From an uncultured Clostridia bacterium (GTDB lineage: Bacteria > Bacillota > Clostridia > TANB77 > CAG-508), in NCBI GenBank assembly GCA_947628775.1, contig CANRBI010000001.1, forward strand, positions 4,730 through 68,729: a DNA stretch of 64,000 nucleotides. The letters are read 5' to 3'. This document shows, one piece after another, positions 1 through 64,000 of this stretch. A model generated the notes under the pieces. That model was not told the origin of the DNA, searched no databases, and saw only the letters and a program-made list of their open reading frames with translations. A program made the position numbers and the translations under genes. Numbering within the stretch: position 1 is the stretch's first letter; the number at the start of each line of letters is the position of its first letter.

Positions 1-713
1 ACAATTTGAATATTATCAATATAATGAACTAAACTCTCAAAAATTTCAACAGTTCTTGTTTTACCAAGACCAAACTCTCCGCCACCAAAAAATAAAACCG
101 TTTTCAAATTATTTGACAAACCAAAACTATTTAAAATATCATCTCGATTATAATCAGCTAAAAATCTATCGGAAATAGGTATTCCAGTAGAAAATACTTT
201 ATCCTCATCAATATTTTTAGAAACTAAATATTCTTTCATCTTATCATGAGCAACAAAAAAATAATCAGTATAATCTTTACCAATAAGCCATTGATCATGT
301 GGAGCAAAATCAGTTAAAATAGTTGCAATCTTTGCATCTATTTTCCCTTTTCTCTTTAAATAACTACACATTTGACTACCAAAAGGATGAGTAGAAATAA
401 TAATATCAGGATTAATTTTCCTCAATAACTGTAATAATTTAATAGCCATAATTTTATTTGACCTAGAAGTAATATGAGCCAAAGGACCTTTTTGAGAGTC
501 ATTATAAATTCTACCCCAAGCCCAAGGCATTTTTTTTGCCATTTGACGATAAGCAGAAGTAGTTAATTTTTCCAAAGCCAAATTAACATATTTCATACAA
601 TCAATTAATTCAACATCTAAATTACCATAATTTTTATTTAAACATGCTTCAATAGATTTAGCAGCATTTAAATGTCCACCACCATATGAAGCATAAAATA
701 TAACAATTTTCAT
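1..713 (-). CDS. ugtP: Processive diacylglycerol glucosyltransferase (UgtP/MGDG-synthase family, GT28). This is the N-terminal ~237 aa; the gene continues beyond the window start.
   Basis: Reverse-strand translation from the ATG at 713-711 reads MKIVIFYASYGGGHLNAAK...NPDIIISTHPFGS...LTDFAPHDQWL...STGIPISDRF. This matches the B. subtilis UgtP N-terminal motifs (YGxGH, PDIII(N/S)T(F/H)P, TDF..H, TGIPI). An RBS aaagggg lies upstream on the minus strand. Confidence 0.7.
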   Translation of the reverse strand, partial: MKIVIFYASYGGGHLNAAKSIEACLNKNYGNLDVELIDCMKYVNLALEKLTTSAYRQMAKKMPWAWGRIYNDSQKGPLAHITSRSNKIMAIKLLQLLRKINPDIIISTHPFGSQMCSYLKRKGKIDAKIATILTDFAPHDQWLIGKDYTDYFFVAHDKMKEYLVSKNIDEDKVFSTGIPISDRFLADYNRDDILNSFGLSNNLKTVLFFGGGEFGLGKTRTVEIFESLVHYIDNIQI

Positions 714-830
714 AAAAACCCCTTTTAAAAAATTTTATAAAACCATTTTATCATATTTTAAGCAAAAATACAAAAAAATTGTATAATTTTTTCAAAAAAA
801 ACCAAAATATAGATAAAAGAAGGTGATTAA

Positions 831-1313
831 TTGAAAAGAAACATAAAGAAAATATCAACAGTAATAGTAATAATAGCAATATTTACAATAAGTATAATAA
901 CAATAGAAAAAAATACTCCTAAAATAGCTACAACATATGCTAAAACCTCAAACTCCACATCAGATGTTCAATTAATGGCAAGAGCAATAAATGGAGAAGC
1001 AAGAGGAGAACCATATGAAGGACAAGTAGCAGTTGGAGCAGTTATATTAAATAGAGTAAAAGACTCAAAATTCCCGAACACAATAGCAGGAGTAATATAT
1101 CAATCAGGAGCATTTACAGCAGTATCAGACGGTCAAATAAACCACCCAATAGCCGAAAACTCCACAGTATACAAAGCAGCAAGAGATGCAATAAATGGAT
1201 GGGATCCCACAGGAGGATGTATATATTATTTTAATCCAGCAACAGCAACAAGTAAATGGATATGGTCAAGACCATTAGTAAAAACAATAGGGAAACACAG
1301 ATTTTGTAAATAA
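831..1313 (+). CDS. sleB: SleB/CwlJ-family spore cortex-lytic cell wall hydrolase (Hydrolase_2 domain), TTG start.
   Basis: 160 aa with an N-terminal signal/TM segment, then ARAINGEARGEPYEGQVAVGAVILNRV...GAFTAV, which is the hallmark SleB/CwlJ catalytic-domain motif. RBS gaaggtga precedes TTG 831. The next gene is ypeB, as in the Bacillus sleB-ypeB operon. Confidence 0.85.
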   Translation: MKRNIKKISTVIVIIAIFTISIITIEKNTPKIATTYAKTSNSTSDVQLMARAINGEARGEPYEGQVAVGAVILNRVKDSKFPNTIAGVIYQSGAFTAVSDGQINHPIAENSTVYKAARDAINGWDPTGGCIYYFNPATATSKWIWSRPLVKTIGKHRFCK

Positions 1314-1333
1314 AAGAAAGGAAAGAAACAAAT

Positions 1334-2707
1334 ATGAATAAAGTTCAAGATTGGATACACAGATTAAAAAAAGGACATATGCTTAGTGTAATAGGAGTAT
1401 TTCTAATAATAATCATAGCCTTAGGAATAATATTATATCAAAAAGAAGTGCAAGCAAAACAAGTATCAGAAAATACCTACAATATGGCATTTTATGAATT
1501 AGTAGACTATGTAGAAAATGTAGAAACATATCTAGCAAAATCACTAATATCTACAACAGCAGAACAAGGAGCAGAAACTCTAACAAATGTATGGAGAGAA
1601 GCAAATATGGCACAAACATATTTATCAAGACTACCAATAGAAAGTCAAGAACTAGAAAACACACAAAAATTCTTAAATCAAGTAAGTGATTACAGTTACT
1701 CATTATCTAGAAAAAACATATATAATGAAGACTTATCAGAAGAAGACCTAAAAAATTTAAAAGACCTACACAACTATAGTATAGATTTAGAAAACACCTT
1801 AAATCAATTATCAGAAGACTTAAACTCAGGAAGAATAAAATGGGGAGAACTAACCAAAAAAGGAAATACAGCATTTGCACAACAAGTAAGTACAGAAAGT
1901 CAAGAAGGATTCAGTAGCCTAGAAGAGAACTTTCATGAATATTCAGGACTAATATATGATGGAGCATTTTCAGAACATATAACAAATCAAGAAAAAAAGG
2001 GATTAACAGGAGAAGAAATAGATGAAGAAAAAGCACAAGAAAAAGTGCAAGAATTCATAGGGAAAGACCAAATAAAAGAAATATCAAAACTAGGACTATC
2101 AGAAAATGCAACAATACCAGCCTATGGATTTACAATACAAACAAATCAAGACGAAACAATAAATATATCAATATCAAAAACAGGTGGACATATAGTATAT
2201 ATGAATCATGACAGAGAAGTAAATTCAGAAATAATATCACAAGAAGAAGCAAATAATAAAGGGAAAGAATATTTAACACAAAAAGGATTTCCAAATATGA
2301 AAGAAACATATTACCTAAAACAAGAAGGAATAATGACAATAAATTACGCATACAACCAAGACAATGTAGTAATGTATCCAGACTTAATCAAAGTAAAAAT
2401 AGCATTAGACAATGGCGAAATACTAGGAATAGAAACAACAGGATATTTAAATAATCATACACAAAGAGATATAACAACAGTACAAATAACAAAAGAAGAA
2501 GCCAAAAAAACACTAAACAAAGAACTAAACATACAAAGTGAAGGATTAGCATATATTCCAACAGAATGGAAATCAGAAATATTATGTTATGAATTTAAAG
2601 GCAAAGTTGATGATAAAGAATTTTTAGTATATATAAATGCAGAAAATGGAAGAGAAGAAGATATATTAGTAATAAAAGACACCCCAAATGGAGTATTAAC
2701 AATGTAA
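1334..2707 (+). CDS. ypeB: Germination protein YpeB (PepSY-domain protein partnered with SleB).
   Basis: 457 aa with an N-terminal TM anchor and a long coiled/acidic middle region. The C-terminal region fits PepSY-type repeats (ISKTGGHIVYMNHDREV..., YLKQEGIMTINYAYNQDNVVMYPDLIKVKIALDNGEILG). It sits immediately downstream of sleB. RBS aaaggaaag precedes ATG 1334. Confidence 0.75.
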   Translation: MNKVQDWIHRLKKGHMLSVIGVFLIIIIALGIILYQKEVQAKQVSENTYNMAFYELVDYVENVETYLAKSLISTTAEQGAETLTNVWREANMAQTYLSRLPIESQELENTQKFLNQVSDYSYSLSRKNIYNEDLSEEDLKNLKDLHNYSIDLENTLNQLSEDLNSGRIKWGELTKKGNTAFAQQVSTESQEGFSSLEENFHEYSGLIYDGAFSEHITNQEKKGLTGEEIDEEKAQEKVQEFIGKDQIKEISKLGLSENATIPAYGFTIQTNQDETINISISKTGGHIVYMNHDREVNSEIISQEEANNKGKEYLTQKGFPNMKETYYLKQEGIMTINYAYNQDNVVMYPDLIKVKIALDNGEILGIETTGYLNNHTQRDITTVQITKEEAKKTLNKELNIQSEGLAYIPTEWKSEILCYEFKGKVDDKEFLVYINAENGREEDILVIKDTPNGVLTM

Positions 2708-2724
2708 AAAAAGAGGTACTATTA

Positions 2725-4302
2725 TTAGTGCCTCTTATAAACATCACTAGAAAGCAAATAAGTACCAACAACTTGCCCATTTTGCTTCAAAATCTTATAA
2801 GCCTGGGAATAAATTGCAGTAGAAGTAGTACGAGTAATATTATTTGTAATTTGAACCTCATAATCATTATCTCTTTTTAAACCTAAAATTTGAAAATTTG
2901 CAATACCATTAGCAACAGAGCAAACCAATTTAACAGGATAATCTCTATTATTTTTAAACTTAAAATCAATAGCACCATAAACAACAGTTGCATCACGGCT
3001 AGCAGGAGCATAAGAAGGAACAAACTGATGATTAGTTCTTTCAACAATTTCCAAATTAGCATAAACTACAGCATTATACAAAGTAGTAGTTATTTGGCAA
3101 ATACCTCCACCAACACCATCAACAACTTCACCACTAACATAAATTGGAGCCTCTTTATAACCTGCCGAAATAGTCCTTTCACCGACCACCTTATTATAAG
3201 AAAACGTCTCACCAGGCATTAAAACAGTACCATTAATTTTACTTGCAGCTAAATACAAATTATTAGACCTATCCCTATCTCTAGTTGAATATTTGGTAGA
3301 ATATGAAGAAAGTACATTAGGAAAAGCCTCTCTACCTAACATATTTGTTGTAATATTAGGAAATAAAACTTTTAAAGGAACAGTATATTCATCTTTATCC
3401 TCATTAAGCATATTTTTTACCTCATCGACAGAAGAAGCAAAATCTATACCATTTTCACTAGGAAAAACACTATAAGGATTTTGAGTAAAATAAGCATCTT
3501 TAGGTTCCTTATATAACTCTGTATGAATAGCATCAATATCTAAACTTGCGGGTTCAACAGTTTCCGTAATTACAGGAATAGAAACATCTTTAATATTAAG
3601 ACTTTTAATCTGATCAATAATATAATCAGCAGTTTTATCAATATCAATAACACTACCAGTTTTACCCTTTGTTAAGATAAGATTACTATCTTCAATATAA
3701 TAACTACTTTCAATCAAACGATCAGGTAATTTAGAAGAAATATCTTCTAAACATTTTTTCAACTGCTCAATATCTAAAGTCAAAACAGGTTCAATTTTAG
3801 TCTTAGCAAAAAATGATTTTAAAGTAGCAATATCATTTTTAAGCAAATTATCTTTTTTTCCATATGTATAAGCCAAATTAACAGCAGAAGCTGTATCAAA
3901 ATTAATATTTAAATCTTTTACAGGAATAGAAGTTTCAAAATCATTATGAGAAACCTTAATTTCTTCTGGAATATTAGAAGAAATATAAGTATTTAAACTA
4001 TCTAAAGCATCATCTTTAGACAAATTTGAAACATCATGTCCACTAATAAACACATTATGCATAATAGATTTTTTGTTAGCAGTATTCACAGAAAAAGCAA
4101 CAAAAGCTGTTAATAAAATTGACAAAAAAATGATAGCAAAAATTCCAAAAGTTTGAAAAATACCAGTTGATTTTTTAACTTTAGAATAATCAACAGGATG
4201 AAAAACTTTACTATCAGAATCTTTATTAACATCTAATTTCTCAATTTGATTATCAGATTTATCTATTAAGTTATCATTTTCAGCAACTTCATCTTTAACC
4301 AT
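2725..4302 (-). CDS. VanW-family protein (membrane-anchored, vancomycin-resistance protein W-like).
   Basis: 525 aa with an N-terminal TM segment (IFAIIFLSILLTAFVAF). The C-terminal VanW domain reads TFSYNKVVGERTISAGYKEAPIYVSGEVVDGVGGGICQITTTLYNAVVYANLEIVERTNHQF...TVVYGAIDFKFKNN. RBS aggaga precedes the ATG (minus strand, 4302). Confidence 0.8.
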   Translation of the reverse strand: MVKDEVAENDNLIDKSDNQIEKLDVNKDSDSKVFHPVDYSKVKKSTGIFQTFGIFAIIFLSILLTAFVAFSVNTANKKSIMHNVFISGHDVSNLSKDDALDSLNTYISSNIPEEIKVSHNDFETSIPVKDLNINFDTASAVNLAYTYGKKDNLLKNDIATLKSFFAKTKIEPVLTLDIEQLKKCLEDISSKLPDRLIESSYYIEDSNLILTKGKTGSVIDIDKTADYIIDQIKSLNIKDVSIPVITETVEPASLDIDAIHTELYKEPKDAYFTQNPYSVFPSENGIDFASSVDEVKNMLNEDKDEYTVPLKVLFPNITTNMLGREAFPNVLSSYSTKYSTRDRDRSNNLYLAASKINGTVLMPGETFSYNKVVGERTISAGYKEAPIYVSGEVVDGVGGGICQITTTLYNAVVYANLEIVERTNHQFVPSYAPASRDATVVYGAIDFKFKNNRDYPVKLVCSVANGIANFQILGLKRDNDYEVQITNNITRTTSTAIYSQAYKILKQNGQVVGTYLLSSDVYKRH

Positions 4303-4769
4303 TTTAAATCTCCTAAAATCATATTCTAATATATTATATCACTTTTTGTAGTAATTTGTCATTATATTTTCGAATTTTTATATACAAAAGCAATTTTACT
4401 TAAAAATATTATAACAAATGAAAATAACAAAACATCAAAATCAGCATAATAAAAATTACGGAAATAAGGGATTATAGAAAAATAAAACAAAGAAAACTTA
4501 AAATATGACAAAAACATTACAAAATTGTAAAAAAAACTTAACAAAAAAACCTGAAATGACCTTCCGTAAAGTAATAATAAATGCCTAGAAATACATGGAA
4601 AAAATTGCTATTGTAATTTAAAAAAAAATAATTTATATTAGACTTAAGTAAATATATAATATGCGAGAGAAGGGATTAATGATGATACAAGGTAGACACA
4701 CGCAATTTTTAGAAAATAGTATTAATTCTATTTTTCAAAACAAAGTAAAACAAGGAGGTGTTGTATAAA

Positions 4770-7700
4770 ATGAACAAAAAGAAGGACAAAGTAATAGCGG
4801 TATTTATACTTATAATTATGCTAATGAATATGTTATCAGGTATAATAAGTGCAGATTTTGAAACACAAGTAGAAGATACAAATGTATTTTTTGATGTATA
4901 TTTTGATAATGAAAGTCATAATACTGAAGCTAATATAAATGAACAAACAATGCTTACAGCTAACATCAAAATTGAAAATGCGGGAGTTATTGATAATGCT
5001 AAAATAAAATTTGATAATCCAAATTTTAAAATAAATGCTGATGATATTGACCAAAAATACATTAAAGAAGTGAACAAAGAAACAGACGAAATAACACTTA
5101 GTCAAATAACAACAGGAGAAATAAGTATCAAAATACCAATAATATTTGAAAAATACGGAAAAATAGATATATCAGAATTATCAAAAGCAACACCAATAAA
5201 ATTCACTGGAGACTATAAATGTCACTCAGAAGAAATAAGACAAATAGAAAAGAACATGGAAATTGTAGTAAATTGGGTATCATCACCAACAATAGAACTA
5301 CAAAGTGAATACACAAGTTATTTTTCAGACAATTCTCAAGTAATATTAGAACAAACAATAACTTCTACTGATAATGACAAAATGCCAAAACAAGCAGAAA
5401 GAATAGAAGTACAAATTCCAATATTAGATGAACAAAAACCACTACAAACAAAAGTATTAATAGATGATATGATAGCAAATGAAGAATACAAAATAGAAGA
5501 AAATAGCTTAATAATAGAAAACACAAACGACTTATGGGAGAAAAATCAAGACAAATATACCATAATATATACATATCCTGAAACAGTAGAACTAAAAGAA
5601 AGAGAAATACCACAAAACATACAATGTAAAACAAGATTTTATGGAAAATCAGAAATAGCAGAAACACAAAAAAATGAAACAGAAATAGTACAAGAAAAAG
5701 GACAAGCAATACAGACACAATATACATCTACAGAAAGTGTATATAAAGGATACATACAAAATGCTGCAGAAAGAAATACAACAATAGATGAAGTAACACA
5801 AATAAAATTTTTAAAAACTGAAAAAACAATAAAAGAAATAGAAATGGGAACAACAAGCCTTGTTGATGAAAATGAAAATCAGTATCCTATAGAAAATGTC
5901 CAATACGAAAAAACACTACTTAATAAAAAACAATTAAAATCAGTTTTAGGTGAAAATTTTGTACTAACATTCATAAATCAAGAAACAAATGAATTAATAG
6001 CAACAATTGATAGTAATACAAAAGAAGATGAACAAGGAAATATTACTATAGAATATGAAGACAATATTCATAAAATAAAAATACAAACAGAAAATGAAGT
6101 AAAAAATGAAGGTAAAATAACAATTGCAAATGTCAAAAATATAATAGGAAATACAGGATATACAAAAGAACAAATAAAACAATTCAAACAAATAAATAAT
6201 GAAGAAAAAATTAAAGAAATAGATGATACACAAACAGAAATAGCAGTACAAACAGAATTAAAAGATACTGAAACAAAAGCAGAATTAAAAATAAGTACAG
6301 AACAATTAATATCATCACAAACAAATGAAAATGTAGAAATAGAAGTAAATCTATTATCATATAACATAATGCATGAACTATATAAAAATCCTTTAATAGA
6401 AGTAAACTTACCAAAAGAAATACAAGATATAAATGTAAAATCAATAAAAAAGGTATATTCAGACGAATTATCAGTTCAAGATGCAGCATTAATAACAAAT
6501 GACCAAGGACAAAAAGTAATACAAATTCAAATGGCAGGAGAAGAAACACAATATAATAATTCAACATTTAAAGGAGCAACAATAAAAATATTATGTGATA
6601 TAGACTTGAAAAATAAAGAACAACTAGAAGAAGAATATAAACAAGAACAACAAAATCAATCATTAGAAGAAAATCAATTACAAGAACAAATTGAAAATGC
6701 AACTCAAGAAGAACAACCAGAAACACAAATATATACATCACAAATACAAGTAAAATGCACAAATGAAAATTCAAATCAACAATATGAAGAACAAAAAGAA
6801 GTAAAAATTTTAGCATTGGAAGAGCCAAAACAAGAAGTACAACAGCCAGTAGAAGAAAATATGACAGAAATTCAACAAACATCAACAACAGAAGAACAAG
6901 AAGTAGAAGAACATACAAATGAAAAAATAACAATGGAAGTACTACCAAAAACTAATGGTGAACAACTAAAAGATGGAGAAGATGTATATGAAGGGCAAAA
7001 TATATTCTATCAATTAAAAATAAAAAATGTATCAGAAAATGATATACAAAATGCAAAAATAGCAGTAACACATGAAAATGCAATATTCTATCATAATGTA
7101 AGAACAGAAGTTGAAGTAACAGATGAAGATACGGAATCTAATTATGAAGATATATATGAAGAAGATCCAGAACTAAAACAACTAGATATAGATATAGGAA
7201 CAATAAAAGCAGGAGAAACAATAGAAAAACAATATGAAATTTCTGTAGCAGAAGTAGAAGAAGAAGGACAACTTTCAGGAAATATAGTAGTTACAGCTAC
7301 TGATATGGAAAATTTAGAAGTAGAAACAAATAAAAATCCTATAAAACAAGCTGATCTAAAATTAGTAATGTCAATTAATAATTTTTCAAATAAAAGAGAA
7401 TATTATTCAGATCAATCATTAGAAATCCGACTTTCACTTACAAACTTTACAGATGAGCAAAAAGATGCAGATATATATATTCCATTACCAGAAGGAATAA
7501 GTTCTCAAGAAAGACAAGGAGAAGAAGATGAAAACTTTGAATATTTGGGCGTAGAAAATGGAATGTTACATGTAAAAATAAATAATATACGAGCAAAACA
7601 GGTAAGGAACACATCTGTAAAATTATGGATAGATGAATTTGAAGATGAATCAGATAAAAAACAATTTGAATTTTATGCAATTTTAAAACTAAATGAAGAA

Positions 7701-9206
7701 GTTAATTTAAGAACAAATTTTGAAATAATTGAAGTTGCTAGACTAAGAGAACAAGATGTACCTTTACAAGTTAACTTAATTTCGACACCAGATAATAATA
7801 CAGAAGTTTCAACAGGACAACAAATTACTTATACAGGTATAGTACGAAATTATGGATTACAAGATATTGAAAATATTGAAATAGCAATCCAAAAAACAGA
7901 AAACATTATAATAGATAGCATAACAATAGAAGGGGCTGTGGATCAAGAAACACAAGATTATGGAGAAAATTTCATAATATCAAAAATAGCAAAAAATTCA
8001 ACAGCAACAATTACAATACAAGCACATATAACAGAGGATGAACAAGCAGTAACGACACAAGAATTATATGATACATCACTTTATTTTAATGTAAAAACGG
8101 AAGAATATGAATTAATGTCTCCAGAAATAAATCATGAAATAGTTATAGATAATCAAGGGACACAAGATAATCCTTGGTATGGATATCCAGTAAGTAATGG
8201 TAAAATAAGTGGAACTGCATGGATAGATAGTAATAAAGACGGAATAAAAGATGAAGGAGAAGAACGAATACCAAACTTAGAAATTGTACTAATAAATGCA
8301 TTTGAAGATGAACAAGAAGTAATGTATAGTACAATAACAGATGAACAAGGAAATTATGAATTCTCAGATTTAATAGAAGGAAACTACATTATAGGATTTA
8401 ATTATGATAATGTTAATTACCAAATGACAGAATATCAAAAACAAGGAGTATCAGAAAGACAAAACTCAGATGTAATCACAGAATATTCAAGTGATGGTAA
8501 ATTATATGCAATTACAGATATAATAAATGTATCAGAAAAATATGTAACAAATATAGATGCAGGATTTATACAAAAAGATTTATTTGACTTAAGTATGAAA
8601 AAATATATATCAAGAGTAACAATAAGAGATAATAAAAATAATGTTACAACAACAAATTATCAAAATACACAATTTACAAAACAAGAAATACCATCAAAAA
8701 CACTAGAAGGTGCAGTTGTTTTAATAGATTATGACATAGTAATAACAAATGAAGGAGAACTTCCAGGATTTATTGATGATATAACTGATTATATCCCAGC
8801 AGATTTACAATTCCAATCATCAGTAAATAAAGATTGGTATCTTGGAACAGATGGAAATTTACATACTAATAGTTTATCACAAGAAATAATACAACCAGGA
8901 GAAACAAAAACAATAACATTAGTATTAACAAAACAAATGACAAAAACAAATGTAGGAATGATTTCAAATACTGCAGAAATTAGTGCAGCACACAATGAAA
9001 GAAATTCTCAAGACAAAGATTCTATACTAGGAAATAGACAAGATGGAGAAGATGATATAAGTAATGCACAACTATTAGTTTCTGTAAAAACAGGATTAGT
9101 ACAAAGTGTAAATATAACAGTTATTATAACAGTATTACTTGCTATAGCAATGATAATATATATAATTAGAGGAAAGGAGGATGATGAAAGTGAAGATAAG
9201 ACATAA
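4770..9206 (+). CDS. Giant cell-surface protein A1 (~1478 aa). Signal peptide, acidic low-complexity linkers, DUF11/Cna-B (SdrD-B-like) repeat domains, and a C-terminal sorting signal LVSVKTG + TM + RGKEDDESEDKT.
   Basis: Probable start ATG 4770, 11 nt after RBS aggagg. The track ORF begins at GTG 4758, which lies inside the RBS. The protein starts with the signal peptide MNKKKDKVIAVFILIIMLMNMLSG. A Cna-B/SdrD-B-like block reads GTAWIDSNKDGIKDEGEE...TDEQGNYEFSDLIEGNYIIGF. A DUF11-like C-terminal module ends ...NTAEISAAHNERNSQDKDS...LLVSVKTG, followed by a hydrophobic stretch and a basic/acidic tail. It is paralogous to the 44505..49445 product. Confidence 0.8.
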   Translation: MNKKKDKVIAVFILIIMLMNMLSGIISADFETQVEDTNVFFDVYFDNESHNTEANINEQTMLTANIKIENAGVIDNAKIKFDNPNFKINADDIDQKYIKEVNKETDEITLSQITTGEISIKIPIIFEKYGKIDISELSKATPIKFTGDYKCHSEEIRQIEKNMEIVVNWVSSPTIELQSEYTSYFSDNSQVILEQTITSTDNDKMPKQAERIEVQIPILDEQKPLQTKVLIDDMIANEEYKIEENSLIIENTNDLWEKNQDKYTIIYTYPETVELKEREIPQNIQCKTRFYGKSEIAETQKNETEIVQEKGQAIQTQYTSTESVYKGYIQNAAERNTTIDEVTQIKFLKTEKTIKEIEMGTTSLVDENENQYPIENVQYEKTLLNKKQLKSVLGENFVLTFINQETNELIATIDSNTKEDEQGNITIEYEDNIHKIKIQTENEVKNEGKITIANVKNIIGNTGYTKEQIKQFKQINNEEKIKEIDDTQTEIAVQTELKDTETKAELKISTEQLISSQTNENVEIEVNLLSYNIMHELYKNPLIEVNLPKEIQDINVKSIKKVYSDELSVQDAALITNDQGQKVIQIQMAGEETQYNNSTFKGATIKILCDIDLKNKEQLEEEYKQEQQNQSLEENQLQEQIENATQEEQPETQIYTSQIQVKCTNENSNQQYEEQKEVKILALEEPKQEVQQPVEENMTEIQQTSTTEEQEVEEHTNEKITMEVLPKTNGEQLKDGEDVYEGQNIFYQLKIKNVSENDIQNAKIAVTHENAIFYHNVRTEVEVTDEDTESNYEDIYEEDPELKQLDIDIGTIKAGETIEKQYEISVAEVEEEGQLSGNIVVTATDMENLEVETNKNPIKQADLKLVMSINNFSNKREYYSDQSLEIRLSLTNFTDEQKDADIYIPLPEGISSQERQGEEDENFEYLGVENGMLHVKINNIRAKQVRNTSVKLWIDEFEDESDKKQFEFYAILKLNEEVNLRTNFEIIEVARLREQDVPLQVNLISTPDNNTEVSTGQQITYTGIVRNYGLQDIENIEIAIQKTENIIIDSITIEGAVDQETQDYGENFIISKIAKNSTATITIQAHITEDEQAVTTQELYDTSLYFNVKTEEYELMSPEINHEIVIDNQGTQDNPWYGYPVSNGKISGTAWIDSNKDGIKDEGEERIPNLEIVLINAFEDEQEVMYSTITDEQGNYEFSDLIEGNYIIGFNYDNVNYQMTEYQKQGVSERQNSDVITEYSSDGKLYAITDIINVSEKYVTNIDAGFIQKDLFDLSMKKYISRVTIRDNKNNVTTTNYQNTQFTKQEIPSKTLEGAVVLIDYDIVITNEGELPGFIDDITDYIPADLQFQSSVNKDWYLGTDGNLHTNSLSQEIIQPGETKTITLVLTKQMTKTNVGMISNTAEISAAHNERNSQDKDSILGNRQDGEDDISNAQLLVSVKTGLVQSVNITVIITVLLAIAMIIYIIRGKEDDESEDKT

Positions 9207-12200
9207 TAAAATAATAAAATTGCTATTTATAACAATCTTCATAATCCTTCTTATAAATAAACCATCAACAGCTTTAACTAGTAAATCTACTAATTTTGAC
9301 GAAATGAGACAAGAATTACTAAGTTCTGATGGATTTGATATAGATCCAAAAAGCTTTTTTAAAGATATGGAATATTCTATAGATACTCATGTTAAAAAAG
9401 GAGCAGCTTGTATACATGACCATCAAAATACACCTTTGACTAAAGATAGAAAAACCAGCATTTATTCAATTTATGCTGTTGTAGATTTGAATTTTAAACA
9501 GAGCACTTACTCAAAACCAGGAACATTTGTCAGGTATACAAAGAGTTCTCAAAAAACATATACTATGCAAGAAGCGAAAAAAGGAAAAAAAATAACCCCA
9601 ATAGATAAAGCACCATATAAAGATGTTTATCCACAAATTTCGGGTGAAGGACAGGCAAAGACAGCTATATCAGCTTTAGGTTATGCTGCTTATTATGCTA
9701 GAAATGAAAATGAAAATACTGATGATGCTAATAAGTCAAGATTTAGAATGATGTATTTCTTATCAATTAATGCACTATCCAGAAATTCAGACATATTACC
9801 AGTTAAGTTAAATACAGGTAATGGAGGAAGTTATTCTAGAGAAGCGGCAGCACATGGAGATGCAATTGTAGAGATACTTAATTATGCTAATTCTGCTGTA
9901 ACATATAAATTTGATATAAATAAATCAAATAGAAATTACAAAGCTACAAACACACGTCCTGCAGATGAAACAAAAGCATATGTTACATATAATGAAGAAA
10001 ATGATGTTACATATGTTGGACCATACTTTTTCAATTATACATATGAATGGAAACAAAATAAATTAAAAATTGTAGATGTAAAAGCTTCATTAGATAGTTA
10101 TCAAGGAAAGATATTTTATACCCTAAAAAGAGATGGAAATAATTTAAAAAGTTTTGAAGATAAAGATAGTTTCCCTACAGGTTCAGATAATCCGTTTTAT
10201 ATTGCAATTAAAGGCAAACTAAAAGAAAAATTAGATGTGACATTTGTTAATGAATATGATGTTTGTAAGGCAAGAATCATATTTGGTGCAAGTAAAACCG
10301 ATGAAACTGTTTCTCAAGAACGATGTATATTTAAGACTAAAATGACTACTTTAAATGATGCAGTAACAGTTTCTATGGAAGGTGGAACAGATACTAAACT
10401 ACATAAAATAGGATATGATCCTAAGACTGGAGAACAAACAAATCTTGAAGGAGTATTGTTTATATTCCAAAACATGGACACACGTAAGTATATAGCAAAA
10501 GATGGTGGAGAGACTTCTAGAAAAAGTGAAGCATATAAAATACCAACAGATCCTGAAGGTATGATTACATTACCAGATTTAGAAGGAAATTATTGTGCAT
10601 ATGAAGTAGATAACCCAGATAAAAAATATGACGGAGCTTGGAGTGAAACAGAAGGAATAAAATTAGAAATTGGAACAACAACTACAATTGTAAACACACC
10701 AGGTGCGATAGAATTACAATTGCAAAAAGTAGATGGTGACACAGGTGATCCTATAGAAGGAGTAGTATTTAAAATAAAGGAAAATACAAAAGGCTGGTAT
10801 ACAGGAAATATAGATGAACCATTTTCAAATAATGAAGATGATGCAAGTACATATATAACAGATATTAATGGTATAACAAAAGTGCCAAATCTACCATCAG
10901 GAGATTATAGCGCAGTTGAAATAAGTACAAAAGAACCATATGAAATAATAAAAGGTTCAATACCTTTAGATATAGCAAAAAAACCAAATGTAATTCAAAA
11001 CTTTAAAAACGACGAACCACAACCACCACCAGAAGAAGTACCAGATAGAGGAGAAGGACTTGTAAAAGTATTTTCTAATACAAATAACATGGCCCCAATG
11101 GGAGGAATTCAATTTGGAATAAAAAATTGGGAACCAGATAATCCAGAATACAAAATAGAACCACGAGAACCATTAAGAAGTGATAGCAAATATTGGAGTA
11201 ATGTACCTCATACAGGACGAAGACCTACAGAAAAAAAAGACGAAAATGGAAATACAATCTATGAATCATATACATATTATGAATGGGAATTTACAGAAGA
11301 ATTATTATATCAATCAGATCATAAAGAATATGAAATTAAACTAGACAACTACAAATATTATATGAAATCGAAAGAAACATATGTTGCAACAGGTACATCT
11401 CAAACAAATGGAACTGTGCAACTATCTGGAGACATAAGACCAGGTACATATGACTTATATGAATATGGATCATTAAATTCATATGTTATTGTACAACAGA
11501 AATGTGTACAATCAGGATATCGAGTAGGTGATTCATTAGATGTAGAAAATCCTAGAACATATGTAGATATAGAAGGAAATGTATGGGTAGATTATCAAGA
11601 AGGAAAATCATCTACAAGAGATAATAAATTTGCATCAAATGAAGGATTAAATGGAGTAAAAGTAACATTAAAACGAGGAAATAGCGAAATATGCAGTGTA
11701 GCATCAGGATTTGATAGTAATGGAGCATCTCAATCTAGAGGACACTATAAATTCTGGGGAGATATAAATAACTTAAGAATAGAAGTAGATCATTTGGATG
11801 AATATTCAATAGAATTCTCATATAATGGTATTGTATATCAAAGTATAAGTGCTACATCAATAGAACCAGGAGGAACAGCAAAAGCCAAAGAAAACGATAG
11901 TGAAAGAACACAGTTTAATGCTGACTTTTCAACAGTAACAGCAGGAACACAAACAAGTAATGGACAATCAACAAACTTATCAAGAAATAATGGAAAAACT
12001 ATTTTATATAATTCAACAGGTCATAGTAGTAGAGTAGTATACAAAGCTACACAAGATGCAATAGGAACCTTATCAGATGAAGCCTATGCAGATGATCAAT
12101 ATCATATGAAAGCATATACAACAGAAGCTGGACTAAACTTAGGATCACCTAATCAATATGGAGGATATCCATATGACCCAGCTAAAAATTCAATAACAGA

Positions 12201-14796
12201 TATCAACTGTGGATTATTTAGAAGAGATAGTTTAGATTTAGCGATAGCAAGTGACTTATTAGCAGTGGAGACATCAATAAATGGATATTCTAATATTTAT
12301 GAATATAATAAACGTTATGCAAAAATAGCAAATCAAGATGCATTTGAAATAAATATAAAAGAATCAGATATAGGCTATAATGAAACATTATTAAGAGAGT
12401 TATATCCAGAAGATATAGATTATACTAGCAAAAATCATGATGCAGCATATGGAAATATGGAAGAAAACGGATTAAATGTATTCTTAACATATAAAGTTGT
12501 AGTTAGAAATCAATCATCTACACTATCAGCAAAAGTCAATGAACTTGTAGAATATTTTTCTTCAGATATAAAAGAAGTAGTTGCTGTAGGAGGATATATT
12601 GATGAAAATATGACAAATGAAGATTTGCAGAAAATGCCAATAGGTTCAAATGGAAGAAGATACCAAGTAAAAAACACAAGCGGATTTTCAGTTGAAAATA
12701 CTACACAAGTAAGTGGAATTGATTATAAAAAATCTGTAATTAACACAGAAGGATTAGGAACGATACAAGTAGGAGATGCAGTAGAATTTTATATACAAGT
12801 AAGAATGGATCAAGAATCATTTGGAACAAAATTAAATCAAGATTCTTCTGGTAATACACAATTGAGAAATGTAGTAGAATTATATACATGTACAGCTTAT
12901 GATAAAAATGGAAATCTTTGCCCAGCAATTGATTCTGATTCAGCAGTAGGAAACTGTATACCAAATAATATAGATACAATGGAAGATGATACAGATTTTG
13001 CACCTACAGTAGTAATACAACGTTCAGGATCAATAAGGAAAATAAGTGGAACTGTATTTGAAGATCAAACTTCAGAAGCATTAAAAGCAGGAGAAGAAAG
13101 ATTAGGCGATGGAGTTTATGGTTCTGGTGATACACCTATTGATGGTATACGAGTAGATTTAATCGATATAGATAGAGGCATTATAGCACATGTATATGAA
13201 GGCGGAGAAGTAAAGGATGCAACTAAAATAACAGCAGATGGAGGAAAATATGAAATACAAGGATTTATACCAGGAAATTATGTAATAAGATATACTTATG
13301 GTAATGGAACAGGAAAATATACAGCTCAACAATATAAATCAACAGTATTTTTACCAGATTATTCAGGAGTTTCAACAGAAGGTACTATTGTAGCATCAAA
13401 CGAAAGAAAAGACTATTATGAAGCACAAAATGAGGCTAAAACACCAAGTGGAACTGCAACATATTGGGGCTCACCTGAATGGTATAAAGATAATGTTTCT
13501 ACACAATGCTCAGATGCTGTAGATAATTATAGTGGAGAAATGGAAGCAATAGATTCAACAGGTGGACATGAAAAATATTATCGTACACCACGAACAGATG
13601 GAAGTATGAGCAGAACTGAAATAGAAGAACTATGGTCAAATGGTTATGCTGACGGATATCAACATATATTAGCTAATACAGAGATAGATAAGACAATTAA
13701 TATTAATGCATATACACCATGGATGGGATTTAGTGTACAATATGACTATGATTGGATTAAAAGTGGAGATGGAAATTTGGAAAACTTCACAGTTGAAAAT
13801 GTAGATTTTGGTATTTCAGAAAGACCAAGATGTTTAGTGCAAATAGATAAAGAAATAAAACGTATTCAAATATTGAATTCAGATGGAAGTATACTAAGAG
13901 ATTTAACATCACTTGAAAAAGACACGCTTCCACAATATACAAAAACTGAGCCAAAAGAACCAATACAACAATTAAAAGAAACAGGTTCAGATGCAACACC
14001 AAATAGAGGATTTGTAGAATTTGAAATTGACAGAGAATTACTACAAAACCCAACAATTCTTGTAGAATATGAATTCACTGCAACAAATAAAAGTGAAGTT
14101 GATTATAAAGATGAAGAATACTATAAATATGGCGTTTCTTCAAATGCTGATGATAGTACTATCATGAATTTATCAGTAGTAGGAGTTATAGACTATGTAG
14201 ACAATCAAGTATTATATAATAAAGATAGTAATATGATTTCAGAAGGAAATGATACAAAAACAAATGAAGAAAATGGATGGTCTGTAATAGATTTATCAAA
14301 AGCTGAAAACAAAAAATACTTGCAACAAAATGTTCTTGACAACTTATATGATAGTACAGGGTGTAAATTTAATACAGTATTAATAGGAAAAGGATTAGAT
14401 AAACTAATAAAACCAGCTGTAAAAACGGAATCAATAGGATTAGTATTAAATAAAGATTTGCAACAAAATGATATATGGTCATATGAAAATATAGCAGAAA
14501 TAGTAGAAGTTAAGAAAACATGGGGAAGGGAATTACATGCAGAAGATACATCAACATCATATGGAGAAAAATTAGGAAATCTAGACCCAACAGAAGACAT
14601 GGACGATATTGTAAATCCTAAAAATAATCCAGGCACACCAGGTAAAGAACCAGACACAAGTTATACTGAAAGAATAATTATAAACCCACCAACAGGACAA
14701 GACAGAAATTACACATATATTGCAATAATAATCATAACATTACTTGGACTATTAGCAACAGGAATAATAATCATAAAGAAAAAAGTACTAAAATAA
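9181..14796 (+). CDS. Giant cell-surface adhesin B1 (~1870 aa). Signal peptide, an N-terminal putative internal-thioester (TED-like) domain, Cna-B-type stalk domains, and a C-terminal sorting signal NPPTG + TM + KKKVLK.
   Basis: Start is ambiguous among ATG 9181, ATG 9184 and GTG 9190; the RBS ggaaaggagg ends at 9180. The start overlaps the last 26 nt of the upstream gene. An N-terminal conserved Cys sits in GAACIHDHQ (Cys codon 9409-9411). Cna-B-like segments: GDPIEGVVFKIKENTKGWYTGN...PNLPSGDYSAVEIS and GGKYEIQGFIPGNYVIRYTYGNG. The C-terminus reads ...IIINPPTGQDRNYTYIAIIIITLLGLLATGIIIIKKKVLK. It is paralogous to 49468..53769. Confidence 0.8.
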   Translation: MMKVKIRHNKIIKLLFITIFIILLINKPSTALTSKSTNFDEMRQELLSSDGFDIDPKSFFKDMEYSIDTHVKKGAACIHDHQNTPLTKDRKTSIYSIYAVVDLNFKQSTYSKPGTFVRYTKSSQKTYTMQEAKKGKKITPIDKAPYKDVYPQISGEGQAKTAISALGYAAYYARNENENTDDANKSRFRMMYFLSINALSRNSDILPVKLNTGNGGSYSREAAAHGDAIVEILNYANSAVTYKFDINKSNRNYKATNTRPADETKAYVTYNEENDVTYVGPYFFNYTYEWKQNKLKIVDVKASLDSYQGKIFYTLKRDGNNLKSFEDKDSFPTGSDNPFYIAIKGKLKEKLDVTFVNEYDVCKARIIFGASKTDETVSQERCIFKTKMTTLNDAVTVSMEGGTDTKLHKIGYDPKTGEQTNLEGVLFIFQNMDTRKYIAKDGGETSRKSEAYKIPTDPEGMITLPDLEGNYCAYEVDNPDKKYDGAWSETEGIKLEIGTTTTIVNTPGAIELQLQKVDGDTGDPIEGVVFKIKENTKGWYTGNIDEPFSNNEDDASTYITDINGITKVPNLPSGDYSAVEISTKEPYEIIKGSIPLDIAKKPNVIQNFKNDEPQPPPEEVPDRGEGLVKVFSNTNNMAPMGGIQFGIKNWEPDNPEYKIEPREPLRSDSKYWSNVPHTGRRPTEKKDENGNTIYESYTYYEWEFTEELLYQSDHKEYEIKLDNYKYYMKSKETYVATGTSQTNGTVQLSGDIRPGTYDLYEYGSLNSYVIVQQKCVQSGYRVGDSLDVENPRTYVDIEGNVWVDYQEGKSSTRDNKFASNEGLNGVKVTLKRGNSEICSVASGFDSNGASQSRGHYKFWGDINNLRIEVDHLDEYSIEFSYNGIVYQSISATSIEPGGTAKAKENDSERTQFNADFSTVTAGTQTSNGQSTNLSRNNGKTILYNSTGHSSRVVYKATQDAIGTLSDEAYADDQYHMKAYTTEAGLNLGSPNQYGGYPYDPAKNSITDINCGLFRRDSLDLAIASDLLAVETSINGYSNIYEYNKRYAKIANQDAFEINIKESDIGYNETLLRELYPEDIDYTSKNHDAAYGNMEENGLNVFLTYKVVVRNQSSTLSAKVNELVEYFSSDIKEVVAVGGYIDENMTNEDLQKMPIGSNGRRYQVKNTSGFSVENTTQVSGIDYKKSVINTEGLGTIQVGDAVEFYIQVRMDQESFGTKLNQDSSGNTQLRNVVELYTCTAYDKNGNLCPAIDSDSAVGNCIPNNIDTMEDDTDFAPTVVIQRSGSIRKISGTVFEDQTSEALKAGEERLGDGVYGSGDTPIDGIRVDLIDIDRGIIAHVYEGGEVKDATKITADGGKYEIQGFIPGNYVIRYTYGNGTGKYTAQQYKSTVFLPDYSGVSTEGTIVASNERKDYYEAQNEAKTPSGTATYWGSPEWYKDNVSTQCSDAVDNYSGEMEAIDSTGGHEKYYRTPRTDGSMSRTEIEELWSNGYADGYQHILANTEIDKTININAYTPWMGFSVQYDYDWIKSGDGNLENFTVENVDFGISERPRCLVQIDKEIKRIQILNSDGSILRDLTSLEKDTLPQYTKTEPKEPIQQLKETGSDATPNRGFVEFEIDRELLQNPTILVEYEFTATNKSEVDYKDEEYYKYGVSSNADDSTIMNLSVVGVIDYVDNQVLYNKDSNMISEGNDTKTNEENGWSVIDLSKAENKKYLQQNVLDNLYDSTGCKFNTVLIGKGLDKLIKPAVKTESIGLVLNKDLQQNDIWSYENIAEIVEVKKTWGRELHAEDTSTSYGEKLGNLDPTEDMDDIVNPKNNPGTPGKEPDTSYTERIIINPPTGQDRNYTYIAIIIITLLGLLATGIIIIKKKVLK

Positions 14797-14860
14797 ATTT
14801 ATTATAATATAGTAAATTTGACAAAAATTGACAAAATAATTTTAACAAAAATGTATAAAA

Positions 14861-14901
14861 TATTAATAGGATTTTAAATAAAGTCCTATTAATATTTTTT
14901 T
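14861..14901 (+). terminator. Rho-independent terminator downstream of the B1 surface-protein gene.
   Basis: Stem tattaatagga / tcctattaata with a 12-nt loop, followed by a T7 run. Confidence 0.6.
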
Positions 14902-14918
14902 CGTAATAGGAGGATATT

Positions 14919-15095
14919 ATGTCTAGAAATAGTAAATTAATATCTGAAAATTTAAGAGAGGAAATAGCAAAAGAGCTTGGAGTATATGACCAAGTAAAAC
15001 AAGATGGAGGAAGTTGGGCAAATGTCTCTTCAAAACAATGTGGAAACATTGTAACAAAAGCAATAGAAATAGCTAACCGCTCTGTAGAAAAATAG
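14919..15095 (+). CDS. Small acid-soluble spore protein, alpha/beta type (58 aa; below the ORF-track cutoff).
   Basis: Translation is MSRNSKLISENLREEIAKELGVYDQVKQDGGSWANVSSKQCGNIVTKAIEIANRSVEK. This carries the α/β-SASP signature blocks EIAxELGV and GG...S..CG.(I/M)VKxxIExA. A strong RBS taggagga lies 5 nt upstream of the ATG. A stem-loop at 15104-15143 (ggggcaaaaccat / gtggttttgtccc) follows. Confidence 0.8.
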   Translation: MSRNSKLISENLREEIAKELGVYDQVKQDGGSWANVSSKQCGNIVTKAIEIANRSVEK

Positions 15096-15229
15096 TCTGA
15101 TTAAATAGGGGCAAAACCATATATAAATGTGGTTTTGTCCCTATAATCATAAAACACTGTATTCATTCTTGATTTTTAGAATATAGTATAGTAGAATATA
15201 AAATATTAAGAAAAAAAGGAATGAGGTTA

Positions 15230-16630
15230 ATGAAAAATATCAGTGTAAAAGACATAATCCAAATTACAGGAGGAAACTTAATTCAAGGAAATATCAATGA
15301 AATATCTGGCAAATTTGCTTATGACACTAGGGAAATAGAAGAAGGAGATACATACATAAGAGTCGATAATAAAAAAATAGAAGGAGAACAATATTGGCAA
15401 ATAGCCTTTAAATCAGGAGCAAAAATAGCTATAATTCATGAAGACTTAATAGAAGATACAAACATATTAAAAAACTGGCCTCAAAAAATTTTAATTACAG
15501 TCAAAAATCCACTTTTAGCTCTACAGCAAATCGCAACATACAAAAGAGAGCTATATGGAAAAGATTTTCCAATAATTGCAATTACAGGAAGTGTTGGAAA
15601 AACCAGCACAAAAGATATGGTAGCAAGTGTAGTTAAACAAAAATATAAAACATTAAAAACAAAAGGAAATTATAATAATCATATAGGAGTTCCAATAACA
15701 ATATTGAGTTTAAAAGATGAAGAAGCGGCAGTTATTGAAATGGGTATGAATCATTTTAATGAAATAAGAGAACTTACCAAAATTGCAAAACCAAAATTAT
15801 CAATAATAACAAATATAGGAACATCACATATAGGAAATTTAGGATCAAGAGAAAATATACTAAAAGCCAAATTAGAAATATTAGAAGGAATGGACCAAAA
15901 AGAAATTATCATTAACAATGACAATGATTTATTATCCAATTGGTTAAAACAACAAAAAGAAAATGAAATAAAAATTCACACATTTGGAATAGAAAATCCA
16001 TCAGATGTAACAGCAGAAGATATTGAATTAAAAGAAAACAGTAGTAAATTTACATGTAATATAAAAGGCGAAAAAATACAAATAAATGTACCAGTTGGAG
16101 GAATACATTTTATATATAATGCATTATGTGCAGCTTTAGTCGGTGAAATTCTAAACATACCACTAGAAAACATAAAAAAAGGAATAGAAACATTTGAACT
16201 AACTAAAAAAAGAAATGAAATTATAGAACTAAAAAATGGAGCAAAAATAATAAATGACGCATATAATGCAAGCCTAGAATCAATGCAAGTATCAATAAAA
16301 AACTTAGAAAGCTACAAAAACCACAGAAAAATTGCAGTATTAGGAGATATGTTTGAACTAGGCGAATTTTCAGAGAAGCTACATAGACAAGTTGGAAAAC
16401 AAATAGCACAAAGCACAATAGACATATTATTATGCTCTGGAGAAAATAGTAAATATATAATAGAAGAAGCAAAAAAACAAAACAGCAACCAAAAAGAAAT
16501 AAAATATTTTGAAACAAAAGAGCAAATAATAGAATATCTAAAACAAAATATAAAAGAAGAAGACATAATATTAATAAAAGCATCAAATGGAATGAAATTT
16601 ACGGAAATAAGTGACGAATTAAAAAAGTAA
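15230..16630 (+). CDS. murF: UDP-N-acetylmuramoyl-tripeptide--D-alanyl-D-alanine ligase MurF.
   Basis: Mur ligase family. The P-loop is IAITGSVGKTSTKDM. The central and C-terminal Mur ligase domains read NYNNHIGVPITIL and NDAYNASLESM. The MKNISVKD start at ATG 15230 has the RBS gaatgagg; the track ORF starts 9 nt earlier at 15221. Confidence 0.85.
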   Translation: MKNISVKDIIQITGGNLIQGNINEISGKFAYDTREIEEGDTYIRVDNKKIEGEQYWQIAFKSGAKIAIIHEDLIEDTNILKNWPQKILITVKNPLLALQQIATYKRELYGKDFPIIAITGSVGKTSTKDMVASVVKQKYKTLKTKGNYNNHIGVPITILSLKDEEAAVIEMGMNHFNEIRELTKIAKPKLSIITNIGTSHIGNLGSRENILKAKLEILEGMDQKEIIINNDNDLLSNWLKQQKENEIKIHTFGIENPSDVTAEDIELKENSSKFTCNIKGEKIQINVPVGGIHFIYNALCAALVGEILNIPLENIKKGIETFELTKKRNEIIELKNGAKIINDAYNASLESMQVSIKNLESYKNHRKIAVLGDMFELGEFSEKLHRQVGKQIAQSTIDILLCSGENSKYIIEEAKKQNSNQKEIKYFETKEQIIEYLKQNIKEEDIILIKASNGMKFTEISDELKK

Positions 16631-16667
16631 AAAAATTTGTAAAAAACCTAGCTTTTTGAAAAAAATA

Positions 16668-16676
16668 TGATATAAT
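16668..16676 (+). promoter_or_regulatory. Extended -10 element (TGaTATAAT) upstream of the dnaJ-like gene.
   Basis: tgatataat at 16668-16676 matches TGnTATAAT. No good -35 sits at 17-bp spacing, which is typical of extended -10 promoters. Confidence 0.4.
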
Positions 16677-16706
16677 AAAAACACCTATTAGGTGGGAGGA
16701 TGTCAA

Positions 16707-17576
16707 ATGAAATTAAAGGATTATTATAAAATACTAGGATTAGAAACAAGCAGAGTTTCAATAGAACAAATAAAAGCAGCATATAGAAATGCAGCAAAAA
16801 AATACCATCCAGATGTTAATATGAAAGACTCTTTAGCAGAGGAAAAAATAAAAGACATAAATGAAGCATATAGAATATTATCTGTACCATCATCAAAAAG
16901 AAAATATGATAGATCATGGAATGCATATTATGCTCAAAAAACAAGAAATTCACTAAAAAGCAAAGAGAGTATTTTTGGAATATTTTTAGGAGATGTAGAA
17001 AAAGGGACAAACAAAGATGAAAAAAATTCACCAATAAGAGGAGAAGATGTTGAAACAGAAATAAAAATAGAACTCAATGAAGCATTTACAGGAACTGAAA
17101 AGAAAATATCAATAAAAACAGTTCAAGGAAAAACAAAAACATTTACAATAAATATACCAAAAGGAATACTAAATGGAGAAAAGATAAGACTAATAGGTCA
17201 AGGAAAACAAGGAACAAATGGCGGAAAAGATGGAGACATGTATATAAAAATAAATATACAAGACAGTAAAAAATTTAAACTAAAAGGAAGTGACCTACAT
17301 ACATATTTACTACTCACACCATGGGAAGCAGGACTTGGAGCAAGAGTAGTACTACAAACAATAGATGATGAAACAAAAATATATATACCACAAGGAATAC
17401 AAAGTGGAGAAATACTACGAATACCAAATAAAGGATATTGGGACGGACAAGAAAATAGAGGAGACCTAATAGCAGAAGTAAAAATAGTAGTACCAAAAAC
17501 AATGCAAGAACAAGAAAAAAAATTATATGAGCAAATGCAAAAAATTTCAAAATTTAATCCAAGAGAAGAATATTAA
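16707..17576 (+). CDS. DnaJ-class co-chaperone of the CbpA/DjlA type: J domain plus DnaJ C-terminal substrate-binding domains, with no zinc-finger domain.
   Basis: J-domain motif DYYKILGLETSRVSIEQIKAAYRNAAKKYHPDVN. The C-terminal β-sandwich domains read GEDVETEIKIELNEAFTGTEKKISI...GEKIRLIGQGKQG...GDLIAEVKIVVP. There is no CxxCxGxG repeat. ATG 16707 follows the RBS ggtgggagga; the track start GTG 16692 is inside that RBS. Confidence 0.75.
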   Translation: MKLKDYYKILGLETSRVSIEQIKAAYRNAAKKYHPDVNMKDSLAEEKIKDINEAYRILSVPSSKRKYDRSWNAYYAQKTRNSLKSKESIFGIFLGDVEKGTNKDEKNSPIRGEDVETEIKIELNEAFTGTEKKISIKTVQGKTKTFTINIPKGILNGEKIRLIGQGKQGTNGGKDGDMYIKINIQDSKKFKLKGSDLHTYLLLTPWEAGLGARVVLQTIDDETKIYIPQGIQSGEILRIPNKGYWDGQENRGDLIAEVKIVVPKTMQEQEKKLYEQMQKISKFNPREEY

Positions 17577-17595
17577 CATAAAACAGGCACAGCTA

Positions 17596-17624
17596 TTGAC
17601 AAAAAGCCTAAAATCCACTATAAT
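17596..17624 (+). promoter_or_regulatory. Perfect consensus sigma-A promoter (TTGACA-17-TATAAT).
   Basis: ttgaca at 17596-17601, a 17-nt spacer, then tataat at 17619-17624. It is about 60 nt upstream of the 17684 gene. The 5' UTR contains the small hairpin ctatgtaaaaacatag. Confidence 0.6.
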
Positions 17625-17683
17625 ATAAAGTAGGCATTCTAAAGACAAGCTATGTAAAAACATAGAAAAGGGGTGTAAAAAAC

Positions 17684-18208
17684 ATGGATATGTGGCAAGG
17701 GAAACACTTTAGCATTACAGATCCAAAGGATGTAAGAACTGTAATATATCAAATAAATAAAACAGAAAAAGAATTTCTAGATCAATCACCTAAATACACC
17801 ATACAAAGGCTAGACTATTCAGAAGAAATTAGAGGAGAAAATACTAGAAAAACTTTTTATGTCGATAATCCTTCAAAAGATGAAGACCAACTTGTAATTT
17901 TATCTTTCGGAAAAGATAGAGTTGTAGTTAACATGGCCTTACTCGAAGGAAACAAAATATCTATATCAAAAAAACCAATGCCATTAAAATTTGACAGCAT
18001 ATATAACGAAGAAAAAGTAGAATACAGAGAATTTACATATACACCAAATTTAAAAAGACCAATATGTATAATAGACCCAGAAACTGCAGAAGAAGTTACA
18101 CCGAGTCTATACTTTGATGAGCAAACAAATGAAGTAAAAGGAAAATGTAAATTAAAACCATATAAATCTTATTTTGCCTTTGAAATCAGGGACAAAAAAG
18201 ATAATTAA
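17684..18208 (+). CDS. Hypothetical protein (174 aa), no recognisable domain.
   Basis: ORF with RBS aaaagggg and ATG 17684. Lys/Glu-rich with no TM segment. It sits directly upstream of the disrupted T4CP gene and downstream of a consensus promoter. Confidence 0.5.
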   Translation: MDMWQGKHFSITDPKDVRTVIYQINKTEKEFLDQSPKYTIQRLDYSEEIRGENTRKTFYVDNPSKDEDQLVILSFGKDRVVVNMALLEGNKISISKKPMPLKFDSIYNEEKVEYREFTYTPNLKRPICIIDPETAEEVTPSLYFDEQTNEVKGKCKLKPYKSYFAFEIRDKKDN

Positions 18209-18222
18209 GGAGGAAGTTTGAA

Positions 18223-18564
18223 ATGGAAAATACTCAAAAAGAAGACCAAAAAACAGAATTAAATATTGTGTGCACTAATTTTATTGTACAAGTAAGAGAA
18301 GAGCAAGAATTAACAAATGGAGATAAAAAAGAAGTAAAAGAACTAACATCTGGAGCAAATGGAGAATTTACATTAGAAGGTGGAGCTGTAATTGAAGCAA
18401 ATGCAGGAGATATAGAATGTTATTATGATGAAGATGAAAATGATGCATATAGAATAAAAAATGGCAAAAAAATAAAAGCAGATAGAGAAACAATGAAAAA
18501 AGCAGAAGAAGCACAAGAAGCAAAAGGAAATGTCAGAAAAGTAGAAACAGAAAGAGGCATGTAA
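18223..18564 (+). CDS. Hypothetical highly charged/acidic protein (113 aa).
   Basis: ORF with RBS aaggagga 7 nt upstream of ATG 18223. No recognisable domain. Confidence 0.45.
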   Translation: MENTQKEDQKTELNIVCTNFIVQVREEQELTNGDKKEVKELTSGANGEFTLEGGAVIEANAGDIECYYDEDENDAYRIKNGKKIKADRETMKKAEEAQEAKGNVRKVETERGM

Positions 18565-18597
18565 TAGAATAATACCAAAGATAGTAGGTGATTAAAG

Positions 18598-20617
18598 ATG
18601 CATTACAAAATTGAAGGAGCAATAAAAAGAAATAGAAAAACATTTATAATAGCAGCAATACTATGGATTATATTAGCCATAGTATTTGTTTCGCCATTAT
18701 CATATAGTATATTTCAAGCATCACAAGGAGGAACCTTTAACAGCCAAGTACTTATAAGAGGAATAGGTCAAAACTTCACACATCCATTGCAAACATTTGG
18801 AAAACTATTTTCAGATGGAGCATTCGGAAAATTTATATCATTCGAATTTGGATTTACAATATTTTATCTAATATTTTTCTTTATTGGATTTATACGAACA
18901 GCACCAAAAAATGAATATTCAGACATAGAGCATGGATCAAGTGATTGGAGTCAACATGGAGAACAATACCGTATACTTAACAGAAACAAAGGAATTATCC
19001 TAGCAGAAAACAACTACCTACCAGTAGATAAACCAGGAAATGTCAATGTATTAGTAGTTGGACGGATCAGGAGCTGGTAAATCAGCATCATACTCAATAC
19101 CAAATGCATACCAAATGTTAGGATCATATGTATTTACAGACCCAAAAGGAGAATTATATGACAGAACAGCAGGATATTTAAAACAACATGGATATAAAAT
19201 CAAAGTATTAAATCTAGTAAGACCACAATATAGTGACGGATACAACCCACTAAAACACATATCATCAGAATTAGATGTAGATGTTATAGCAAATACAATA
19301 ATAAGAGGACAAAAAACAGAAGGAGGAAGTTCAGAACCATTTTGGGACGATTCAGCAGAAATGCTACTAAAAGCACTAATATATTATCTACTTGCAACAA
19401 GACCTGAAGAAGAGCAAAACCTAGCAAGTTGTGCAGAACTAGTAAGAGCAGCAAACAGTAATGGAGGAAGTAACTTATTAACAGAACTAATAAGCAAACT
19501 ACCATATGATCACCCAGCAAGAATGTACTATAAATCAATAGAAATTGCACCAGAAAAAACATATAGTTCAATACTAAGTACATTACAATCAAAACTAGGA
19601 AAATTTGACTCAAAAGAAATTGCAGAACTAACATCAACAGATACAATAAATTTTGAAGAAATAGGAAACACCAAAACAGCAGTATATGTAATATCATCAG
19701 ATACACATACAGCATATGACTTTTTATTAACAATATTTTTCTCACAAATGATACAACAATTATATGATTATGCAGACAAAAATGGAGGAAAATTAAAAGA
19801 GCAAACATTTTTCATCTTAGACGAGTTTGCAAACATAGGAAAAATACCAGACTTTGATAAAAAAATATCAACATCAAGAAGTAGAAAAATATCATTTAGT
19901 GTTATTTTGCAAAATGTTGATCAACTAGAAGCAGTATATGAAAAATCATATGAAACAATAATGGGTAACTGTGATACACACTTATTTTTAGGAAGTAACT
20001 CATATAAAACAGTAGAATATTTTTCAAAACAACTAGGAGAAAAAACAATAGAAAGAGACAGTGTATCAATAAATAGAGATAGACAAAACTGGAAAACAGG
20101 AAAAAGTGTATCAGATCAAGTTATGGCAAGAGCATTAATGACACCAGATGAATTAAGAAGAATGGACATGGATCAATGTATCATATTTGTAAAAGGATTA
20201 AGACCTGTCAAAACAAATAAATTTTACTATTTCAAACATCCAATGGCAAAACAACTACAAATGTGTGAAATAAGTCATAACGATATAGGTGAAATAGAAA
20301 GAGGAACATGGAGAAAATACAATCCATATAATCCATATAAAGAAGATAATGATGAACAACAAATAGATAATTTAAAAGTTGAATCTCTTGATGATTTATT
20401 TGAAGATGTAAATGATGCAGAAAAAGAGCCATCAACAATACAACAACCACAAAAAATAGAGAATGACTCAAACCAATCAAAAGCAAGGAATGGATTACTA
20501 GAACAATTTGAAGAAGAAGATACACTTATATTACCACAAGAAGAGGACACATATGATTTACAAAAAGAATTAGAAGCAAAATTTGATGAACTATTTGGAC
20601 CATTAGAAGATGAATAA
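18598..20617 (+). pseudogene. VirD4/TraG-type type IV secretion coupling protein (T4CP) gene disrupted by a +1 frameshift inside the Walker A motif.
   Basis: Frame 1 (18598-19080) encodes an N-terminal 2-TM region plus the T4SS-DNA_transf signature EHGSSDWSQHGE. It then reads ...NVLVVGRIRSW* and stops. Frame 2 continues DGSGAGKSASYSIPNAYQ... for a further ~515 aa with TraG/VirD4-like features (YDxxxxxGGKLKEQTFFILDEFANIG is the Walker B region). Removing one base near 19063 restores VLVVGGSGAGKS. Confidence 0.7.
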
Positions 20618-20625
20618 AAACACAA

Positions 20626-20656
20626 AAAATACCTTAATAAAATAAGGTATTTTTTT
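20626..20656 (+). terminator. Rho-independent terminator after the T4CP pseudogene.
   Basis: Stem aataccttaat / aaataaggtatt followed by a T7 run. Confidence 0.6.
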
Positions 20657-20731
20657 GCTTTAACAATATTTTTAAAAACTATTTACAAACTTTCGTTTGT
20701 ATGATATAAATAATAAAGAGAGGTGATAAAA

Positions 20732-21817
20732 GTGAAATTTGTACATATAGCTGACATACACTTTGATGCTCCATTTAGCAGTTTATGTGATAAAGGAGCC
20801 TTAGGCGAAATAAGAAGACTAGATCAAAGGAAAGCATTTAAAAAAGTAATTAATTATATAAAAGAAAATAAAATACCATTACTATTTATATCAGGAGATC
20901 TATTTGAACATGAATATATAAAAAAATCAACAATTCAATATATAATAGACTGTATAAAAGAAATACCAGAAACAAAAATATTTATATCTCCAGGAAATCA
21001 TGATCCATTTCTGCAAAACTCATATTATAATAAATTAACAGAATGTAAAAATGTCTATATATTTAATTCAAAAATACAAATAAAAGAATTTGATGAATTT
21101 GATATATATGGATATGGATTTAATGATTTTTACTGTTCAAACTCAGGTATAGAAAATATAGAAATAAAAAATCCAGAAAAACTAAATATATTAATAATGC
21201 ATGCAGACCTAAATGGAGCAAATACACAGCAAAAACCATATAATCCTATATCACAAAAAGTCCTAGAACAAAAAGGATTTGACTATATTGCCCTAGGCCA
21301 TATTCACAAAAAATCATATAATGACATACCAAATCAAAAAATAGTATATCCAGGTTCCCTAATATCCCTAGGGTTTGATGAATTAGGAGAACATGGAATG
21401 ATTGTAGGAGAACTATCAAAACAAAACTTAAAATTACAATTCATAACTTTAGATGATAAAGAATATATAGAAGAAAAACTTGATATAAGTAATACATTAT
21501 CAAAAGAAGAATTAATAGAAACAATAAATAGTAAACAAATTCCTAATAATAAATTTGCAAAAATAATATTAATAGGAACAAGGCAATTTGAAATTGATAT
21601 AACTGAATTATATAAATTAATAGAAAATGAACAAATAATAAAAATAAAAAATCAAACAAAAATAAATTATGATTTAGAAAAAATCGCAAATGAAAACACA
21701 CTAAAAGGACTATTTGCAAAACAAATGTTAAAACAAATGAAAGAACAAGATATCAGTGAAGAACAAAAAGAGATATTAGAAAAAGCAACTGAAATTGCAT
21801 TTGATGTTTTAGCATAA
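20732..21817 (+). CDS. Metallophosphoesterase DNA-repair exonuclease (SbcD/Mre11-like, YhaO-type).
   Basis: Calcineurin-like phosphoesterase motifs: VHIADIHFD, ISGDLFEH, GNHDP, GHIHK. GTG 20732 has the RBS aaagagagg. It is followed by an SbcC-like ATPase gene. Confidence 0.75.
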   Translation: MKFVHIADIHFDAPFSSLCDKGALGEIRRLDQRKAFKKVINYIKENKIPLLFISGDLFEHEYIKKSTIQYIIDCIKEIPETKIFISPGNHDPFLQNSYYNKLTECKNVYIFNSKIQIKEFDEFDIYGYGFNDFYCSNSGIENIEIKNPEKLNILIMHADLNGANTQQKPYNPISQKVLEQKGFDYIALGHIHKKSYNDIPNQKIVYPGSLISLGFDELGEHGMIVGELSKQNLKLQFITLDDKEYIEEKLDISNTLSKEELIETINSKQIPNNKFAKIILIGTRQFEIDITELYKLIENEQIIKIKNQTKINYDLEKIANENTLKGLFAKQMLKQMKEQDISEEQKEILEKATEIAFDVLA

Positions 21818-21835
21818 AGAAAAGGGGTGAAAATC

Positions 21836-23761
21836 TTGAAAATAAAGCAAATAAAAATAAATGCATATGGAAAAATCAAAAATAAGCAACTAGAATTGCA
21901 AGATAATATAAATATAATACACGGAAAAAATGAATCAGGTAAATCAACAATACTAAGATATATAATAAATAGTTTTTATGGTATTTCAAAAAATAAAAAA
22001 GGAAAAGAATATTCAGATTATGAAAAATATGAACCATGGCAAGGGGAAGACTTTTCAGGTAAATTAACATATGAACTAGATAACAAAAATCAATATGAAA
22101 TATATAGAGATTTTAAAAAGAAAAATCCAAAAATATTTAACAATAAAATGGAAGACATATCTAATACATATGTAATTGATAAAACCTTAGGGAATCAGTT
22201 TTTTACAGAACAAACAAATATAGATGAAAAACTATTTTTGTCAACACTAATAACAAGTCAACAAGAAGTAAAAATACCACAACAAGAACAAGGAATATTA
22301 ATACAAAAAATAGCAAATCTAGTAGGTACAGGAGATGACAACACATCATATAAATTAGCAATAGATAGAATTAATAGAAGACAACTAGAAGAAATAGGAA
22401 CAACAAGATCTAAAGAAAAACCAATTAATCTAATAAACAAAAAAATAGAAGAATTGGAAAAAGAAAAAGAAGAAATAAAAAAATACGAAACATCTAAATA
22501 TGAAATAGAAGAAATAATAAATCAAAACAAAAAAGAAATAAATGATTTAGAAAAAGAACTAGACACATATAATAAATTAAAACAAATATTAGAAAATGAA
22601 AATATACAAAAACAAGAAATATATATACAAGAAGATATAAAAAAGAAAAACACAGAAAAAATAAAACAAATAGACAATCAACTAGATGATATAAAAATGC
22701 AAAGTAAAACTATAGAAGAAAAAAATTATAATAAAAAAGAAAATAATACTAAATTTACAATTTTATCAACAATAATAATATTAATTATAAATATATTACA
22801 ATTTATATTTATAAAAAAATCACCTATAAACTACAGTATACTTGCAATTTCAATAATTGCACTATTACTAATAATTATAAAATATATTAATACGCAAAAA
22901 CAAAATAAAAAAATACAAATAAAATACCAAGAAGAACAAAAAAATTTAGAAATAATAAAAGAAAAAATAAAACTATTAGAAAATGAAGTAAATATAATAG
23001 AAAAAAATAATGAAGAAATAACACAAATAATAAAACAAAAACAGCAAGACATTTTTAACCAAAAGAAAAACCAATATGAAAAAATATATCAAGAAAATCC
23101 AATACTGCAAATAGATATTGAAAACACAACATTACAAGAAACATCAAACAAAATACAAGAATTACAAACTAAAATAAATGATAAAAAAATACAATTACAT
23201 AGTACAGAAATAGATAAAAACCTAATAGAATCTAAACTAGACAAAATAGCACAAATTGAAGAAGAATATCAAACAAATATAAAAAGAAAAAAAGAACTAA
23301 TAAATTTGAATACAAGTATGGAAATAGCAAAACAAATACTAACAAGTAGTTATGAAATAATGAAAAATACAGTAACTCCAAAATTCACACAAAATCTATC
23401 AAACAATATAGCGCAAATAACAAACAACAAATATACAAATGTAAGATTTAATGAAGAAACAGGATTAATGGTAGAAAACGAATATGGAGAATACATACCA
23501 GCTACAAAACTAAGTATAGGAACAATAGATCAATTATATTTATCTCTAAGATTATCAATGATAGATGAATTATCAAACGAAAAAATGCCTATAATTTTAG
23601 ATGAAGCATTTGCATATTTTGATGACGAAAGATTAGAAAACTTTTTAAAATACCTAAACACCAAATATTCAGAAAGGCAAATAATAATATTTACTTGTAC
23701 AAATAGAGAAGAAGAAATATTAAAAAAGAATGATATTCCAATATCTATACAATATATATAA
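21836..23761 (+). CDS. SbcC/YhaN-like AAA ATPase: N-terminal Walker A, long K/E-rich coiled coil with a central hydrophobic segment, C-terminal Walker B/D-loop.
   Basis: Rad50/SbcC-type Walker A INIIHGKNESGKST. The C-terminus reads PIILDEAFAYFDDERL. Coiled-coil repeats span about 400 aa. A hydrophobic stretch FTILSTIIILIINILQFIF...ILAISIIALLLIII sits mid-protein. Start is TTG 21836 (RBS aaagggg) or GTG 21827. Confidence 0.7.
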   Translation: MKIKQIKINAYGKIKNKQLELQDNINIIHGKNESGKSTILRYIINSFYGISKNKKGKEYSDYEKYEPWQGEDFSGKLTYELDNKNQYEIYRDFKKKNPKIFNNKMEDISNTYVIDKTLGNQFFTEQTNIDEKLFLSTLITSQQEVKIPQQEQGILIQKIANLVGTGDDNTSYKLAIDRINRRQLEEIGTTRSKEKPINLINKKIEELEKEKEEIKKYETSKYEIEEIINQNKKEINDLEKELDTYNKLKQILENENIQKQEIYIQEDIKKKNTEKIKQIDNQLDDIKMQSKTIEEKNYNKKENNTKFTILSTIIILIINILQFIFIKKSPINYSILAISIIALLLIIIKYINTQKQNKKIQIKYQEEQKNLEIIKEKIKLLENEVNIIEKNNEEITQIIKQKQQDIFNQKKNQYEKIYQENPILQIDIENTTLQETSNKIQELQTKINDKKIQLHSTEIDKNLIESKLDKIAQIEEEYQTNIKRKKELINLNTSMEIAKQILTSSYEIMKNTVTPKFTQNLSNNIAQITNNKYTNVRFNEETGLMVENEYGEYIPATKLSIGTIDQLYLSLRLSMIDELSNEKMPIILDEAFAYFDDERLENFLKYLNTKYSERQIIIFTCTNREEEILKKNDIPISIQYI

Positions 23762-23783
23762 AACATAAAAAACACTAAAACTA

Positions 23784-23813
23784 TTGAAATTTGCAGGCAT
23801 TTTGTGTTACAAT
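23784..23813 (+). promoter_or_regulatory. Sigma-A-type promoter for prfA (TTGAAA-18-TGtTACAAT extended -10).
   Basis: ttgaaa at 23784-23789; tgt+tacaat at 23805-23813. Confidence 0.45.
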
Positions 23814-23843
23814 ATAACAAAATAATATCCAAGGAGAGTAAAT

Positions 23844-24899
23844 ATGTTTGACAAATTAGAAATTGTAGAAAAAAGATATGAAGAATTAACACAAATGATA
23901 AGTGATCCAGAAATCATAAACAATCAAGTAGAATGGCAAAAAGCAATTAAAGAACATGCAAGTATTGAAGAAGTAGTTTTAAAATATAGAGAATATAAAA
24001 AAATAAAACAAGAGATGGATGAAGCAAAAGAAATGATGCAAGACCCAGAACTAAAAGAACTTGCTGAACAAGAATTTTATGAATCAAAAGAAAAACTTCC
24101 ACAAATAGAAGACGAATTAAAAATTTTATTAATACCAAAAGACCCAGATGATGATAAAAACATAATATGTGAAATAAGAGCAGGAGCAGGAGGAGAAGAA
24201 GCAGCACTATTTGCAGGAACCTTATTTAGAATGTACACAATGTATGCAGAAAAAAGACACTGGAAGCTAGAAATACTAAATGAAAATGAAACAGGGCTTG
24301 GAGGATATAAAGAAATTTCATTTATGGTAACAGGAAAAGGAGCATATAGTAGACTAAAATTTGAAAGTGGAGTACACAGAGTTCAAAGAGTACCAGATAC
24401 TGAAAGTAGTGGAAGAATTCACACATCAACAGCAACTGTTGCAGTATTACCAGTAGTAGAAGATGTAGAAATTGAAATAAATCCAGCAGATATAAAAATG
24501 GAAGTATTTCGTTCATCAGGAGCAGGAGGACAACATATCAATAAAACCTCATCAGCCGTAAGGCTTATACATGAACCAACAGGAATTGTAGTAGAATGTC
24601 AAACAGAAAGATCTCAATTCCAAAACAGAGACAATGCAATGAAAATGCTAAGAACAAAACTATATGAAATCCAAAAAGAAAAACAAGATAGTGAAGTTGC
24701 AAATGCAAGAAAATCACAAGTAGGCTCAGGAGATAGAAGTGAAAAAATAAGAACATACAACTATCCACAAGGAAGGATAACAGACCATAGAATAGGAATG
24801 AGCATTTACCAAATAGAAAATTTCTTAAATGGAGATATAGATGAAATGATAGATAACCTAATTGCAGCAGACAGAGCAGAAAAATTACAAGGAGAATAG
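23844..24899 (+). CDS. prfA: Peptide chain release factor 1.
   Basis: RF1-type tripeptide region [17 protein letters not shown] (PxT class, not SPF). GGQ motif [16 protein letters not shown]. Single uninterrupted ORF with RBS aaggag 6 nt upstream. Confidence 0.85.
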
Positions 24900-24964
24900 T
24901 AAACAAATAGTGCTATAATTTATATATTTCAAAATGTAACAATAATTTAATAAAAATGTAATAA

Positions 24965-25000
24965 AATACCTAAATGGAACGTCCGTATAGGTATTTTTTT
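24965..25000 (+). terminator. Rho-independent terminator after prfA.
   Basis: aataccta ... taggtatt stem followed by a T7 run. Confidence 0.5.
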
Positions 25001-25135
25001 CTACACCAAAAACTACCATTGAAAGTTGAAATATCATATGCTATAAATATTATAGGAGTAATATGACAAAAAGTTTTATGACTATATGAAAACTCATGAA
25101 ACTATAGGACTCAAAAAAAGAGAAAGGTGATTAAA

Positions 25136-28100
25136 ATGAAGACAAAAACAATTAAAATAATATCATTAATTTTAATTATTTTAATGGTCATATCTATGGC
25201 TTTTTATGTAGTTGACGCAGAAGATCAAAATGTTACTCTTAGTCTCACACCAAAGCCTAAAATAGATATAGTATTAGCTAAAGCAAAAACATCACTTGAT
25301 TTAGGAAATTTTGAAAAAGATATAAAATCAAAACTTTCTAATGAAGGTATAGACACAGATGATGTTAAAGTAAGTGCGATAGAAGCTAATCAAGAAGTTT
25401 TAACAACATCTTTTGATTGGGATCAAGATTTATCAAAAGATATAGGAGATATTAAAATTACTAATGGTGGACGAGATGTTGAGATGATAGGCAATTATTC
25501 AGAAGAAGGAAAAAATGCAATGTGGATAATTCCGGACAAGCAAAACCAAGATCAAAAATTCACTTTTGATTATAATATTGACTTTGGAGATAGTTTCAAT
25601 GCAGCTGGAATGTTATTAAAAGTAAAAGACAATGGAAATACATTGACAGGATATATGTTAAGTTTTAATAAATCATCAAAAAGTTGGTATTCAGGTAGTG
25701 GTAATTATAATGGAGCAATTTGGGAATTTTCATATACCAAAAAAGCAAATACATATAATGTAGAAACAAAAATACTAAAAAAAGGATTGGATATTTTAAC
25801 AGAAGGTACACTTACAGTTGAAACTACTGATACACAAATTAAGGTTTCTGGGGGAGGATTAAGTGAAACAGCAATATATGATATAGAAAAAGAATTTGGA
25901 AATGGATATGGATTTTTCTCAGACCATTATAGTCATGGTTGTGATCAATATGGTAGTTTCAAATTAACTAATATTAATTTACAAACAGAATCAGTAAAAA
26001 CATTTAATGAAGTACTAAGAAGTGCAGACTGGAGAGATGGAGCTTATAAATTCTTGGTAAATGTTGATGAAAAAGAAAATGAAGAATTAGCAAATGCATC
26101 TACATATGGAGAGTTAGCAACAAGATTAATGAATGAAGGTATATATTTTGTAGCATGGGGAAATTCTAAAAACGAAACTCAATTTGAAAACTTAATAAAG
26201 ACAAATGATGATAAGGGTAAGTTTATAACAAATGCAGGATATACATCTAATATTGAACAAACTGCAAAATATATAAAAAGTGTATTAGGAACTTTACAGT
26301 CATCAAATTATTTAATTGTAAATGAACCGATAAAAATAGGAGTAGAACCACCAGGAATATTAACAGGTACTATAGATGAACAATGGACAACTGGTAAATG
26401 GATGGTAAAGCATGATTATGAATATTATGAAAATAATATGGGACAATTTGCGCAATCAAATATGTATACAGATGATTTTACGACAACATTTAATAAAGTA
26501 GGAAAATATGAAATAACATATAAAAATGTTCCAATAAATCCAACTGAAATATATGTACATAGAAGACCTATAGCATTATTTGATATGGCTATAAATGAAA
26601 CCAATGTAACACTAACAGACAAATCATATGATTTGGATAAAGAATCACAAGATAATGGAATAAAAGAAAAACAATGGAAATGGAAAGAACCTTCAGAAAC
26701 AAGTTGGCATGAAGGACAATTAACTACAATAGATAAAACAAAGGAATATATAGTACAATTAAGAGTAAAAGATTTTCAAGAAACATGGAGCACACCATGT
26801 AATAAATATATTAATTTAAAATTAGATAATATAAAACCAATAGCAACATTTGATTTTAAAAACAGTGAAATTACACCATATGACAAATTAGAAATAACAG
26901 ATAATTCATATGATCCAGCAGGCAAGACGATTACAAATAGAAAATGGGAAGTATTTGATAAAGATAATGTATCAAAATATAATAGTACAACACAAAAGGA
27001 AACTTATACAGATTTAACACCAGGACAATATAAAATGAGTTTAACAGTAACAAATGAATCTGGTACACAATCAGAAACATTTTCAAGATATTTTACAATT
27101 GTAGCAGATTCAATTGCACCAGAATTTGTAGCCACTCCAATAGAATCAGATTGGACAAAAGAAGTAACAGTAAATTTAGAGTTTAATGACCCAGGACTAA
27201 GTGGTTTTAAAAACTATAAATATGAAATAACAACATCACAAGATAAACCATCACAATATTCTAATCAAAGTACAAATGCAAATGATCAAATAACTTTAGA
27301 TGGAACGGGAATAAAGTATATACATATCATAACTGAAGATATAGCAGGAAATATAAGTGCAAACAGAATTATAGGATCATATAAATTGGATAATCAACCG
27401 CCAGAAATAACAGTTACAGCAGATTTCCAAAATGCAGTAGTAGATAAATTACAAGTTAATATAAAGACAGATGATCCGCATTCAGGAATGAAAAGTCTTA
27501 AATTAGATGGAAATGATTTAAAAAGTATTAATGATGATACAGTAGAGATACTAAAAAATGGAACATATACAATTACAGCAGAAGACCAACTAGGTAATAC
27601 AAGTACAAAACAAATTCAAGTAAACAATATAAATTATGAATGTAATGCAGGATTAGGACATCCAAACTACAGTTCAAGTCTTGATAAATGTCCTATATGC
27701 AAACTTTTAGAAGGAGTTACAGTAACAAATCATGAAGCTGTATATGATAAAACTGAAAAATCTCTAACATATGATAATCCAAATGAAGCTGAAATAGTAG
27801 AATATTATAATGGTTCAACACAAAAACCAATAGAAGAAGGTTCATATACATATGTACTAAAAATAAAATATAATGGAACTGAATATAACACAGGAATATC
27901 AGGAACTTATACAATACATCCAAAACCAATAACAATTACATCAATAACTGCAGAAGATAGACAATATAATAAAACAGATGTAGTTAATATTTCAGGAGGA
28001 CAACTAGTAGGAGTAGAACAAGGAGATGAAGTAGGATTTGAATTACCACAAACAGGACAATCAGTAGATGTAGAAGGTGAACAAATCATACCAGTGGTAG

Positions 28101-30457
28101 AAGTAGGAACACATAATGTGCGAATAGATGAAATAACATTAAATGGAGCCCAAAGTCACAACTATAAACTAATACAACCAAATATAACAGATGTATCTGT
28201 AACTATTACAAATAAAGAACTAACAATTGTTGATATAATAGCTGAAAACAGACAATATAACAAAACAGATATAATAAATTTATCAGGAGGACAATTAGTA
28301 GGAATTGAAGAAGGAGATAATGTAGGATTTGTATTACCACAAACAGGACAATCAGTAGATATTATTGAAAATCAACCAGTATCAGCACCAAATGTAGGTG
28401 AACACTACGTAAAGATAGGTGAAATTAAGCTAATAGGAGAAAATGCATCTGAATACATATTAATAGCTCCTAAAACAACAGAAGTAAAAGTAACAATTAC
28501 ACCAAAAGATATAAATATTACTGAAATAAAAGCGGAAGACAGAGAATATGATAAAACAAATATAGTACAATTAAAAGGAGGACAACTAATAGGACTAGAA
28601 GAAGGAGATACAGTAAATTTTGTACTACCAGAAACAGGAACAATAGATGATGTAATAATAGGAAAATATAATGTACACATTCCAGAAATAAAATTAACAG
28701 AGGAACAGGCATACAATTATAACCTAATAGCACCACTATTTGAAGATGTATCAGTAACTATTACACAAAGAAAAATTAAACTAACAGATTTACAAGCAAT
28801 AGACAAAAAATATGATAAAAATGCAATAGTTAAATTAAAAGGAGAAACATTTGATAGAGCAATAGAAGGCGATGATGTAAAAGCAATAATTCCAGAAACA
28901 GGTATAGCAGAAAGCCCAGATGTAGGACAATGGAAAGTAGGAATGCAAAAAATAACACTAGAAGGAGCAGATAGTGACAATTATCAAATAATTCAACCAG
29001 AATATGGAGAAGTACTAGTAAATATATTTGATCCAGAAAAACCATTTATACATATGGAATCTGATGTAGTGGCAGTAAATGAAGACAAAATAGAAATTTC
29101 AGAACCTCAAGTAGATGAAGAAGGAAATGTTATATATGAAACTGATAAAAAAGCCATAGATGTAAGATATGGAGACGAAATAGCATTACAAATATCTGCA
29201 TATAATCAAGGGATTGGAGCTGGATATGTAAATGAAATACAAGTAGAACTTCCAGAAGGTTTAGAAATGCTAGATTCAGAAACAAATAAAGTAAACAAAT
29301 GGAAATCAACAAAAGACAATACATATACAACAACTAAACTTTCTTTTGAAGGAGGAGTAAAAAACGAAATTCCAGGAATGGAAGACAACATTTTAAGCGA
29401 AAAATCTCTAATACTTGAATGTAAAGTAACAGCAAAAGATATAAACACCAAAGAACTAATAATAAAAACAAAAGCAAACCAAGCAGATACTATAAATCAA
29501 ACAATAGAATATAATGAACAAAAAGAAGAACAAAACACAGTACAAGATGAAAACACAGTACAAGATGAAAACACAATACAAGATGAAAATACAGTTCAAG
29601 ATGAAAATATAATAGAACAAAAAGAAGATGAAGAAGACGAAGTTCAAGAAGTATCTAGAATATCACAACAATTAGAGGAGACTGAAATAAAAGCAGAAGA
29701 TGAAATACAAGAAAGAGAGCAAACAGAAGACACAGAAAATACAGAAGACCCAAATGATATCGAAGATACAGAAACAGAAGAAAAAGAAACAACAGAAATA
29801 TATAGCACATCAGAAACAAAATTAAATGTAAAATATACAGATTTTAGTATAAGTGCAAAAATAAAACATATATATAACATAACAGTAGGACAAGAAATAC
29901 CATCAAACCCAGAGCCAAACACAATAACGAAATTTGAAATACACAGAAAACAGATAGCTCAAACAAAAATACAAGTTATATATGAAGTAGCAGTTGAAAA
30001 TAAAGGAAACAGTGAAGGAGAAGTAGACAAGGTAATTGATTACTTGCCACAAGGTCTACAATTCCAACAATCTCAAAATCCTGATTGGACTTTATCAGAG
30101 CAAAACACAATAGAAACAACAGAATTTGGAACAATTAAACCAGGAGAAACAAAAACAAAAGAAATTATACTAAACTGGGACATGTCACAAACAGCAGGAA
30201 CAAAAGAAAATAAAGTAGTATTAACATCTATACATGATATAGACCAAAGAACAATATATGCTGATCCAAATAAAACATTAGAAAAAGAACAAATAAAGGG
30301 AAAAATTTTAGAAACAAACAATACTTCACAAACAACAGTAATAGGATCAGTAAAAACAGGTATACAAGTTTATATTACAATAATAGCATCATTATTATTA
30401 CTAATATTATTGCCAATAGTATTTTTAATAAAAAGAAAAAGAAATAATCTTTCTTAA
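25136..30457 (+). CDS. Giant cell-surface protein C (~1774 aa). Signal peptide, N-terminal β-sandwich-like region, four tandem MBG (YGX-type) domains, an acidic ENTVQD-repeat linker, a DUF11-like C-terminal module and the sorting signal IGSVKTG + TM + KRKRNNLS.
   Basis: ATG 25136 encodes MKTKTIKIISLILIILMVISMAFYVVDA. The track ORF begins at GTG 25127. There are four ~95-aa repeats of the form ITAEDRQYNKTD..NISGGQLVG.EEGD.VGF.LPQTGQ...NVGEH.V.I.EI.L.G..A..Y.L..P, which fit the MBG domain. The C-terminus DWTLSEQN...PGETKTKEIILNW...SVKTGIQVYITIIASLLLLILLPIVFLIKRKR is homologous to the family A C-termini. Confidence 0.8.
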   Translation: MKTKTIKIISLILIILMVISMAFYVVDAEDQNVTLSLTPKPKIDIVLAKAKTSLDLGNFEKDIKSKLSNEGIDTDDVKVSAIEANQEVLTTSFDWDQDLSKDIGDIKITNGGRDVEMIGNYSEEGKNAMWIIPDKQNQDQKFTFDYNIDFGDSFNAAGMLLKVKDNGNTLTGYMLSFNKSSKSWYSGSGNYNGAIWEFSYTKKANTYNVETKILKKGLDILTEGTLTVETTDTQIKVSGGGLSETAIYDIEKEFGNGYGFFSDHYSHGCDQYGSFKLTNINLQTESVKTFNEVLRSADWRDGAYKFLVNVDEKENEELANASTYGELATRLMNEGIYFVAWGNSKNETQFENLIKTNDDKGKFITNAGYTSNIEQTAKYIKSVLGTLQSSNYLIVNEPIKIGVEPPGILTGTIDEQWTTGKWMVKHDYEYYENNMGQFAQSNMYTDDFTTTFNKVGKYEITYKNVPINPTEIYVHRRPIALFDMAINETNVTLTDKSYDLDKESQDNGIKEKQWKWKEPSETSWHEGQLTTIDKTKEYIVQLRVKDFQETWSTPCNKYINLKLDNIKPIATFDFKNSEITPYDKLEITDNSYDPAGKTITNRKWEVFDKDNVSKYNSTTQKETYTDLTPGQYKMSLTVTNESGTQSETFSRYFTIVADSIAPEFVATPIESDWTKEVTVNLEFNDPGLSGFKNYKYEITTSQDKPSQYSNQSTNANDQITLDGTGIKYIHIITEDIAGNISANRIIGSYKLDNQPPEITVTADFQNAVVDKLQVNIKTDDPHSGMKSLKLDGNDLKSINDDTVEILKNGTYTITAEDQLGNTSTKQIQVNNINYECNAGLGHPNYSSSLDKCPICKLLEGVTVTNHEAVYDKTEKSLTYDNPNEAEIVEYYNGSTQKPIEEGSYTYVLKIKYNGTEYNTGISGTYTIHPKPITITSITAEDRQYNKTDVVNISGGQLVGVEQGDEVGFELPQTGQSVDVEGEQIIPVVEVGTHNVRIDEITLNGAQSHNYKLIQPNITDVSVTITNKELTIVDIIAENRQYNKTDIINLSGGQLVGIEEGDNVGFVLPQTGQSVDIIENQPVSAPNVGEHYVKIGEIKLIGENASEYILIAPKTTEVKVTITPKDINITEIKAEDREYDKTNIVQLKGGQLIGLEEGDTVNFVLPETGTIDDVIIGKYNVHIPEIKLTEEQAYNYNLIAPLFEDVSVTITQRKIKLTDLQAIDKKYDKNAIVKLKGETFDRAIEGDDVKAIIPETGIAESPDVGQWKVGMQKITLEGADSDNYQIIQPEYGEVLVNIFDPEKPFIHMESDVVAVNEDKIEISEPQVDEEGNVIYETDKKAIDVRYGDEIALQISAYNQGIGAGYVNEIQVELPEGLEMLDSETNKVNKWKSTKDNTYTTTKLSFEGGVKNEIPGMEDNILSEKSLILECKVTAKDINTKELIIKTKANQADTINQTIEYNEQKEEQNTVQDENTVQDENTIQDENTVQDENIIEQKEDEEDEVQEVSRISQQLEETEIKAEDEIQEREQTEDTENTEDPNDIEDTETEEKETTEIYSTSETKLNVKYTDFSISAKIKHIYNITVGQEIPSNPEPNTITKFEIHRKQIAQTKIQVIYEVAVENKGNSEGEVDKVIDYLPQGLQFQQSQNPDWTLSEQNTIETTEFGTIKPGETKTKEIILNWDMSQTAGTKENKVVLTSIHDIDQRTIYADPNKTLEKEQIKGKILETNNTSQTTVIGSVKTGIQVYITIIASLLLLILLPIVFLIKRKRNNLS
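27925..29035 (+). repeat. Four tandem ~285-nt coding repeats encoding MBG-type domains inside surface protein C.
   Basis: The repeated amino-acid blocks are (A/I)EDR(Q/E)Y(N/D)KT(D/N)...GGQL(V/I)G(V/I/L)E(Q/E)GD.V.F.LP(Q/E)TG; nucleotide identity between units is visible by eye. Confidence 0.7.
29533..29615 (+). repeat. Tandem 18-nt repeat (aacacagtacaagatgaa, about 4.5 units) encoding (ENTVQD)n.
   Basis: aacacagtacaagatgaaaacacagtacaagatgaaaacacaatacaagatgaaaatacagttcaagatgaaaat, in frame within the acidic linker of protein C. Confidence 0.8.
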
Positions 30458-30527
30458 AAAATAATTTTATATAATACATAACCAAAGGCTATAAACTGCT
30501 ATACAAAACATTGTTATTAACAATAAA

Positions 30528-30563
30528 AAGCACTCAAAATATAAAAAATATTTTGAGTGCTTT
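30528..30563. terminator. Bidirectional Rho-independent terminator between convergent genes (surface protein C and zupT).
   Basis: Stem aaagcactcaaaata / tattttgagtgcttt (15 bp) with loop taaaaaa, flanked by A/T runs on both sides. Confidence 0.7.
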
Positions 30564-30573
30564 AAAAATCAAA

Positions 30574-31335
30574 TTACAAATTCATTGCAAGTATACCCAA
30601 CAAAAATCCAAACATATTACCAATAGCAGACATTCTACCATTATACAACTTATTAGATTCTGGGATTAATTCACCAGACACAATATACAACATAGCACCA
30701 GCAGCAAAGCTAAGACAAATCGAAATAACTGTCACAGAAATTTTTCCCAAAATAGCCCCAAAAAAAGCACCAACACCAGTTGTAACCCCAGACAAAACAA
30801 CATAAAGAATTACCCTTAACTTCGACATTCCCCCATTCTTCATCGGCACAGCCATCGAAACACCCTCTGGTATATCATGTAAGCAAATAGCTATTGCTAA
30901 ACTTAACCCAAGTTTAATAGAAGCACCAAAACCAGAACCGATAGCAAGACCTTCAGGAAAATTATGTATAGCTAACCCAATAGAAACAACAATACCAGTT
31001 TTTAACAAGCTATGATTTTTATTTGAATTTTTATGTAACTCTTCAATCTTTTTATTATTAAATTTTTTTTCAACTAAAATATCACAAAAAATCATAGCTA
31101 TAATCCCAACAATTATACCTGTTAAAGCTATAGAAATAGAACTAATATCTAAAGCCTCTGGAATTAAATCAAAACAAATAATAGCCATCATAAGACCTGA
31201 AGCAAAAGACAAAATAAAACTCAAAAATTTATCCGAATTTTTTTTCAGCAACACCCCAATTACTCCACCTATAGTAGTTCCAAAAGTTCCAAAAAACAAT
31301 CCAACCAAACTAGTTCTCAAAATATCCAAAACCAA
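30574..31335 (-). CDS. zupT: ZIP-family zinc/metal transporter.
   Basis: 253 aa polytopic membrane protein with ZIP signatures HNFPEGLAIGSGF and HDIPEGVSMAVPM. Confidence 0.8.
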   Translation of the reverse strand: MVLDILRTSLVGLFFGTFGTTIGGVIGVLLKKNSDKFLSFILSFASGLMMAIICFDLIPEALDISSISIALTGIIVGIIAMIFCDILVEKKFNNKKIEELHKNSNKNHSLLKTGIVVSIGLAIHNFPEGLAIGSGFGASIKLGLSLAIAICLHDIPEGVSMAVPMKNGGMSKLRVILYVVLSGVTTGVGAFFGAILGKISVTVISICLSFAAGAMLYIVSGELIPESNKLYNGRMSAIGNMFGFLLGILAMNL

Positions 31336-31460
31336 AACCCCTTACATTATAACTTTATACATTTTATGGAACAATAAAACTTTTTATTCATATTACTTGC
31401 ATTTTAAAATTAAATATAGTAAAATACAAACAGAAATTTCAAAAAGAAAGAGGAATATAA

Positions 31461-33770
31461 ATGGTAAAAAGCGGTTTATTAGAAGGACTAAATGACAAAC
31501 AATATGAAGCAGTTGTCACTACAGAAGGACCATGCCTAGTAATAGCAGGAGCAGGTAGTGGAAAAACAAAAGTATTAACACACAAAATTGCATATTTAAT
31601 ACAAGAAAAACAAGTAAAACCATGGAATATATTAGCAATAACATTCACAAACAAAGCAGCAAATGAAATGAAAGAAAGGATAGCAAATTTAGTAGGAGAT
31701 CCAGCAAAAGACTTATGGATGGGAACATTTCACTCAATATGTGTACGAATACTAAGAAAATTTATAGACAGATTAGGATATGATACATCATTTATAATAT
31801 TTGACACAACAGACCAAAAAGCTGTTGTAAAAGGATGTATGAAAGAGCTAAATATAGATGATAAAACTATAACAGATAAAAGTATACAATATGAAATAAG
31901 TAATGCAAAAAACGACATGTTAACACCAGAAGAATATGAAAAAAGAGCAGCAAATGATTACAGGAAAGAAATAATTGCAAAGGTATATAACTTATACCAA
32001 AAAAGATTAAAAGAAAATAATGCTATAGATTTTGATGATATAATAAACCTAACAATAAAAGTATTAATGGAAAATGAAGATGTATTGCAATATTATGCAG
32101 GTAAATTTCAATATATATTAATAGATGAATATCAAGATACAAACAAATCACAATTTACATTAGTCACAATGTTATCAGCACTTAATGGAAATGTTACGGC
32201 AGTAGGAGATAGTGACCAAGGAATATACTCATTTAGAGGTGCGGATATAAGTAACATACTAAATTTCGAAAAAGATTTTCCAGGAACAAAAATTATAAAA
32301 TTAGAACAAAACTATAGATGTACAGGAAATATCCTAAAAGCTGCAAATAATGTAATAAAAAATAATGAAATGAAATACAAAAAAGATTTATGGACAAAAA
32401 ATGAAATAGGAACTTTGCCAAAAGTATATTCAGCAGATAATGAATATGATGAAGGGAGCTATATAGTACAAGAAATAAACAGACTAAAAAGAGAAGAATA
32501 TTTTAAATATTCTGATTTTGCAGTATTATACAGAATGAATACCCAATCAAGAGCAATAGAAGAAATACTTAGGAGAGAAAAAATACCTTACAAAATAGTA
32601 GGTGGAATGAAGTTCTATGAACGAAAAGAAATAAAAGACATAATATCATATTTAAGATTAATTCAAAATCCATCAGATAATATAAGTCTAAAAAGAATAG
32701 TAAATGAACCAAAAAGAGGAATTGGAAAAACAAGTTTAGACAATATAGAAAAAATATCAAATGAAAAAGCAATATCAATGTACGAAATAATTAAAAATGC
32801 TGACCAATATGGACTAAATAGAGTTTTCTTAAATTCTAGAGAATTTGTAAATTTAATTGAAGAATTTACACAAAAAAAAGAAGATATAGTTATTTCAGAA
32901 TTAATAACACAAATATTAAAAAAATCAGGATATATGAAAGCCTTAGAACTAGAAAAAACAGTAGAAGCGGAAAATAGAATTGCAAACTTAGAAGAATTCT
33001 TAAATGTAGCAATAGAATTTGAAGAAGAATCAGCAGATAATGGCTTAAGTGATTTTCTAGAAGGAATAACTCTAGCCAGTGACATAGATAATTTAGAAGA
33101 TACAGATGATACAGTTACTCTAATGACTCTGCACAGCGCAAAAGGACTAGAATTCCCAGCAGTATTTCTAGTAGGAATGGAAGAAGGAATATTTCCAGGA
33201 TACAAATCAATAGGAGAACCAAAAGAACTAGAAGAAGAAAGAAGATTGTGTTATGTTGGAATAACAAGAGCAAAACAATTTCTATTTTTAACATGTAGTA
33301 AACAAAGGACAGTATTTGGCTCAACAAGTTGCAATCCTGTATCACGATTCCTAAATGAAATACCAAAAGAATTATTAGAAGGATATGACGAAGCATTTGA
33401 ATCACAACAAAAAATAGATAATACATATAGTGATTCAAAATACAGTTGGACATATGGAGAAAAAAATGCTGAAAATATAAAAACATATAAAGTAGATACA
33501 AAACAAGCAGTTGCAGCTGCCAAAAAACCTTTTTCTTTCCAAAGAACTGCAGAAAGTTTCTTAAGTTCACTTGGAAAAAAACCATCAAATGAAAATATTG
33601 ATTTATCAGAATATGAACTAGGAGTAAAAGTATATCATAAAAGATTTGGTGAAGGAACAATAAGTTTAGTAGAACCAGAAGGAGAAGATTTAAAAGTAGA
33701 TATAGAATTTGATAAAGTAGGACATAAAAGACTAATGGCAAAATATGCAAATCTAGAAATAATAAAATAA
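31461..33770 (+). CDS. pcrA: ATP-dependent DNA helicase PcrA (UvrD family, SF1).
   Basis: LNDKQYEAVVTTEGPCLVIAGAGSGKTKVLTHKIAYLI (Walker A), DEYQDTN (motif II), and LEQNYRCTGNIL all match UvrD/PcrA; the protein is 769 aa, a typical length. RBS agagg precedes ATG 31461. Confidence 0.9.
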   Translation: MVKSGLLEGLNDKQYEAVVTTEGPCLVIAGAGSGKTKVLTHKIAYLIQEKQVKPWNILAITFTNKAANEMKERIANLVGDPAKDLWMGTFHSICVRILRKFIDRLGYDTSFIIFDTTDQKAVVKGCMKELNIDDKTITDKSIQYEISNAKNDMLTPEEYEKRAANDYRKEIIAKVYNLYQKRLKENNAIDFDDIINLTIKVLMENEDVLQYYAGKFQYILIDEYQDTNKSQFTLVTMLSALNGNVTAVGDSDQGIYSFRGADISNILNFEKDFPGTKIIKLEQNYRCTGNILKAANNVIKNNEMKYKKDLWTKNEIGTLPKVYSADNEYDEGSYIVQEINRLKREEYFKYSDFAVLYRMNTQSRAIEEILRREKIPYKIVGGMKFYERKEIKDIISYLRLIQNPSDNISLKRIVNEPKRGIGKTSLDNIEKISNEKAISMYEIIKNADQYGLNRVFLNSREFVNLIEEFTQKKEDIVISELITQILKKSGYMKALELEKTVEAENRIANLEEFLNVAIEFEEESADNGLSDFLEGITLASDIDNLEDTDDTVTLMTLHSAKGLEFPAVFLVGMEEGIFPGYKSIGEPKELEEERRLCYVGITRAKQFLFLTCSKQRTVFGSTSCNPVSRFLNEIPKELLEGYDEAFESQQKIDNTYSDSKYSWTYGEKNAENIKTYKVDTKQAVAAAKKPFSFQRTAESFLSSLGKKPSNENIDLSEYELGVKVYHKRFGEGTISLVEPEGEDLKVDIEFDKVGHKRLMAKYANLEIIK

Positions 33771-33788
33771 GAACTTGGGTCTTACTTT

Positions 33789-33828
33789 GCAATCAAAGAT
33801 TGCAGTGGGTATCCCCAGAACCTTGTTG
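33789..33828 (+). repeat. 40-bp dispersed intergenic repeat, copy 1; a perfect inverted copy lies at 63280..63319.
   Basis: gcaatcaaagattgcagtgggtatccccagaaccttgttg. It contains an internal palindrome gcaatc-aaa-gattgc. It sits between the pcrA stop and its terminator. Confidence 0.7.
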
Positions 33829-33848
33829 TCTTTGACAATAACAAAAAA

Positions 33849-33887
33849 CCTTGAACACATAAAACTAAATATGTGTCAAGGTTTTTT
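33849..33887 (+). terminator. Rho-independent terminator after pcrA.
   Basis: ccttgaacacat / atgtgtcaagg stem followed by tttttt. Confidence 0.65.
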
Positions 33888-33974
33888 AAATTTGTAAACA
33901 TATTATTAATTATGAATAAGAAAACAAATTATGGAAATAATAAAATAAGAAATTATATGAAAGGAAGGATAAAA

Positions 33975-34163
33975 ATGACAGACTTAAATCAAATTGAATT
34001 ACAACACTTAAGACATCTAATAGGAGCACACGAAACAGCATATCAAAAATTAAATGCATATTCAGCACAAGCTGTTGACCCACAAATAAAGCAACTATTT
34101 ACAAAATCAGCACAAGATGCACTAAACACAAAACAAAAACTAATGACATTTTTAAATAACTAA
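33975..34163 (+). CDS. Coat F domain (CotF-like) small spore coat protein (62 aa).
   Basis: MTDLNQIELQHLRHLIGAHETAYQKLNAYSAQAVDPQIKQLFTKSAQDALNTKQKL fits the Coat_F pattern (L..L..HE..Y..Y...A.DP.LK.LF). RBS aaaggaagga lies 5 nt upstream. The longer track ORF (33873) would read through the pcrA terminator. Confidence 0.6.
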   Translation: MTDLNQIELQHLRHLIGAHETAYQKLNAYSAQAVDPQIKQLFTKSAQDALNTKQKLMTFLNN

Positions 34164-34198
34164 AAAAATATTTATAAAGAATAGGAGGACAATTTATA

Positions 34199-34441
34199 AT
34201 GGATGAGAAAACAATGGTAAATGATATTTTAGGAAGTGTTAAAGCAGATTTAACAGCATATCAAACAGCAATATCAGAAGCTGAAAATATAGGACTTAGA
34301 CAAACATTTCAACAAATAAGAAACAATGACGAAAGTTTTCAATACGAATTATTCAAATTAGCACAAGCTAAAGGATATTATATACCAGCACAAAAAGCAA
34401 CTGTAACAGAAATAAATACTGTAAAAACAAATTTAAGTTAA
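34199..34441 (+). CDS. Second Coat F domain-like small spore coat protein (80 aa).
   Basis: RBS aggagga precedes ATG 34199. Sequence similarity and pairing with the upstream Coat F-like gene; C-terminal GYYIPAQ motif. Confidence 0.5.
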   Translation: MDEKTMVNDILGSVKADLTAYQTAISEAENIGLRQTFQQIRNNDESFQYELFKLAQAKGYYIPAQKATVTEINTVKTNLS

Positions 34442-34740
34442 AAAGGCAATTAACCAAAAGGTAAACTAAAAAACAAACACAGATAATTAACCAAATGGTA
34501 AATTATTTTTTTAATCATAACATTATCTTAATAAAAAGGCATTTTTTAAAGTTAAATAAAATATTTTAAAATTTAAAGAAAAAGTAAATAAAAAAGAGAT
34601 AAAAAGAAAAAAAGAGAAATAATTGAATATAATTCGAAATTATTTCTCTTGCAATTTAATTTACATTACAATATGATTACAATGAACCAAAAAATATTAC
34701 AAAAATATTACATAAGATATACGAAGGAGATAAAAGTGTT

Positions 34741-35739
34741 ATGTTTAAAAAAATATTGATACACACAAGAAGATCAATCAAATTCTTTATACTATTAGCA
34801 ATAGCAGTTTTTCTAATAGTAGGAATTGTAGCATATTTTTATAAACCGACATATAAGGTTACATTTAATGGAGAGCAAATAGGATATACATCAAATAAAG
34901 GAGAACTACAAAACAAAATAAATGATTACATAAAAAATGGTGATGGTCAAAATGTTGCATTTGTGCAAATAGACCAACTGCCAGAATATCAGTTATGTTT
35001 ATTAAAAAGAGGAATAGTAACAAATGATGATGAAATATATGAAAAAGTAAAATCACAAGGAAGTACATATTATCGTTATTATGCAATACTAGAAAATCAA
35101 GAAGAAAAGTTATATACATCAGATTTTGAACAAGCTGAAAACATAATAAATACATTAAAACAAAAAAATAGCACAAATATGGAAGCAATTTCAATAGCAG
35201 AAAAATATGAAACAGAACTAAAAGATTTCACAGGAGTAGATGAAGCTGTATCAAAATTATATGTAGAATCAAAACCAGACCCAATACAAACAGTAGCAGT
35301 AGCAAAAGCTACGGGAACAGTAAATACAGGTTACAATGTATCTGCTTCAAAAGTAAATTTAGGAATATCATTAATAAAACCAATATCAGGAATAATAACA
35401 TCAAGATTTGGAGCATCAAGTAGAATAAGATCATCAAATCATACAGGTTTAGATATTGCAACATCAAGAGGAACACCAATAAAAGCAGCAGCTGGAGGAA
35501 CAGTTAGTTTAGCAGGTAGAAAAGGTTCATATGGAAATATGGTAGTAATAACACATGGAAATGGAGTACAAACATATTATGGACATTGTGATTCATTACT
35601 TGTATCTGTAGGTCAAACAGTATCTCAAGGGCAAACTATAGCAACAGTTGGTTCTACAGGAAATTCTACAGGACCACATTTACACTTAGAAATAAGAGTA
35701 AATGGAGTAGCATATAACCCACAAAATTATTTATATTAA
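34741..35739 (+). CDS. Membrane-anchored M23-family metallopeptidase (LytM domain), possibly SpoIIQ-like.
   Basis: N-terminal TM segment FFILLAIAVFLIVGIVAYF. C-terminal M23 motifs HTGLDIA, GNMVVITHGNGVQTYYGH and GSTGNSTGPHLHLE; the HxxxD and HxH residues are intact. Confidence 0.75.
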   Translation: MFKKILIHTRRSIKFFILLAIAVFLIVGIVAYFYKPTYKVTFNGEQIGYTSNKGELQNKINDYIKNGDGQNVAFVQIDQLPEYQLCLLKRGIVTNDDEIYEKVKSQGSTYYRYYAILENQEEKLYTSDFEQAENIINTLKQKNSTNMEAISIAEKYETELKDFTGVDEAVSKLYVESKPDPIQTVAVAKATGTVNTGYNVSASKVNLGISLIKPISGIITSRFGASSRIRSSNHTGLDIATSRGTPIKAAAGGTVSLAGRKGSYGNMVVITHGNGVQTYYGHCDSLLVSVGQTVSQGQTIATVGSTGNSTGPHLHLEIRVNGVAYNPQNYLY

Positions 35740-35774
35740 ATAACAAACTTTCAAAAAAAGATTAAAATTAAAAA

Positions 35775-35806
35775 AAGTCCAGTGAGAAATCACTGGAACT
35801 TTTTTA
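35775..35806. terminator. Bidirectional terminator between the M23 peptidase gene (+) and mecA (-).
   Basis: aagtccagtga / tcactggaactt stem, with A-run upstream and T-run downstream. Confidence 0.65.
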
Positions 35807-35819
35807 TACTATTAAATAA

Positions 35820-36503
35820 TTATCCAAAATATTTTAAACCTGTTGAAATAGCCCTACTTTTCATTATACATTTTCCATATTCTTTAAGTTTAGCTTCAAA
35901 ATGATTGTCATGTGTACAAAAATCACTAAATTCACTTAAGCATGAATAAAATTGTAAAAGAGACTTATGTTTTAAATTTATACCATTTAAAACCAGATAA
36001 TATGTATTTTTATATAAGTAAACAGATGAAGAAGAAAGAAGTTTATATGTAGATATATGTGATAATTTTTTTAAGCTATTACAAAAAGAGCAAAAATCTT
36101 CAAAAATGTTAAACTTATATATACCAAAATTTGATTTAGGCAATTTATTTATTTTTCTTTTAACTTTTAAAGTTTTACCAAAAGGATTAGGCTTAGGGCA
36201 AGTAGTATCTTCATTTGTAATATCAACATCAATACTAATAGTATTTTTATCTTTCAAAGCTTCAAATTTAGTAATAGTAAAAACAATTACATCATCATTA
36301 GAATAAAAAGCTTCAATTAATAACTTATGTCCAATTGATTCAAAACCAACTTCCTTTTTAGCTCTTTCTAAAATTCCTAAGAACAAAGTTTGAGAAGTTA
36401 TAACTTTTGACATAATAGTATGAAGGTCTAAAGAAGTATCTTTCAAATCTTCTTTTTTTATAATAATACGTATTTTATTTTCAGTTAATTTTTCGAATTT
36501 CAA
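35820..36503 (-). CDS. mecA: Adaptor protein MecA (ClpCP adaptor / negative regulator of competence), TTG start.
   Basis: The C-terminal domain SSVYLYKNTYYLVLNGINL...FEAKLKEYGKCIMKSRAISTGLKYFG aligns with B. subtilis MecA (TTLYSFENRYYLYVDF...LEEYGKLIISEHALETIKKHF). RBS ggaggt lies 5 nt before the TTG (minus strand). Confidence 0.75.
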   Translation of the reverse strand: MKFEKLTENKIRIIIKKEDLKDTSLDLHTIMSKVITSQTLFLGILERAKKEVGFESIGHKLLIEAFYSNDDVIVFTITKFEALKDKNTISIDVDITNEDTTCPKPNPFGKTLKVKRKINKLPKSNFGIYKFNIFEDFCSFCNSLKKLSHISTYKLLSSSSVYLYKNTYYLVLNGINLKHKSLLQFYSCLSEFSDFCTHDNHFEAKLKEYGKCIMKSRAISTGLKYFG

Positions 36504-36852
36504 AATTTTACCTCCGTTCTAAATACTAAAAAATATATTCTTAATTATATTATACTACTATTTATAGTATAATGAAATACACAAAATCTGGTAAAACTAA
36601 TAATTAGTGACATATATTTTAAAATTCTATATTTTATATTAGCATATAATAAAAGATATTTAAAGTACTATATCATAATAAACAAAAAAAATAAAGTAAA
36701 ATCTCACAAATTACTTGAAAATTTTATTATTTCCATATATAATACGTTTAGTATTTCAAATTTGTGAAACCGTAAGAAAAGATTAATTTTTTAATTATAA
36801 AAATAAAAATAGAAAGGAGGAAATGTTAGCATAAAAGCTAACATAAATAAAA

Positions 36853-37110
36853 ATGGCTACAAGAGATAAAAATATATGGATATTATTAGTATTTATATTA
36901 TCAGGATTAGTAATAGGGGGCTTACTGGGAAAATTAGCAAGTAATATATCATGGCTATGGTGGTTATCATTTGAAGAAAGCTTTGGGCTACAAGACCCAC
37001 TAGTATTAGATTTAAGTGTTTTAAAATTAACATTTGGACTAGCATTTAGAATAAATGTTGCTAGTATAATAGGAATGGTACTTGCTATATTTATATACAG
37101 AAAAGTCTAA
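36853..37110 (+). CDS. DUF4321-family small membrane protein.
   Basis: 85 aa with two TM segments. This type is commonly found upstream of the radC-mreB cluster in Clostridia. A long AT-rich leader lies upstream. Confidence 0.5.
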   Translation: MATRDKNIWILLVFILSGLVIGGLLGKLASNISWLWWLSFEESFGLQDPLVLDLSVLKLTFGLAFRINVASIIGMVLAIFIYRKV

Positions 37111-37188
37111 TTTTAATGTATAAAAAACCTAAGTAAGTAAAAATTAAATATTAAGGGACAATAATAATGCGAGAAAGGAGTCATCTTT

Positions 37189-37941
37189 TTGTCTATTAAG
37201 ATGAAAGATTTACCAGAGTCAGAAAGACCTTATGAAAAATTAGAGCTATATGGAGAGCAAAGCTTATCAAATGCAGAGTTATTAGCAATTATAATAAAAA
37301 GTGGAACAAAAGATGAAACCTCAGTTCAAATAGCACAAAGGATATTAAAATTAAGAGGAACTTATGAAAAGGACAACCTATCATTTTTAAGAGAAATAAG
37401 TTTAGAACAATTAAAACAAATAAAAGGAATAGGAAAGGTCAAAGCCATACAAATAAAAGCACTATGTGAAATAGCAATAAGAATGTCAAAACCAATTAAT
37501 TACAAAGATATAATAATAAAAAAGCCTCAGGATATTGCGCAAATGGTGTTAAATGAATTATCTCATGAAAAAAAAGAAATTGCAAAAATTATATTATTAG
37601 ACAATAAAAACAGAATTCAAAAAATTAAAGATATATCAACAGGAGGAGCAAACTACGTTAATGTAAATATAAAAGACATTGCTATTGAAGCACTAAAAAT
37701 ATCAGCAACAAGGGTAATTTTAATACATAATCACCCAACAGGTGATTCAAGGCCAAGCACAGCAGATATTAAATTTACGCAAAAACTATATACAGCACTT
37801 GAATTATTTGAAATAGATTTATTAGACCATATAGTTATTGGAAATATGGAATATACAAGCATATATGAATACATAGAAAAATTAAAAAGAAAATCACCTA
37901 AAGAACTGGCAACAATGTTAAATAATAAGGATGTTGAATAA
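37189..37941 (+). CDS. radC: RadC-like JAB-domain protein (UPF0758).
   Basis: MKDLPESERPYEKL...LSNAELLAIIIKSGTKDE... and the JAMM motif HNHPTGDSRPSTAD. TTG 37189 is 12 nt after the RBS aaaggag. An alternative ATG at 37201 gives the typical MKDLP start. Confidence 0.8.
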   Translation: MSIKMKDLPESERPYEKLELYGEQSLSNAELLAIIIKSGTKDETSVQIAQRILKLRGTYEKDNLSFLREISLEQLKQIKGIGKVKAIQIKALCEIAIRMSKPINYKDIIIKKPQDIAQMVLNELSHEKKEIAKIILLDNKNRIQKIKDISTGGANYVNVNIKDIAIEALKISATRVILIHNHPTGDSRPSTADIKFTQKLYTALELFEIDLLDHIVIGNMEYTSIYEYIEKLKRKSPKELATMLNNKDVE

Positions 37942-37959
37942 GAAAGGAAATGTGGTAAA

Positions 37960-38991
37960 ATGAAACTTTTTAAACTAGGTTCAAAAGATATAGGAATTGA
38001 TTTAGGAACAGCAAATATATTAGTAACAATTAGAGGAAAGGGTATAGTATTAAAAGAACCATCAGTAGTAGCAATAGATAGAAAAACAGGAAATATAGTA
38101 GCAACAGGTCAAGATGCAAAAGATATGCTTGGAAGAACACCAGAACAAATAAAAGCAGTAAGACCATTAAAAGATGGAGTTATAGCAGATTTTACGGCAA
38201 CTCAATTAATGCTTAAAAATATAATTCAAAAAGTAGATAAAAAATATAATTTAGGAAAACCTAGAGTAGTTGTAGGAGTACCATCAGGAATAACAGAAGT
38301 TGAAGAACGAGCAGTTGAAGAATCAGTTATGCAAGCAGGAGCAAAAGAAGTATATCTAATAGAAGAGCCAATGGCAGCAGCTATAGGAGCCTCATTAGAT
38401 GTAGCAGAACCAAGTGGAAGTATAATAGTGGATATAGGTGGAGGAACAACAGAAGTAGCAGTTATATCACTAGGAGGAATAGTAGTAAGTAATTCATTAC
38501 GTATAGCAGGTGATGAATTAGACGAAGATATTATAAACTATGTAAAAAGAGAAATGAATCTTGCAATAGGAGAAACAACATCAGAACAAATAAAACTACA
38601 AATAGGATGTGCAATGCCACTTATGACTGAAATGAGTATGGAAATAAGAGGAAGAGATTTAATAGATGGATTTCCAAGAAATGAAAGAATCACATCAGTA
38701 GATGTTGAAGCAGCAATAAAAGAGTCTATTAGCAAGATTGTTGAAGTAGTAAAAGCAACACTAGAAAAAACACCACCAGAACTTTCATCAGATATTATGG
38801 AAAAAGGAATAGTACTTGCAGGTGGAGGAGCACTAATTAAAAATTTAGATAAATTACTTAGTATAGAAACAGGTATGCCAGTATATATAGCAGAAGACCC
38901 ATTAGATTGTGTAGTTAGAGGAACAGGCAAAACACTAGAAGATTTAGAAAATCTAAAATCTGTACTAATAAATGCTAGAAAAAGAAGATAA
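37960..38991 (+). CDS. mreB: Rod shape-determining protein MreB.
   Basis: DIGIDLGTANILV...VVAID...PLKDGVIADF...EEPMAAAIGA...DIGGGTTEVAVISLGGIV...LAGGGALI are canonical actin-like MreB motifs. The mreC and mreD genes follow. Confidence 0.9.
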   Translation: MKLFKLGSKDIGIDLGTANILVTIRGKGIVLKEPSVVAIDRKTGNIVATGQDAKDMLGRTPEQIKAVRPLKDGVIADFTATQLMLKNIIQKVDKKYNLGKPRVVVGVPSGITEVEERAVEESVMQAGAKEVYLIEEPMAAAIGASLDVAEPSGSIIVDIGGGTTEVAVISLGGIVVSNSLRIAGDELDEDIINYVKREMNLAIGETTSEQIKLQIGCAMPLMTEMSMEIRGRDLIDGFPRNERITSVDVEAAIKESISKIVEVVKATLEKTPPELSSDIMEKGIVLAGGGALIKNLDKLLSIETGMPVYIAEDPLDCVVRGTGKTLEDLENLKSVLINARKRR

Positions 38992-39015
38992 ACTTCGATT
39001 GAAAGGAATGTATAT

Positions 39016-39846
39016 ATGTACAAAAAAAACAAAGCTGGAATTATAGGAATTATTATTACAATTATTGTTTTAATATTAATTGTAATATTTTCAAATGGGG
39101 AACGAAATACGTCCTTTTTTGAAAATGTAGTTAATAAGTTAGTTATGCCTATACAAAATGGATTAACATATCTAAAAAACAAAACAAATGGTAATGATGC
39201 ATTTTTTGCAGATGTAGAAGCACTAAAAACAGAAAATGATAAACTAAAAAAGCAAAATAGTGAATTAGAACAATCTTTAAGAGAACTAGAAAACATAAAA
39301 ACTGAAAATCAAACACTAAAGGAATACTTAGAACTAAACCAAAAATACAGTGAATACAAAACATTACCAGCATATATCATAAATAAAGACATAAGCAATT
39401 ATTCTAAAACAATAATAATAAATGCAGGAGCAAAAGATGGAATAAAAGAAAATATGACAGTTATAGCAGATAAAGGTCTAGTAGGTCATGTTATATCTGT
39501 AACTGACAGCACAGCAAAAGTACAAACAATAATAGATACATCAAATTCAGTAAGTTGTATGATGAGTACAAATAAAGATAGTATAGTATGTAAAGGAACA
39601 TTAGAAAATAATACTGAATTAAAAGGAGTTTATTTACCAGCAGATGCAAATGTAATACAAGGAGATAGTGTAGAAACATCTGGATTAGGAGGAATATATC
39701 CAAAAGGAATACATGTGGGAACAGTAAAAAGTGTAAGTTCAGCAAAAAATATAACAGATAGATATGCCACAATCGAAACAGCTGTTGATTTTAGTAAATT
39801 AGACACAGTTTTAATAATTATAAATAATACAATATCAGAAGAATAA
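39016..39846 (+). CDS. mreC: Rod shape-determining protein MreC.
   Basis: N-terminal TM anchor, coiled-coil LKKQNSELEQSLRELENIKTEN, and a C-terminal β-domain (GLVGHVISV...KGIHVGTV). Position matches the mreBCD operon. Confidence 0.8.
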   Translation: MYKKNKAGIIGIIITIIVLILIVIFSNGERNTSFFENVVNKLVMPIQNGLTYLKNKTNGNDAFFADVEALKTENDKLKKQNSELEQSLRELENIKTENQTLKEYLELNQKYSEYKTLPAYIINKDISNYSKTIIINAGAKDGIKENMTVIADKGLVGHVISVTDSTAKVQTIIDTSNSVSCMMSTNKDSIVCKGTLENNTELKGVYLPADANVIQGDSVETSGLGGIYPKGIHVGTVKSVSSAKNITDRYATIETAVDFSKLDTVLIIINNTISEE

Positions 39847-39871
39847 TTACCAAAAAGAAAGGATTTTTATT

Positions 39872-40405
39872 TTGAAAAAAATATTAATAAATGTAACTTT
39901 AATAATACTATTTTTCATTTGTTATTTTTTACAATCCAATTTTTTTAATTGGTTTACAATAGCAGGAATTATGCCAAACCTATTTGTTATGCTAATAGTA
40001 TTTATAGGACTATTCGGAAATAAATTTATGGGTTCTATATATGGAATAGTAATTGGATTTATATTAGATTATTTATTTAGAAGTACTGTAGGAATAACAC
40101 CAATAGCTTTAGGGCTAGTTGGACTAATCGCCAAAATATTTGACAAAAACTTTTCAAAAGATAGTAGAATTACAATTATGATGATGGTAGCATTTTCTAC
40201 AGCTCTATTTGAAATAATATGTTATATAGCAAGTTATATCGTATATACAACAAATATGGAAATTTGGCAATTTGTTAGAATATTAGTAATAGAAGTAATA
40301 TATAATGTTATTTTAACAGTAATAATATATCCACTAATACAAAAATTTGGATATTATATTGAAAATGAATATAAAGGTAATACAATACTTACAAAATATT
40401 TTTAA
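39872..40405 (+). CDS. mreD: Rod shape-determining protein MreD (TTG start).
   Basis: 177 aa polytopic membrane protein immediately after mreC. RBS aaagga lies 8 nt before TTG 39872. Confidence 0.65.
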   Translation: MKKILINVTLIILFFICYFLQSNFFNWFTIAGIMPNLFVMLIVFIGLFGNKFMGSIYGIVIGFILDYLFRSTVGITPIALGLVGLIAKIFDKNFSKDSRITIMMMVAFSTALFEIICYIASYIVYTTNMEIWQFVRILVIEVIYNVILTVIIYPLIQKFGYYIENEYKGNTILTKYF

Positions 40406-40431
40406 ATGAAACAAACTATGGAGGTGCAATA

Positions 40432-42552
40432 TTGTTTAAAAGGATAAAAAAACCACCAAAAGTTAATACTAAATTAAGATTTAATTCTTTAACTGTATTT
40501 ACATATATTATAGGTATAATTTTAATAATCCAATTATTCAATTTACAAATAGTGCATGGAGCAGAATATAGAGAACAATCAAATACAAGATTAACACGTG
40601 AAACTGTAGTAGAAGCAGCAAGAGGAACAATAATGGATAAATCAGGCAATTTATTAGTCTCATCAAATATAAAATTTGATTTAGAGTTATATAAAAGTAA
40701 AATAGATACAAAACAGCTAAATGAAACCATATTAAATATAATAAATGTACTAGAAAAATATCAAATAAGTTATCCTGATTCATTACCAATAAATATAGAA
40801 CCATATGAATTCAAACTAGAAGGAGAGAATTTAACCAATTGGCTAAAGGGCCAGGAACTACCAGAAAATATTTCAGCAGAACAAGCATTTAATGAATTAA
40901 AATCAAAATATAAAATAGAGGAACAAGATATTTATCAAGCAAGAAAAATAATGTGTATAAGATATGAAATAACAATGCAAGGATATAGTAGTACAAAAGC
41001 ATTAGTATTAGCAAAAGATATTCCAAGAGAAGCTGTAGCTGAATTTTCGGAGAGTTCAGAAAAATTCCCAGGAATTAATATAGTAGTACAACCAGAAAGG
41101 GAATATCCAAAAGGAAGTTTAGCATCACATATATTAGGTTATGCATCTAAAATAGGACAAGATGAATATAATGAAAAAAAAGATATATATGATCAAAATG
41201 ACATAATTGGAAAAACAGGTATAGAATATGTATTTGAAGAATATTTAAGAGGAAAAAAAGGAGAAAAACAAATAGATATGGCTGTTGATGGAAGTATCAC
41301 AGCAGAATATACAGCACAAGAAGCACAATCAGGTTCAGATATAATATTAACAATAGATGCAAATTTACAACAAGTAACTGAAAATGTAATAGCATCAAAT
41401 TTAGAAAAAATCAGAAATGGAGGATTTGGAAAAAGATATGATGCAATTTCTGAATCATGTGTAGTAATGAATGTAAAAACAGGAGAAATACTTGCATTAG
41501 CAAGTTATCCAAATTACAACCCATCTGATTTTGTTGGAGGGATAAGTTCAGAAAATTGGAATAAATATATCACAGATGAATCAAAACCATTAGTCAACAA
41601 AGCAATACAATCTTCATATTCACCAGGATCAATATTTAAAATGGTAACAGCAATAGCAGGATTACAATCAGGAGTAATAAATTCAAAAACAGTAATAAAT
41701 GATACAGGTGTATATACAAAATATGCAAAACAAGGAACAAGAATGAATTGCTGGTATTATACAGATTATCATAGAGGTCATGGGCCACTTAATGTAATAG
41801 GGGCAATAGAAAATTCATGTAACTATTTCTTCTATGAAACAGCAGATAGAATGCAAATAGATACTTTAGACCAATATGCAAAATACTTTGGATTAGGAAC
41901 AAAAACAGGGGTTGAATTACAAGATGAAACAGCAGGAGTTTTAGCAAGTAAAGAAGCAAAAGAAAAAATGCATCCAACTGAACCAACATGGGGACCAGGA
42001 GATACATTAAATGCAGCAATTGGGCAAGGAGATAATGAATTTAGTCCAGTGCAAATGGCGAAATATATAAGTATGTTAGCAAATGGTGGACAAAAAATAG
42101 ATGTAAGTATAATAAAAACAATTAGAAATGCAAATGGAACAGAAGAATCTAGAGAAAATATTAATAATTTTATAAAAAACAAATTAAATTTACCAGATGA
42201 AGAACAACTTGATATTAGTATAGACCCACAAAATTTAAAAGTAGTATTACAAGGGATGCGTTCTGTTACAGAAGAAGGAACAGGAGCATCAGTATTTCAA
42301 GACTTTGAAATACCAGTAGGAGGAAAAACAGGTTCAGCAGAAGCACCAGGAAATAAAGTTAATGCATGGTTTGCAGGTTTTGCACCATTTGATAATCCTG
42401 AAATTGCAGTAGTAGTAATGGCAGAAAATGGTGGACATGGTTATTATACAGGAGAAGCAGTAAAACAAATTATGAGAGAGTATTTTGGAATGAACATACA
42501 AAATGTAACTGAAAGTGTAACAGCAATTCCATACACAGAATCAATGCGCTAA
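40432..42552 (+). CDS. mrdA: Penicillin-binding protein 2 (elongasome transpeptidase), TTG start.
   Basis: N-terminal TM anchor, PBP dimerisation domain, and transpeptidase motifs SPGSIFK (SxxK), SCN and KTGS/KTGT. It sits downstream of mreD, as for mrdA/pbpA. RBS ggaggtg precedes TTG 40432. Confidence 0.8.
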   Translation: MFKRIKKPPKVNTKLRFNSLTVFTYIIGIILIIQLFNLQIVHGAEYREQSNTRLTRETVVEAARGTIMDKSGNLLVSSNIKFDLELYKSKIDTKQLNETILNIINVLEKYQISYPDSLPINIEPYEFKLEGENLTNWLKGQELPENISAEQAFNELKSKYKIEEQDIYQARKIMCIRYEITMQGYSSTKALVLAKDIPREAVAEFSESSEKFPGINIVVQPEREYPKGSLASHILGYASKIGQDEYNEKKDIYDQNDIIGKTGIEYVFEEYLRGKKGEKQIDMAVDGSITAEYTAQEAQSGSDIILTIDANLQQVTENVIASNLEKIRNGGFGKRYDAISESCVVMNVKTGEILALASYPNYNPSDFVGGISSENWNKYITDESKPLVNKAIQSSYSPGSIFKMVTAIAGLQSGVINSKTVINDTGVYTKYAKQGTRMNCWYYTDYHRGHGPLNVIGAIENSCNYFFYETADRMQIDTLDQYAKYFGLGTKTGVELQDETAGVLASKEAKEKMHPTEPTWGPGDTLNAAIGQGDNEFSPVQMAKYISMLANGGQKIDVSIIKTIRNANGTEESRENINNFIKNKLNLPDEEQLDISIDPQNLKVVLQGMRSVTEEGTGASVFQDFEIPVGGKTGSAEAPGNKVNAWFAGFAPFDNPEIAVVVMAENGGHGYYTGEAVKQIMREYFGMNIQNVTESVTAIPYTESMR

Positions 42553-42587
42553 AAAATACACAAACTAAAAAGGAGAAGGATGTAGCA

Positions 42588-43199
42588 ATGAAAAATATAA
42601 TAAGTGTAAATTTAAAAAAGGATCAGACGATATTTAAAATATCAGAAGATGCAGAACAAAAAGAAATATTGCAAGTACTAAAAAAGAAATTACCAGAACT
42701 AAAAAAACTATATAAAGGTGCTAAAACACCAATAAAAGTTACAGGAAAAGTTCTAAAAAATAAAGAAGTAGATCAAATACAGGCATTGATACAAGAAAAA
42801 ATGGATGTTGATATAACATTTGATACTCCAAAAGCGTTAGGATTAGCAAGTATAAAAAGGACATTTGATAAAAATATAGCTCTTTCTGAAACAAAATTTC
42901 ATAAGGGATCACTTCGTTCTGGGCAAAAATTAGAAACAGAAGGAAGTATAGTAATTATAGGAGATGTAAATGCAGGGGCAGAAGTTATAGCATCAGATAA
43001 TATAGTTGTTTTAGGTAGTCTTAGAGGATTAGCACATGCAGGGGCTAAAGGCAATAAAAAAGCAATAATAGCTGCAGGCTTACTAGATGTAGTACAAATC
43101 AGAATAGCCAATATTATAAAAGAGGTAAACCGAGATGAAGAGCCTCTACACAGACAATCATATGTTAGTATCATAGATGACAGAATTATTATAGAATAA
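42588..43199 (+). CDS. minC: Septum site-determining protein MinC.
   Basis: C-terminal β-helix region IVIIGDVNAGAEVIASDNIVVLGSLRGLAHAGAKGNKKAIIAA is typical of MinC. RBS aggagaagga precedes ATG 42588. No minD/minE follows. Confidence 0.75.
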   Translation: MKNIISVNLKKDQTIFKISEDAEQKEILQVLKKKLPELKKLYKGAKTPIKVTGKVLKNKEVDQIQALIQEKMDVDITFDTPKALGLASIKRTFDKNIALSETKFHKGSLRSGQKLETEGSIVIIGDVNAGAEVIASDNIVVLGSLRGLAHAGAKGNKKAIIAAGLLDVVQIRIANIIKEVNRDEEPLHRQSYVSIIDDRIIIE

Positions 43200-43566
43200 G
43201 TAATAAAAAAAGACATATATATAATAAATCATCTTTTACACCTTCTTGATACAAAAAAATCAAAACACAAATAATAATAATATCATCTATATATAGCTTA
43301 ATACCAAACATTTCAAATATAGGTTGTTCGATATCATTAAAAGCATCAAAATTAAAATTTAAAGGGCCAAATGAAAATAAATTAGAAATCGTATTACTAT
43401 TTTTAGTAATATGATTTTTTTCTTCTTTAGAATTATCTGTATTTTTAGTATTATTGTTATTAAAAATAGGATTAGTATTTTTAATAATTTTATCACCGTG
43501 AGTGATAAAATTACGTGGAACATGTGAAAAATAGCGGTATCTGGAAAATGGAAAATAAAAAGCCAT
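43189..43566 (-). CDS. Hypothetical N-rich small protein with a C-terminal hydrophobic segment (uncertain gene).
   Basis: 125-aa ORF overlapping the minC 3' end by 11 nt, with low complexity. Could be spurious. Confidence 0.25.
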   Translation of the reverse strand: MAFYFPFSRYRYFSHVPRNFITHGDKIIKNTNPIFNNNNTKNTDNSKEEKNHITKNSNTISNLFSFGPLNFNFDAFNDIEQPIFEMFGIKLYIDDIIIICVLIFLYQEGVKDDLLYICLFLLLIL

Positions 43567-43569
43567 AAT

Positions 43570-44160
43570 TTAATCATTCTCCTGACTAGAATTAAAATTA
43601 TTTTTAAATAAATCAGCCATTTTAGCCATATTTAACATATTTATGTAATTATCCATTTTTCCTTTTTTGCTATCTCTTAAATAAGGTTTGAGAGCATTTA
43701 ATAGATTTTGGCGAGAATCATTTTGATTAGAATTATTTAGCTTTGATGCCATTTTCATAAGCATATTAATGTCAATATTGTTAAAATTAGTATTATTAGA
43801 ATTCATTTCATTAAATCTGTTACTCTGAGTGTTATTAACATTTGCTTCATTCAAACAATTAGTATTATCAGTAGTATTATTGCAATCATAATTAACACTA
43901 TTAATACTATTTTCTAAACATTTATTGATATTATTACTATCATTTACACTACTACAACTACTATTATTACTGTTACTATTTGCATTTATATTACTATTTT
44001 TAGTATTATCATTTTGGTTTTGACTTAACATTTTAGAAAAATTTTGTATCATATCAGGAGGAATTTGAGAAACAGCTTCATCAAATTTACCATTTTCAAT
44101 TAATTTCTTTATATTATTCATAGTATTTTGATTAAAATTATTTTCCAAATAAATCACCAC
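43570..44160 (-). CDS. Hypothetical Asn/Ser-rich protein (196 aa) with structured N- and C-terminal segments and a 4-Cys low-complexity core.
   Basis: Long minus-strand ORF in an otherwise + strand region. GTG start without a clear RBS. Ordered-looking termini: KLIENGKFDEAVSQIPPDMIQNF and NLLNALKPYLRDSKKGKMDNYINMLNMAKMADLF. Confidence 0.4.
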   Translation of the reverse strand: MVIYLENNFNQNTMNNIKKLIENGKFDEAVSQIPPDMIQNFSKMLSQNQNDNTKNSNINANSNSNNSSCSSVNDSNNINKCLENSINSVNYDCNNTTDNTNCLNEANVNNTQSNRFNEMNSNNTNFNNIDINMLMKMASKLNNSNQNDSRQNLLNALKPYLRDSKKGKMDNYINMLNMAKMADLFKNNFNSSQEND

Positions 44161-44406
44161 TTTCTGAAAATTTTATTATTGAAAATAACAATAATTTGGA
44201 TATTTAACTTGTAAATTATCATTATGTTATAAACTATTAAATAGAAACTACCAAGCTAAAAATTAATTTTTTAATATAATATGATTATTACTAAAAAAAA
44301 TGCGTGTCCTAAGGCAATAAACGATATATAAAATAAGGGAAATTTAGAAAATAAATCAAAAATTGACATAAAAACTTAAAAAATACTAAAAAATGTTAAA
44401 AAAACA

Positions 44407-44435
44407 TTGAAAAAACTTTAAATTTCATGTATAAT
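44407..44435 (+). promoter_or_regulatory. Sigma-A-type promoter (TTGAAA-17-TATAAT) for the A2-B2 surface-protein pair.
   Basis: ttgaaa at 44407-44412, a 17-nt spacer, tataat at 44430-44435, about 70 nt upstream of ATG 44505. RBS taggagg. Confidence 0.55.
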
Positions 44436-44504
44436 ATAATATGAGGGGGATTTTATACATAACCCAGATAAAATCAAAACGATAAATATTTAGGAGGCGT
44501 TAAT

Positions 44505-47500
44505 ATGAAAGAGAGAATTACAAGAGCAATAATAGCTAGCTTGTTAATTTTAGCAATGACAATGTCTAACTTTATATTGCTAGGAATCACTGCAGTAACA
44601 TATGCAGTTGATAGTATTACTCAAGATAAAACGACTAATAATAAAAATGTAGAATTCATGGCATATTTTAAAGATTCAAATCAAAACATAATATCTAGTC
44701 GAGAAATAAAAATGAATGAAACTGATTTAAAACTTTATTTTAAAATAGCTGTAAAACGTGAAGGTTATTTCAATGGACAAGTAGAACTTTCTAACAGTAA
44801 TTTTAAAATAAATGAAACAAACTTGGAAGAAAAAGGTATTTCAAAAATAGAAGGGAATACAATATACTTAAATCAAATTAATGCAGGAGAAGAAAAAGAA
44901 TATGAAATAGGAATAGAACTATTTAAAGATGATATGTATGATTTAAGTATGTTACAAAAAGATTCACAAGTTTCTATTAGTGGTACCTATAAAGATAGCA
45001 CTGAAAAAGATATAAGCATAGAAGCATCTAGAACTGTAACTCTTAAATTAATGGAACCATATGCAGATAATGAACAATCACCAGTATCATTAGAACAAAA
45101 AGTAATAACAAATAAAGTATATGATTCAAATGGTAGAAAAGTTAGAGTTCTACAAGTGCAGATTGATGCAAAATTATTAGATAATAATTATCCTATAAAA
45201 AGTGCTAAACTAGAATTAACAGCACCAAAGGTAAATAATAAATATCCTGAAATAGTTGAACTTGTAACACCAGATGAATTAATGACAAATGGTAAAAAAC
45301 TAAGTGAAGACCAATATAAATATGATAAAGGAACAGGATTACTTACAGCCACAGTAGAAAATACTGAAACAGATGGAAAAGTAGTATGGACTAAATCAGG
45401 TACAGATACATATGTTGTTACATATATATTTAGTGAAGAAGAATCTATTCAAGATCAAAGATTAATAGCAAGTGTAAAATATGAATTATATAATGATAGT
45501 AAAACATCATATACAAAAAATATAGAAACACCTATGATGAGTGGTGAACTAGATTCTACAATAGAAGTAAAAACAGATAGTACTGATGAAATATATAAAG
45601 GAAAATTATATGCAGGACTTGAAAAAGAATATTCACAAAATATTCATATTCAAGTAAATACATATGGAATAGCAGAATCAATATATGTAGCAGAAGATAT
45701 TAGCCAAATGAGATTACAAACATATACAAAACAAATAAAATTAAATAAGGATAATATGATATCAATACTAGGAGATGATGGAAAAGTTACAATCTTAAAT
45801 AAAGCAACAAGTCAAGTGATATCAGAAATTACTAAAGATAGTCAAGCAAATGAACAAGGAAATATAACAATTGATATACCAGCAAATATACCAGAAATTG
45901 CTATTCAAACAACAAAACCAACAAGTGCTGGAGTATTAGATATAACATCAATCAGAGTTATAGCTGCAAATGCTATAAATACTGTAAAAAGCATAAATGA
46001 ATTACCATATGTAATTAAAGGAAATTATATGATTGGTAATATAGAAAATGCAATTAAAGAAGTATCATCAAATATAGAATTAAAAGAAACACAAACTTCA
46101 GCAAGACTAGAAGTTAATAAAGAAGAACTTTCAACAATGACAACAAATAAAAATGTAGAAATGAAAGTTATATTAGAAACAGCAAATGAAAGTCAAGAAT
46201 TATACAAAGCACCAACAATACGTGTTACACTACCAGATAAAATACAAGATATACAAATTAACGCCATTAATTTAATAAATGAAGATGAATTACAAATAGC
46301 ATCAAAACAATTAATTGGAAAAACAATAGAAATACAACTACAAAATGAACAAACAAAATACAAAGACATAGCAGTAGAAGGCGCAGAAATTCTTATATCA
46401 GCAGATTTAACACTTGACAAAAAAGAAACAAACTCAACAGAACAAATCACATTAACTTATACAAACCAAAAAGCAGTAAACTATAAAGAAGGAGCAGATA
46501 TAGGAACAGATTCTAAACCAATAAATATAGTTTCATATGCAGGAATTGTTACAGTAAATGAAATTTCAGATTATGGAATTCAAACAATAAACAATGACGG
46601 AACAAAACAAGGAAAACTAGAATTAGGAAAAGAAGCTAAAACTACAACTATAAAATCTGAAATATATAACAACCAAGATGCAAAAATAAATAATGTAAGA
46701 ATATTAGGAACATTCCCAACACAAGGAGCATCTGATGAAAATAATATTGAAACAAGTGTAAGTAAAATAACATTAGAAGGACCAGTAGTATCTCATGAAA
46801 ATGAAAATATAATTGCAGAAATTCTAGCAAATCAAAAAGCATATTATACAGAAAATGAAAATGCAGATACAGACCTAGAAAATCAAGCAAATCAATGGGA
46901 AGAAACAATAAAAGATCCATCAAAAGTAAAAAAATACATGATAGTGATAGATAGTTTAGATATAAAAGATGAAATATCTTTTGAATATAATTTAACAGTA
47001 CCTGCAAATTTGGAATATAACCAAACTGCAAAAACAGGATATGACATATACTACACTATAGACACAGCAAATGTAGAACAAGTTGTAAATACAGATAAAT
47101 TAACTTTAGAAACAGGTGTAGGACCAATAGTAAATGCAGAATTACAAGCGACAGTTGGAGGACAAGAAATAACAGAAGTTAAAAAGGGAGAATTTATACA
47201 TTATACAATAACTGCAAGAAATACAGGTTCAGAACCAGTAGAAAATGTAAAACTTATAGGAGAAGTACCAGAGGGTACAGTATATATTGAAGAAGTTATA
47301 TATTCAAATGATTCTGATACTGAAAGCGGAGGAACATTTGACCTAAATAATCGTTTTAGTGAAGACTTAAATAAAACTCAAGTAGAGTTTACAGTAGAAA
47401 AATTAGATGTAGGGGAGCAAGTAGTTAAAACATATGATGTAAAGGTAAAAGATGTAACATCTAAAACAGCAGAAGCAAAAGTGAATATACAGTATGGAGA

Positions 47501-49445
47501 AGTAAAAAAACAATCTAATGTAGTTAAATTAGATTTAGAAGATTCAGAAATGGAAATAAATATAAAAGCAGCAAGTGATAATACTGTACTAAACTCAGGA
47601 TATACAGCTTACTACATAATACAAGTATTAAATAATAGTGATAAAGTAATGAAAAATACAAAAGTAGTTTTACAAGCTGAAAATTTAAAAGTAAGAGAAC
47701 TAGCATACTTTAATGATAAAGATGAAGCTATTGCAGTACAAGATTCGAATGAGATAACAGTAGATGAAATTCAACCAAATAAAAGTATTGATATTACAGC
47801 AACTATAGAAGCTTTACAATTTGTAGATTCTGAATCAAAACAAGCAACTTTACAAGCAAATGCAATTAGTGATGATATTACATATCACTCTAATCAACAA
47901 AAAATAACAGCTGTTGCACCGCTTTTACAATTAGAACACTCAGCAGAACGAGAAGGAGAATATGTAAAGGCTGGAGAACAATTAGCATATAAAATAAAAG
48001 TAACAAATAAAGGCGAAAATATACTAAATGAAGTGACAATAGAAGACAATATAACTTTATATGAAAAACTTGATTCTATTGCTGTAAATGAAACTCAATT
48101 AAAAGAAGATGAATACACAATTGAAAAAGAACTTAATGCACAGGGACAAACTATAACAATAAAAACAGATTTACAACCACAAGAAAGTAAAGAATATACT
48201 GTAATAACAACAATAGATTCTGTAGTAGAAAATAAGGAAGTAATAGAATTATCAAATAAAGCAAAAGTATATTCATCTGGAGTAGAAATTAAACAAAGTG
48301 AATTAAAACATTTGTTAGAACCAGATACATCAGGAAATGAAGACCCTTCTAATCCAAACAATGGTAATGGTTTAAATGGTCAAGATGGAAATGGTCAAAA
48401 CGGAAATGAATCTGGAAGTAATTCTAATAAAATAATTTCAGGAATAGCATGGCTAGATAAAAATGAAAACAATGAAAAAGATACATCAGATTCAACAGTA
48501 CCTAATATGACAGTAAAACTATTAGACACAACTACAAACCAATTACTAAAAGATAGTAAAGGACAAGTTATTGAAACAAAAACAAATGAAACAGGATTTT
48601 ACAGCTTATCAAATATACCACAAGGTAGATATATGGTAATATTTGAATATGACACATCAAAATATGGATTAGTAGAATATCAAAAAGATGGTGTTTCTGA
48701 AGAAAACAACTCAAATGTTATAGCAAAACAAATTGAAATAAATGGAGCAAATAAACAAGTAGCAAGTACAGAGCTTATAGAATTATCAGACAAAAATGTA
48801 TCTAATATAAATATAGGACTTAAAGAACTAAAAATATATGACATGAGATTAGATAAATATGTTAGCAGAATAGTAGTAAATAATTCAAAAGGAGCATCAA
48901 CAAACGAATATGGAGAATCTACACTTGCAAAAGCAGAAATACCTGCAAAATTACTAAGTCAATCAAATGTAGTAGTAGAATACAAAATAAAAGTAACAAA
49001 TGAAGGAGAAATCCCTGGATATATCAAAAAGATAGATGACAAAATAGCTACAGATTACAAATTCAGTTCAGAAATGAATAAAGATTGGTATCAATCAGGA
49101 GATACATTATCAAATGTAAGTTTAGCTAATACAAGAATAGAACCAGGAGAAAGTAAAGAAATCACATTAATACTTACAAAACAAATGACTGAAAACAATA
49201 CAGGACTTATAAATAACACAGCAGAAATTGCAGAAGATTATAATGAACAAGGAATAGTTGATGCAGATTCAGTAGCTGGTAATAAAGATATTAAAGAAGA
49301 CGATTTTGGATCAGCAGATGTAATATTAGGTATAAAAACAGGTGAAATAATCATGACAATAGCAATAATTATTACATCAATAGTAGTATTAGCAGCAGGA
49401 GCATTTATAATAGCAAAAATTGTTCTAAAAAAGAGAGTAATATAG
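44505..49445 (+). CDS. Giant cell-surface protein A2 (1646 aa), paralog of A1. Signal peptide, DUF11/Cna-B repeat domains, and the sorting signal ILGIKTG + TM + KKRVI.
   Basis: N-terminal MKERITRAIIASLLILAMTMSNFILLGITAVTYA. The N-terminal domain is homologous to A1 (NSNFKINETN... vs NPNFKINADD...). The Cna-B/SdrD-B-like block reads GIAWLDKNENNEKD...NETGFYSLSNIPQGRYMVIFEYD. The C-terminus reads ...NTAEIAEDYNEQGIVDADS...ADVILGIKTGEIIMTIAIIITSIVVLAAGAFIIAKIVLKKRVI. Confidence 0.8.
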   Translation: MKERITRAIIASLLILAMTMSNFILLGITAVTYAVDSITQDKTTNNKNVEFMAYFKDSNQNIISSREIKMNETDLKLYFKIAVKREGYFNGQVELSNSNFKINETNLEEKGISKIEGNTIYLNQINAGEEKEYEIGIELFKDDMYDLSMLQKDSQVSISGTYKDSTEKDISIEASRTVTLKLMEPYADNEQSPVSLEQKVITNKVYDSNGRKVRVLQVQIDAKLLDNNYPIKSAKLELTAPKVNNKYPEIVELVTPDELMTNGKKLSEDQYKYDKGTGLLTATVENTETDGKVVWTKSGTDTYVVTYIFSEEESIQDQRLIASVKYELYNDSKTSYTKNIETPMMSGELDSTIEVKTDSTDEIYKGKLYAGLEKEYSQNIHIQVNTYGIAESIYVAEDISQMRLQTYTKQIKLNKDNMISILGDDGKVTILNKATSQVISEITKDSQANEQGNITIDIPANIPEIAIQTTKPTSAGVLDITSIRVIAANAINTVKSINELPYVIKGNYMIGNIENAIKEVSSNIELKETQTSARLEVNKEELSTMTTNKNVEMKVILETANESQELYKAPTIRVTLPDKIQDIQINAINLINEDELQIASKQLIGKTIEIQLQNEQTKYKDIAVEGAEILISADLTLDKKETNSTEQITLTYTNQKAVNYKEGADIGTDSKPINIVSYAGIVTVNEISDYGIQTINNDGTKQGKLELGKEAKTTTIKSEIYNNQDAKINNVRILGTFPTQGASDENNIETSVSKITLEGPVVSHENENIIAEILANQKAYYTENENADTDLENQANQWEETIKDPSKVKKYMIVIDSLDIKDEISFEYNLTVPANLEYNQTAKTGYDIYYTIDTANVEQVVNTDKLTLETGVGPIVNAELQATVGGQEITEVKKGEFIHYTITARNTGSEPVENVKLIGEVPEGTVYIEEVIYSNDSDTESGGTFDLNNRFSEDLNKTQVEFTVEKLDVGEQVVKTYDVKVKDVTSKTAEAKVNIQYGEVKKQSNVVKLDLEDSEMEINIKAASDNTVLNSGYTAYYIIQVLNNSDKVMKNTKVVLQAENLKVRELAYFNDKDEAIAVQDSNEITVDEIQPNKSIDITATIEALQFVDSESKQATLQANAISDDITYHSNQQKITAVAPLLQLEHSAEREGEYVKAGEQLAYKIKVTNKGENILNEVTIEDNITLYEKLDSIAVNETQLKEDEYTIEKELNAQGQTITIKTDLQPQESKEYTVITTIDSVVENKEVIELSNKAKVYSSGVEIKQSELKHLLEPDTSGNEDPSNPNNGNGLNGQDGNGQNGNESGSNSNKIISGIAWLDKNENNEKDTSDSTVPNMTVKLLDTTTNQLLKDSKGQVIETKTNETGFYSLSNIPQGRYMVIFEYDTSKYGLVEYQKDGVSEENNSNVIAKQIEINGANKQVASTELIELSDKNVSNINIGLKELKIYDMRLDKYVSRIVVNNSKGASTNEYGESTLAKAEIPAKLLSQSNVVVEYKIKVTNEGEIPGYIKKIDDKIATDYKFSSEMNKDWYQSGDTLSNVSLANTRIEPGESKEITLILTKQMTENNTGLINNTAEIAEDYNEQGIVDADSVAGNKDIKEDDFGSADVILGIKTGEIIMTIAIIITSIVVLAAGAFIIAKIVLKKRVI

Positions 49446-49467
49446 AAGAAAGGAGGGAGAATTTACA

Positions 49468-52400
49468 ATGAATAATTTAAAGAAATACTTACTAATGATA
49501 ATAAGTTTTGTATTTATATTTATGGTTTGCTTATTTTCAACAAATACATCACAAGCAGCTACATTATCAGTTGATGAAATAAAAAAAGGTTCAAATGTAG
49601 GAGCAACGGTAAGATTAAATTTGAATACATTGAATTCTAGAAACGATTTGTATTGTGTTCAACATCATCAATTTCTAGATGCAAGTAATATATATACTTA
49701 TAGAGTTGCAAAATATGTAGAAATAGTAGGAAATGATGCAAAATCAGGTGGAACAACAGTTTCAAATAAAGATAATGGTACATTGGCATATATTATTAGT
49801 AAAAAAGAAGGATATAGATATGGATCTTCAACTGGACAATATGCTATGTGGCAACATATAAATACATGGTTTAGTAGTGTTGGAGGTAAATTTGGACTAA
49901 ATTGGATGTGGACTTTTAATGATGTAGGAGAAAATAGCTATATAAGAGAAGGAAGAGAATATGCAAATAGAATTGGAGATACAACAGTAACAGAAGTAAA
50001 AGATGAAACTAAAAAAGAAGATGTAAAAGTAACAGCATACAAAAATTCAAAAGGTGTACCATGTCTTAGAGTAGGGCCATTTAAATACAAATTTCCTGGA
50101 AATATACAAGAAATGAGTGTAAAAGATCAAGATGGAAATAAAATAACTTCTATAGCATATAGTATATATGAAGGAAACGAAGAGAAATTTGTTGAATTAA
50201 ATAAAATACCAAGTGACAAAAACTTCTATATTTCAGTAAAGATAGATCCTAATGTTACTAAAATTACTAATATATCAGGAAAAGTAAAATTTGAAGATAC
50301 AGTATTAACAGCAAGATTATGGTTCTTACAATCAAGCGGACTTCAACATTTACTAATAGTAGACCCTGGAACGAAAACTAATGAAGGAAACTTAAATTTC
50401 AATTTTAACTATGATATAGACTTAACTGGTGATATAGGAATTGAAAAAGTAGATGAAGACAATCATGATTTGAAATTACCAGGTGTTGGATTTATTATCC
50501 AATCTAAAGAAACAGGAAAATACATAAAAAGAGAAGGCGGAACAATAAAATATGTAGATACTAGGGAAGAAGCAGAAGTTATACCAACAGATGAAACAAC
50601 TGGAAAAATATATGTAGAAGATGTATTAGTAGGAACATACTTATTCTATGAGGTAAGTAACCCAAATTATGGATATGAACTTCTTAAAGACCCAATAGAA
50701 GTAAAAACAAGTTCTCAAACAGGTAAATATACTTTAATTACAAATAGGCAAATATATGTAAAACTATCTGGATATGTATGGATAGATAAACAAAGTGAAA
50801 AACTAACAGTTAGAAATGACTTATATAGGAATGATACTAAAGATGATGAAGATGAATTATTTGAAGGTGTAAAAGTTAGACTAAAAGATACATCAGGAAA
50901 TATCCTTCAAGAAAAAGTAACAGATAGTAATGGAGCATATTTATTTGAAGATGTGTTAATTGATGAATTAGGAAATTACTATATTGAATTTGAATATGAT
51001 GGATTAACATATGAGAATGTAAATATAAACTTAAGTGCAGAAAATGGTTCAAAAGCATCTGAAGGTAACGAAAGAGAAAAATTTAATAACAAATTTGCAC
51101 GAGTAGATGCAGATACAAGAGACACAGTTAGTGTAAAAGATTCTGCAGGTACAGAAACCTATAAAATAAAATATGAAATACAGGAAGGCGGACATAGTGC
51201 AAAAATAATTAAAAATCAATGTTTCATAACAGCAAATACAACAGATGCAGGTCTTACAATAACATATGAAAGAGGAAAAGGAATTAAAGAATTAAAAGGA
51301 TTTAACTTAGGCGTTTATGAAAGAGAACAAACAGATGTGGCTCTAATGCAAGATGTTGACAATGTAAAAGTAGGAGTTAAAGGATATAATCACATTTATA
51401 AATATGGATCAAGGATAGGAGAAAACAATGAACCAGTTGAAGATGCATGGAATGTAGGTGTAAAATTCAGAAGTGAATATGGTTCACATAAATATCTAAG
51501 ACCAGTATATAAAGCAGATGCTAATTATCATGATGAAACAGATGAAAGTAAAGACTTAAGAATGTTCTTGACATATAAAATAGGTTTGAAAAATCAATCA
51601 ATTTTTTATGAAGAATCAACAAACCAATCAACTGCTAATGAAGAATCAGAAATACAATCAACTTCTGATGGAGAATCAAAAATAAAATCAACAAAGATTA
51701 ATTCAATTGTAGATTACTATGATAAGAGATATAGATTTGTTGATGCAGGTACAGGTTTTGATGATAAAACAGGAACAATAACAGGAAGTTTACCAACTAA
51801 AGTAAATGATATAACTATACCAGAAAACGAATATTTATCAGCAGAAGTTGATACATCATCTGTATTAATTAAAAATAAAACTGAATATGTATATGTACAA
51901 TTTGAATTATCAAGACAAAATATCTTAGACTTGATAAATGATAAAGAAGCTGGAGCTGAACCTTCAGAATATCTAGAAAATATAGCAGAAATTACATCTT
52001 ATACATCATATGCAGATAAACAAGCAACACAACTTTATGGTTCAGTAGATAATGATGCAGTAGCTGGAAATGCAACAGCTGGAGATATAAACACATATGA
52101 AGATGATACAGATACAGCACCAAATGTTGGACTTACAGTTGCAAATGCAAGACAAACAACAGGTATGATATTTGAAGATAAAGAAGAACAACATTACTTA
52201 GATGAACAAAATATACGTCAAGGTAATGGAAAATATGATGAAGGTGAAAGCAAAGTAGGAAATGTCCAAGTTCAATTAATTGATCTTGACACAGGAAAAG
52301 TAGCTGAAGTTTATGATGAAAAAGCTGTAGATGAAGCAACAGGCAAATTAGGTAAATTTACAGGTGATTTATGTACAACAATAACAGGAGATGATGGTTC

Positions 52401-53769
52401 ATACAGCTTCACAGGATACTTACCAGGTAAATATGTATTGAAATTTACATGGGGTGAATCTGATGATGGAAGGGTAATCTACAAAACTGTAGATGGCTCA
52501 AAAGTAAATTATGAATATGCAGTACAAAACTATAAAGCAACAGTATTTGAAGAAAGTAGATATAATCAAGAAAAAGAAAACCACCGCTATTATCAAACAA
52601 ATACAGAAATTCCTCAAACACACGCAATAGATGACTGGGAAACAAGATTAAATATTGACAAAGAACTAAACAAACACGGAACTGAAGAAGATAATGGATA
52701 TAACCACGCTACAGAAATTAAGACAAAAGAAATGACATCTACAACACCAGACTTAGAATTTGGAATAGAGTACACAGATACAGATTTAGACAATATTACA
52801 ATTGTAGATGATACTCAAGTAACATTCCAAGTTAAAAATCTAGACTTTGGTATCATAAGAAGAGCAATACCAAATATAGAATTTAGAAAAAGAATAGCTC
52901 ACATGACAGCAAAACTAGATGATGGTTCAACACTAATAGATGCAGATGTAGATGAACAAGGAAATTTAACAGGACAAACAAACTACTTAACATATCTAGC
53001 ACCAACAGCAAATTCTAATGGTACATTAAGAGCAGAAATTGATACAGAAATAACACAATCATTATTTGTAGAACTAAAATATGAATTTGCTATAACAAAT
53101 ACTGGTGAAGCAGATTTTGCATCAGAAGGATATTACAACCATGGTAGTGAATACTACTCATCAAGAGGAGAAACAGGAGAAGAGCAAAAAGAACAAGATG
53201 TAGTAACAATATCACCAAGTAAAATAGTAGATTATCTAGATTCAAGAACAATTTATAGAGTAGATAATGAAATAAATAAACAGTATGGATGGCAACCTGC
53301 AACAGTTGAAGATTTAAAGGCAAATGGAGATATACTAGATGTTACTGAAGAAGGAGAAGTAAGTTGGAATGATAAGGCAACTCCATATTATACAGTATGT
53401 CTAGAAGATGCTAAAATTAAACCTAAATTTACGGTAGGAACAGAAACTAGAGATGCAGAAAGAAAAAATATATATCTTGTAGCTGAAAAAACTCTATCAA
53501 CAAATGATGATACACACTACTTGAACCAAGTAGAAATAGTATTAATCAACAAAACATTTGGTAGTAGAATAGAAACAACACCAGGAGATTATACATATGA
53601 AACAGAAAGAGTTAATTTCCAAATGGATGATGCAAGGGCAGAAGAAATCGTAATCATGCCAAGTACTGGTGATAACAGAGATTATATAGTAATAGCATTA
53701 AGTTTTGTAGGAATACTAGCAGTATTTGGAGTAGGTGTATACTTCATCAAAAAAAGAGTCAACAAATAG
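49468..53769 (+). CDS. Giant cell-surface adhesin B2 (1433 aa), paralog of B1. Signal peptide, an N-terminal putative internal-thioester (TED-like) domain, Cna-B-type domains, and the sorting signal MPSTG + TM + KKRVNK.
   Basis: RBS aaaggaggg lies 8 nt before ATG 49468. The N-terminus has LYCVQHHQ (Cys codon 49654-56) and STGQYAMWQ (Gln codon 49837-39), resembling TED Cys/Gln motifs ([YF]C[IVL][DEQ] ... TQxA[IV]W). The Cna-B-like block reads GDGSYSFTGYLPGKYVLKFTWGE. The C-terminus reads EIVIMPSTGDNRDYIVIALSFVGILAVFGVGVYFIKKRVNK. Confidence 0.8.
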   Translation: MNNLKKYLLMIISFVFIFMVCLFSTNTSQAATLSVDEIKKGSNVGATVRLNLNTLNSRNDLYCVQHHQFLDASNIYTYRVAKYVEIVGNDAKSGGTTVSNKDNGTLAYIISKKEGYRYGSSTGQYAMWQHINTWFSSVGGKFGLNWMWTFNDVGENSYIREGREYANRIGDTTVTEVKDETKKEDVKVTAYKNSKGVPCLRVGPFKYKFPGNIQEMSVKDQDGNKITSIAYSIYEGNEEKFVELNKIPSDKNFYISVKIDPNVTKITNISGKVKFEDTVLTARLWFLQSSGLQHLLIVDPGTKTNEGNLNFNFNYDIDLTGDIGIEKVDEDNHDLKLPGVGFIIQSKETGKYIKREGGTIKYVDTREEAEVIPTDETTGKIYVEDVLVGTYLFYEVSNPNYGYELLKDPIEVKTSSQTGKYTLITNRQIYVKLSGYVWIDKQSEKLTVRNDLYRNDTKDDEDELFEGVKVRLKDTSGNILQEKVTDSNGAYLFEDVLIDELGNYYIEFEYDGLTYENVNINLSAENGSKASEGNEREKFNNKFARVDADTRDTVSVKDSAGTETYKIKYEIQEGGHSAKIIKNQCFITANTTDAGLTITYERGKGIKELKGFNLGVYEREQTDVALMQDVDNVKVGVKGYNHIYKYGSRIGENNEPVEDAWNVGVKFRSEYGSHKYLRPVYKADANYHDETDESKDLRMFLTYKIGLKNQSIFYEESTNQSTANEESEIQSTSDGESKIKSTKINSIVDYYDKRYRFVDAGTGFDDKTGTITGSLPTKVNDITIPENEYLSAEVDTSSVLIKNKTEYVYVQFELSRQNILDLINDKEAGAEPSEYLENIAEITSYTSYADKQATQLYGSVDNDAVAGNATAGDINTYEDDTDTAPNVGLTVANARQTTGMIFEDKEEQHYLDEQNIRQGNGKYDEGESKVGNVQVQLIDLDTGKVAEVYDEKAVDEATGKLGKFTGDLCTTITGDDGSYSFTGYLPGKYVLKFTWGESDDGRVIYKTVDGSKVNYEYAVQNYKATVFEESRYNQEKENHRYYQTNTEIPQTHAIDDWETRLNIDKELNKHGTEEDNGYNHATEIKTKEMTSTTPDLEFGIEYTDTDLDNITIVDDTQVTFQVKNLDFGIIRRAIPNIEFRKRIAHMTAKLDDGSTLIDADVDEQGNLTGQTNYLTYLAPTANSNGTLRAEIDTEITQSLFVELKYEFAITNTGEADFASEGYYNHGSEYYSSRGETGEEQKEQDVVTISPSKIVDYLDSRTIYRVDNEINKQYGWQPATVEDLKANGDILDVTEEGEVSWNDKATPYYTVCLEDAKIKPKFTVGTETRDAERKNIYLVAEKTLSTNDDTHYLNQVEIVLINKTFGSRIETTPGDYTYETERVNFQMDDARAEEIVIMPSTGDNRDYIVIALSFVGILAVFGVGVYFIKKRVNK

Positions 53770-53790
53770 ACGGGTGACCGTAGAGATAAA

Positions 53791-53830
53791 ATAGAGAGAT
53801 TAAAATAAAAATTAATCTCTCTATTTTTTT
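53791..53830 (+). terminator. Rho-independent terminator after the B2 gene.
   Basis: Perfect 13-bp stem atagagagattaa / ttaatctctctat followed by a T8 run. Confidence 0.75.
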
Positions 53831-53927
53831 TATTTTTATTGCAATTTTTGATAAAATATAATAAAATAAAAAGCATAAAAAAAGGAATAAGAATGTAAGA
53901 GTGAATAATAAAAAATATACAATCACT

Positions 53928-53936
53928 TTTTGTCAA
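53928..53936 (+). promoter_or_regulatory. Spo0A-box-like element (TTTGTCAAA) upstream of spoIIE.
   Basis: tttgtcaaa matches the 0A-box consensus TTTGTCRAA. It lies about 95 nt upstream of the spoIIE ATG. A weak-35 promoter with -10 tacaat at 53991-53996 follows. Confidence 0.35.
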
Positions 53937-54028
53937 AAACTTTTTTAAAAGAACTTACTAAATAAGACAAAAAATACGAAGGACAAGTAGTACAATGTGC
54001 ATGTAAAAAAGTTTAAGAGGTGATAAGG

Positions 54029-56452
54029 ATGTCTCAGAATGTTAAAAGTCAATATGCTAATAAAAGTAATATACATTTAGAAAGAAATAATAAAACAGGT
54101 TTACTTTCAAATGTATTTTCATTGCAATATATTCCACTATATATAATTGCAATAATGATTTCAATAACAGGTATAAATGAACAAATATCTCCATTTGGAA
54201 TCAGTATGGTAGCAGCATGTATGGGGAATTTTGTACCAATACTAGGAATAGTAGTTGCAGGAATTATAGGTAGTGGTATAGGTTTTGGAATAGAAGGAAT
54301 ACTAAACTACTTAGTAATGGCAGTTTTATTTATTATATCAACTTTTTTATGGAAGCCATTATATAATGAAGAGCAAAAAAATGAAAAAGTGCGATTATCT
54401 AGAAATGTATTTATTTCAACACTTATAGTTCAAATTGCACAAATAGGATTTAATACATTCACAGTATATGATATATTATCCGCAATTTCTTTTTCAATTG
54501 TAGCAGTTGTATTTTATAAAATATTTGTAAATTCAATTATAGTATTACAAGATATAAGAGAAAAGAGAGCCTTTTCAATAGAAGAGGTTTTAGGAGCAAG
54601 CCTATTGATTGCAATAAGTGTTACATGTTTTGGGGATTTATCTGTATTTGGATTTTCAATAAGAAACATATTAAGTATTTTAATAGTTTTAATACTAGGC
54701 TGGAAAAATGGAGTATTAGTAGGAACAACTGCAGGAGTTACAATAGGAGTAACACTAGGAGTAATTACAGGTTCTGAACCATTAATGGTAGCAGCATATG
54801 CAATATCAGGACTATTTGCAGGAATATTAAATAGATTTGGAAAATTAGGAGTAATAATTGGATTTTGCTTAGGGAACGTTGTATTAGCATATATATCAAA
54901 TGGATATACAGTAGAGCTAATATATTTCAAAGAAATTTTAATTGCATCAATTGGACTATTAGCAGTACCTAAATCGATACAAATCAATATAGAAGAATTT
55001 ATAGGTAGTTCTAAATTATTACCATCATTCCAAAATAGAGGACTTAATAAAACAAAAGAAACATTAGACAAACTTAATAATGTTTCAGAAACCTTAGAAC
55101 AAATGGCAGATGTATACAAAGAACCAGAATTATCAGAACAAGAAGCACTAGAAAAAAATAAGCAAATATTTATAACAGAATTGCTAGATAATCTAAGAGG
55201 TTATGAAAGCAACATGTTATATGATGATTTAGCAGACGTAAATGGTAAAATAATAAATGAAATATATAAATACATGATAGATAAACAAGAAATAGATAGA
55301 GAAGCATTACTTAAAATATTTGCATCATGTAATAGTTACATTATAGGTTTTGAAGACCAAAAAATCAGTCAATTTTTAGAAGAAAGCATAACACAAATGA
55401 TTAGAGTTATTAATATGTCATACAAAATCAGTAAATCAAGTTTTGTATGGCAAAAAAAGATGGAACAAAGTAGAAAAAACATAAAGACACAATTAAATGG
55501 AGTATCAAAAGCAATATCTAATATAGCACAAGAAATGCAGCAAGACCTAAAATCAGATGGACAATTTAATAACCAAGAAATACAGATAGTAGAACTATTG
55601 AAACAAAAAGAAATTATACTACAAGAAATATCTATAAAAAAACAAGATAGATATTTAGTAGAAATATATGTAGAAACAATGCAAAATGAAAAAATAGAAG
55701 TTATAGAAAATATATTAAGTGATGTTCTAAAAGAAAAAATAATATTAAATGATGAAACAAGTTTAGGAAATAGACTAAATTTCTTATCAGATGATAAATA
55801 TGTAATGGCAATGGGAACAGCAGAAACAACTAAAAGCAAAAGTGAAACATCTGGAGATAGTGTTTTAAATATCAGACTAAGAGATGGTAAATATTTAATA
55901 GCAATTAGTGATGGTATGGGCTCAGGAGAAAGTGCAAAAACAAGTAGTACTAAAACACTAAAAATGTTAGAAAATTTATTATTAGCAGGATTTCAAAAAA
56001 ATGAATCTTTAGAACTAATTAATACAAGTATGATTAACCAAAATAGAGAAATGTTTTCAACACTAGATATTGCGATAATTGACTTATACAAAGGAAACAT
56101 AGAATTTATTAAAAGTGGAGCATGTCCTACATATATCAAAAATGGAAATAAAGTACAAGTTATAAAAGCAAATTCTTTACCAACAGGAATAATAGAAAAT
56201 GCAAATCTACAAGTATATGACAAAGACATAAACTCAGGAGACCTAATGCTTATGTGCTCAGACGGAGTACTAGATTCAAACATAGAATATAAAAATAAAG
56301 AATTATGGCTTAAATATTTATTAGAAGATATAGAAACATCAAATACGAAAAAAGTTGCAGATATTATTTTAAATGAATCAATAGATAACAATTATGGAAT
56401 AGCAAAAGATGATATGAGTATTATTGTATGCAGATTTTTAGAAAAGAATTAG
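54029..56452 (+). CDS. spoIIE: Stage II sporulation protein E (polytopic membrane protein with a C-terminal PP2C phosphatase).
   Basis: About 320 aa of N-terminal multi-TM region, a central regulatory region, and a C-terminal PP2C domain (LNIRLRDGKYLIAISDGMGSGESA...FSTLDIAIIDLYKGNIEFIKSGACPTYIK...GDLMLMCSDGVLD). ATG 54029 is 8 nt after the RBS aagagg; the track ORF starts at GTG 54020. Confidence 0.85.
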   Translation: MSQNVKSQYANKSNIHLERNNKTGLLSNVFSLQYIPLYIIAIMISITGINEQISPFGISMVAACMGNFVPILGIVVAGIIGSGIGFGIEGILNYLVMAVLFIISTFLWKPLYNEEQKNEKVRLSRNVFISTLIVQIAQIGFNTFTVYDILSAISFSIVAVVFYKIFVNSIIVLQDIREKRAFSIEEVLGASLLIAISVTCFGDLSVFGFSIRNILSILIVLILGWKNGVLVGTTAGVTIGVTLGVITGSEPLMVAAYAISGLFAGILNRFGKLGVIIGFCLGNVVLAYISNGYTVELIYFKEILIASIGLLAVPKSIQINIEEFIGSSKLLPSFQNRGLNKTKETLDKLNNVSETLEQMADVYKEPELSEQEALEKNKQIFITELLDNLRGYESNMLYDDLADVNGKIINEIYKYMIDKQEIDREALLKIFASCNSYIIGFEDQKISQFLEESITQMIRVINMSYKISKSSFVWQKKMEQSRKNIKTQLNGVSKAISNIAQEMQQDLKSDGQFNNQEIQIVELLKQKEIILQEISIKKQDRYLVEIYVETMQNEKIEVIENILSDVLKEKIILNDETSLGNRLNFLSDDKYVMAMGTAETTKSKSETSGDSVLNIRLRDGKYLIAISDGMGSGESAKTSSTKTLKMLENLLLAGFQKNESLELINTSMINQNREMFSTLDIAIIDLYKGNIEFIKSGACPTYIKNGNKVQVIKANSLPTGIIENANLQVYDKDINSGDLMLMCSDGVLDSNIEYKNKELWLKYLLEDIETSNTKKVADIILNESIDNNYGIAKDDMSIIVCRFLEKN

Positions 56453-56463
56453 AGGTGGAATAA

Positions 56464-57990
56464 ATGGGACAAACAGGCAGGAGATATGACCAAGAGCCAA
56501 AATTAAATATAAAAAAAGTATTTGCAGTTATATTAGCAATTTTAGTTATTATAATGTTTGTATATATTATAAAAGGATTTTTTGATAAAAAAGACAAAGA
56601 AAAATCAGGTATAACAAGTTCAACATATTTTACAATATTCAAAAATGATAGATGGGGTATTATGGATGAAAATGAAAATATGATAATTGACCCAGCATAT
56701 CAAGAAATGCTAATAGTACCAAATCCTAAAATAGATGTATTTTTATGTACATATGATGTAGATTATGAAACAGGAGAATATAAAACAAAAGTCTTAAATA
56801 GTGAAAATGAAGAGATTTTTAAAGATTATGAATTAGTAGAAGCTATTACAAATAAAGATGATACAGATACAATGTGGTATGAAGAAAATGTATTAAAAGT
56901 AAAAAAAGATAACAAATATGGTCTAATTGATTTAAAAGGAAAACTTTTATTAGAACCACAATATGATGAAATTACGCCAGTTGTTGGAATAAAGGGAGCA
57001 TTAAAAATAAAACAAAATGACAAATATGGTATTGTAGGAGATGATGGAAGTGTTGTTGTAGAACCTAAATATGAAGATATCACAATATTAGGGGAAGACA
57101 ACAAATCAGGTTATATAATAAAACAAGACAATCTATATGGAATAATAGATTATTCTTCAAAAGAAATATTAGAACCAAAATATGATGAAATTTCTAAAGT
57201 ACATTCTACTGATTTATATTATGTAACAGAAGGTGGTACAAAAAAACTTGTAAATACTGAAAAAAATGATGTACTAACAACAGGTTTTGATGAAATAACT
57301 CAAATACTAGATTCATCTGAAAATAGTGTTATATTTAAGAAAGACGAAAAATATGGCATTATGAATATAGATGGAACAGTTGCCTTAGAACCAAAATATG
57401 ATGATTTAAAAGAAGCAAAAGTAGGTAGTTTTATAGCAAAAAAAGATAATAAATATGGAATAATTGATACACAAGATCAAACATTACTTGAATTCAAATA
57501 TGAAAATATAGTATATCAAAAAGATGCAGACTTATATATAGCAGATAATCAAAATTTCGAATCAGAAATTATAGATAATACATATAAAACACAATTATCA
57601 GGAATGTTGCTTGATTTCAACAATGATGAAGGATATATAAAAATGATTATAAATGATGAACGAAAATACTATACTTTCAAATTTGAAGAAAAGCAAGACA
57701 CAGAAATACTAAAAAATCAGAATTTATACTTAAGAAAAAAAGACGGAAAATATGGTTTTGTTGATAAAGAAGGTAATGTAGTTGTAGACTATATATATGA
57801 TGATGTAACAGAACAAAATTCATATGGATATGCAGGAATAAAAAAAGATGGAAAATGGGGTTCAATAAATAGTAAAGGAGAAGTTATACAAGAACCAACA
57901 TATGATTTAGAAAATTATTTATTAGTAGATTTTATAGGAAGATGGCATTTAGGTAAAGATGTAAATATGAATTATTATAACCAAATGTAA
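56464..57990 (+). CDS. WG-repeat (KWG-type) containing membrane-anchored protein.
   Basis: N-terminal TM anchor, then at least 8 repeats of the type KYG(L/I)ID..G..(V/L).EPKYD(E/D)I (WG_beta_rep pattern). The ATG lies 5 nt after the RBS agaggtgg and starts 12 nt after the spoIIE stop. Confidence 0.7.
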   Translation: MGQTGRRYDQEPKLNIKKVFAVILAILVIIMFVYIIKGFFDKKDKEKSGITSSTYFTIFKNDRWGIMDENENMIIDPAYQEMLIVPNPKIDVFLCTYDVDYETGEYKTKVLNSENEEIFKDYELVEAITNKDDTDTMWYEENVLKVKKDNKYGLIDLKGKLLLEPQYDEITPVVGIKGALKIKQNDKYGIVGDDGSVVVEPKYEDITILGEDNKSGYIIKQDNLYGIIDYSSKEILEPKYDEISKVHSTDLYYVTEGGTKKLVNTEKNDVLTTGFDEITQILDSSENSVIFKKDEKYGIMNIDGTVALEPKYDDLKEAKVGSFIAKKDNKYGIIDTQDQTLLEFKYENIVYQKDADLYIADNQNFESEIIDNTYKTQLSGMLLDFNNDEGYIKMIINDERKYYTFKFEEKQDTEILKNQNLYLRKKDGKYGFVDKEGNVVVDYIYDDVTEQNSYGYAGIKKDGKWGSINSKGEVIQEPTYDLENYLLVDFIGRWHLGKDVNMNYYNQM

Positions 57991-58016
57991 TATTTTTGGA
58001 AAGGATAGCTTACTAT

Positions 58017-58394
58017 ATGAAAATTAGTTGTGGAACAGACATTATAGAAATAGATAGAATAAAAGATTCAATAGAAAATATGGGTAAACCATTTTTAGAT
58101 AGAGTATTTACTGATAAAGAGACTCAATATTGTGAGTCAAAAAACAAGCAAAAATATCAGCATTATGCTGCTAGATTTGCTGCTAAAGAAGCGACCTTTA
58201 AAGCTGTTTCTTGTATTTTAAATGATAAATATTCTATAACATGGAAAGATATAGAAATAATAAATGATAACTTAGGAAGACCGCAAATTAAATTATATAA
58301 TTTTAAACAAAAAGATATGATTGAAAATATAGATATAAGTATATCACACTGCAGAACTTATGCAGTAGCATATGTAGTAGTATTATATAAATAA
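58017..58394 (+). CDS. acpS: Holo-[acyl-carrier-protein] synthase (4'-phosphopantetheinyl transferase AcpS).
   Basis: MKISCGTDIIEIDRI...FTDKE..YC......HYAARFAAKEATFKA...ISISHCRTYAVAYVV, typical of AcpS. ATG 58017 is preferred over the upstream TTG 57996 of the track ORF. Confidence 0.75.
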   Translation: MKISCGTDIIEIDRIKDSIENMGKPFLDRVFTDKETQYCESKNKQKYQHYAARFAAKEATFKAVSCILNDKYSITWKDIEIINDNLGRPQIKLYNFKQKDMIENIDISISHCRTYAVAYVVVLYK

Positions 58395-58410
58395 TATGAG
58401 AGGGAATATA

Positions 58411-59202
58411 ATGTTTTTATTTGATAGTCATGCACATTTAGATGATGAAAAATTTAATCAAGACAGAGATGAACTAATACAAAAAATAAAACAAGAAGGT
58501 ATTGAAAAATTCATATCAGCAGGATACAGCTTAGAGGCATCTCAAAAAGCAATAGAACTTGCAAAAAAATATGATTATATATATGCAACATGTGGCATTT
58601 CTCCAAATGATATTCCACAAACTGAAGAAGAATTGTGGAAACAAGTTGGACAAATTGAAGAATTAGCAAAAAGTGAGAAAAAAGTAGTTGCAATAGGAGA
58701 AATAGGATTAGACTACTATTGGGAAAAAGATGAAACAAGAAAAGACCTACAACGAAAGGCATTTATTAAACAAATAGAAATTGCCAATAAACTACAATTA
58801 CCAATAGTAATACATACAAGAGATGCAATAATGGATACAATCGAAATATTAAAATCAAATGAGGTAAACAAAAAAGGAGTATTTCATTGTTGTCCACAAA
58901 ATAGAGAATTAATAAAAGAAGCACTAAAATTAGGATTTTACATATCATTTGCAGGACCAATAACATTCAAAAATTCAAAAAATGCAGATGAAATGATAAA
59001 ACTTGTGCCAAATGACAAAATTTTAATAGAAACAGACAGTCCATACCTAGCGCCAGAACCAGTAAGAGGAATACGAAATGACCCAAGAAATGTAAAATAT
59101 ATTGCAAATAAAATAGCAAATGTCAAAGAAATTTCATTAGAACAAATTGCTAAAATGACTTATGAAAATGCATGCAATATTTTTGGAATAAAAAATTTAT
59201 AA
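58411..59202 (+). CDS. tatD: TatD-family metal-dependent hydrolase/DNase (YabD-like).
   Basis: MFLFDSHAHLDDEKF...GEIGLDYYW...VIHTRDA... matches TatD motifs. The ATG lies 6 nt after the RBS gagaggg. Confidence 0.85.
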   Translation: MFLFDSHAHLDDEKFNQDRDELIQKIKQEGIEKFISAGYSLEASQKAIELAKKYDYIYATCGISPNDIPQTEEELWKQVGQIEELAKSEKKVVAIGEIGLDYYWEKDETRKDLQRKAFIKQIEIANKLQLPIVIHTRDAIMDTIEILKSNEVNKKGVFHCCPQNRELIKEALKLGFYISFAGPITFKNSKNADEMIKLVPNDKILIETDSPYLAPEPVRGIRNDPRNVKYIANKIANVKEISLEQIAKMTYENACNIFGIKNL

Positions 59203-59279
59203 ATAAAAAAAGGTTATAAATACACGAGTTCATGAATATATTATTACTAGAAGTCGCCTAGGACAAGACTTATCAAAAT

Positions 59280-59308
59280 TTGACAAGAAGTGTCAAATAT
59301 GGTATAAT
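59280..59308 (+). promoter_or_regulatory. Consensus sigma-A promoter with extended -10 (TTGACA-17-TGgTATAAT).
   Basis: ttgaca at 59280-59285, a 17-nt spacer, tataat at 59303-59308 preceded by tgg. The -35 box is embedded in the palindrome ttgacaagaagtgtcaa. It lies upstream of the yabE-like gene. Confidence 0.6.
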
Positions 59309-59342
59309 ATAGAAGTATTGCCAAAGGAGGTAAAAGATAATC

Positions 59343-60359
59343 ATGAAAAACAAAGAAAACGCTTCACTGTCTATAATGAAAATTATATGTGTAAGCATTA
59401 TCTTAATATTAATATCAGGAATTGGAGTCTTAGCGGTAAATACAAATGTTACAGATGTCAAAATAATTTTACAAAATGGATATGAAATGACAGCTTTAAC
59501 ATCAAAAGAAAAAGTATCTGATATTTTACAAGAAAACAATATCATTTTAGAAGAAAACCAAAAGACAATACCAGACCTAGACGAAACTGTTACGGAAGGT
59601 TCAGTTATAAGAATTACAGACAAATCATATAATGAAATAGAAATTGCAGAAGTTTCTGAAGAAGGAGTTCAAACATCACTAGATGATTTAATGCAAAATT
59701 ATGCACCAATTACAGAAAAAATAGTAGTAGAACAAGTAGCAATACCATATGAAACTATAACAAAAAATGTAGCAGGAACAGAAGCAGATACACAAAGTAA
59801 AGTATTACAACAAGGAGTAGAAGGCTTAAAAGAAATTACTTATAAAATAAAATATCAAAATGATGTAGAAATAGAAAAAATAGTATTATCAGAAGTAGTA
59901 GTAAAAGAACCAGTAAATAAAATAGTCCAAGTAAACAAAAAAGTAATTACAACAAGAGGTTCAACAACACCAAGAACAGCAACAACAGCTGTATCATATG
60001 GAGGAGGACAATGGTCATATTCAGCAAGTGATTTTGACCTACTATGTGCAATAACAGCACAAGAATCAGGTTCAAGTTATGCAGGAGCATTAGCAGTAAT
60101 AACAACAGCATGTAACAGAGCACAAAGTGGAAAATGGGCATCAAATGGTTCAGATCCACTAAGCCAATACAAAGCAAGAGGTCAATTCTGCTATTCAATT
60201 GATAATCATTGGAGAAACAAATTAAATGGAAACTATCCATCATACGTAGCACAAGCCGTAACAGACGCACTAAACGGAAAACGAAGTCACAACTACCTAT
60301 CATTCCGAGCAGCAGGTACACACTCAGGAGTATATATAGGTGGAAACGTATATTTCTAA
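59343..60359 (+). CDS. YabE-like secreted cell-wall protein: signal anchor, DUF348 (ubiquitin-like), G5 domain, and a C-terminal SleB/CwlJ-like hydrolase-type domain.
   Basis: DUF348 VKIILQNGYEMTALTSKEKVSDIL and the G5-like block YKIKYQNDVEIEKIVLSEVVVKEPVNKIVQV. The C-terminus LLCAITAQESGSSYAGALAVITTACNRAQSG resembles the Hydrolase_2 core. Gene order tatD-yabE is as in B. subtilis yabD-yabE. Confidence 0.6.
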   Translation: MKNKENASLSIMKIICVSIILILISGIGVLAVNTNVTDVKIILQNGYEMTALTSKEKVSDILQENNIILEENQKTIPDLDETVTEGSVIRITDKSYNEIEIAEVSEEGVQTSLDDLMQNYAPITEKIVVEQVAIPYETITKNVAGTEADTQSKVLQQGVEGLKEITYKIKYQNDVEIEKIVLSEVVVKEPVNKIVQVNKKVITTRGSTTPRTATTAVSYGGGQWSYSASDFDLLCAITAQESGSSYAGALAVITTACNRAQSGKWASNGSDPLSQYKARGQFCYSIDNHWRNKLNGNYPSYVAQAVTDALNGKRSHNYLSFRAAGTHSGVYIGGNVYF

Positions 60360-60370
60360 AAAGAAAAACA

Positions 60371-60395
60371 AAGAGGGTTCCTATCTGAGGGTGCC
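60371..60395 (+). repeat. 25-nt intergenic motif, copy 1 (second copy at 61094..61118; 24/25 identical).
   Basis: aagagggttcctatctgagggtgcc immediately after the yabE-like stop, followed by a T-run (ctttttttg). Confidence 0.6.
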
Positions 60396-60527
60396 TTTTT
60401 TGTTTAACACTATTACTGTTATATTAATAAAAATATTTTTTTGACTTATTAAAAAATTTTATATAGTAGTAGTAAAATACTTTATATTATGTTATAATAA
60501 AAATATTAAAGAGGAGAGTGATTAATA

Positions 60528-60800
60528 ATGATGTATCCATATGTTAAATATGCAGATGAAACAGAAGTTGTTTTTTCAAATATATATATTGAAAATGATA
60601 TAGAATGTATAGATGTACATTTTGAACGACCTACTGAAAGTGGTTTTGATTCTGTTAGAATACAATTACCAACATATAAAGTAACAGTATGGGAAGGTAA
60701 TTATAGTAATGAAGAAATAGAATTTTTTAAACAAGTTGTTCAAAATAGTGCAGACTTATTTTACAAATATGCAAAAGAAGGAGGACTTAAAATTGCCTAG
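60528..60800 (+). CDS. Hypothetical small protein (90 aa).
   Basis: RBS agaggagag about 10 nt before ATG 60528. No recognised domain. Tightly linked (5-nt gap) to the following DUF4160-like ORF. Confidence 0.45.
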   Translation: MMYPYVKYADETEVVFSNIYIENDIECIDVHFERPTESGFDSVRIQLPTYKVTVWEGNYSNEEIEFFKQVVQNSADLFYKYAKEGGLKIA

Positions 60801-60805
60801 TCTAT

Positions 60806-61081
60806 TTGAATGCTATCGGCTATAAAATATATTTTTGGTCTAATGAAAACGATGAACCTATTCATATTCATATTTCAAAAGGAAAATTAACTCAAAATTC
60901 TACTAAAATTTGGTTAACCAAAACAGGTGGATGCATAATAGCAAATAATAAAAGTAAAATTCCAGAATATGAATTAAATAGACTTTTAGATGTAATTTCT
61001 AAACACTATTTTTTAATTATTTCTAAGTGGAAAGAATACTACAAAATAGAAAATGTAGCTGATATTAAATTTTATTGTTAA
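60806..61081 (+). CDS. DUF4160-like small protein (TTG start).
   Basis: IYFWSNENDEPIHIHISKGK...KIWLTKTGGCIIANNKSKIPEYELNRLLDVISKHYFLIISKWKEY fits the DUF4160 pattern (I.F..ND..PHFH....GE..L.G.LP...L..V.EW...H...L...W). No upstream RBS, so the start is uncertain. Confidence 0.45.
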   Translation: MNAIGYKIYFWSNENDEPIHIHISKGKLTQNSTKIWLTKTGGCIIANNKSKIPEYELNRLLDVISKHYFLIISKWKEYYKIENVADIKFYC

Positions 61082-61093
61082 TAACATTAATCA

Positions 61094-61118
61094 AGAGGGT
61101 TCCTATCTAAGGGTGCCC
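61094..61118 (+). repeat. 25-nt intergenic motif, copy 2.
   Basis: aagagggttcctatctaagggtgcc. Here it folds as agaggg...ccctct followed by ttttt (terminator-like). Confidence 0.6.
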
Positions 61119-61130
61119 TCTTTTTAACTA

Positions 61131-61165
61131 AAGAACCCAACTCTGATTTGAGTTGGGTTCTTTGG
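61131..61165 (+). terminator. Perfect 12-bp hairpin (terminator-like) upstream of xth.
   Basis: agaacccaactc tgattt gagttgggttct followed by ttgg attt. It forms a second hairpin in the same intergenic region as motif copy 2. Confidence 0.5.
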
Positions 61166-61197
61166 ATTTATAAATTGGTCTATTATAAAAAAGAGGA

Positions 61198-61226
61198 TTG
61201 CGAAATTCACAAAAATGTGATATGAT
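61198..61226 (+). promoter_or_regulatory. Sigma-A-type promoter for xth (TTGCGA-17-TGaTATGAT).
   Basis: ttgcga at 61198-61203, a 17-nt spacer, tatgat at 61221-61226 preceded by tga. Confidence 0.45.
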
Positions 61227-61259
61227 ACCAACGATAGAAAGAAGGGCAGGTGCATATTT

Positions 61260-62015
61260 ATGAGATGTATATCATGGAATGTTAATGGAATAAGAGCATG
61301 TATTAATAAAGGATTTTATGATTTTTTTCAAGAAATAGATGCTGATATTTTTTGTATACAAGAAACAAAATGTCAACCAGACCAAGTAGATCTAAGTATG
61401 AAAGGATATATGGTATATCTTAATAGTGCAGAACGTAAAGGATATTCTGGTACAGCAATATATACAAAAAAGAAACCAATAAATGTAACATATGGAATTG
61501 GAATAGAAGAACATGACAAAGAAGGAAGAGTCATAACACTAGAATTTGAAAATTTTTATTTAGTAACAATATACACACCAAATTCTAAAAGAGAACTAGA
61601 AAGATTAGAATATAGACAAATTTGGGAAGATGAAATAAGAAGATATTTACTAGAACTAGACTCAAAAAAACCAGTAATAATGTGTGGTGACTTAAATGTA
61701 GCACACAATGAAATAGATTTAAAAAATCCAAAAACAAATAGAGGAAATGCAGGATTCACAGATGAAGAAAGAGAAAAAATGACAGAATTACTAAAGGTAG
61801 GTTTTGTAGACACATATAGATATCAATATCCAGATAAAGAAGATGCCTATACATGGTGGTCATATATGGGAAAAGCACGTGAGAAAAACGTAGGGTGGAG
61901 AATTGATTATTTTATAGTATCTGACAAAATAAAAGACAAAATTCAAGATGCAACAATATATCCTGAAGTATATGGAAGTGACCATTGTCCAGTAGGATTA
62001 GAAATCGATTTATAA
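61260..62015 (+). CDS. xth: Exodeoxyribonuclease III (AP endonuclease, Xth/ExoA family).
   Basis: SWNVNG...CIQETK...GDLNVAHNEIDL...WW.Y...R..N.GWRIDY...SDHCPV are canonical ExoIII motifs; the protein is 251 aa. Confidence 0.9.
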   Translation: MRCISWNVNGIRACINKGFYDFFQEIDADIFCIQETKCQPDQVDLSMKGYMVYLNSAERKGYSGTAIYTKKKPINVTYGIGIEEHDKEGRVITLEFENFYLVTIYTPNSKRELERLEYRQIWEDEIRRYLLELDSKKPVIMCGDLNVAHNEIDLKNPKTNRGNAGFTDEEREKMTELLKVGFVDTYRYQYPDKEDAYTWWSYMGKAREKNVGWRIDYFIVSDKIKDKIQDATIYPEVYGSDHCPVGLEIDL

Positions 62016-62062
62016 AAAATATAGAAAGATAATTATATCATGCATTAACATAATTATCTATG

Positions 62063-62084
62063 AAGGTTTATGGGTAACCTTTTA
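62063..62084 (+). terminator. Small Rho-independent terminator after xth, preceded by a 10-bp perfect hairpin at about 62023-62055.
   Basis: aaggtt tatgggt aacctt followed by ttaaaaa. An upstream hairpin is agataattat ... ataattatct. Confidence 0.4.
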
Positions 62085-62118
62085 AAAACCTAAATCTATT
62101 ATACAAGGAGAGGTCAAT

Positions 62119-63219
62119 ATGAAAGAAATGAAAAATACGTGGAAAAATAAAATTGCATGGTTTATATGGGCAGTTGCTGTTATATTAGTATATAAATTAG
62201 TAGATAATTTTAATAATGTACAGCAATGGTTTGAAACATTTTTCAGAGTTCTTAGACCATTTCTATCAGGTATACTTATAGCATATATTTTAATTTTACC
62301 ATGTAAAGCAATAGAACAAACATTTAAAACATCAAAAACAAAATTTTTATCAAAACATTCAAGAGGACTAGGTGTATTTACAACGTATTTAATAGCATTA
62401 CTAATAATAATCATCATAATAAATTTCATATTCCCAGTATTAAAAGATAGTATAGTAGAATTTTTTAGCAATATACAAGGTTATTATGAAACAGCAATAC
62501 GTAAATTAGATGAATTACCAGAAGATTCATTTTTAAAAAGTGATGTTGCAATGAGTATAGTAACCCAAATACAAAACACAGATATACAGCAACTACTAAG
62601 TTTAAATAATGAAAAAATAATGGAATATGTGCAAAATTTATTTAATGTATTTTTAGCAATATTTGATATATTTGTATCAATTATAGTTTCAGCATATATT
62701 TTATTACAAAGAACAGAAATTATAAACTTTTTCAAAAAAATGGTAAAAAAATATTGCAACCAAAAAGTGTATGATTATTTAGACAAATATTTTGGCAAAG
62801 CAAATGAACTATTTTTCAAATTTATAGGAGGTCAAATAATAGATGCATTTATAATAGGAATATTATCAACTGTTGCAATGTCAATAATAGGAGTAAAATA
62901 TGCACCATTACTTGGATTTTTGATTGGATTATTTAATATCATACCATACATAGGAGCGATAGTTGCAGTAGGTATAGCAGTATTAGTAACATTTATAACA
63001 GGAGGATTAGCCCAAACTTTAGTTATGGCAATTGTAGTAATTATATTACAACAAATAGATGCAAATATTATTAATCCAAAAATAATAGGAAATCAACTAA
63101 AAATAAGTCCACTATTAGTCATATTTTCTGTAACAATAGGAGGAGCCTATTTTGGTGTAGCTGGAATGTTCCTAGCAGTACCAGTAGCAGCAATTATAAA
63201 ATTAGCTGTTGAAGATTAA
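62119..63219 (+). CDS. AI-2E family transporter (PerM/YdiK-like, UPF0118).
   Basis: 366 aa with about 8 TM segments. The conserved C-terminal region reads GLFNIIPYIGAIVAVGIAVLV...AGMFLAVPVAA. RBS aggagagg precedes ATG 62119. Confidence 0.7.
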   Translation: MKEMKNTWKNKIAWFIWAVAVILVYKLVDNFNNVQQWFETFFRVLRPFLSGILIAYILILPCKAIEQTFKTSKTKFLSKHSRGLGVFTTYLIALLIIIIIINFIFPVLKDSIVEFFSNIQGYYETAIRKLDELPEDSFLKSDVAMSIVTQIQNTDIQQLLSLNNEKIMEYVQNLFNVFLAIFDIFVSIIVSAYILLQRTEIINFFKKMVKKYCNQKVYDYLDKYFGKANELFFKFIGGQIIDAFIIGILSTVAMSIIGVKYAPLLGFLIGLFNIIPYIGAIVAVGIAVLVTFITGGLAQTLVMAIVVIILQQIDANIINPKIIGNQLKISPLLVIFSVTIGGAYFGVAGMFLAVPVAAIIKLAVED

Positions 63220-63229
63220 TATAAATAAA

Positions 63230-63275
63230 AAGAAGTTACTAAACATCTAAAAATTTTAGTAACTTCTTTTTTTCA
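63230..63275. terminator. Terminator between the convergent AI-2E transporter and small-export-protein genes.
   Basis: aagaagttactaaa / tttagtaacttctt 14-bp stem followed by a T7 run. Confidence 0.7.
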
Positions 63276-63279
63276 AATA

Positions 63280-63319
63280 CAACAAGGTTCTGGGGATACC
63301 CACTGCAATCTTTGATTGC
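63280..63319 (-). repeat. 40-bp dispersed intergenic repeat, copy 2 (exact reverse complement of 33789..33828).
   Basis: caacaaggttctggggatacccactgcaatctttgattgc, located between the terminator and the stop of the convergent minus-strand gene. Confidence 0.7.
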
Positions 63320-63344
63320 CTAATTGGTCAGGTTCTTATTTAAT

Positions 63345-63845
63345 TTAAACTCTTTGTAATAAATATTGAATTCCTCCATTAGCTATTGCTGTAAGTGATA
63401 ATATAATTATGCCTGCAACCAATACACCAATTATTATTGGAGGTATTGCCTTTTTAGGTGGTAATTCAAGAAAATTCGCAATTAAAGATCCTACCCAAGC
63501 TCCTGTACCAGGTAGAGGTATTGCTACAAAAAGAAACAAACCTAAAGCTGCAAAGTTTTGTAAACGAGGGTTATTTTCTATATTTTTAGTAGCTTTTTCT
63601 GAAGCCCAATCTATAATTTTTTTAAAAGGTTTCCATCTGCCAAAAAAATCAAAAAGAGGTCTTATAAACTTAACAATAAAATATACAGGTATAATATTTC
63701 CAATAAAACTACAAATAAAAGACTCTAAGTAATTTAAGTGAAATGTGAATACCCCTACAGGTATAGCACCTCTTAATTCAATAATAGGTATCATACCAAT
63801 AAATCCAGTTAATAAATATTTTACAATCATAGGTAAAGTTGACAT
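63345..63845 (-). CDS. Small multidrug export protein family (COG2426 / Sm_multidrug_ex-like) membrane protein.
   Basis: 166 aa with 4 TM segments. Motif GMIPIIELRGAIPVGV near the N-terminus and LPGTGAWVGSLIANFL. Confidence 0.55.
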   Translation of the reverse strand: MSTLPMIVKYLLTGFIGMIPIIELRGAIPVGVFTFHLNYLESFICSFIGNIIPVYFIVKFIRPLFDFFGRWKPFKKIIDWASEKATKNIENNPRLQNFAALGLFLFVAIPLPGTGAWVGSLIANFLELPPKKAIPPIIIGVLVAGIIILSLTAIANGGIQYLLQRV

Positions 63846-64000
63846 CTGTTTATCCTTCCTTTTTAATTTAACATTTTTCTTATATCATACATCATATGTT
63901 TTTGTCAAATTTTAATGTCAATTATATAAAATATTCATATACAGCAAAAGAATTCAAACTTTTTGTTTGAATTCATAAGCATAAATGAAATATTTAATTA

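Follow-up and report, generated by a model that had tools for sequence, protein, structure and literature searches.

Paired genes for giant surface proteins, one with a predicted thioester head, form a core chromosomal module in a clade of uncultured gut Clostridia

Introduction

Class II thioester domains (TEDs) are recognized by a cysteine in a [YFL]C-phi-zeta motif, a TQxx-phi-W-type helix, an inserted beta-sandwich and a glutamine on a long hairpin (PMC6194298). One adhesin with such a domain, the TIE protein of pLS20, works without a sortase (PMC8092201), and in Streptococcus pyogenes a single class B sortase joins the TED tip adhesin Cpa (motif VPPTG) to a backbone pilin (EVPTG) (PMC3019223). 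DUF11, also called CLIPPER, is a stalk domain of the isopeptide kind that occurs in fibrillar adhesins (Costa et al. 2025, PMC12617251). Among clostridial sorting signals, the (S/P)PxTG-DN motifs of Clostridioides difficile SrtB substrates are cleaved between T and G, and the NVQTG of the collagen-binding protein CbpA is not cleaved by SrtB in vitro (PMC4155245). Here we describe a pair of adjacent genes, A and B, whose products share features with each of these systems.

Results

Five giant genes and their junctions

The five giant open reading frames (ORFs) reported in an initial annotation of the window (the whole 64-kb stretch of DNA that was analysed) are present, and their total of 24,618 nt amounts to 38.5% of it, compared with the ~37% first estimated. 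The genes and their C-terminal signals, each including a transmembrane (TM) segment, are as follows.

4770..9206, plus strand: A1, a 1478-aa paralogue of A2 (alternative GTG start at 4758)
9081..9206, plus strand: A1 C-terminal signal, SVKTG (residues 1438-1442), TM, RGK, then an acidic tail
9181..14796, plus strand: B1, an 1871-aa paralogue of B2 that starts within the end of A1
14683..14796, plus strand: B1 sorting signal, NPPTG (residues 1835-1839), TM, KKKVLK
25136..30457, plus strand: solo protein, 1773 aa (alternative start 25127)
30347-30361, plus strand: SVKTG of the solo C-terminal signal, followed by TM and KRKR
44505..49445, plus strand: A2, a 1646-aa stalk protein
49329..49445, plus strand: A2 C-terminal signal, GIKTG (residues 1609-1613), TM, KIVLKKRVI
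49468..53769, plus strand: B2, a 1433-aa TIE-type adhesin
53656..53769, plus strand: B2 sorting signal, MPSTG (residues 1397-1401), DN, TM, KKRVNK

The two genes of each pair are tightly coupled. As the initial annotation had described, A1 and B1 overlap by 26 nt, and A2 and B2 are separated by a 22-nt spacer with its own ribosome-binding site (RBS). The RBS of B1 is GGAGG at 9176-9180, possible B1 starts are ATG 9181 and GTG 9190, and the region coding for the acidic tail of A1 overlaps both this RBS and the B1 start. The A1-B1 copy sits ~35 kb upstream of A2-B2, between a VanW-domain gene and murF. Operon signals for A2-B2 comprise a promoter-like site 5' of A2 and a strong terminator-like hairpin 3' of B2.

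43189..44160, minus strand: two small N-rich ORFs of 125 and 196 aa (sm125 and sm196), divergent from A2
44407..44435, plus strand: best sigma-70-like site 5' of A2, TTGAAA-17-TATAAT, matching 11 of 12 positions and the top match in the region; only a candidate promoter, since this AT-rich DNA contains no more promoter-like sites than chance predicts
49450..49458, plus strand: B2 RBS, AAAGGAGGG, within the A2/B2 spacer
53788..53827, plus strand: terminator-like hairpin, a 16-bp stem then a T-run, directly 3' of B2

The small ORFs accompany the A-B pair in synteny throughout the clade, with ~35% identity among relatives, and had no match in Pfam and NCBIfam searches; it is uncertain whether they belong to the A-B module. 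Neither minD nor minE follows minC, and another part of the window contains a TraG/VirD4 gene with a frameshift.

Homology and domain architecture

Paralogy of the two pairs, proposed from their initial inspection, is upheld by the alignments: A1 and A2 share 28-29% identity in two segments spanning most of both proteins (E = 3e-66), and B1 and B2 share 26% across 1248 columns (E = 1e-71). The duplication was also rightly taken to be old, with both pair types found across the clade. The solo protein carries the family A C-terminal DUF11 module, as had been claimed, and has only this module in common with A (31% over 96 aa, E = 2e-7). The only domain that A and B share is of the SdrD_B type.

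Pfam searches assign DUF11/CLIPPER and SdrD_B domains to A, SpaA (CnaB) and SdrD_B domains to B, and four YDG domains, PKD and DUF11 to the solo protein. The DUF11/CLIPPER scores are 35.5 bits for A1, 51.8 for A2 and 29.4 for the solo protein, against a gathering cutoff of 24.6, and A2 also matches TIGR01451 (40.1 bits). Pfam gave no match in the N-terminal 850 aa of A; the structure model of this end of A2 is all-beta and pilin/MSCRAMM-like. In A2, the signal peptide is followed by about six Ig-like beta-sandwich domains, CLIPPER/DUF11 domains, SdrD_B and, at the end, another CLIPPER domain. A is a stalk protein, presumably rigid, whose domains are all-beta: CnaA/CLIPPER-type, SdrD_B and Ig-like. 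A (D/G)KYP segment is conserved in A and differs from the canonical YPKN-type pilin motif, and the best structural matches of both A and B are pilins. The solo protein consists of its YDG domains, PKD-like domains, an acidic repeat region and the A-type C-terminal CLIPPER module; there is no B gene after it.

A class II thioester domain at the head of B

The initial annotation had noted an N-terminal Cys-containing domain in B. This domain is present and can now be identified as a class II thioester domain.

9298..10440, plus strand: B1 N-terminal thioester-type domain (residues ~40-420), Cys77 in AACIH, Gln379
49555..50427, plus strand: B2 class II thioester domain (residues ~30-320), Cys63 in LYCVQ, a GQYAMW helix, Gln293

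The structure model of B2 residues 1-440 (pLDDT 92.4) shows the class II TED fold, with an upper lobe, an inserted beta-sandwich and a long beta-hairpin on which Gln293 lies within LQHLL. All class II hallmarks listed in PMC6194298 are matched by the B head; B1 has Ala rather than Y/F/L immediately before the Cys. Cys63 and Gln293 are invariant in 55 homologues; for Cys77 and for Gln379, conservation is 95% among 41 B'-class sequences. Profile comparison with hhalign shows that the B1- and B2-class domains are homologous and that their Cys and Gln columns align (99.9% probability, E = 1e-35). A thioester bond is predicted between Cys63 and Gln293 in B2 and between Cys77 and Gln379 in B1; these residues correspond to the bond-forming Cys of [YFL]C-phi-zeta and Gln of phi-Q-zeta-phi-phi in class II TEDs. 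Neither B1 nor B2 was matched by the Pfam TED model at E <= 0.01, and a PDB sequence search gave no match covering the domain. Behind the head, B2 has a SpaA/CnaB domain and an SdrD_B domain in a long conserved stalk.

Two motif classes and the search for a sortase

All five giant proteins begin with a K/R-rich stretch, then a hydrophobic stretch and an AxA-like site, which by inspection constitutes a Sec signal peptide. They also share the C-terminal motif, TM segment and charged tail first ascribed to them, and among the 85 stop-to-stop segments of at least 100 aa in the window, an xxxTG motif followed by a hydrophobic stretch and basic residues occurs in these five only. The motif comes right after the last folded domain, without a wall-spanning linker. 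In relatives, the A family has the consensus S[IVL][KR]TG in 98 of 101 complete ORFs (T and G in all 98), and the B family has TPxTG in 87 of 87, with T and G in all, T/I/V at position 1 and the tail pattern T-P-x-T-G-(D/E)-N, TM and KKK. These two classes are never mixed among the complete ORFs. With the LPXTG_anchor model TIGR01167 (cutoff 15.9 bits), B2 (18.3 bits) and the solo protein (17.5 bits) pass, B1 falls just under (15.3), and the A1 and A2 tails give no match. The Pfam Gram_pos_anchor model detects B2 only, at 17.1 bits against a cutoff of 20. Two motif types had been thought to call for two sortase classes, a need removed by the S. pyogenes class B sortase that takes both EVPTG and VPPTG (PMC3019223).

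The window itself is free of sortases, as first reported: no Sortase domain was found in any other window ORF of at least 150 aa, and there is no credible TLxTC ORF. It was likewise correct that no sortase, signal peptidase or regulator adjoins the pairs. No sortase was found in the ~10 kb beyond either window end, or within 10 kb of A-B in any of 95 related loci (1.97 Mb in total); the dependence of A and B on a sortase is an inference.

Conserved pairing, synteny and natural fusions

The A-to-B order is kept at every related locus examined in 78 species-level genomes. Loci found through B have A directly upstream in all cases, and loci found through A have B directly downstream in three of three; the pairing is thus conserved, rather than absent or replaced by dispersed genes, the outcomes held to tell against it at the outset. 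The commonest gap between the A stop and the B start is 20-21 nt. In 65 of the 78 genomes the arrangement is mreCD-PBP2-minC-(two small divergent ORFs)-A-B-spoIIE, and minC-A-B-spoIIE also occurs on near-complete single contigs of 1.54-1.62 Mb. Because the same site recurs in this way, A2-B2 is core synteny and not the accessory insertion into the mre-min cluster that the initial annotation had suggested. The clade consists of uncultured, spore-forming gut Clostridia with small genomes; in it the A-B module belongs to the chromosomal core, has a fixed place between minC and spoIIE and is usually present as a tandem duplication.

A second A'-B' set lies in tandem with the first in at least 46 relatives, and homologues at only 24-30% identity are still found in A-B-A'-B' arrays. 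Second-position A' proteins are slightly nearer to A1, with 16 of 24 scoring higher against it. Across genomes, A and B are ~35% identical and their neighbours 60-73%; the module evolves about twice as fast as its neighbours, and its orthologues diverge in step with the clade.

At 20 loci, A'-B' is a single ORF of ~3000 aa in which the internal x[IV]xTG and TM of A are followed by a short basic loop and then the signal peptide of B. The T and G are kept in all 20 internal motifs. Most junctions lack a strong RBS and several have no suitably placed in-frame start, which indicates that these ORFs are true fusions.

Discussion

The reading we favour, with moderate confidence, is that each A-B locus is a bicistronic, translationally coupled module that places two giant proteins on the cell surface together, anchored by a putative sortase. 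Both proteins would be exported by Sec, lose their signal peptides and remain in the membrane through the C-terminal TM segment, until a sortase, presumably the product of a gene elsewhere, cleaves the T-G bond and attaches them to the wall. B might then use its thioester head to bind covalently to a target, which could be the host, mucus or another microbe. Counting against sortase anchoring of A are its motif without Pro, the lack of a TIGR01167 or Pfam anchor match, the failure of C. difficile SrtB to cleave the similar NVQTG in vitro (PMC4155245) and, for A1, a tail with just R-G-K before the acidic run. The reading as a whole is weakened by the absence of a sortase from the window, its flanks and the 95 loci, by the Pfam TED model giving no match to B at E <= 0.01, and by the example of the pLS20 TIE protein (PMC8092201). 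That A-B might be an obligate two-component surface fibre, with the single-ORF A'-B' a polyprotein cut by sortase at the internal sorting signal and by signal peptidase after the internal signal peptide, we regard as an unlikely extension. Such a polyprotein would comprise a signal peptide, A', internal x[IV]xTG, TM, a short basic loop, a second TM (the B' signal peptide), B' and a terminal TPxTG, and cleavage would free a small TM hairpin, with the two ectodomains left next to each other or covalently joined. In our literature search, no account turned up of sortase substrates being made from a single polypeptide that contains an internal sorting signal.

A and B might instead build a single covalent fibre together, as a minimal pilus of two subunits in which a sortase would join the motif Thr of one to a Lys of the other, thioester tip B would stand on stalk A, the other motif would anchor the dimer to the wall, and A'-B' fusions would deliver both 1:1 to one site. 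This would account for the fixed gene order, tight coupling and natural fusions, and for the strict separation of the motif classes on C-terminal modules that are homologous in other respects; it also has a precedent in the joining of Cpa to its backbone by one class B sortase (PMC3019223), and agrees with pilins as the best structural matches. However, pilus operons normally carry a pilus-type sortase, and one adjoins the genes in 0 of 95 loci. The subunits, at 1400-1900 aa, are far above known pilin sizes, and no recognizable pilin motif (YPKN-type Lys) was noticed. In addition, the solo protein uses the A-type motif without a B partner, which suggests that the A motif is a general anchoring signal. 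We consider a two-subunit pilus improbable.

Somewhat more doubtful still is that A and B are not sortase substrates, but keep a membrane tether in the form of the C-terminal TM helix (in fusions, the TM hairpin too), with xxxTG being a structural element that ends the last beta-strand. The absence of a sortase from all sequence examined (window and 95 loci), the missing wall-spanning linker, the failure of A tails with anchor models and the function of the pLS20 TIE protein without sortase (PMC8092201) are consistent with such tethering. It fits poorly with T and G being invariant while adjoining positions vary, with the P-x-T-G-(D/E)-N of B, typical of clostridial sortase substrates (PMC4155245), with the TIGR01167 scores of B2 and the solo protein, and with each of the 20 fusions keeping the motif internally, although a plain TM helix would suffice there. 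Horizontal acquisition of A2-B2 as an accessory insertion is very hard to credit. The missing minD and minE and the frameshifted TraG/VirD4 gene could be read in its favour, but minC-sm125-sm196-A-B-spoIIE recurs across species and near-complete contigs, the GC content of the pair (0.25-0.31) is that of the rest of the window, flanking repeats and an integrase were not found at the pair, and the divergence of orthologues follows the clade.

The ~25 kb spent on five such proteins is roughly 1.5% of a 1.5-1.6 Mb genome, and one fixed site combined with divergence about twice that of neighbours is the signature of a key, selected structure for contact with a host or partner. B adds a family of adhesins, predicted to act covalently through a thioester, that went unrecognized by the Pfam TED model. 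The two sharply separated sorting motifs are now defined and directly testable on clostridial sortases, and the natural fusions offer a ready test of internal-site processing by sortases and of joint assembly of paired surface proteins.

B is most readily compared with the TIE proteins (Bacillus anthracis BaTIE, 6FWV; Enterococcus faecium EfmTIE86, 6FWY; Staphylococcus aureus SaTIE). Both have an N-terminal signal peptide, a class II TED whose Cys belongs to [YFL]C-phi-zeta and whose Gln is carried by a long hairpin that follows the inserted beta-sandwich, a CnaB-type stalk, and a C-terminal xPxTG, TM and basic tail. In contrast to these proteins, B is two to three times longer, has TPxTG rather than LPxTG, escapes the Pfam TED model, and is always directly downstream of its partner gene A, to which it is sometimes fused. 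C. difficile SrtB substrates resemble B in their clostridial xPxTG-(D)(N/S) motif, but have S/P at position 1 where B has T/I/V; the NVQTG of CbpA is a Pro-less xVxTG similar to the A-type motif.

In the S. pyogenes FCT pilus (Cpa tip, T-antigen backbone, Spy0129 and SipA), as in A-B, a thioester adhesin gene lies beside a stalk gene and the two products bear distinct non-LPxTG motifs (VPPTG and EVPTG there, TPxTG and S[IV][KR]TG here). However, the A-B locus and its surroundings are without sortase or SipA, A is a 1500-aa multi-domain protein rather than a ~300-aa polymerizing pilin, no pilin-motif Lys was noticed, and the order is stalk first, then tip. Like CLIPPER/DUF11 fibrillar adhesins, A and the solo protein are long surface proteins with CnaA-like stalk domains of the DUF11/CLIPPER and CLIPPER_2 types; A differs in its N-terminal 850 aa outside Pfam families, its unusual Pro-less xIxTG ending and its obligate pairing with a TED adhesin.

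Two pairs of giant surface-protein genes adjoin cell-wall genes

The window (~27% GC) derives from a spore-forming Firmicute, given that it encodes YpeB, a SleB/CwlJ-like hydrolase, SpoIIE, MecA and mreBCD-PBP2-minC. The initial annotation described five giant surface-protein ORFs, arranged as two A-B pairs (A1-B1 and A2-B2) and a solo member, and ORF calling placed all five at exactly the same positions. Their summed span of 24,618 nt makes up 38.5% of the window.

Giant ORFs and the genes flanking A1-B1
2725-4302, - strand, VanW-domain / PG_binding_4 protein, divergent, flanks A1-B1
4770-9206, ORF, A1
9181-14796, ORF, B1
15221-16630, + strand, murF, other flank of A1-B1
25136-30457, ORF, solo protein
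44505-49445, ORF, A2
49468-53769, ORF, B2

What had been proposed about the arrangement and kinship of these ORFs was also borne out. The start of B1 (ATG 9181 or GTG 9190) and a GGAGG sequence fall within the final codons of A1, and the A2/B2 spacer is 22 nt long and contains AAAGGAGGG. A1 and A2 are homologous (28-29% identity across most of both lengths), as are B1 and B2 (26% identity, ~1250 columns), and the kinship of the solo protein with A is restricted to its last DUF11 module. The C-terminal signal attributed to the five giants (xxxTG, a hydrophobic segment and basic residues) is unique to them among 85 stop-to-stop segments of at least 100 aa.

The A1 tail (9160-9206) carries only R-G-K past its TM segment, followed by the acidic run EDDESEDKT. 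The RBS and start region of B1 are encoded in this same stretch, so that the 'charged tail' of A1 appears to be under constraint from the overlap. A promoter-like site is present 5' of A2, and a terminator-like hairpin 3' of B2. A1-B1 lies between the VanW-domain/PG_binding_4 gene and murF, and thus both pairs in the window adjoin cell-wall genes, which may be coincidental. A large ORF just beyond the 3' end of the window was considered as a sixth adhesin candidate, and is actually RpoB.

The window also carries a gene for a TraG/VirD4-type T4SS coupling protein (18598-20617, +, with 17684-18564; Pfam T4SS-DNA_transf, E 2e-81). This gene is split in two overlapping ORFs, with the N-terminal TM part in another frame, and two orphan ORFs lacking a family match lie beside it. 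The region resembles the degenerate remains of a conjugative element.

B proteins carry a predicted thioester head

DUF11 and SdrD_B domains in A, and SpaA (CnaB) and SdrD_B domains in B, score above Pfam thresholds, and the solo protein matches YDG (four copies), PKD-like and DUF11 domains in Pfam. DUF11 is now named CLIPPER, and is a CnaA-like, isopeptide-bonded stalk domain found in fibrillar adhesins (PMC12617251).

Class II thioester domains (TEDs) feature a [YFL]C-phi-zeta motif, a TQxx-phi-W helix, an inserted beta-sandwich and a bond-forming Gln on a long twisted hairpin, with universal conservation limited to the Cys and Gln residues (Miller et al., PMC6194298). The N-terminal Cys-containing domain previously noted in B matches these features in both fold and motif, as judged from B2. 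A model of B2 residues 1-440, generated using 55 homologues (pLDDT 92.4), includes the beta-sandwich and was aligned by Foldseek over 384 columns with 6FWV, a B. anthracis protein of the TIE class of TED adhesins. The Cys site reads LYCVQ, helix 122-137 carries GQYAMW (family consensus VQNAIW), and Q293 resides between long strands 265-288 and 295-318; both C63 and Q293 are invariant among the 55 homologues. In the B1 class, the counterparts C77 and Q379 are retained in 95% of 41 sequences, and the N-terminal domains of B1 and B2 align with 99.9% probability with their Cys and Gln columns matched.

These findings suggest that B represents a divergent family of TIE adhesins that is recognised by fold and motif and missed by existing sequence models, because the Pfam TED model matches neither B1 nor B2 at E <= 0.01 and a B-profile sequence search of the PDB matched only a CnaB domain, with no solved structure similar to the head in sequence. 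A full-length NCBIfam scan of the giant proteins likewise yielded almost no matches, the anchor model matching isolated tails only. Some B homologues have other domains in place of the N-terminal head, with a query coverage of only 78%.

The A-to-B pairing is conserved at a core locus

Homologues of B2 (110) and A2 (more than 420) in a large protein collection all come from metagenomes or MAGs. Genomes were scanned with a 12-sequence B alignment, using one genome per species, since a 30-sequence version was too diverse. This yielded 78 loci, all from uncultured gut Clostridia, including Clostridium sp. CAG:343, CAG:389 and 27_14 and MAGs from human, mouse and rabbit gut, whose ORFs were labelled by comparison with the window proteins.

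At these loci, B is immediately preceded by A wherever the contig permits. A B-type gene also comes next in all three cases where A homologues were picked independently of B, and distant B homologues (24-30% identity) are likewise found in A-B-A'-B' arrays, where A'-B' is a second pair set behind the first. The proposed A-to-B pairing therefore holds in other genomes rather than being dispersed, and by gene order it is strongly conserved.

The initial annotation had further viewed A2-B2 as an accessory insertion into the mre-min cluster. This is contradicted by 65 of the 78 genomes, in which MreC-MreD-PBP2-MinC is followed by two small divergent ORFs and then A-B, and we reject the insertion as highly improbable. 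Downstream of A-B, some loci match the window (SpoIIE-WG repeat-ACPS-TatD) and others continue with a second A'-B' set. The locus types comprise ABAB (26), AB plus a single-ORF A'-B' fusion (19), a B-fusion locus truncated upstream (1), ABA cut by the contig end (5) and AB, many of which are cut by the contig end (22). Identical arrangements occur on single contigs of 1.54 Mb and 1.62 Mb, indicating that these genomes are small and that the locus is chromosomal.

First-position A proteins average 882 bits against A2 and 295 bits against A1, and first-position B proteins 785 bits against B2 and 313 bits against B1, such that first-position pairs are, by these scores, clear orthologues of A2/B2. 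Second-position A' proteins are nearer A1 in 16 of 24 cases; A1-B1 belongs with the more divergent second-pair class, and orthology to the tandem second pairs of relatives is weakly suggested for A and not for B. Across the 78 loci, MreC, PBP2, MinC, SpoIIE and TatD are 60-73% identical to the window proteins and the A2 and B2 orthologues ~35%, values that point to fast evolution of the A-B pair at a fixed site.

In the window, minD and minE are absent after minC (42588-44160), and two small N-rich ORFs are found instead.

Small N-rich ORFs after minC
43189-43566 and 43570-44160, -, divergently transcribed

These ORFs have no Pfam or NCBIfam match, and are syntenic with A-B in most of the 78 genomes with ~35% identity among genomes. 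Two related genomes have ORFs inserted between gene A and the small divergent pair (L010 2920-4620; L060 2226-3668 and 4122-4805), and the N-termini of these ORFs are type IV pilin-like (…GITLIALVITIIVLLILAG…).

Natural fusions join A' and B' in a single ORF

At 20 loci, the second position is occupied by an ORF of 2550-3180 aa (for example L014 14210-23281, L020, L027, L036, L044, L053, L069 and L082). The N-terminal ~1400 residues correspond to A, with the alignment continuing across the sorting motif and TM segment, and the C-terminal ~1100-1300 residues align to B. All 20 junctions run from x[IV]xTG through a hydrophobic helix of ~20 residues and a short K-rich loop to a second hydrophobic helix, which ends at an AxA-like site followed by the Cys-bearing B' head. 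The implied topology is self-consistent, with A' outside, a membrane hairpin, and B' outside.

Most junctions lack a strong RBS and several have no well-placed in-frame start, suggesting that B' is made solely as part of the fusion. The fusions recur in independent assemblies from several studies, and provide strong evidence that A and B act jointly and in equal amounts. The 26-nt A1/B1 overlap can be read as the unfused neighbour of this state. No relevant paper turned up when the literature was searched for sortase substrates made as polyproteins or for sorting signals at internal positions.

A and B end in different putative sorting motifs

Motifs were counted in complete ORFs from the 78 genomes. 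The A motif is terminal in 98 of 101 proteins, with T and G present in 98/98; it has S (82) or G (12) at position 1, I/V/L (96; Pro in one case only) at position 2 and R/K (81) at position 3. The B motif is terminal in 87 of 87 proteins, again with T and G throughout (87/87), mostly followed by (D/E/A)N, and has T at position 1 (76) and P at position 2 (73). Fusion C-termini carry (T/V)PPTG-like motifs. Because the module preceding the motif is homologous in A and B (...PGN-x-(E/D)DD-x-A-(D/E)-x-V-I-(I/L)...), the difference between the motifs has been maintained, which suggests that it matters. Isolated tails of B2 (18.3 bits) and the solo protein (17.5) exceed the 15.9-bit cutoff of the LPXTG anchor model TIGR01167, that of B1 (15.3) falls below it, and those of A1 and A2 do not match.

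As initially reported, no sortase gene is found in the window, either as a Pfam Sortase domain among all other ORFs of at least 150 aa or as a credible TLxTC ORF by regex. Nor was a sortase found in ~10 kb past each window end, in 95 related loci totalling 1.97 Mb (TLxTC regex) or in the loci of distant homologues.

A proposed model for co-display

The probable reading, which we favour, is that the two coupled genes form a module for displaying a stalk protein together with a thioester adhesin. A sortase encoded outside the locus would anchor each of the two by way of its sortase-type signal. This model builds on the domain identities, conserved Cys/Gln, fixed order, coupling and fusion, motif partition, core synteny, fast divergence, and promoter-like and terminator-like sites; from these we infer sortase cleavage, thioester formation and an adhesin target.

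The main rival is that a sortase links A to B in a single fibre, in the way that Cpa is attached to the T-antigen shaft. The A'-B' fusions and the two motif classes would fit such joining, but no sortase adjoins A-B, the proteins are large for this role, and the solo protein bears an A-type motif with no partner, leaving a single fibre unlikely. The S. pyogenes class B sortase Spy0129 takes both EVPTG (backbone pilin) and VPPTG (thioester adhesin Cpa) (PMC3019223), and thus two motif types need not mean two sortases. Plain membrane tethering, independent of any sortase, seems somewhat more doubtful still, as the T-G of the motif is invariant and is retained even inside fusions.

TIE adhesins, CLIPPER stalk proteins and clostridial xPxTG signals are already known. 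Three features appear to be undescribed: an A-to-B module that is obligate, spans the clade and occupies a fixed core locus; the strict division of the module between two motifs; and natural fusions of the pair into one ORF, in which an internal sorting signal precedes an internal signal peptide.

Follow-up and report, generated by a model that had tools for sequence, protein, structure and literature searches.

Surface proteins of the window

The six-frame scan of the window (the whole stretch of DNA analysed, 64 kb) for an xxxTG pentapeptide followed by a hydrophobic stretch of at least 15 residues and a K/R tail identified exactly five ORFs. They code for the five large secreted proteins of the window and no others, here named A1, B1, C, A2 and B2. 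All five have signal-peptide-like N-termini with a basic n-region and a hydrophobic core, which were read directly off the translations without a predictor.

A1 (4770..9206, + strand) is a secreted fibrillar-adhesin-like protein of 1478 aa with a signal peptide, SdrD_B and a terminal CLIPPER/DUF11 domain. Its Pfam domain matches were SdrD_B (1.3e-14) and DUF11 (1.4e-8), and its start is identical in the gene calls of two ENA assemblies. The sorting-type tail of A1 (9081..9203, + strand) includes SVKTG (9081-9095), then LVQSVNITVIITVLLAIAMIIYII, and then RGKEDDESEDKT. The 3' end of A1 is overlapped by the start of B1 (9181..14796, + strand), which codes for a secreted protein of 1871 aa with SpaA prealbumin-like and SdrD_B domains and a C-terminus formed by NPPTG (14683-14697), a transmembrane (TM) segment and KKKVLK. 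The secreted protein C (25136..30457, + strand; about 1773 aa) includes PKD, four YDG domains and a terminal CLIPPER, and ends in SVKTG (30347-30361), a TM segment and KRKRNNLS. In the second A–B locus, A2 (44505..49445, + strand; 1646 aa, secreted) has three CLIPPER domains, CLIPPER_2/DUF7507 and SdrD_B, with the C-terminus GIKTG (49329-49343), TM and KKRVI, and B2 (49468..53769, + strand; 1433 aa, secreted) has SpaA and SdrD_B, with the C-terminus MPSTG (53656-53670), TM and KKRVNK.

Membership in CLIPPER (DUF11, PF01345; gathering cutoff 24.6 bits) was supported by 35.5 bits for A1, 51.8 for A2 and 29.4 for C. CLIPPER, SdrD_B and SpaA are isopeptide domains (PMC12617251), and the terminal domains of A1, A2 and C would share this character as members of the PF01345 class. 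The carriers of the tails are isopeptide-domain fibrillar adhesins of uncultured gut Clostridia.

The pentapeptides of A1, A2 and C

The earlier note on this DNA had described A1, A2 and C as ending in xKTG, and both the translations and the six-frame scan confirm this, with the coordinates given there correct within one or two codons. The T-G dipeptide lies 30–40 residues before the C-terminus, with a hydrophobic segment and then a K/R-rich end after it, so also the tripartite anatomy of a sortase signal lacking the canonical proline, claimed for these three proteins, is borne out. Proline at position 2 is absent from SVKTG of A1, GIKTG of A2 and SVKTG of C, and present in B1 and B2. The translations thereby agree with the claim that A and B proteins carry different pentapeptide classes: in both A–B loci of the window the A gene has a Pro-less pentapeptide and the adjacent B gene one with Pro.

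No LPxTG, LAxTG, NPxTG, IPxTG or LPxAG was found near the C-termini of A1, A2 and C in any frame. The objection that a canonical LPxTG might lie in a mis-called frame, which the earlier note had itself raised, therefore fails.

The class B sortase signal NPKTG is carried by Bacillus anthracis IsdC, and K-T-G of this signal coincides with A1, A2 and C. The likeness is superficial: position 1 of the three proteins is S or G and position 2 is V or I, the N and P of the class B signal are absent, and K is not conserved in the wider family (see below).

Conservation of the signal in the family

Relatives were searched with a profile of the terminal CLIPPER (DUF11) domain that left out the last strand, the motif and the TM segment. 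The profile detected 6427 relatives, of which 1665 at E<1e-30, and the tail was present in 101 of the best 150. In these 101 tailed relatives G was present in all (101/101) and T in about 94. Position 2 was I in 60, V in 27, L in 7 and P in 2, I, V and L thus covering 94 of the sequences, and position 1 was mainly S (53), T (25) or A (9). In an independent set of 120 sequences, G was found in 120, T in 109 and Pro at position 2 in one. For both sets combined this gives G in 221 of 221 and T in about 92%. Where T is replaced in them, the residue is A, S, P, L or V, with no case of D or N. In the family, the T position is occupied by P, L, V, Y or F in some members. In an alignment with 25 diverse members, the T and G of A1, A2 and C were invariant, and TG is conserved across more than 200 diverged relatives.

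Position 3 is free in the family: K accounts for approximately 25–35%, and the other common residues are S, V, Q, E, R, T and A. The "KTG core" of the earlier note is therefore really only TG, and position 1 of the family is S, T or A, not N. Nor can the motif be called unusual, as had been proposed, since the Pro-less form is the norm within the family, where only 2/101 and 1/120 of the sequences have Pro at position 2.

The TG dipeptide was found at the aligned position in 94 of 102 terminal domain copies, whereas only 8 of 346 internal copies of the same domain had it; the background frequency of TG was 0.0068 per position. The dipeptide is thus a property of the tail and not of the fold, and the pattern is not due to chance. 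A very large, uncurated family signal, [S/T][I/V]xTG, is represented locally by the motif of A1, A2 and C. Variants AVQTG, SVQTG and TVQTG also occur in the family, and thioester (TED) adhesins among the relatives end in the same tail. Literature searches on VKTG, SIKTG, SVKTG, TVKTG, SISTG, SIETG and GIKTG as sorting motifs gave nothing relevant.

Tail geometry and profile searches

The length after G had a median of 28 residues (IQR 28–29) in the 101 tailed relatives, and 71 of them had a K/R-rich end of five residues. The mainstream tail is conserved in sequence and fixed in length (TGxxxxY...GG..LIKK[YF]V[LI]). A tail HMM trained only on post-G tails from Pro-less proteins gave 16.0 bits for B1 and 20.2 bits for B2, and 8 of 12 B homologues matched at 15–31 bits. 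Canonical LPKAG, LPNTG and IPNTG tails from the same MAG loci reached at most 2.2 bits. The HMM was negative for A1 (-1.3 bits), A2 (-3.0) and C (-2.6), the A and C tails of the window keeping only the general tail character. The possibility that the A and B tails of the window itself are alike was ruled out by the same HMM; only the mainstream A-type tails resemble those of B.

The curated LPXTG model TIGR01167 (cutoff 15.9 bits) gave 18.6 bits for B2 and 15.8 for B1. For C, the tail alone gave 17.5 bits and the full-length protein 13.6, and for A1 and A2 there was no match even at E<=10. Mainstream A-type tails remained below the cutoff with 12.8–14.7 bits. PF00746 did not match any of the five proteins at E<=0.01. 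The three srtB-signal models TIGR03063, TIGR03065 and TIGR03068 gave no match at cutoff on any tail, the best score with TIGR03063 (srtB_target) being 11.1 bits against a cutoff of 18.15, and the NCBIfam CTERM models did not match the tails either.

Predicted structure of the A1 terminus

The AF2 model of the last 215 aa of A1 (pLDDT 90) has an Ig-like fold. In the model, S-V-K lies within the last beta strand, T-G are the sole non-regular residues, and the helix begins directly after G, with no linker between the folded domain and the TM helix. The hits of the PDB fold search were all generic Ig-like domains (CARDB, integrin calf and thigh), which are uninformative on anchoring.

Interchange of I/V and proline at position 2

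At the place of GIKTG in A2, its collinear, syntenic orthologue has GPKTG, and other Pro-bearing relatives have MPKTG, APKTG, QPATG and TPATG. The B family is mostly xPxTG and also includes the Pro-less VQSTG. The conserved post-G tail is common to Pro-less and Pro-containing pentapeptides. The earlier note had left the choice between two different sortases and one of relaxed specificity; the GPKTG orthologue, the Pro-bearing relatives, the Pro-less VQSTG in the B family and the shared post-G tail make the relaxed single sortase the better supported of these two, and the A- and B-type tails would then probably be handled by one enzyme.

Sortase searches and gene neighbourhoods

No sortase was detected in the window with Pfam among the 29 ORFs of at least 150 aa, or on inspection of the three unannotated ORFs. 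The search of the related loci covered approximately 10 kb around the A-like genes, altogether 1824 ORFs from 88 sources (87 related loci and the window, 1.43 Mb), and it did not find a sortase in any of these approximately 90 loci. Neither phmmer with Staphylococcus aureus SrtA and SrtB (E<=1), for which the query sequences were approximate, nor a TLxTC-type regular expression produced hits among the 1824 ORFs, and the Pfam-annotated neighbourhoods of the related loci included no sortase either. The 7 kb beyond the right end of the window include another large truncated gene and no sortase.

The neighbours of the A-like genes were housekeeping genes, a GGDEF regulator, an amidase and unannotated proteins. 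In the neighbourhoods inspected there was no conserved candidate enzyme gene beside the A-like genes, and no dedicated sortase gene accompanied any A–B pair in the loci searched. Canonical LPNTG, IPNTG and LPKAG proteins adjoin A-like genes in related MAGs, and this suggests that the clade has sortases. In such MAGs, LPKAG-tailed LRR proteins form pairs with A-like genes.

Comparison with known systems

Like canonical LPXTG signals (TIGR01167 / Pfam Gram_pos_anchor), the tails have a three-part build and the scissile dipeptide T-G, and their proteins begin with a signal peptide. The tails differ in that L-P is absent and the post-G part has a conserved sequence of its own and a fixed length.

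The class B pilus sortase Spy0129 of Streptococcus pyogenes accepts both EVPTG and VPPTG (PMC3019223), and is thus a single enzyme that takes either V or P two residues before Thr. Its substrates are co-encoded Ig-like isopeptide-bonded surface proteins with the motif straight after the last strand, as here. However, the S. pyogenes motifs keep Pro at position 3 while the A-type motifs have no Pro at all, and the S. pyogenes sortase is encoded in the pilus locus, whereas none was found near the window genes. The present proteins also differ in their size of 1400–1900 aa.

With the (S/P)PxTG signal of Clostridioides difficile SrtB, B1, B2 and the rare APKTG, MPKTG and GPKTG agree in the form xPxTG with K, S or P at position 3, although position 1 of B1 and B2 is neither S nor P. 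Every (S/P)PxTG motif cleaved by Cd-SrtB in vitro includes Pro, and A1, A2 and C do not have it. CbpA (CD3145) of C. difficile carries NVQTG, which SrtB, the single sortase of the organism, does not cleave in vitro (PMC4155245; PMC5569036), and the motif has been doubted as a sortase signal for this reason. CbpA, compared here by its motif alone, is one protein in C. difficile, while the Pro-less motif of the present family is the norm for thousands.

Interpretation of the tails

The best explanation for the tails of A1, A2 and C, with about an even chance of being correct, is a sortase-type sorting signal with a relaxed position 2, the same enzyme probably handling B1 and B2. The signal would consist of a beta strand ending in [S/T/A][I/V/L], one free residue, T-G, and approximately 28 residues that form the TM segment and a short basic end. 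Sec would export the adhesins, and the tail would keep them in the membrane. A sortase-type transpeptidase would then cut the T-G bond and attach Thr covalently, through its carboxylate, to either peptidoglycan or a partner protein. Such an enzyme would have little or no need for a proline at position 2, and it would therefore probably process the xPxTG tails of B1 and B2 too. The explanation builds on what is directly observed, namely the tail anatomy, the conservation and tail-specificity of TG, the I/V–P interchange and the absence of a curated model. It also draws on the domain content: the isopeptide-locked stalks (CLIPPER, SdrD_B, SpaA) and the thioester adhesins with the same tail would fit mechanically only with a covalent anchor. 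Spy0129 with its EVPTG and VPPTG substrates is a precedent, and the canonical LPNTG, IPNTG and LPKAG proteins beside A-like genes speak for sortases in the clade. Several observations speak against the explanation. The placement of the motif inside the last strand of the model, with no linker, would be an unusual presentation for a sortase substrate, and in part of the family T gives way to P, L, V, Y or F. The curated LPXTG models stay below cutoff on A1, A2 and the mainstream A-type tails, and neither the 64 kb window nor the approximately 90 related loci yielded a sortase. By analogy, NVQTG, the only experimentally examined Pro-less x-V-x-T-G signal, also argues against it, being uncleaved in vitro.

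The lack of a sortase in the window and in the related loci keeps a permanent, uncleaved C-terminal TM anchor as a serious rival, even if a rather unlikely one. The T-G would then be only a hinge or helix cap between strand and helix, which suits the A1 model, where T-G are the sole non-regular residues and no wall-spanning linker separates the strand from the helix that starts right after G. It also suits C. difficile NVQTG, for which the authors proposed another mode of attachment, and the finding of Peltier et al. that a hydrophobic domain with a charged tail can retain proteins independently of sortase. However, a cap or hinge would allow S, D or N for T and small residues for G, while G is found in 221/221 sequences and T in about 92%, with A, S, P, L and V as its substitutes and never D or N. 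The five-residue end (71/101) and the fixed post-G length of 28 residues are hallmarks of processed sorting domains, the Pro variants and the B family fit known (S/P)PxTG sortase motifs, and a non-covalent anchor would be mechanically inconsistent with covalently locked stalks and thioester adhesins. Two sortases, with one acting on Pro-less x[V/I]xTG in A and C and the other on xPxTG in B, as in pilus systems that treat their subunits differently, are less probable still. They would agree with the pairing of a Pro-less A with a Pro-containing B in both window loci, with the A-like genes paired with LPKAG-tailed LRR proteins in related MAGs, and with the negative scores of A1, A2 and C on a tail HMM matched by B1 and B2. 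Canonical LPx[TA]G tails also form a clearly distinct tail class in related MAGs, which makes more than one sorting enzyme in the clade plausible. Against this, I, V, L and M interchange with P at position 2 between orthologues and inside both families, the mainstream tail is common to Pro-less A-type and Pro-containing B-type proteins, one class B sortase is known to take both V and P at position 2, and no A–B pair is accompanied by a sortase gene of its own.

A sorting domain for a dedicated non-sortase enzyme, such as an intramembrane or juxtamembrane protease or a transpeptidase recognising G and the 28-residue tail, is improbable. The exosortase, archaeosortase and rhombosortase "CTERM" systems provide the analogy. 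A tail conserved in sequence and fixed in length is typical of CTERM and atypical of LPXTG, G alone is absolutely invariant whereas Y, F, P, L or V may stand in place of T, and no sortase lies nearby. On the other hand, the NCBIfam CTERM models give no match, the A-like genes have no conserved candidate enzyme gene beside them, their neighbours being the housekeeping, GGDEF, amidase and unannotated genes listed above, and T-G with its xPxTG variants is exactly the scissile site of sortases. A further reading takes the tail with its 28-residue length as the part recognised by a dedicated and as yet unknown sorting enzyme of uncultured gut Clostridia, either a Pro-independent subclass of sortases or a non-sortase. 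This is a speculative and unlikely proposal. If true, such an enzyme would anchor or join thousands of giant adhesins bearing isopeptide or thioester domains, and it would explain how CbpA with its NVQTG is surface-bound despite the lack of SrtB cleavage in vitro. Chance resemblance or an annotation artefact, with a real LPxTG in another frame or a meaningless motif, has practically no probability left. It is refuted by the frame scan, which found no canonical motif near the C-termini, and by a TG that is kept in more than 200 diverged relatives and specific to terminal copies; the gene calls are also identical in two independent assemblies.

Significance and occurrence

The motif list of the isopeptide-domain survey includes LP.T[GAND], NP.TG, LA.TG, IP.TG and others (PMC12617251). 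Screens for sortase substrates by regular expressions or HMMs, including this list and the curated NCBI models, miss the whole tail class, and consequently a large share of the giant adhesins of abundant uncultured gut Clostridia are annotated as repeat proteins only. If sortases do act on the tails, the accepted rule for position 2, which allows Pro or, in class E, Ala, is too narrow; otherwise, covalently locked adhesins would have a different anchoring route still to be discovered. In both cases, the question posed by C. difficile CbpA becomes general and testable on a defined consensus, S-I/V-x-T-G followed by 28 residues. The sole source name among the family members was "uncharacterized repeat protein (TIGR01451 family)". 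A contig search with a profile built from an alignment of eight sequences found family tails in MAGs from human, mouse, chicken and rabbit gut.

Putative C-terminal sorting signals of the surface proteins

Exactly five ORFs ending in an xxxTG pentapeptide, at least 15 hydrophobic residues and a K/R tail were found in the six-frame scan of the window, and these encode the giant secreted surface proteins A1, A2, C, B1 and B2. A1 (4770–9206) and A2 (44505–49445), both with CLIPPER (DUF11) and SdrD_B domains, have the pentapeptides SVKTG (9081–9095) and GIKTG (49329–49343), and C (25136–30457), with CLIPPER (DUF11), PKD and four YDG domains, has SVKTG (30347–30361). B1 (9181–14796) and B2 (49468–53769) include SpaA-type prealbumin and SdrD_B domains and have NPPTG (14683–14697) and MPSTG (53656–53670), respectively. 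The domain families of all five are isopeptide-bonded fibrillar-adhesin stalk domains in a recent survey (PMC12617251). No canonical sorting motif was present near the C-termini of A1, A2 and C in any frame, which also covers an LPxTG in a mis-called frame. The translations and the scan thus bear out the earlier note, in which xKTG ends were reported for these three proteins and NPPTG or MPSTG for the B proteins.

LPQTG (twice), LPETG and IPETG occur within the four YDG repeats of C (28043, 28334, 28625 and 28889, + strand), 517–799 residues before the C-terminus and without a TM stretch behind them. They are repeat-internal and not sorting signals, and would mislead simple LPXTG regex screens.

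The A1 and B1 genes overlap, and the start signals of B1 (AGGAGG 9175–9180; ATG 9181 and 9184; GTG 9190) lie inside the coding sequence of the charged tail of A1 (9170–9206). This ribosome-binding and start region encodes the unusually acidic end of A1 (RGKEDDESEDKT), an overlap that suggests translational coupling of the two genes. Judged by the spacing, the true start of B1 is more probably GTG 9190 or ATG 9184.

Conservation of the proline-less motif

The C-terminal 340 aa of A1 matched 17 metagenomic relatives, all of which (17/17) end in xTG, a TM stretch and a basic tail, the pentapeptides being TVKTG, SVKTG, LIKTG, GIKTG, SIVTG, SLVTG, AMGTG, TLGTG and one GPKTG. A terminal-domain profile, deliberately stopped before the last strand, motif and TM, was searched against 1.84 billion cluster representatives and identified 6427 relatives (1665 with E<1e-30). 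Among the best 150 of these 6427, 101 had the domain and then the tail at the protein end. G was present in 101/101 and T in about 94/101; position 1 was mainly S (53), T (25) or A (9), and position 2 I (60), V (27), L (7) or P (2), while position 3 was unconstrained (K 35, S 24, V 13, followed by R, T, A, E and others). In a second set, of 120 proteins, G was present in 120, T in 109 and proline at position 2 in one. The residue counts of both sets give [S/T/A][I/V/L]-x-T-G as the conserved element. K, part of the previously proposed "KTG core", is therefore incidental, and the absence of proline, earlier considered unusual, is the rule in the family.

The terminal domain is also present as internal repeats with the same DS.P.N...EDD loop ahead of the last strand, which in the internal copies leads directly to the following domain (..x[VI]x[VL]xYFDLSL..). 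TG occupied the aligned position in 94/102 terminal copies versus 8/346 internal copies, and thus belongs to the tail. The G is followed by a median of 28 residues (IQR 28–29), with the 5-residue end KK[YF]V[LI] in 71/101. In an AF2 model covering the C-terminal 215 aa of A1 (pLDDT 90), the predicted final beta strand (residues 167–177) contains S-V-K, T178-G179 would be the sole non-regular residues, and the TM helix is predicted to start directly from residue 180, without a linker.

Two tandem adhesins with thioester (TED) and CLIPPER domains (locus L088, 6054–13237) have tails of the same type (APKTG and SVKTG) without the EDD loop, showing that the tail class is independent of a single terminal-domain subtype.

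At least 563 relatives were found when one genome per GTDB species was scanned, and the best 79 loci of these were all from uncultured-Clostridia MAGs of human, mouse, chicken and rabbit guts. The signal is widespread, not confined to the window; it belongs to a known kind, of which it is a new form outside the curated models. None of the curated NCBIfam sorting-domain models matched the A-type (proline-less) tails at cutoff. TIGR01167 (cutoff 15.9 bits) gave 12.8–14.7 bits for mainstream tails, no match at all for A1 and A2, and 13.6 bits for full-length C (17.5 bits for its tail alone); B2 scored 18.6 and B1 15.8 bits. Pfam Gram_pos_anchor matched none of the five proteins. As source name, family members yielded only 'uncharacterized repeat protein (TIGR01451 family)'.

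Comparison with proline-containing tails

In the collinear, syntenic orthologue of A2 (same MreC–MreD–PBP...A–B context), IIGPKTG aligns with ILGIKTG, and further relatives with proline at position 2 have MPKTG, APKTG, QPATG and TPATG. B-family homologues have TPATG, TPNTG, TPSTG and TPPTG, and also VQSTG, which is proline-less, and two variants, IPPYG and LPPFG. The last two, with Tyr or Phe at the usual Thr position but G and tail retained, occur in P0180, P0182 and P0187; an aromatic residue preceding the scissile Gly would, to our knowledge, be unusual for any known sortase.

An HMM trained solely on the tail sequence after G in 96 mainstream proline-less proteins gave 16.0 bits for B1, 20.2 bits for B2 and 15–31 bits for 8/12 B homologues. 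Canonical LPKAG, LPNTG and IPNTG tails of LRR and Flg_new proteins adjoining A-like genes in related MAGs scored at most 2.2 bits. Because the same conserved tail accompanies both pentapeptide classes, these tail sequences argue for one recognition machinery that would be relaxed at position 2. One sortase of relaxed specificity had been among the suggestions of the earlier note; the HMM scores and the I/V–P exchanges fit it, but the window's own A-type tails were negative (A1 −1.3, A2 −3.0, C −2.6 bits) and share just the general character of the mainstream tail.

The LRR or Listeria–Bacteroides-repeat gene often adjoining the A-like adhesin gene in related MAGs (L045 4018–6357; L058 8710–11094; L059 10946–13465; L053 13973–16393; L084 11485–13824) encodes LPKAG, LPNTG or IPNTG followed by another type of conserved tail (..YFKLKKDMK or ..KDIK), and two tail classes thus coexist in the clade.

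Sortase search and alternative explanations

No sortase gene was found in the 64-kb window, nor in the roughly 10 kb around A-like genes at about 90 loci (1.4 Mb in total), and Pfam-annotated neighbourhoods of such genes showed none either. This counts against a sortase, as do the occasional odd residues in place of T and the folded domain joining the TM helix without a linker in the AF2 model. An uncleaved TM anchor is the first alternative, serious though less likely. A sortase-type signal is favoured by the tail-specificity of TG, by the complete signal anatomy with its short, fixed cytoplasmic end, and by the replacement of T by A, S, P, L and V, never by D or N. The exchange of I/V with P at position 2 and the canonical sortase substrates in the clade point the same way, and isopeptide- and thioester-locked adhesins logically need a covalent anchor. 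Service by a dedicated non-sortase enzyme appears improbable.

Also counting against a sortase is an in vitro result from C. difficile, where SrtB cleaves (S/P)PxTG motifs and does not cleave the proline-less NVQTG of CbpA, for which reason CbpA has been doubted as a substrate (PMC4155245, PMC5569036, PMC5118464). NVQTG fits the x-V-x-T-G pattern of the A-type tails. The S. pyogenes class B pilus sortase Spy0129, which takes EVPTG of the backbone pilin and VPPTG of the tip adhesin (consensus (E/Q/V)(V/P)PTG), showed no in vitro activity on its own genuine substrate (PMC3019223), so that little weight attaches to a negative peptide assay. The reading we find most likely, with about as much doubt as confidence, is that the A-type tails are sortase-type sorting signals without a proline requirement, one enzyme probably handling both A and B proteins.

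Downstream of A-like genes, diverged genomes have a conserved trio (L006 14423–17955; L029 10747–13557; L089 18791–21574) encoding a 315–350 aa protein without a Pfam family (weak Cadherin-like match), a GGDEF-domain response regulator and a cell-wall hydrolase of the Amidase_3 type. The trio brings to mind C. difficile, where sortase substrates are controlled by c-di-GMP.

Other features of the window

The window (G+C 27.5%) comes from the chromosome of a spore-forming Firmicute and carries SleB/YpeB, SpoIIE, MreBCD, MinC, PBP2, PrfA, MurE-like, DnaJ and PcrA genes, and two ENA gut-type metagenome assemblies hold contigs with genes identical to those of the window. A VirD4/TraG-type type IV coupling protein (18598–20617, 519 aa, E 2e-81) is encoded amid the housekeeping genes, possibly as a conjugative-element remnant. 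A 160-aa membrane ORF overlapping its start resembles the N-terminal part of the protein, which suggests that the gene is split or frameshifted. Upstream of A2 lies a divergent Asn-rich 196-aa ORF (43570–44160, − strand) without a Pfam family. About 4–7 kb past the right end of the window (L090 7950–11213), a P-type ATPase gene precedes a large ORF that is truncated where the contig ends, has at least 1088 aa and may encode a sixth giant surface protein of the source genome.

Follow-up and report, generated by a model that had tools for sequence, protein, structure and literature searches.

Gene Organization and Domain Architecture

The 64-kb stretch of DNA analysed here (the window) carries two pairs of genes, each consisting of a partner gene (A) and a downstream gene (B), all on the forward strand.

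4758..9206, + strand: A1, partner gene upstream of B1; contains DUF11 and SdrD_B domains and ends with SVKTG and a TM helix
9181..14796, + strand: B1, 1871 aa; paralogue of B2 across ~1100 C-terminal aa
44505..49445, + strand: A2, partner gene upstream of B2; contains DUF11/CLIPPER and SdrD_B domains and ends with GIKTG and a TM helix
49468..53769, + strand: B2, 1433 aa, taken from the ORF list and its translation

The A-B gene pair is syntenic in L001 and L002. A1 and B1 share 26 nt, where A1 ends and B1 begins. No domain resembling a thioester domain (TED) was found in A1 or A2. Residues 727-1871 of B1 were aligned by BLASTP with residues 362-1433 of B2 (E 1e-71), and no BLASTP alignment was obtained between the N-terminal ~300 aa of the two proteins. 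The sources queried held no protein names for B1, B2, or eight members of the B2 family.

The following features were delimited in B2 and at the C-terminus of B1.

49468..49557, + strand: B2 signal peptide, aa 1-30, read from the sequence; putative cleavage between TSQA and the following A
49558..50427, + strand: B2 thioester-type domain, aa 31-320; a head of beta strands and three helices, a beta-sandwich insert, and a long beta-hairpin
50026..50421, + strand: B2 beta-sandwich insert and beta-hairpin (24 residues per arm), aa 187-318; a class II feature
53656..53766, + strand: B2 cell-wall sorting-type signal (MPSTG, DNRDY, TM helix, KKRVNK), from the sequence
14683..14793, + strand: B1 sorting-type signal (NPPTG, QDRNY, TM helix, KKKVLK), from the sequence

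The signal peptide residue Ala30 is kept in 115 of 134 B2-family members (all conservation counts for this family refer to 134 aligned N-termini). Pfam models placed SpaA at residues 321-422 and SdrD_B/CarboxypepD_reg at residues 448-537 of the B2 stalk, and ~850 aa of the protein had no family match in the Pfam scan. The sorting consensus [TIVM]P[PSN]TG was present in 86 of the 109 long family members. B2 contains, in order, a signal peptide, an adhesive domain, an Ig-like stalk, and a sorting motif with the TM helix and basic tail behind it, which is the layout of TIE-type fibrillar adhesins, and is, judged by its signal peptide, its SpaA/SdrD_B stalk, and its MPSTG motif, a wall-anchored adhesin of this type. 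The same layout was found in B1, which starts with a signal peptide and ends with NPPTG, a TM helix, and a KKK tail. Cysteines are rare in both proteins, as the initial annotation had pointed out (13 of 1871 residues in B1 and 6 of 1433 in B2).

The neighbouring genes encode a DUF11 protein of 1482-1646 aa and housekeeping functions (minC, spoIIE, a Mur ligase family gene, and vanW). An Rfam scan detected no regulatory RNA, such as a c-di-GMP riboswitch, upstream of the adhesin operons. The B proteins had been described as tip-adhesin-like, and this holds insofar as they are adhesin-like surface proteins with a sortase signal, but not for the pilus. Among the window ORFs with 150 aa or more, none contained a sortase domain, and no pilin-sized gene adjoins the B1 or B2 locus. 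A role as a Cpa-like pilus tip adhesin was rejected because the window lacks a cluster of genes for a pilin and a pilus-specific sortase.

Conserved Residues of the B2 Family

An exhaustive HMM search recovered at least 242 cluster representatives (clusters defined at 50% identity) of the B2-domain family, most of which were proteins of 1300-1800 aa. The negative controls, A1, A2, and ORF25127, scored below 0 against the family HMM. A word-indexed homologue search returned one match for the N-terminus of B2 and none for that of B1; when run with the family profile A3 it returned none at all, owing to a limit of the tool, as the family exists. Three motif positions were assigned in the B2 domain.

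49654..49656, + strand: B2 Cys63 in LYCVQ ([YFL]C-Phi-zeta), codon TGT; predicted thioester Cys
49837..49851, + strand: B2 Gln124-Trp128 (QYAMW); TQxx-Phi-W helix motif, not the bond partner
50344..50346, + strand: B2 Gln293 in LQHLL (Phi-Q-zeta-Phi-Phi); predicted thioester Gln

The motif strings and codon positions given by the initial annotation for B1 and B2 were all exact. LYCVQHHQ corresponds to residues 61-68 of B2 and STGQYAMWQ to residues 121-129, with the Gln124 codon (CAA) at 49837-39, 61 residues past Cys63. The proposal of Cys63 as the thioester residue is borne out to the extent that it is a conserved candidate, with a column that is invariant in the family (134/134) and surrounded by the logo Y76/F40/L14 - C - I52/V49/L13 - Q60/E40 (n = 134). 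Loss of this Cys in relatives was not observed for B2, neither in the 134 members nor in the orthologues from two gut Clostridia MAGs, which retain YC[IV]Q together with QxA[VM]W; one B2 orthologue of these two MAGs also matched the strict pattern for the downstream Gln motif. Among the 34 proteins of the window (18,764 aa), B2 was the sole carrier of [YFL]C-Phi-zeta followed by QxA-Phi-W, and the motif pair did not recur in 20,000 shuffles of its N-terminus.

Conservation of at least 94% across the 134 N-termini was limited to C63, G88 (132/134), G203 (133/134), P204 (126/134), and Q293 (132/134). The logo at the latter is Q - N93/R20/H6 - L/M/V/I - I/L/M/V, and the distance from Cys to Gln is 219-287 residues in the family (median 240), with 230 in B2 itself. 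The tryptic peptide carrying Gln293 of B2 is FLQSSGLQHLLIVDPGTK. The Gln124 column contains Q in 106 members, and the Trp128 column contains W in 96 and Y in 32, that is, W/Y in 128/134. All three TED motifs thus reappear as logos of the B2 family.

Predicted Fold and Relation to Known TED Models

The AF2 model of the B2 N-terminal domain had a pLDDT of 94.3. In model numbering, DSSP assigned Cys63 to strand E31-33, GQYAMW to helix H92-107, the strands of the insert to 157-228, and the hairpin to E235-258/E265-288, with Gln293 at the tip of this long hairpin. The model consists of a barrel and helical head, a sandwich insert, and a hairpin that returns to the head, as in the class II TED fold, and the central helix bears the TQxx-Phi-W feature. 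In a Foldseek search, 6fwy was the only match at E<=1e-3 and was collinear across 286 columns; the TED-containing chains Cpa, SfbI, FNE, and CpTIE were likewise recovered. Evidence that is independent of AF2 came from covariation, in which residues 283/285 of the hairpin arm paired with residues 83/85 of a head strand (ranks 2, 3, and 7 of 44,850 pairs) and the flanks of Cys63 paired with those of Gln293 (62-298, rank 20; 58-297, rank 59; 61-297, rank 63).

The search with thioester HMMs that had been proposed for the B proteins came out negative. Neither B1 nor B2 matched Pfam TED (PF08341) or NCBIfam TQXA_dom, either at full length or as N-terminal fragments, the latter searched to E<=10. 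PF08341 was matched by 3 of the 45 B2-family members tested, two of which exceeded the gathering score (23.6 and 23.9 vs. 22 bits) with alignments that began at the Cys motif and spanned profile positions 2-101 of 102. No TED chain was found among PDB sequences when two family profiles and the two PF08341-positive members were used as queries. The homology family, conservation pattern, fold class, and domain architecture of the B2 domain are direct observations, and the first domain of B2 is very probably a thioester domain of an established kind, divergent and class II-like.

The Paralogue B1

Four features of the B1 N-terminus were considered.

9283..10416, + strand: B1 N-terminal domain, aa 35-412; C-terminal half homologous to the B2-family sandwich/hairpin, head orphan
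9409..9411, + strand: B1 Cys77 in AACIH, codon TGT; candidate thioester Cys, unproven
9643..9669, + strand: B1 GEGQAKTAI, aa 155-163; Gln segment proposed earlier, equivalent to neither the helix motif nor the bond Gln
10315..10317, + strand: B1 Gln379 (VSQERC), near the hairpin tip; candidate bond Gln

The B1 domain scored 19.8 bits against the B2-family HMM, and the maximum of 500 shuffles was 3.6 bits. This signal was located wholly in residues 271-420 (20.6 bits), whereas the head (residues 35-270) scored -4.8 bits, with shuffles that averaged -2.2 and reached 9.3. The score of the whole domain consequently lends no support to Cys77, because the split domain shows zero contribution from the head. 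The head of B1 is longer and more helical than that of the B2 family. By hhalign, B1 and the family were aligned only locally, over residues 319-388 (E 0.003, probability 10%). Scans of genome contigs and metagenome contigs revealed no relatives of B1, and its cluster mates are near-identical, one being a full-length protein that differs at a single residue and the other a 939-aa N-terminal fragment. Compared at the sequence level, B1 is a paralogue of B2 in which the sandwich/hairpin half is homologous and the head has diverged past detection.

An N-terminal TED had been attributed to both B proteins, together with a Cys block shared by the two. Both statements are supported for B2, on the basis of Cys63 (134/134), its fold, and its motifs. 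For B1 the evidence is weak: the head behaves like shuffled sequence and the context around Cys77 (AACIHDHQ, residues 75-82) lacks statistical support. The strict Cys motif does not match B1, which has Ala at position -1, a residue found there in 0 of 134 family members, and the family PSSM selects the Cys77 window because of the Cys column alone. HMMER and three MAFFT modes aligned the helix-motif column with R187..M191 of B1, which contains neither Gln nor Trp, so that the supposed equivalence of GEGQAKTAI to this position does not stand.

Alternative Explanations

For B2, the pairing put forward in the initial annotation was that of Cys63 with Gln124, with Cys77 and the Gln of GEGQAKTAI as the counterpart in B1. 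The QxAMW string does fit the historical TQxA(I/V)W motif, but the solved TED structures show it on a helix, and its Gln, which merely hydrogen-bonds the Cys backbone, is dispensable and is not the bond partner (PMC4450167, PMC6194298). Gln124 is within the model helix H92-107 and is replaced in 28/134 members, vs. 2/134 for Gln293, and Gln158 of GEGQAKTAI is aligned with neither Gln column. Proximity of Cys63 and Gln124 therefore concerns the wrong pair, as Gln124 belongs to the TQxx-Phi-W helix motif, and the pairing is exceedingly unlikely. A TED fold in which the Cys instead acts in catalysis as the nucleophile, forms a disulfide between molecules, or binds a metal, with no thioester, is also very unlikely. 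The predicted thioester of the B2 family is based on sequence and model, the sequence similarity of the family to validated TEDs is marginal, and a His close to the Cys (His66) is fairly common (72/134), all of which would be compatible with another role. On the other hand, Gln293 is the only other near-invariant polar residue, and a Cys/Gln pair combined with the three motifs and a class II topology is exactly the signature of TEDs. A catalytic or disulfide role for Cys63 was rejected because the family alignment shows no other conserved Cys, His, or Asp with which a catalytic dyad or triad, a disulfide, or a metal site might be formed.

For B1, the possibility that it is no thioester protein has close to an even chance: its head would be replaced or degenerate and unrelated to the TED head, and the positions of Cys77 and Gln379 would be coincidental or relics. 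This fits the head score within the shuffle range, the PSSM context that is not top-ranked once the Cys column is removed, the restriction of the hhalign match to residues 319-388, the Ala at -1, and the helix motif without Gln and Trp. Furthermore, B1 has 13 Cys, hence one near the N-terminus is unremarkable; the AF2 model of its domain, which was guided by the family MSA, reached a pLDDT of only 60.8, with residues 73-124 below 50; and BLASTP gives an alternative hairpin register that drops the Gln. However, Cys77 and Gln379 fall in the two invariant columns of the family. HMMER, three MAFFT modes, and alignment A3 agree on Cys77, and HMMER, MAFFT, alignment A3, and hhalign place Gln379 in the Gln293 column, where its local motif fits poorly. 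The order of secondary structure elements in the low-confidence B1 model also mirrors that of B2. Cys77 and Gln379 occupy corresponding places; therefore, they are candidates for the same chemistry, which we regard as a tentative possibility, somewhat short of even. As a whole, the likely interpretation is that B2 is a TIE adhesin with a predicted Cys63-Gln293 thioester and that B1 is a paralogue with a diverged head, in which the same chemistry is possible.

Proposed Mechanism and Significance

Thioester formation in B2, its reactivity, and its target are inferred from the features described above. In the model, the B2 domain comprises a small beta-barrel and three-helix head, an inserted beta-sandwich, and a hairpin reaching from the sandwich into the head. 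After folding, Cys63 on the head strand and Gln293 at the hairpin tip would form an internal thioester with loss of NH3, and Gln124 and Trp128 on the central helix would pack against the bond, as does TQxx-Phi-W in solved TEDs. A target nucleophile, in most cases a Lys amine, would react with the thioester and end up joined to Gln293 by an isopeptide link, which would tether the bacterium covalently. The stalk and the ~850-aa region would distance the domain from the wall, to which MPSTG would anchor the protein.

Thioester domains mediate covalent target binding by Gram-positive bacteria and are the basis of engineered protein-ligation tools. The present analysis adds a sizeable unannotated TED-like family from gut Clostridia, comprising 242 or more clusters at the 50% identity level, none with a name in the sources queried, provides exact mutation targets in B2 (Cys63 and Gln293), and corrects a common mix-up in which the Gln of the TQxA-Phi-W helix motif is taken for the one that forms the bond. 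The family is not conceptually new, because many fibrillar-adhesin TEDs that are invisible to Pfam are already known (PMC9210967). It is conceivable, although unlikely, that the B2 family represents a third, undefined TED subclass restricted to uncultured low-GC gut Clostridia, characterized by a spacing of 219-287 aa, a Gln right at the end of a hairpin of unusual length, and an obligate DUF11/CLIPPER "A" partner protein with a different sorting signal, xKTG; B1 would then be a version with a swapped head that kept the Cys, the Gln, and the scaffold.

Comparison with Known Thioester Domain Proteins

Clusters of TEDs missed by Pfam have been reported in predicted fibrillar adhesins (Monzon et al., 2022, PMC9210967). 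Class I TEDs, including SfbI (5A0L) and Cpa (2XI9) of S. pyogenes and CpTIE (5A0G) of C. perfringens (Walden et al., 2015, PMC4450167), lack the beta-sandwich insert of B2, and their Cys-Gln spacing is ~130-150. Cpa is a pilus tip protein whose gene is located beside pilin and sortase genes, none of which were found in the window that contains B1 and B2.

The closest resemblance of B2 is to the class II TEDs of TIE proteins, namely EfmTIE86 of E. faecium (6FWY), BaTIE of B. anthracis (6FWV), and SaTIE of S. aureus (Miller et al., 2018, PMC6194298). Like B2, these are N-terminal domains in proteins with a signal peptide, stalk domains, and a sortase-type signal, and they contain a beta-sandwich insert followed by a long hairpin that bears the conserved Gln; the element order and long hairpin of B2 fit the class II description. 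In contrast, identity between B2 and the class II TEDs is only ~10-12%, and B2 has no Pfam, NCBIfam, or PDB sequence match. Thr seldom precedes the helix Gln in the B2 family, the proteins are much bigger (1300-1800 aa) and contain a long stretch without assignment, and the sorting motif is [TIVM]P[PSN]TG vs. LPxTG in class II TIE proteins. The Cys-Gln spacing is 219-287 in the B2 family (230 in B2) vs. 171-204 in solved class II TEDs, and the B2 gene, unlike those of class II TIE proteins, has a DUF11/CLIPPER "A" gene as its partner.

A probable thioester-type adhesin domain in B2

B1 and B2, giant surface proteins of 1871 and 1433 aa, are each encoded downstream of a partner gene.

4758-9206: A1, giant surface protein, followed by B1 (locus 1)
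9181-14796: B1, giant surface protein, downstream of A1
44505-49445: A2, giant surface protein, followed by B2 (locus 2)
49468-53769: B2, giant surface protein, downstream of A2

The initial annotation gave exact strings and codons for both B proteins and was right to see a thioester-type adhesin domain in B2, which is indicated here by conserved Cys63 and Gln293, three motifs of thioester domains (TEDs) and a class II-like model. The search that it proposed with Pfam thioester models, like that with the NCBIfam models, matched neither B1 nor B2. A word-indexed search with the B2 N-terminus found one homologue; an HMM of B2 and this homologue, searched exhaustively, yielded 242 representatives (170 at E<=1e-10), mostly 1300-1800 aa long with the domain N-terminal. 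Pfam TED, the top family among members, was matched by 3 of 45, and two of the 45 exceeded its gathering score, covering profile positions 2-101 of 102 from the Cys motif onward.

When 134 N-termini of this family were aligned with MAFFT, Cys63 (TGT, 49654-56, within LYCVQHHQ) was kept in 134/134 and Gln293 in 132/134; the only other columns conserved at >=94% were G88 (132/134), G203 (133/134) and P204 (126/134). The distance from Cys to Gln was 219-287 residues (median 240). TEDs are characterized by three motifs, including [YFL]C-Phi-zeta, which places the bond-forming Cys on a strand, and TQxx-Phi-W, earlier written TQxA(I/V)W, on a central helix (PMC4450167, PMC6194298). The family logos (Y/F/L-C-I/V/L-Q/E; Q-x-A-I/L/V-W/Y; x-Q-N/R/H-L/M/V/I-I/L/M/V) are these three motifs. 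Gln124 (CAA, 49837-39, within STGQYAMWQ), which had been proposed as the partner of Cys63, was kept in only 106/134 members, and the Trp128 column held W in 96 and Y in 32. In known TEDs the Gln and Trp of TQxx-Phi-W do no more than pack against the bond, and they are dispensable (PMC4450167, PMC6194298); therefore, Gln124 was ruled out as the bond partner and reassigned as the helix-motif Gln.

The AF2 model of B2 31-332, built with 44 homologues (pLDDT 94.3, pTM 0.82), has Cys63 on a short strand, followed by three more strands and three helices, the second of which bears Gln124 and Trp128. A six-strand sandwich comes next; it leads into a hairpin whose arms are 24 residues each and whose tip holds Gln293. 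The sole Foldseek match at E<=1e-3 was 6fwy, collinear over 286 columns with a global TM-score of only 0.22. As an AF2-independent proxy for Cys-Gln proximity, MI-APC covariation was calculated on the 134 sequences. Among 44,850 pairs, ranks 2, 3 and 7 joined head-strand residues 83/85 (49714-49722) to residues 283/285 (50314-50322) of one hairpin arm; these strongest covarying pairs of the family support, from sequence alone, a hairpin that inserts into the head. The Cys-flank/Gln-flank pairs 62-298, 58-297 and 61-297 ranked 20, 59 and 63, where about 0.2 such pairs were expected by chance in the top 63.

Extent of homology in B1

B1 and B2 are paralogous over their C-terminal ~1100 aa (BLASTP, E 1e-71), and no BLASTP alignment was obtained between their first ~300 aa. 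B1 35-420 scored 19.8 bits against the B2-family HMM (500 shuffles: mean -5.2, SD 3.7, maximum 3.6). All of this signal lay in aa 271-420 (20.6 bits), and the sandwich/hairpin scaffold is thus common to B1 and the family. Cys77 (TGT, 9409-11, within AACIHDHQ) lies in the head (aa 35-270), which scored -4.8 bits, inside the shuffle range. The similarity described initially for B1 was over-read. GEGQAKTAI (aa 155-163) had been placed at the position equivalent to the B2 helix motif, but that column corresponds to R187..M191 of B1, and GEGQAKTAI aligns near the GYG loop of the B2 family.

Cys77, G280-P281, F339-Y340 and Gln379 of B1 fell in conserved columns of the B2 family with HMMER, three MAFFT modes and profile alignment A3. 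A Cys-motif PSSM picked the Cys77 window solely via its Cys column, and a Gln-motif PSSM did not pick Gln379. The BLASTP hairpin register differs and would delete the Gln, and hhalign gave only a local match (B1 319-388, E 0.003, probability 10%). The expected conservation of Cys among orthologues was borne out for B2; for B1, the only N-terminal homologues found were cluster mates near-identical over their length. A thioester at Cys77 is a tentative proposal, with somewhat less than an even chance of being correct.

Architecture and sorting signals

B2 comprises a signal peptide (SQA|A), the domain, stalk domains SpaA and SdrD_B/CarboxypepD_reg, a long stretch that no family matched and a C-terminus of MPSTG-DNRDY-TM-KKR; B1 ends in NPPTG-QDRNY-TM-KKK. 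A sorting motif [TIVM]P[PSN]TG was present in 86/109 long B2-family members. A large uncharacterised region of ~850 aa in the stalk or body (B2 aa ~540-1390, 50730-53650) is shared by B1 and B2 at 26% identity and conserved throughout the family; its only Pfam/NCBIfam match is a weak SdrD_B one in B1. B2 also has a low-complexity, Ser/Thr/Glu/Gln-rich insertion at aa ~708-741 (51590-51690; YEESTNQSTANEESEIQSTSDGESKIKST) that is missing from aligned B1.

The A proteins scored below zero against the B2-family HMM, and hence lack the domain. Their domains are DUF11/CLIPPER and SdrD_B, and at the C-terminus they have [SG][VI]KTG and a TM helix. This ending, with a basic tail, occurs in A1 (9100-9206), A2 (49340-49445) and a 1776-aa ORF at 25127..30457 (30350-30457). 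Each operon-like pair carries two sorting-like signals, KTG in A and xP[PSN]TG in B, and the split is kept in the orthologues of two human-gut Clostridia MAGs, L001 and L002 (LSIKTG versus ITPSTG). At 39-42% identity, the B orthologues of these MAGs retain YC[IV]Q, QxA[VM]W and ITPSTG; the strict downstream Gln-motif pattern was matched in L002 only. No sortase or pilin-sized protein is encoded within the 64-kb window; therefore, the analogy to a pilus-tip adhesin was over-extended, and a wall-anchored adhesin of TIE type fits better.

Chromosomal setting

The window (GC 27.5%) derives from a spore-forming Clostridia-type chromosome; its genes include SleB/YpeB, SpoIIE, MreBCD, MinC, PBP2, RF-1 and PcrA. 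Exact copies were found in metagenome assemblies only. The A1 end and B1 start codon overlap by 26 nt (9181-9206), and 22 nt separate the A2 stop from the B2 start. This spacing suggests co-transcription of A and B at both loci, possibly with translational coupling. The A2-B2 pair is flanked by minC and spoIIE, and the order minC, A2-B2, spoIIE and a WG-repeat gene (42588-57990) is matched in L001 and L002; it is a conserved chromosomal adhesin locus, not a mobile island. Between minC and A2 lies a 196-aa minus-strand ORF (43570-44160) without Pfam match, and both MAGs have ORFs of like size and orientation at the corresponding place.

Elsewhere, an ORF at 19058-20617 has a T4SS-DNA_transf/TraG-D_C match (type IV secretion coupling protein, E 2e-81); it has a TTG start codon, and the profile match starts at position 52. 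The ORFs upstream (17684-18208 and 18598-19080) have no Pfam matches, and its neighbours are housekeeping genes (DnaJ-domain, calcineurin-like metallophosphoesterase and AAA-domain). The ORF at 19058-20617 may be left over from an integrated conjugative element.

Comparison with known TEDs

These assignments can be used for annotation and for the choice of residues to mutate (C63 and Q293 in B2; C77 and Q379 in B1). Cys-Gln pairs in solved TEDs are C138-Q267 (CpTIE), C71-Q266 (BaTIE), C88-Q292 (EfmTIE86) and C296-Q467 (SaTIE), and class II TEDs have a sandwich insert and a long hairpin that carries the Gln into the head (PMC4450167, PMC6194298). The B2 model has this layout. The helix motif of B2 lies 61-65 residues from the Cys, similar to EfmTIE86, in which Cys88 and Trp146 are offset by 58 residues. 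The B2 domain is an unannotated TED-type domain; TEDs invisible to Pfam are already established at the tips of fibrillar adhesins (PMC9210967). Its occurrence here is unsurprising.
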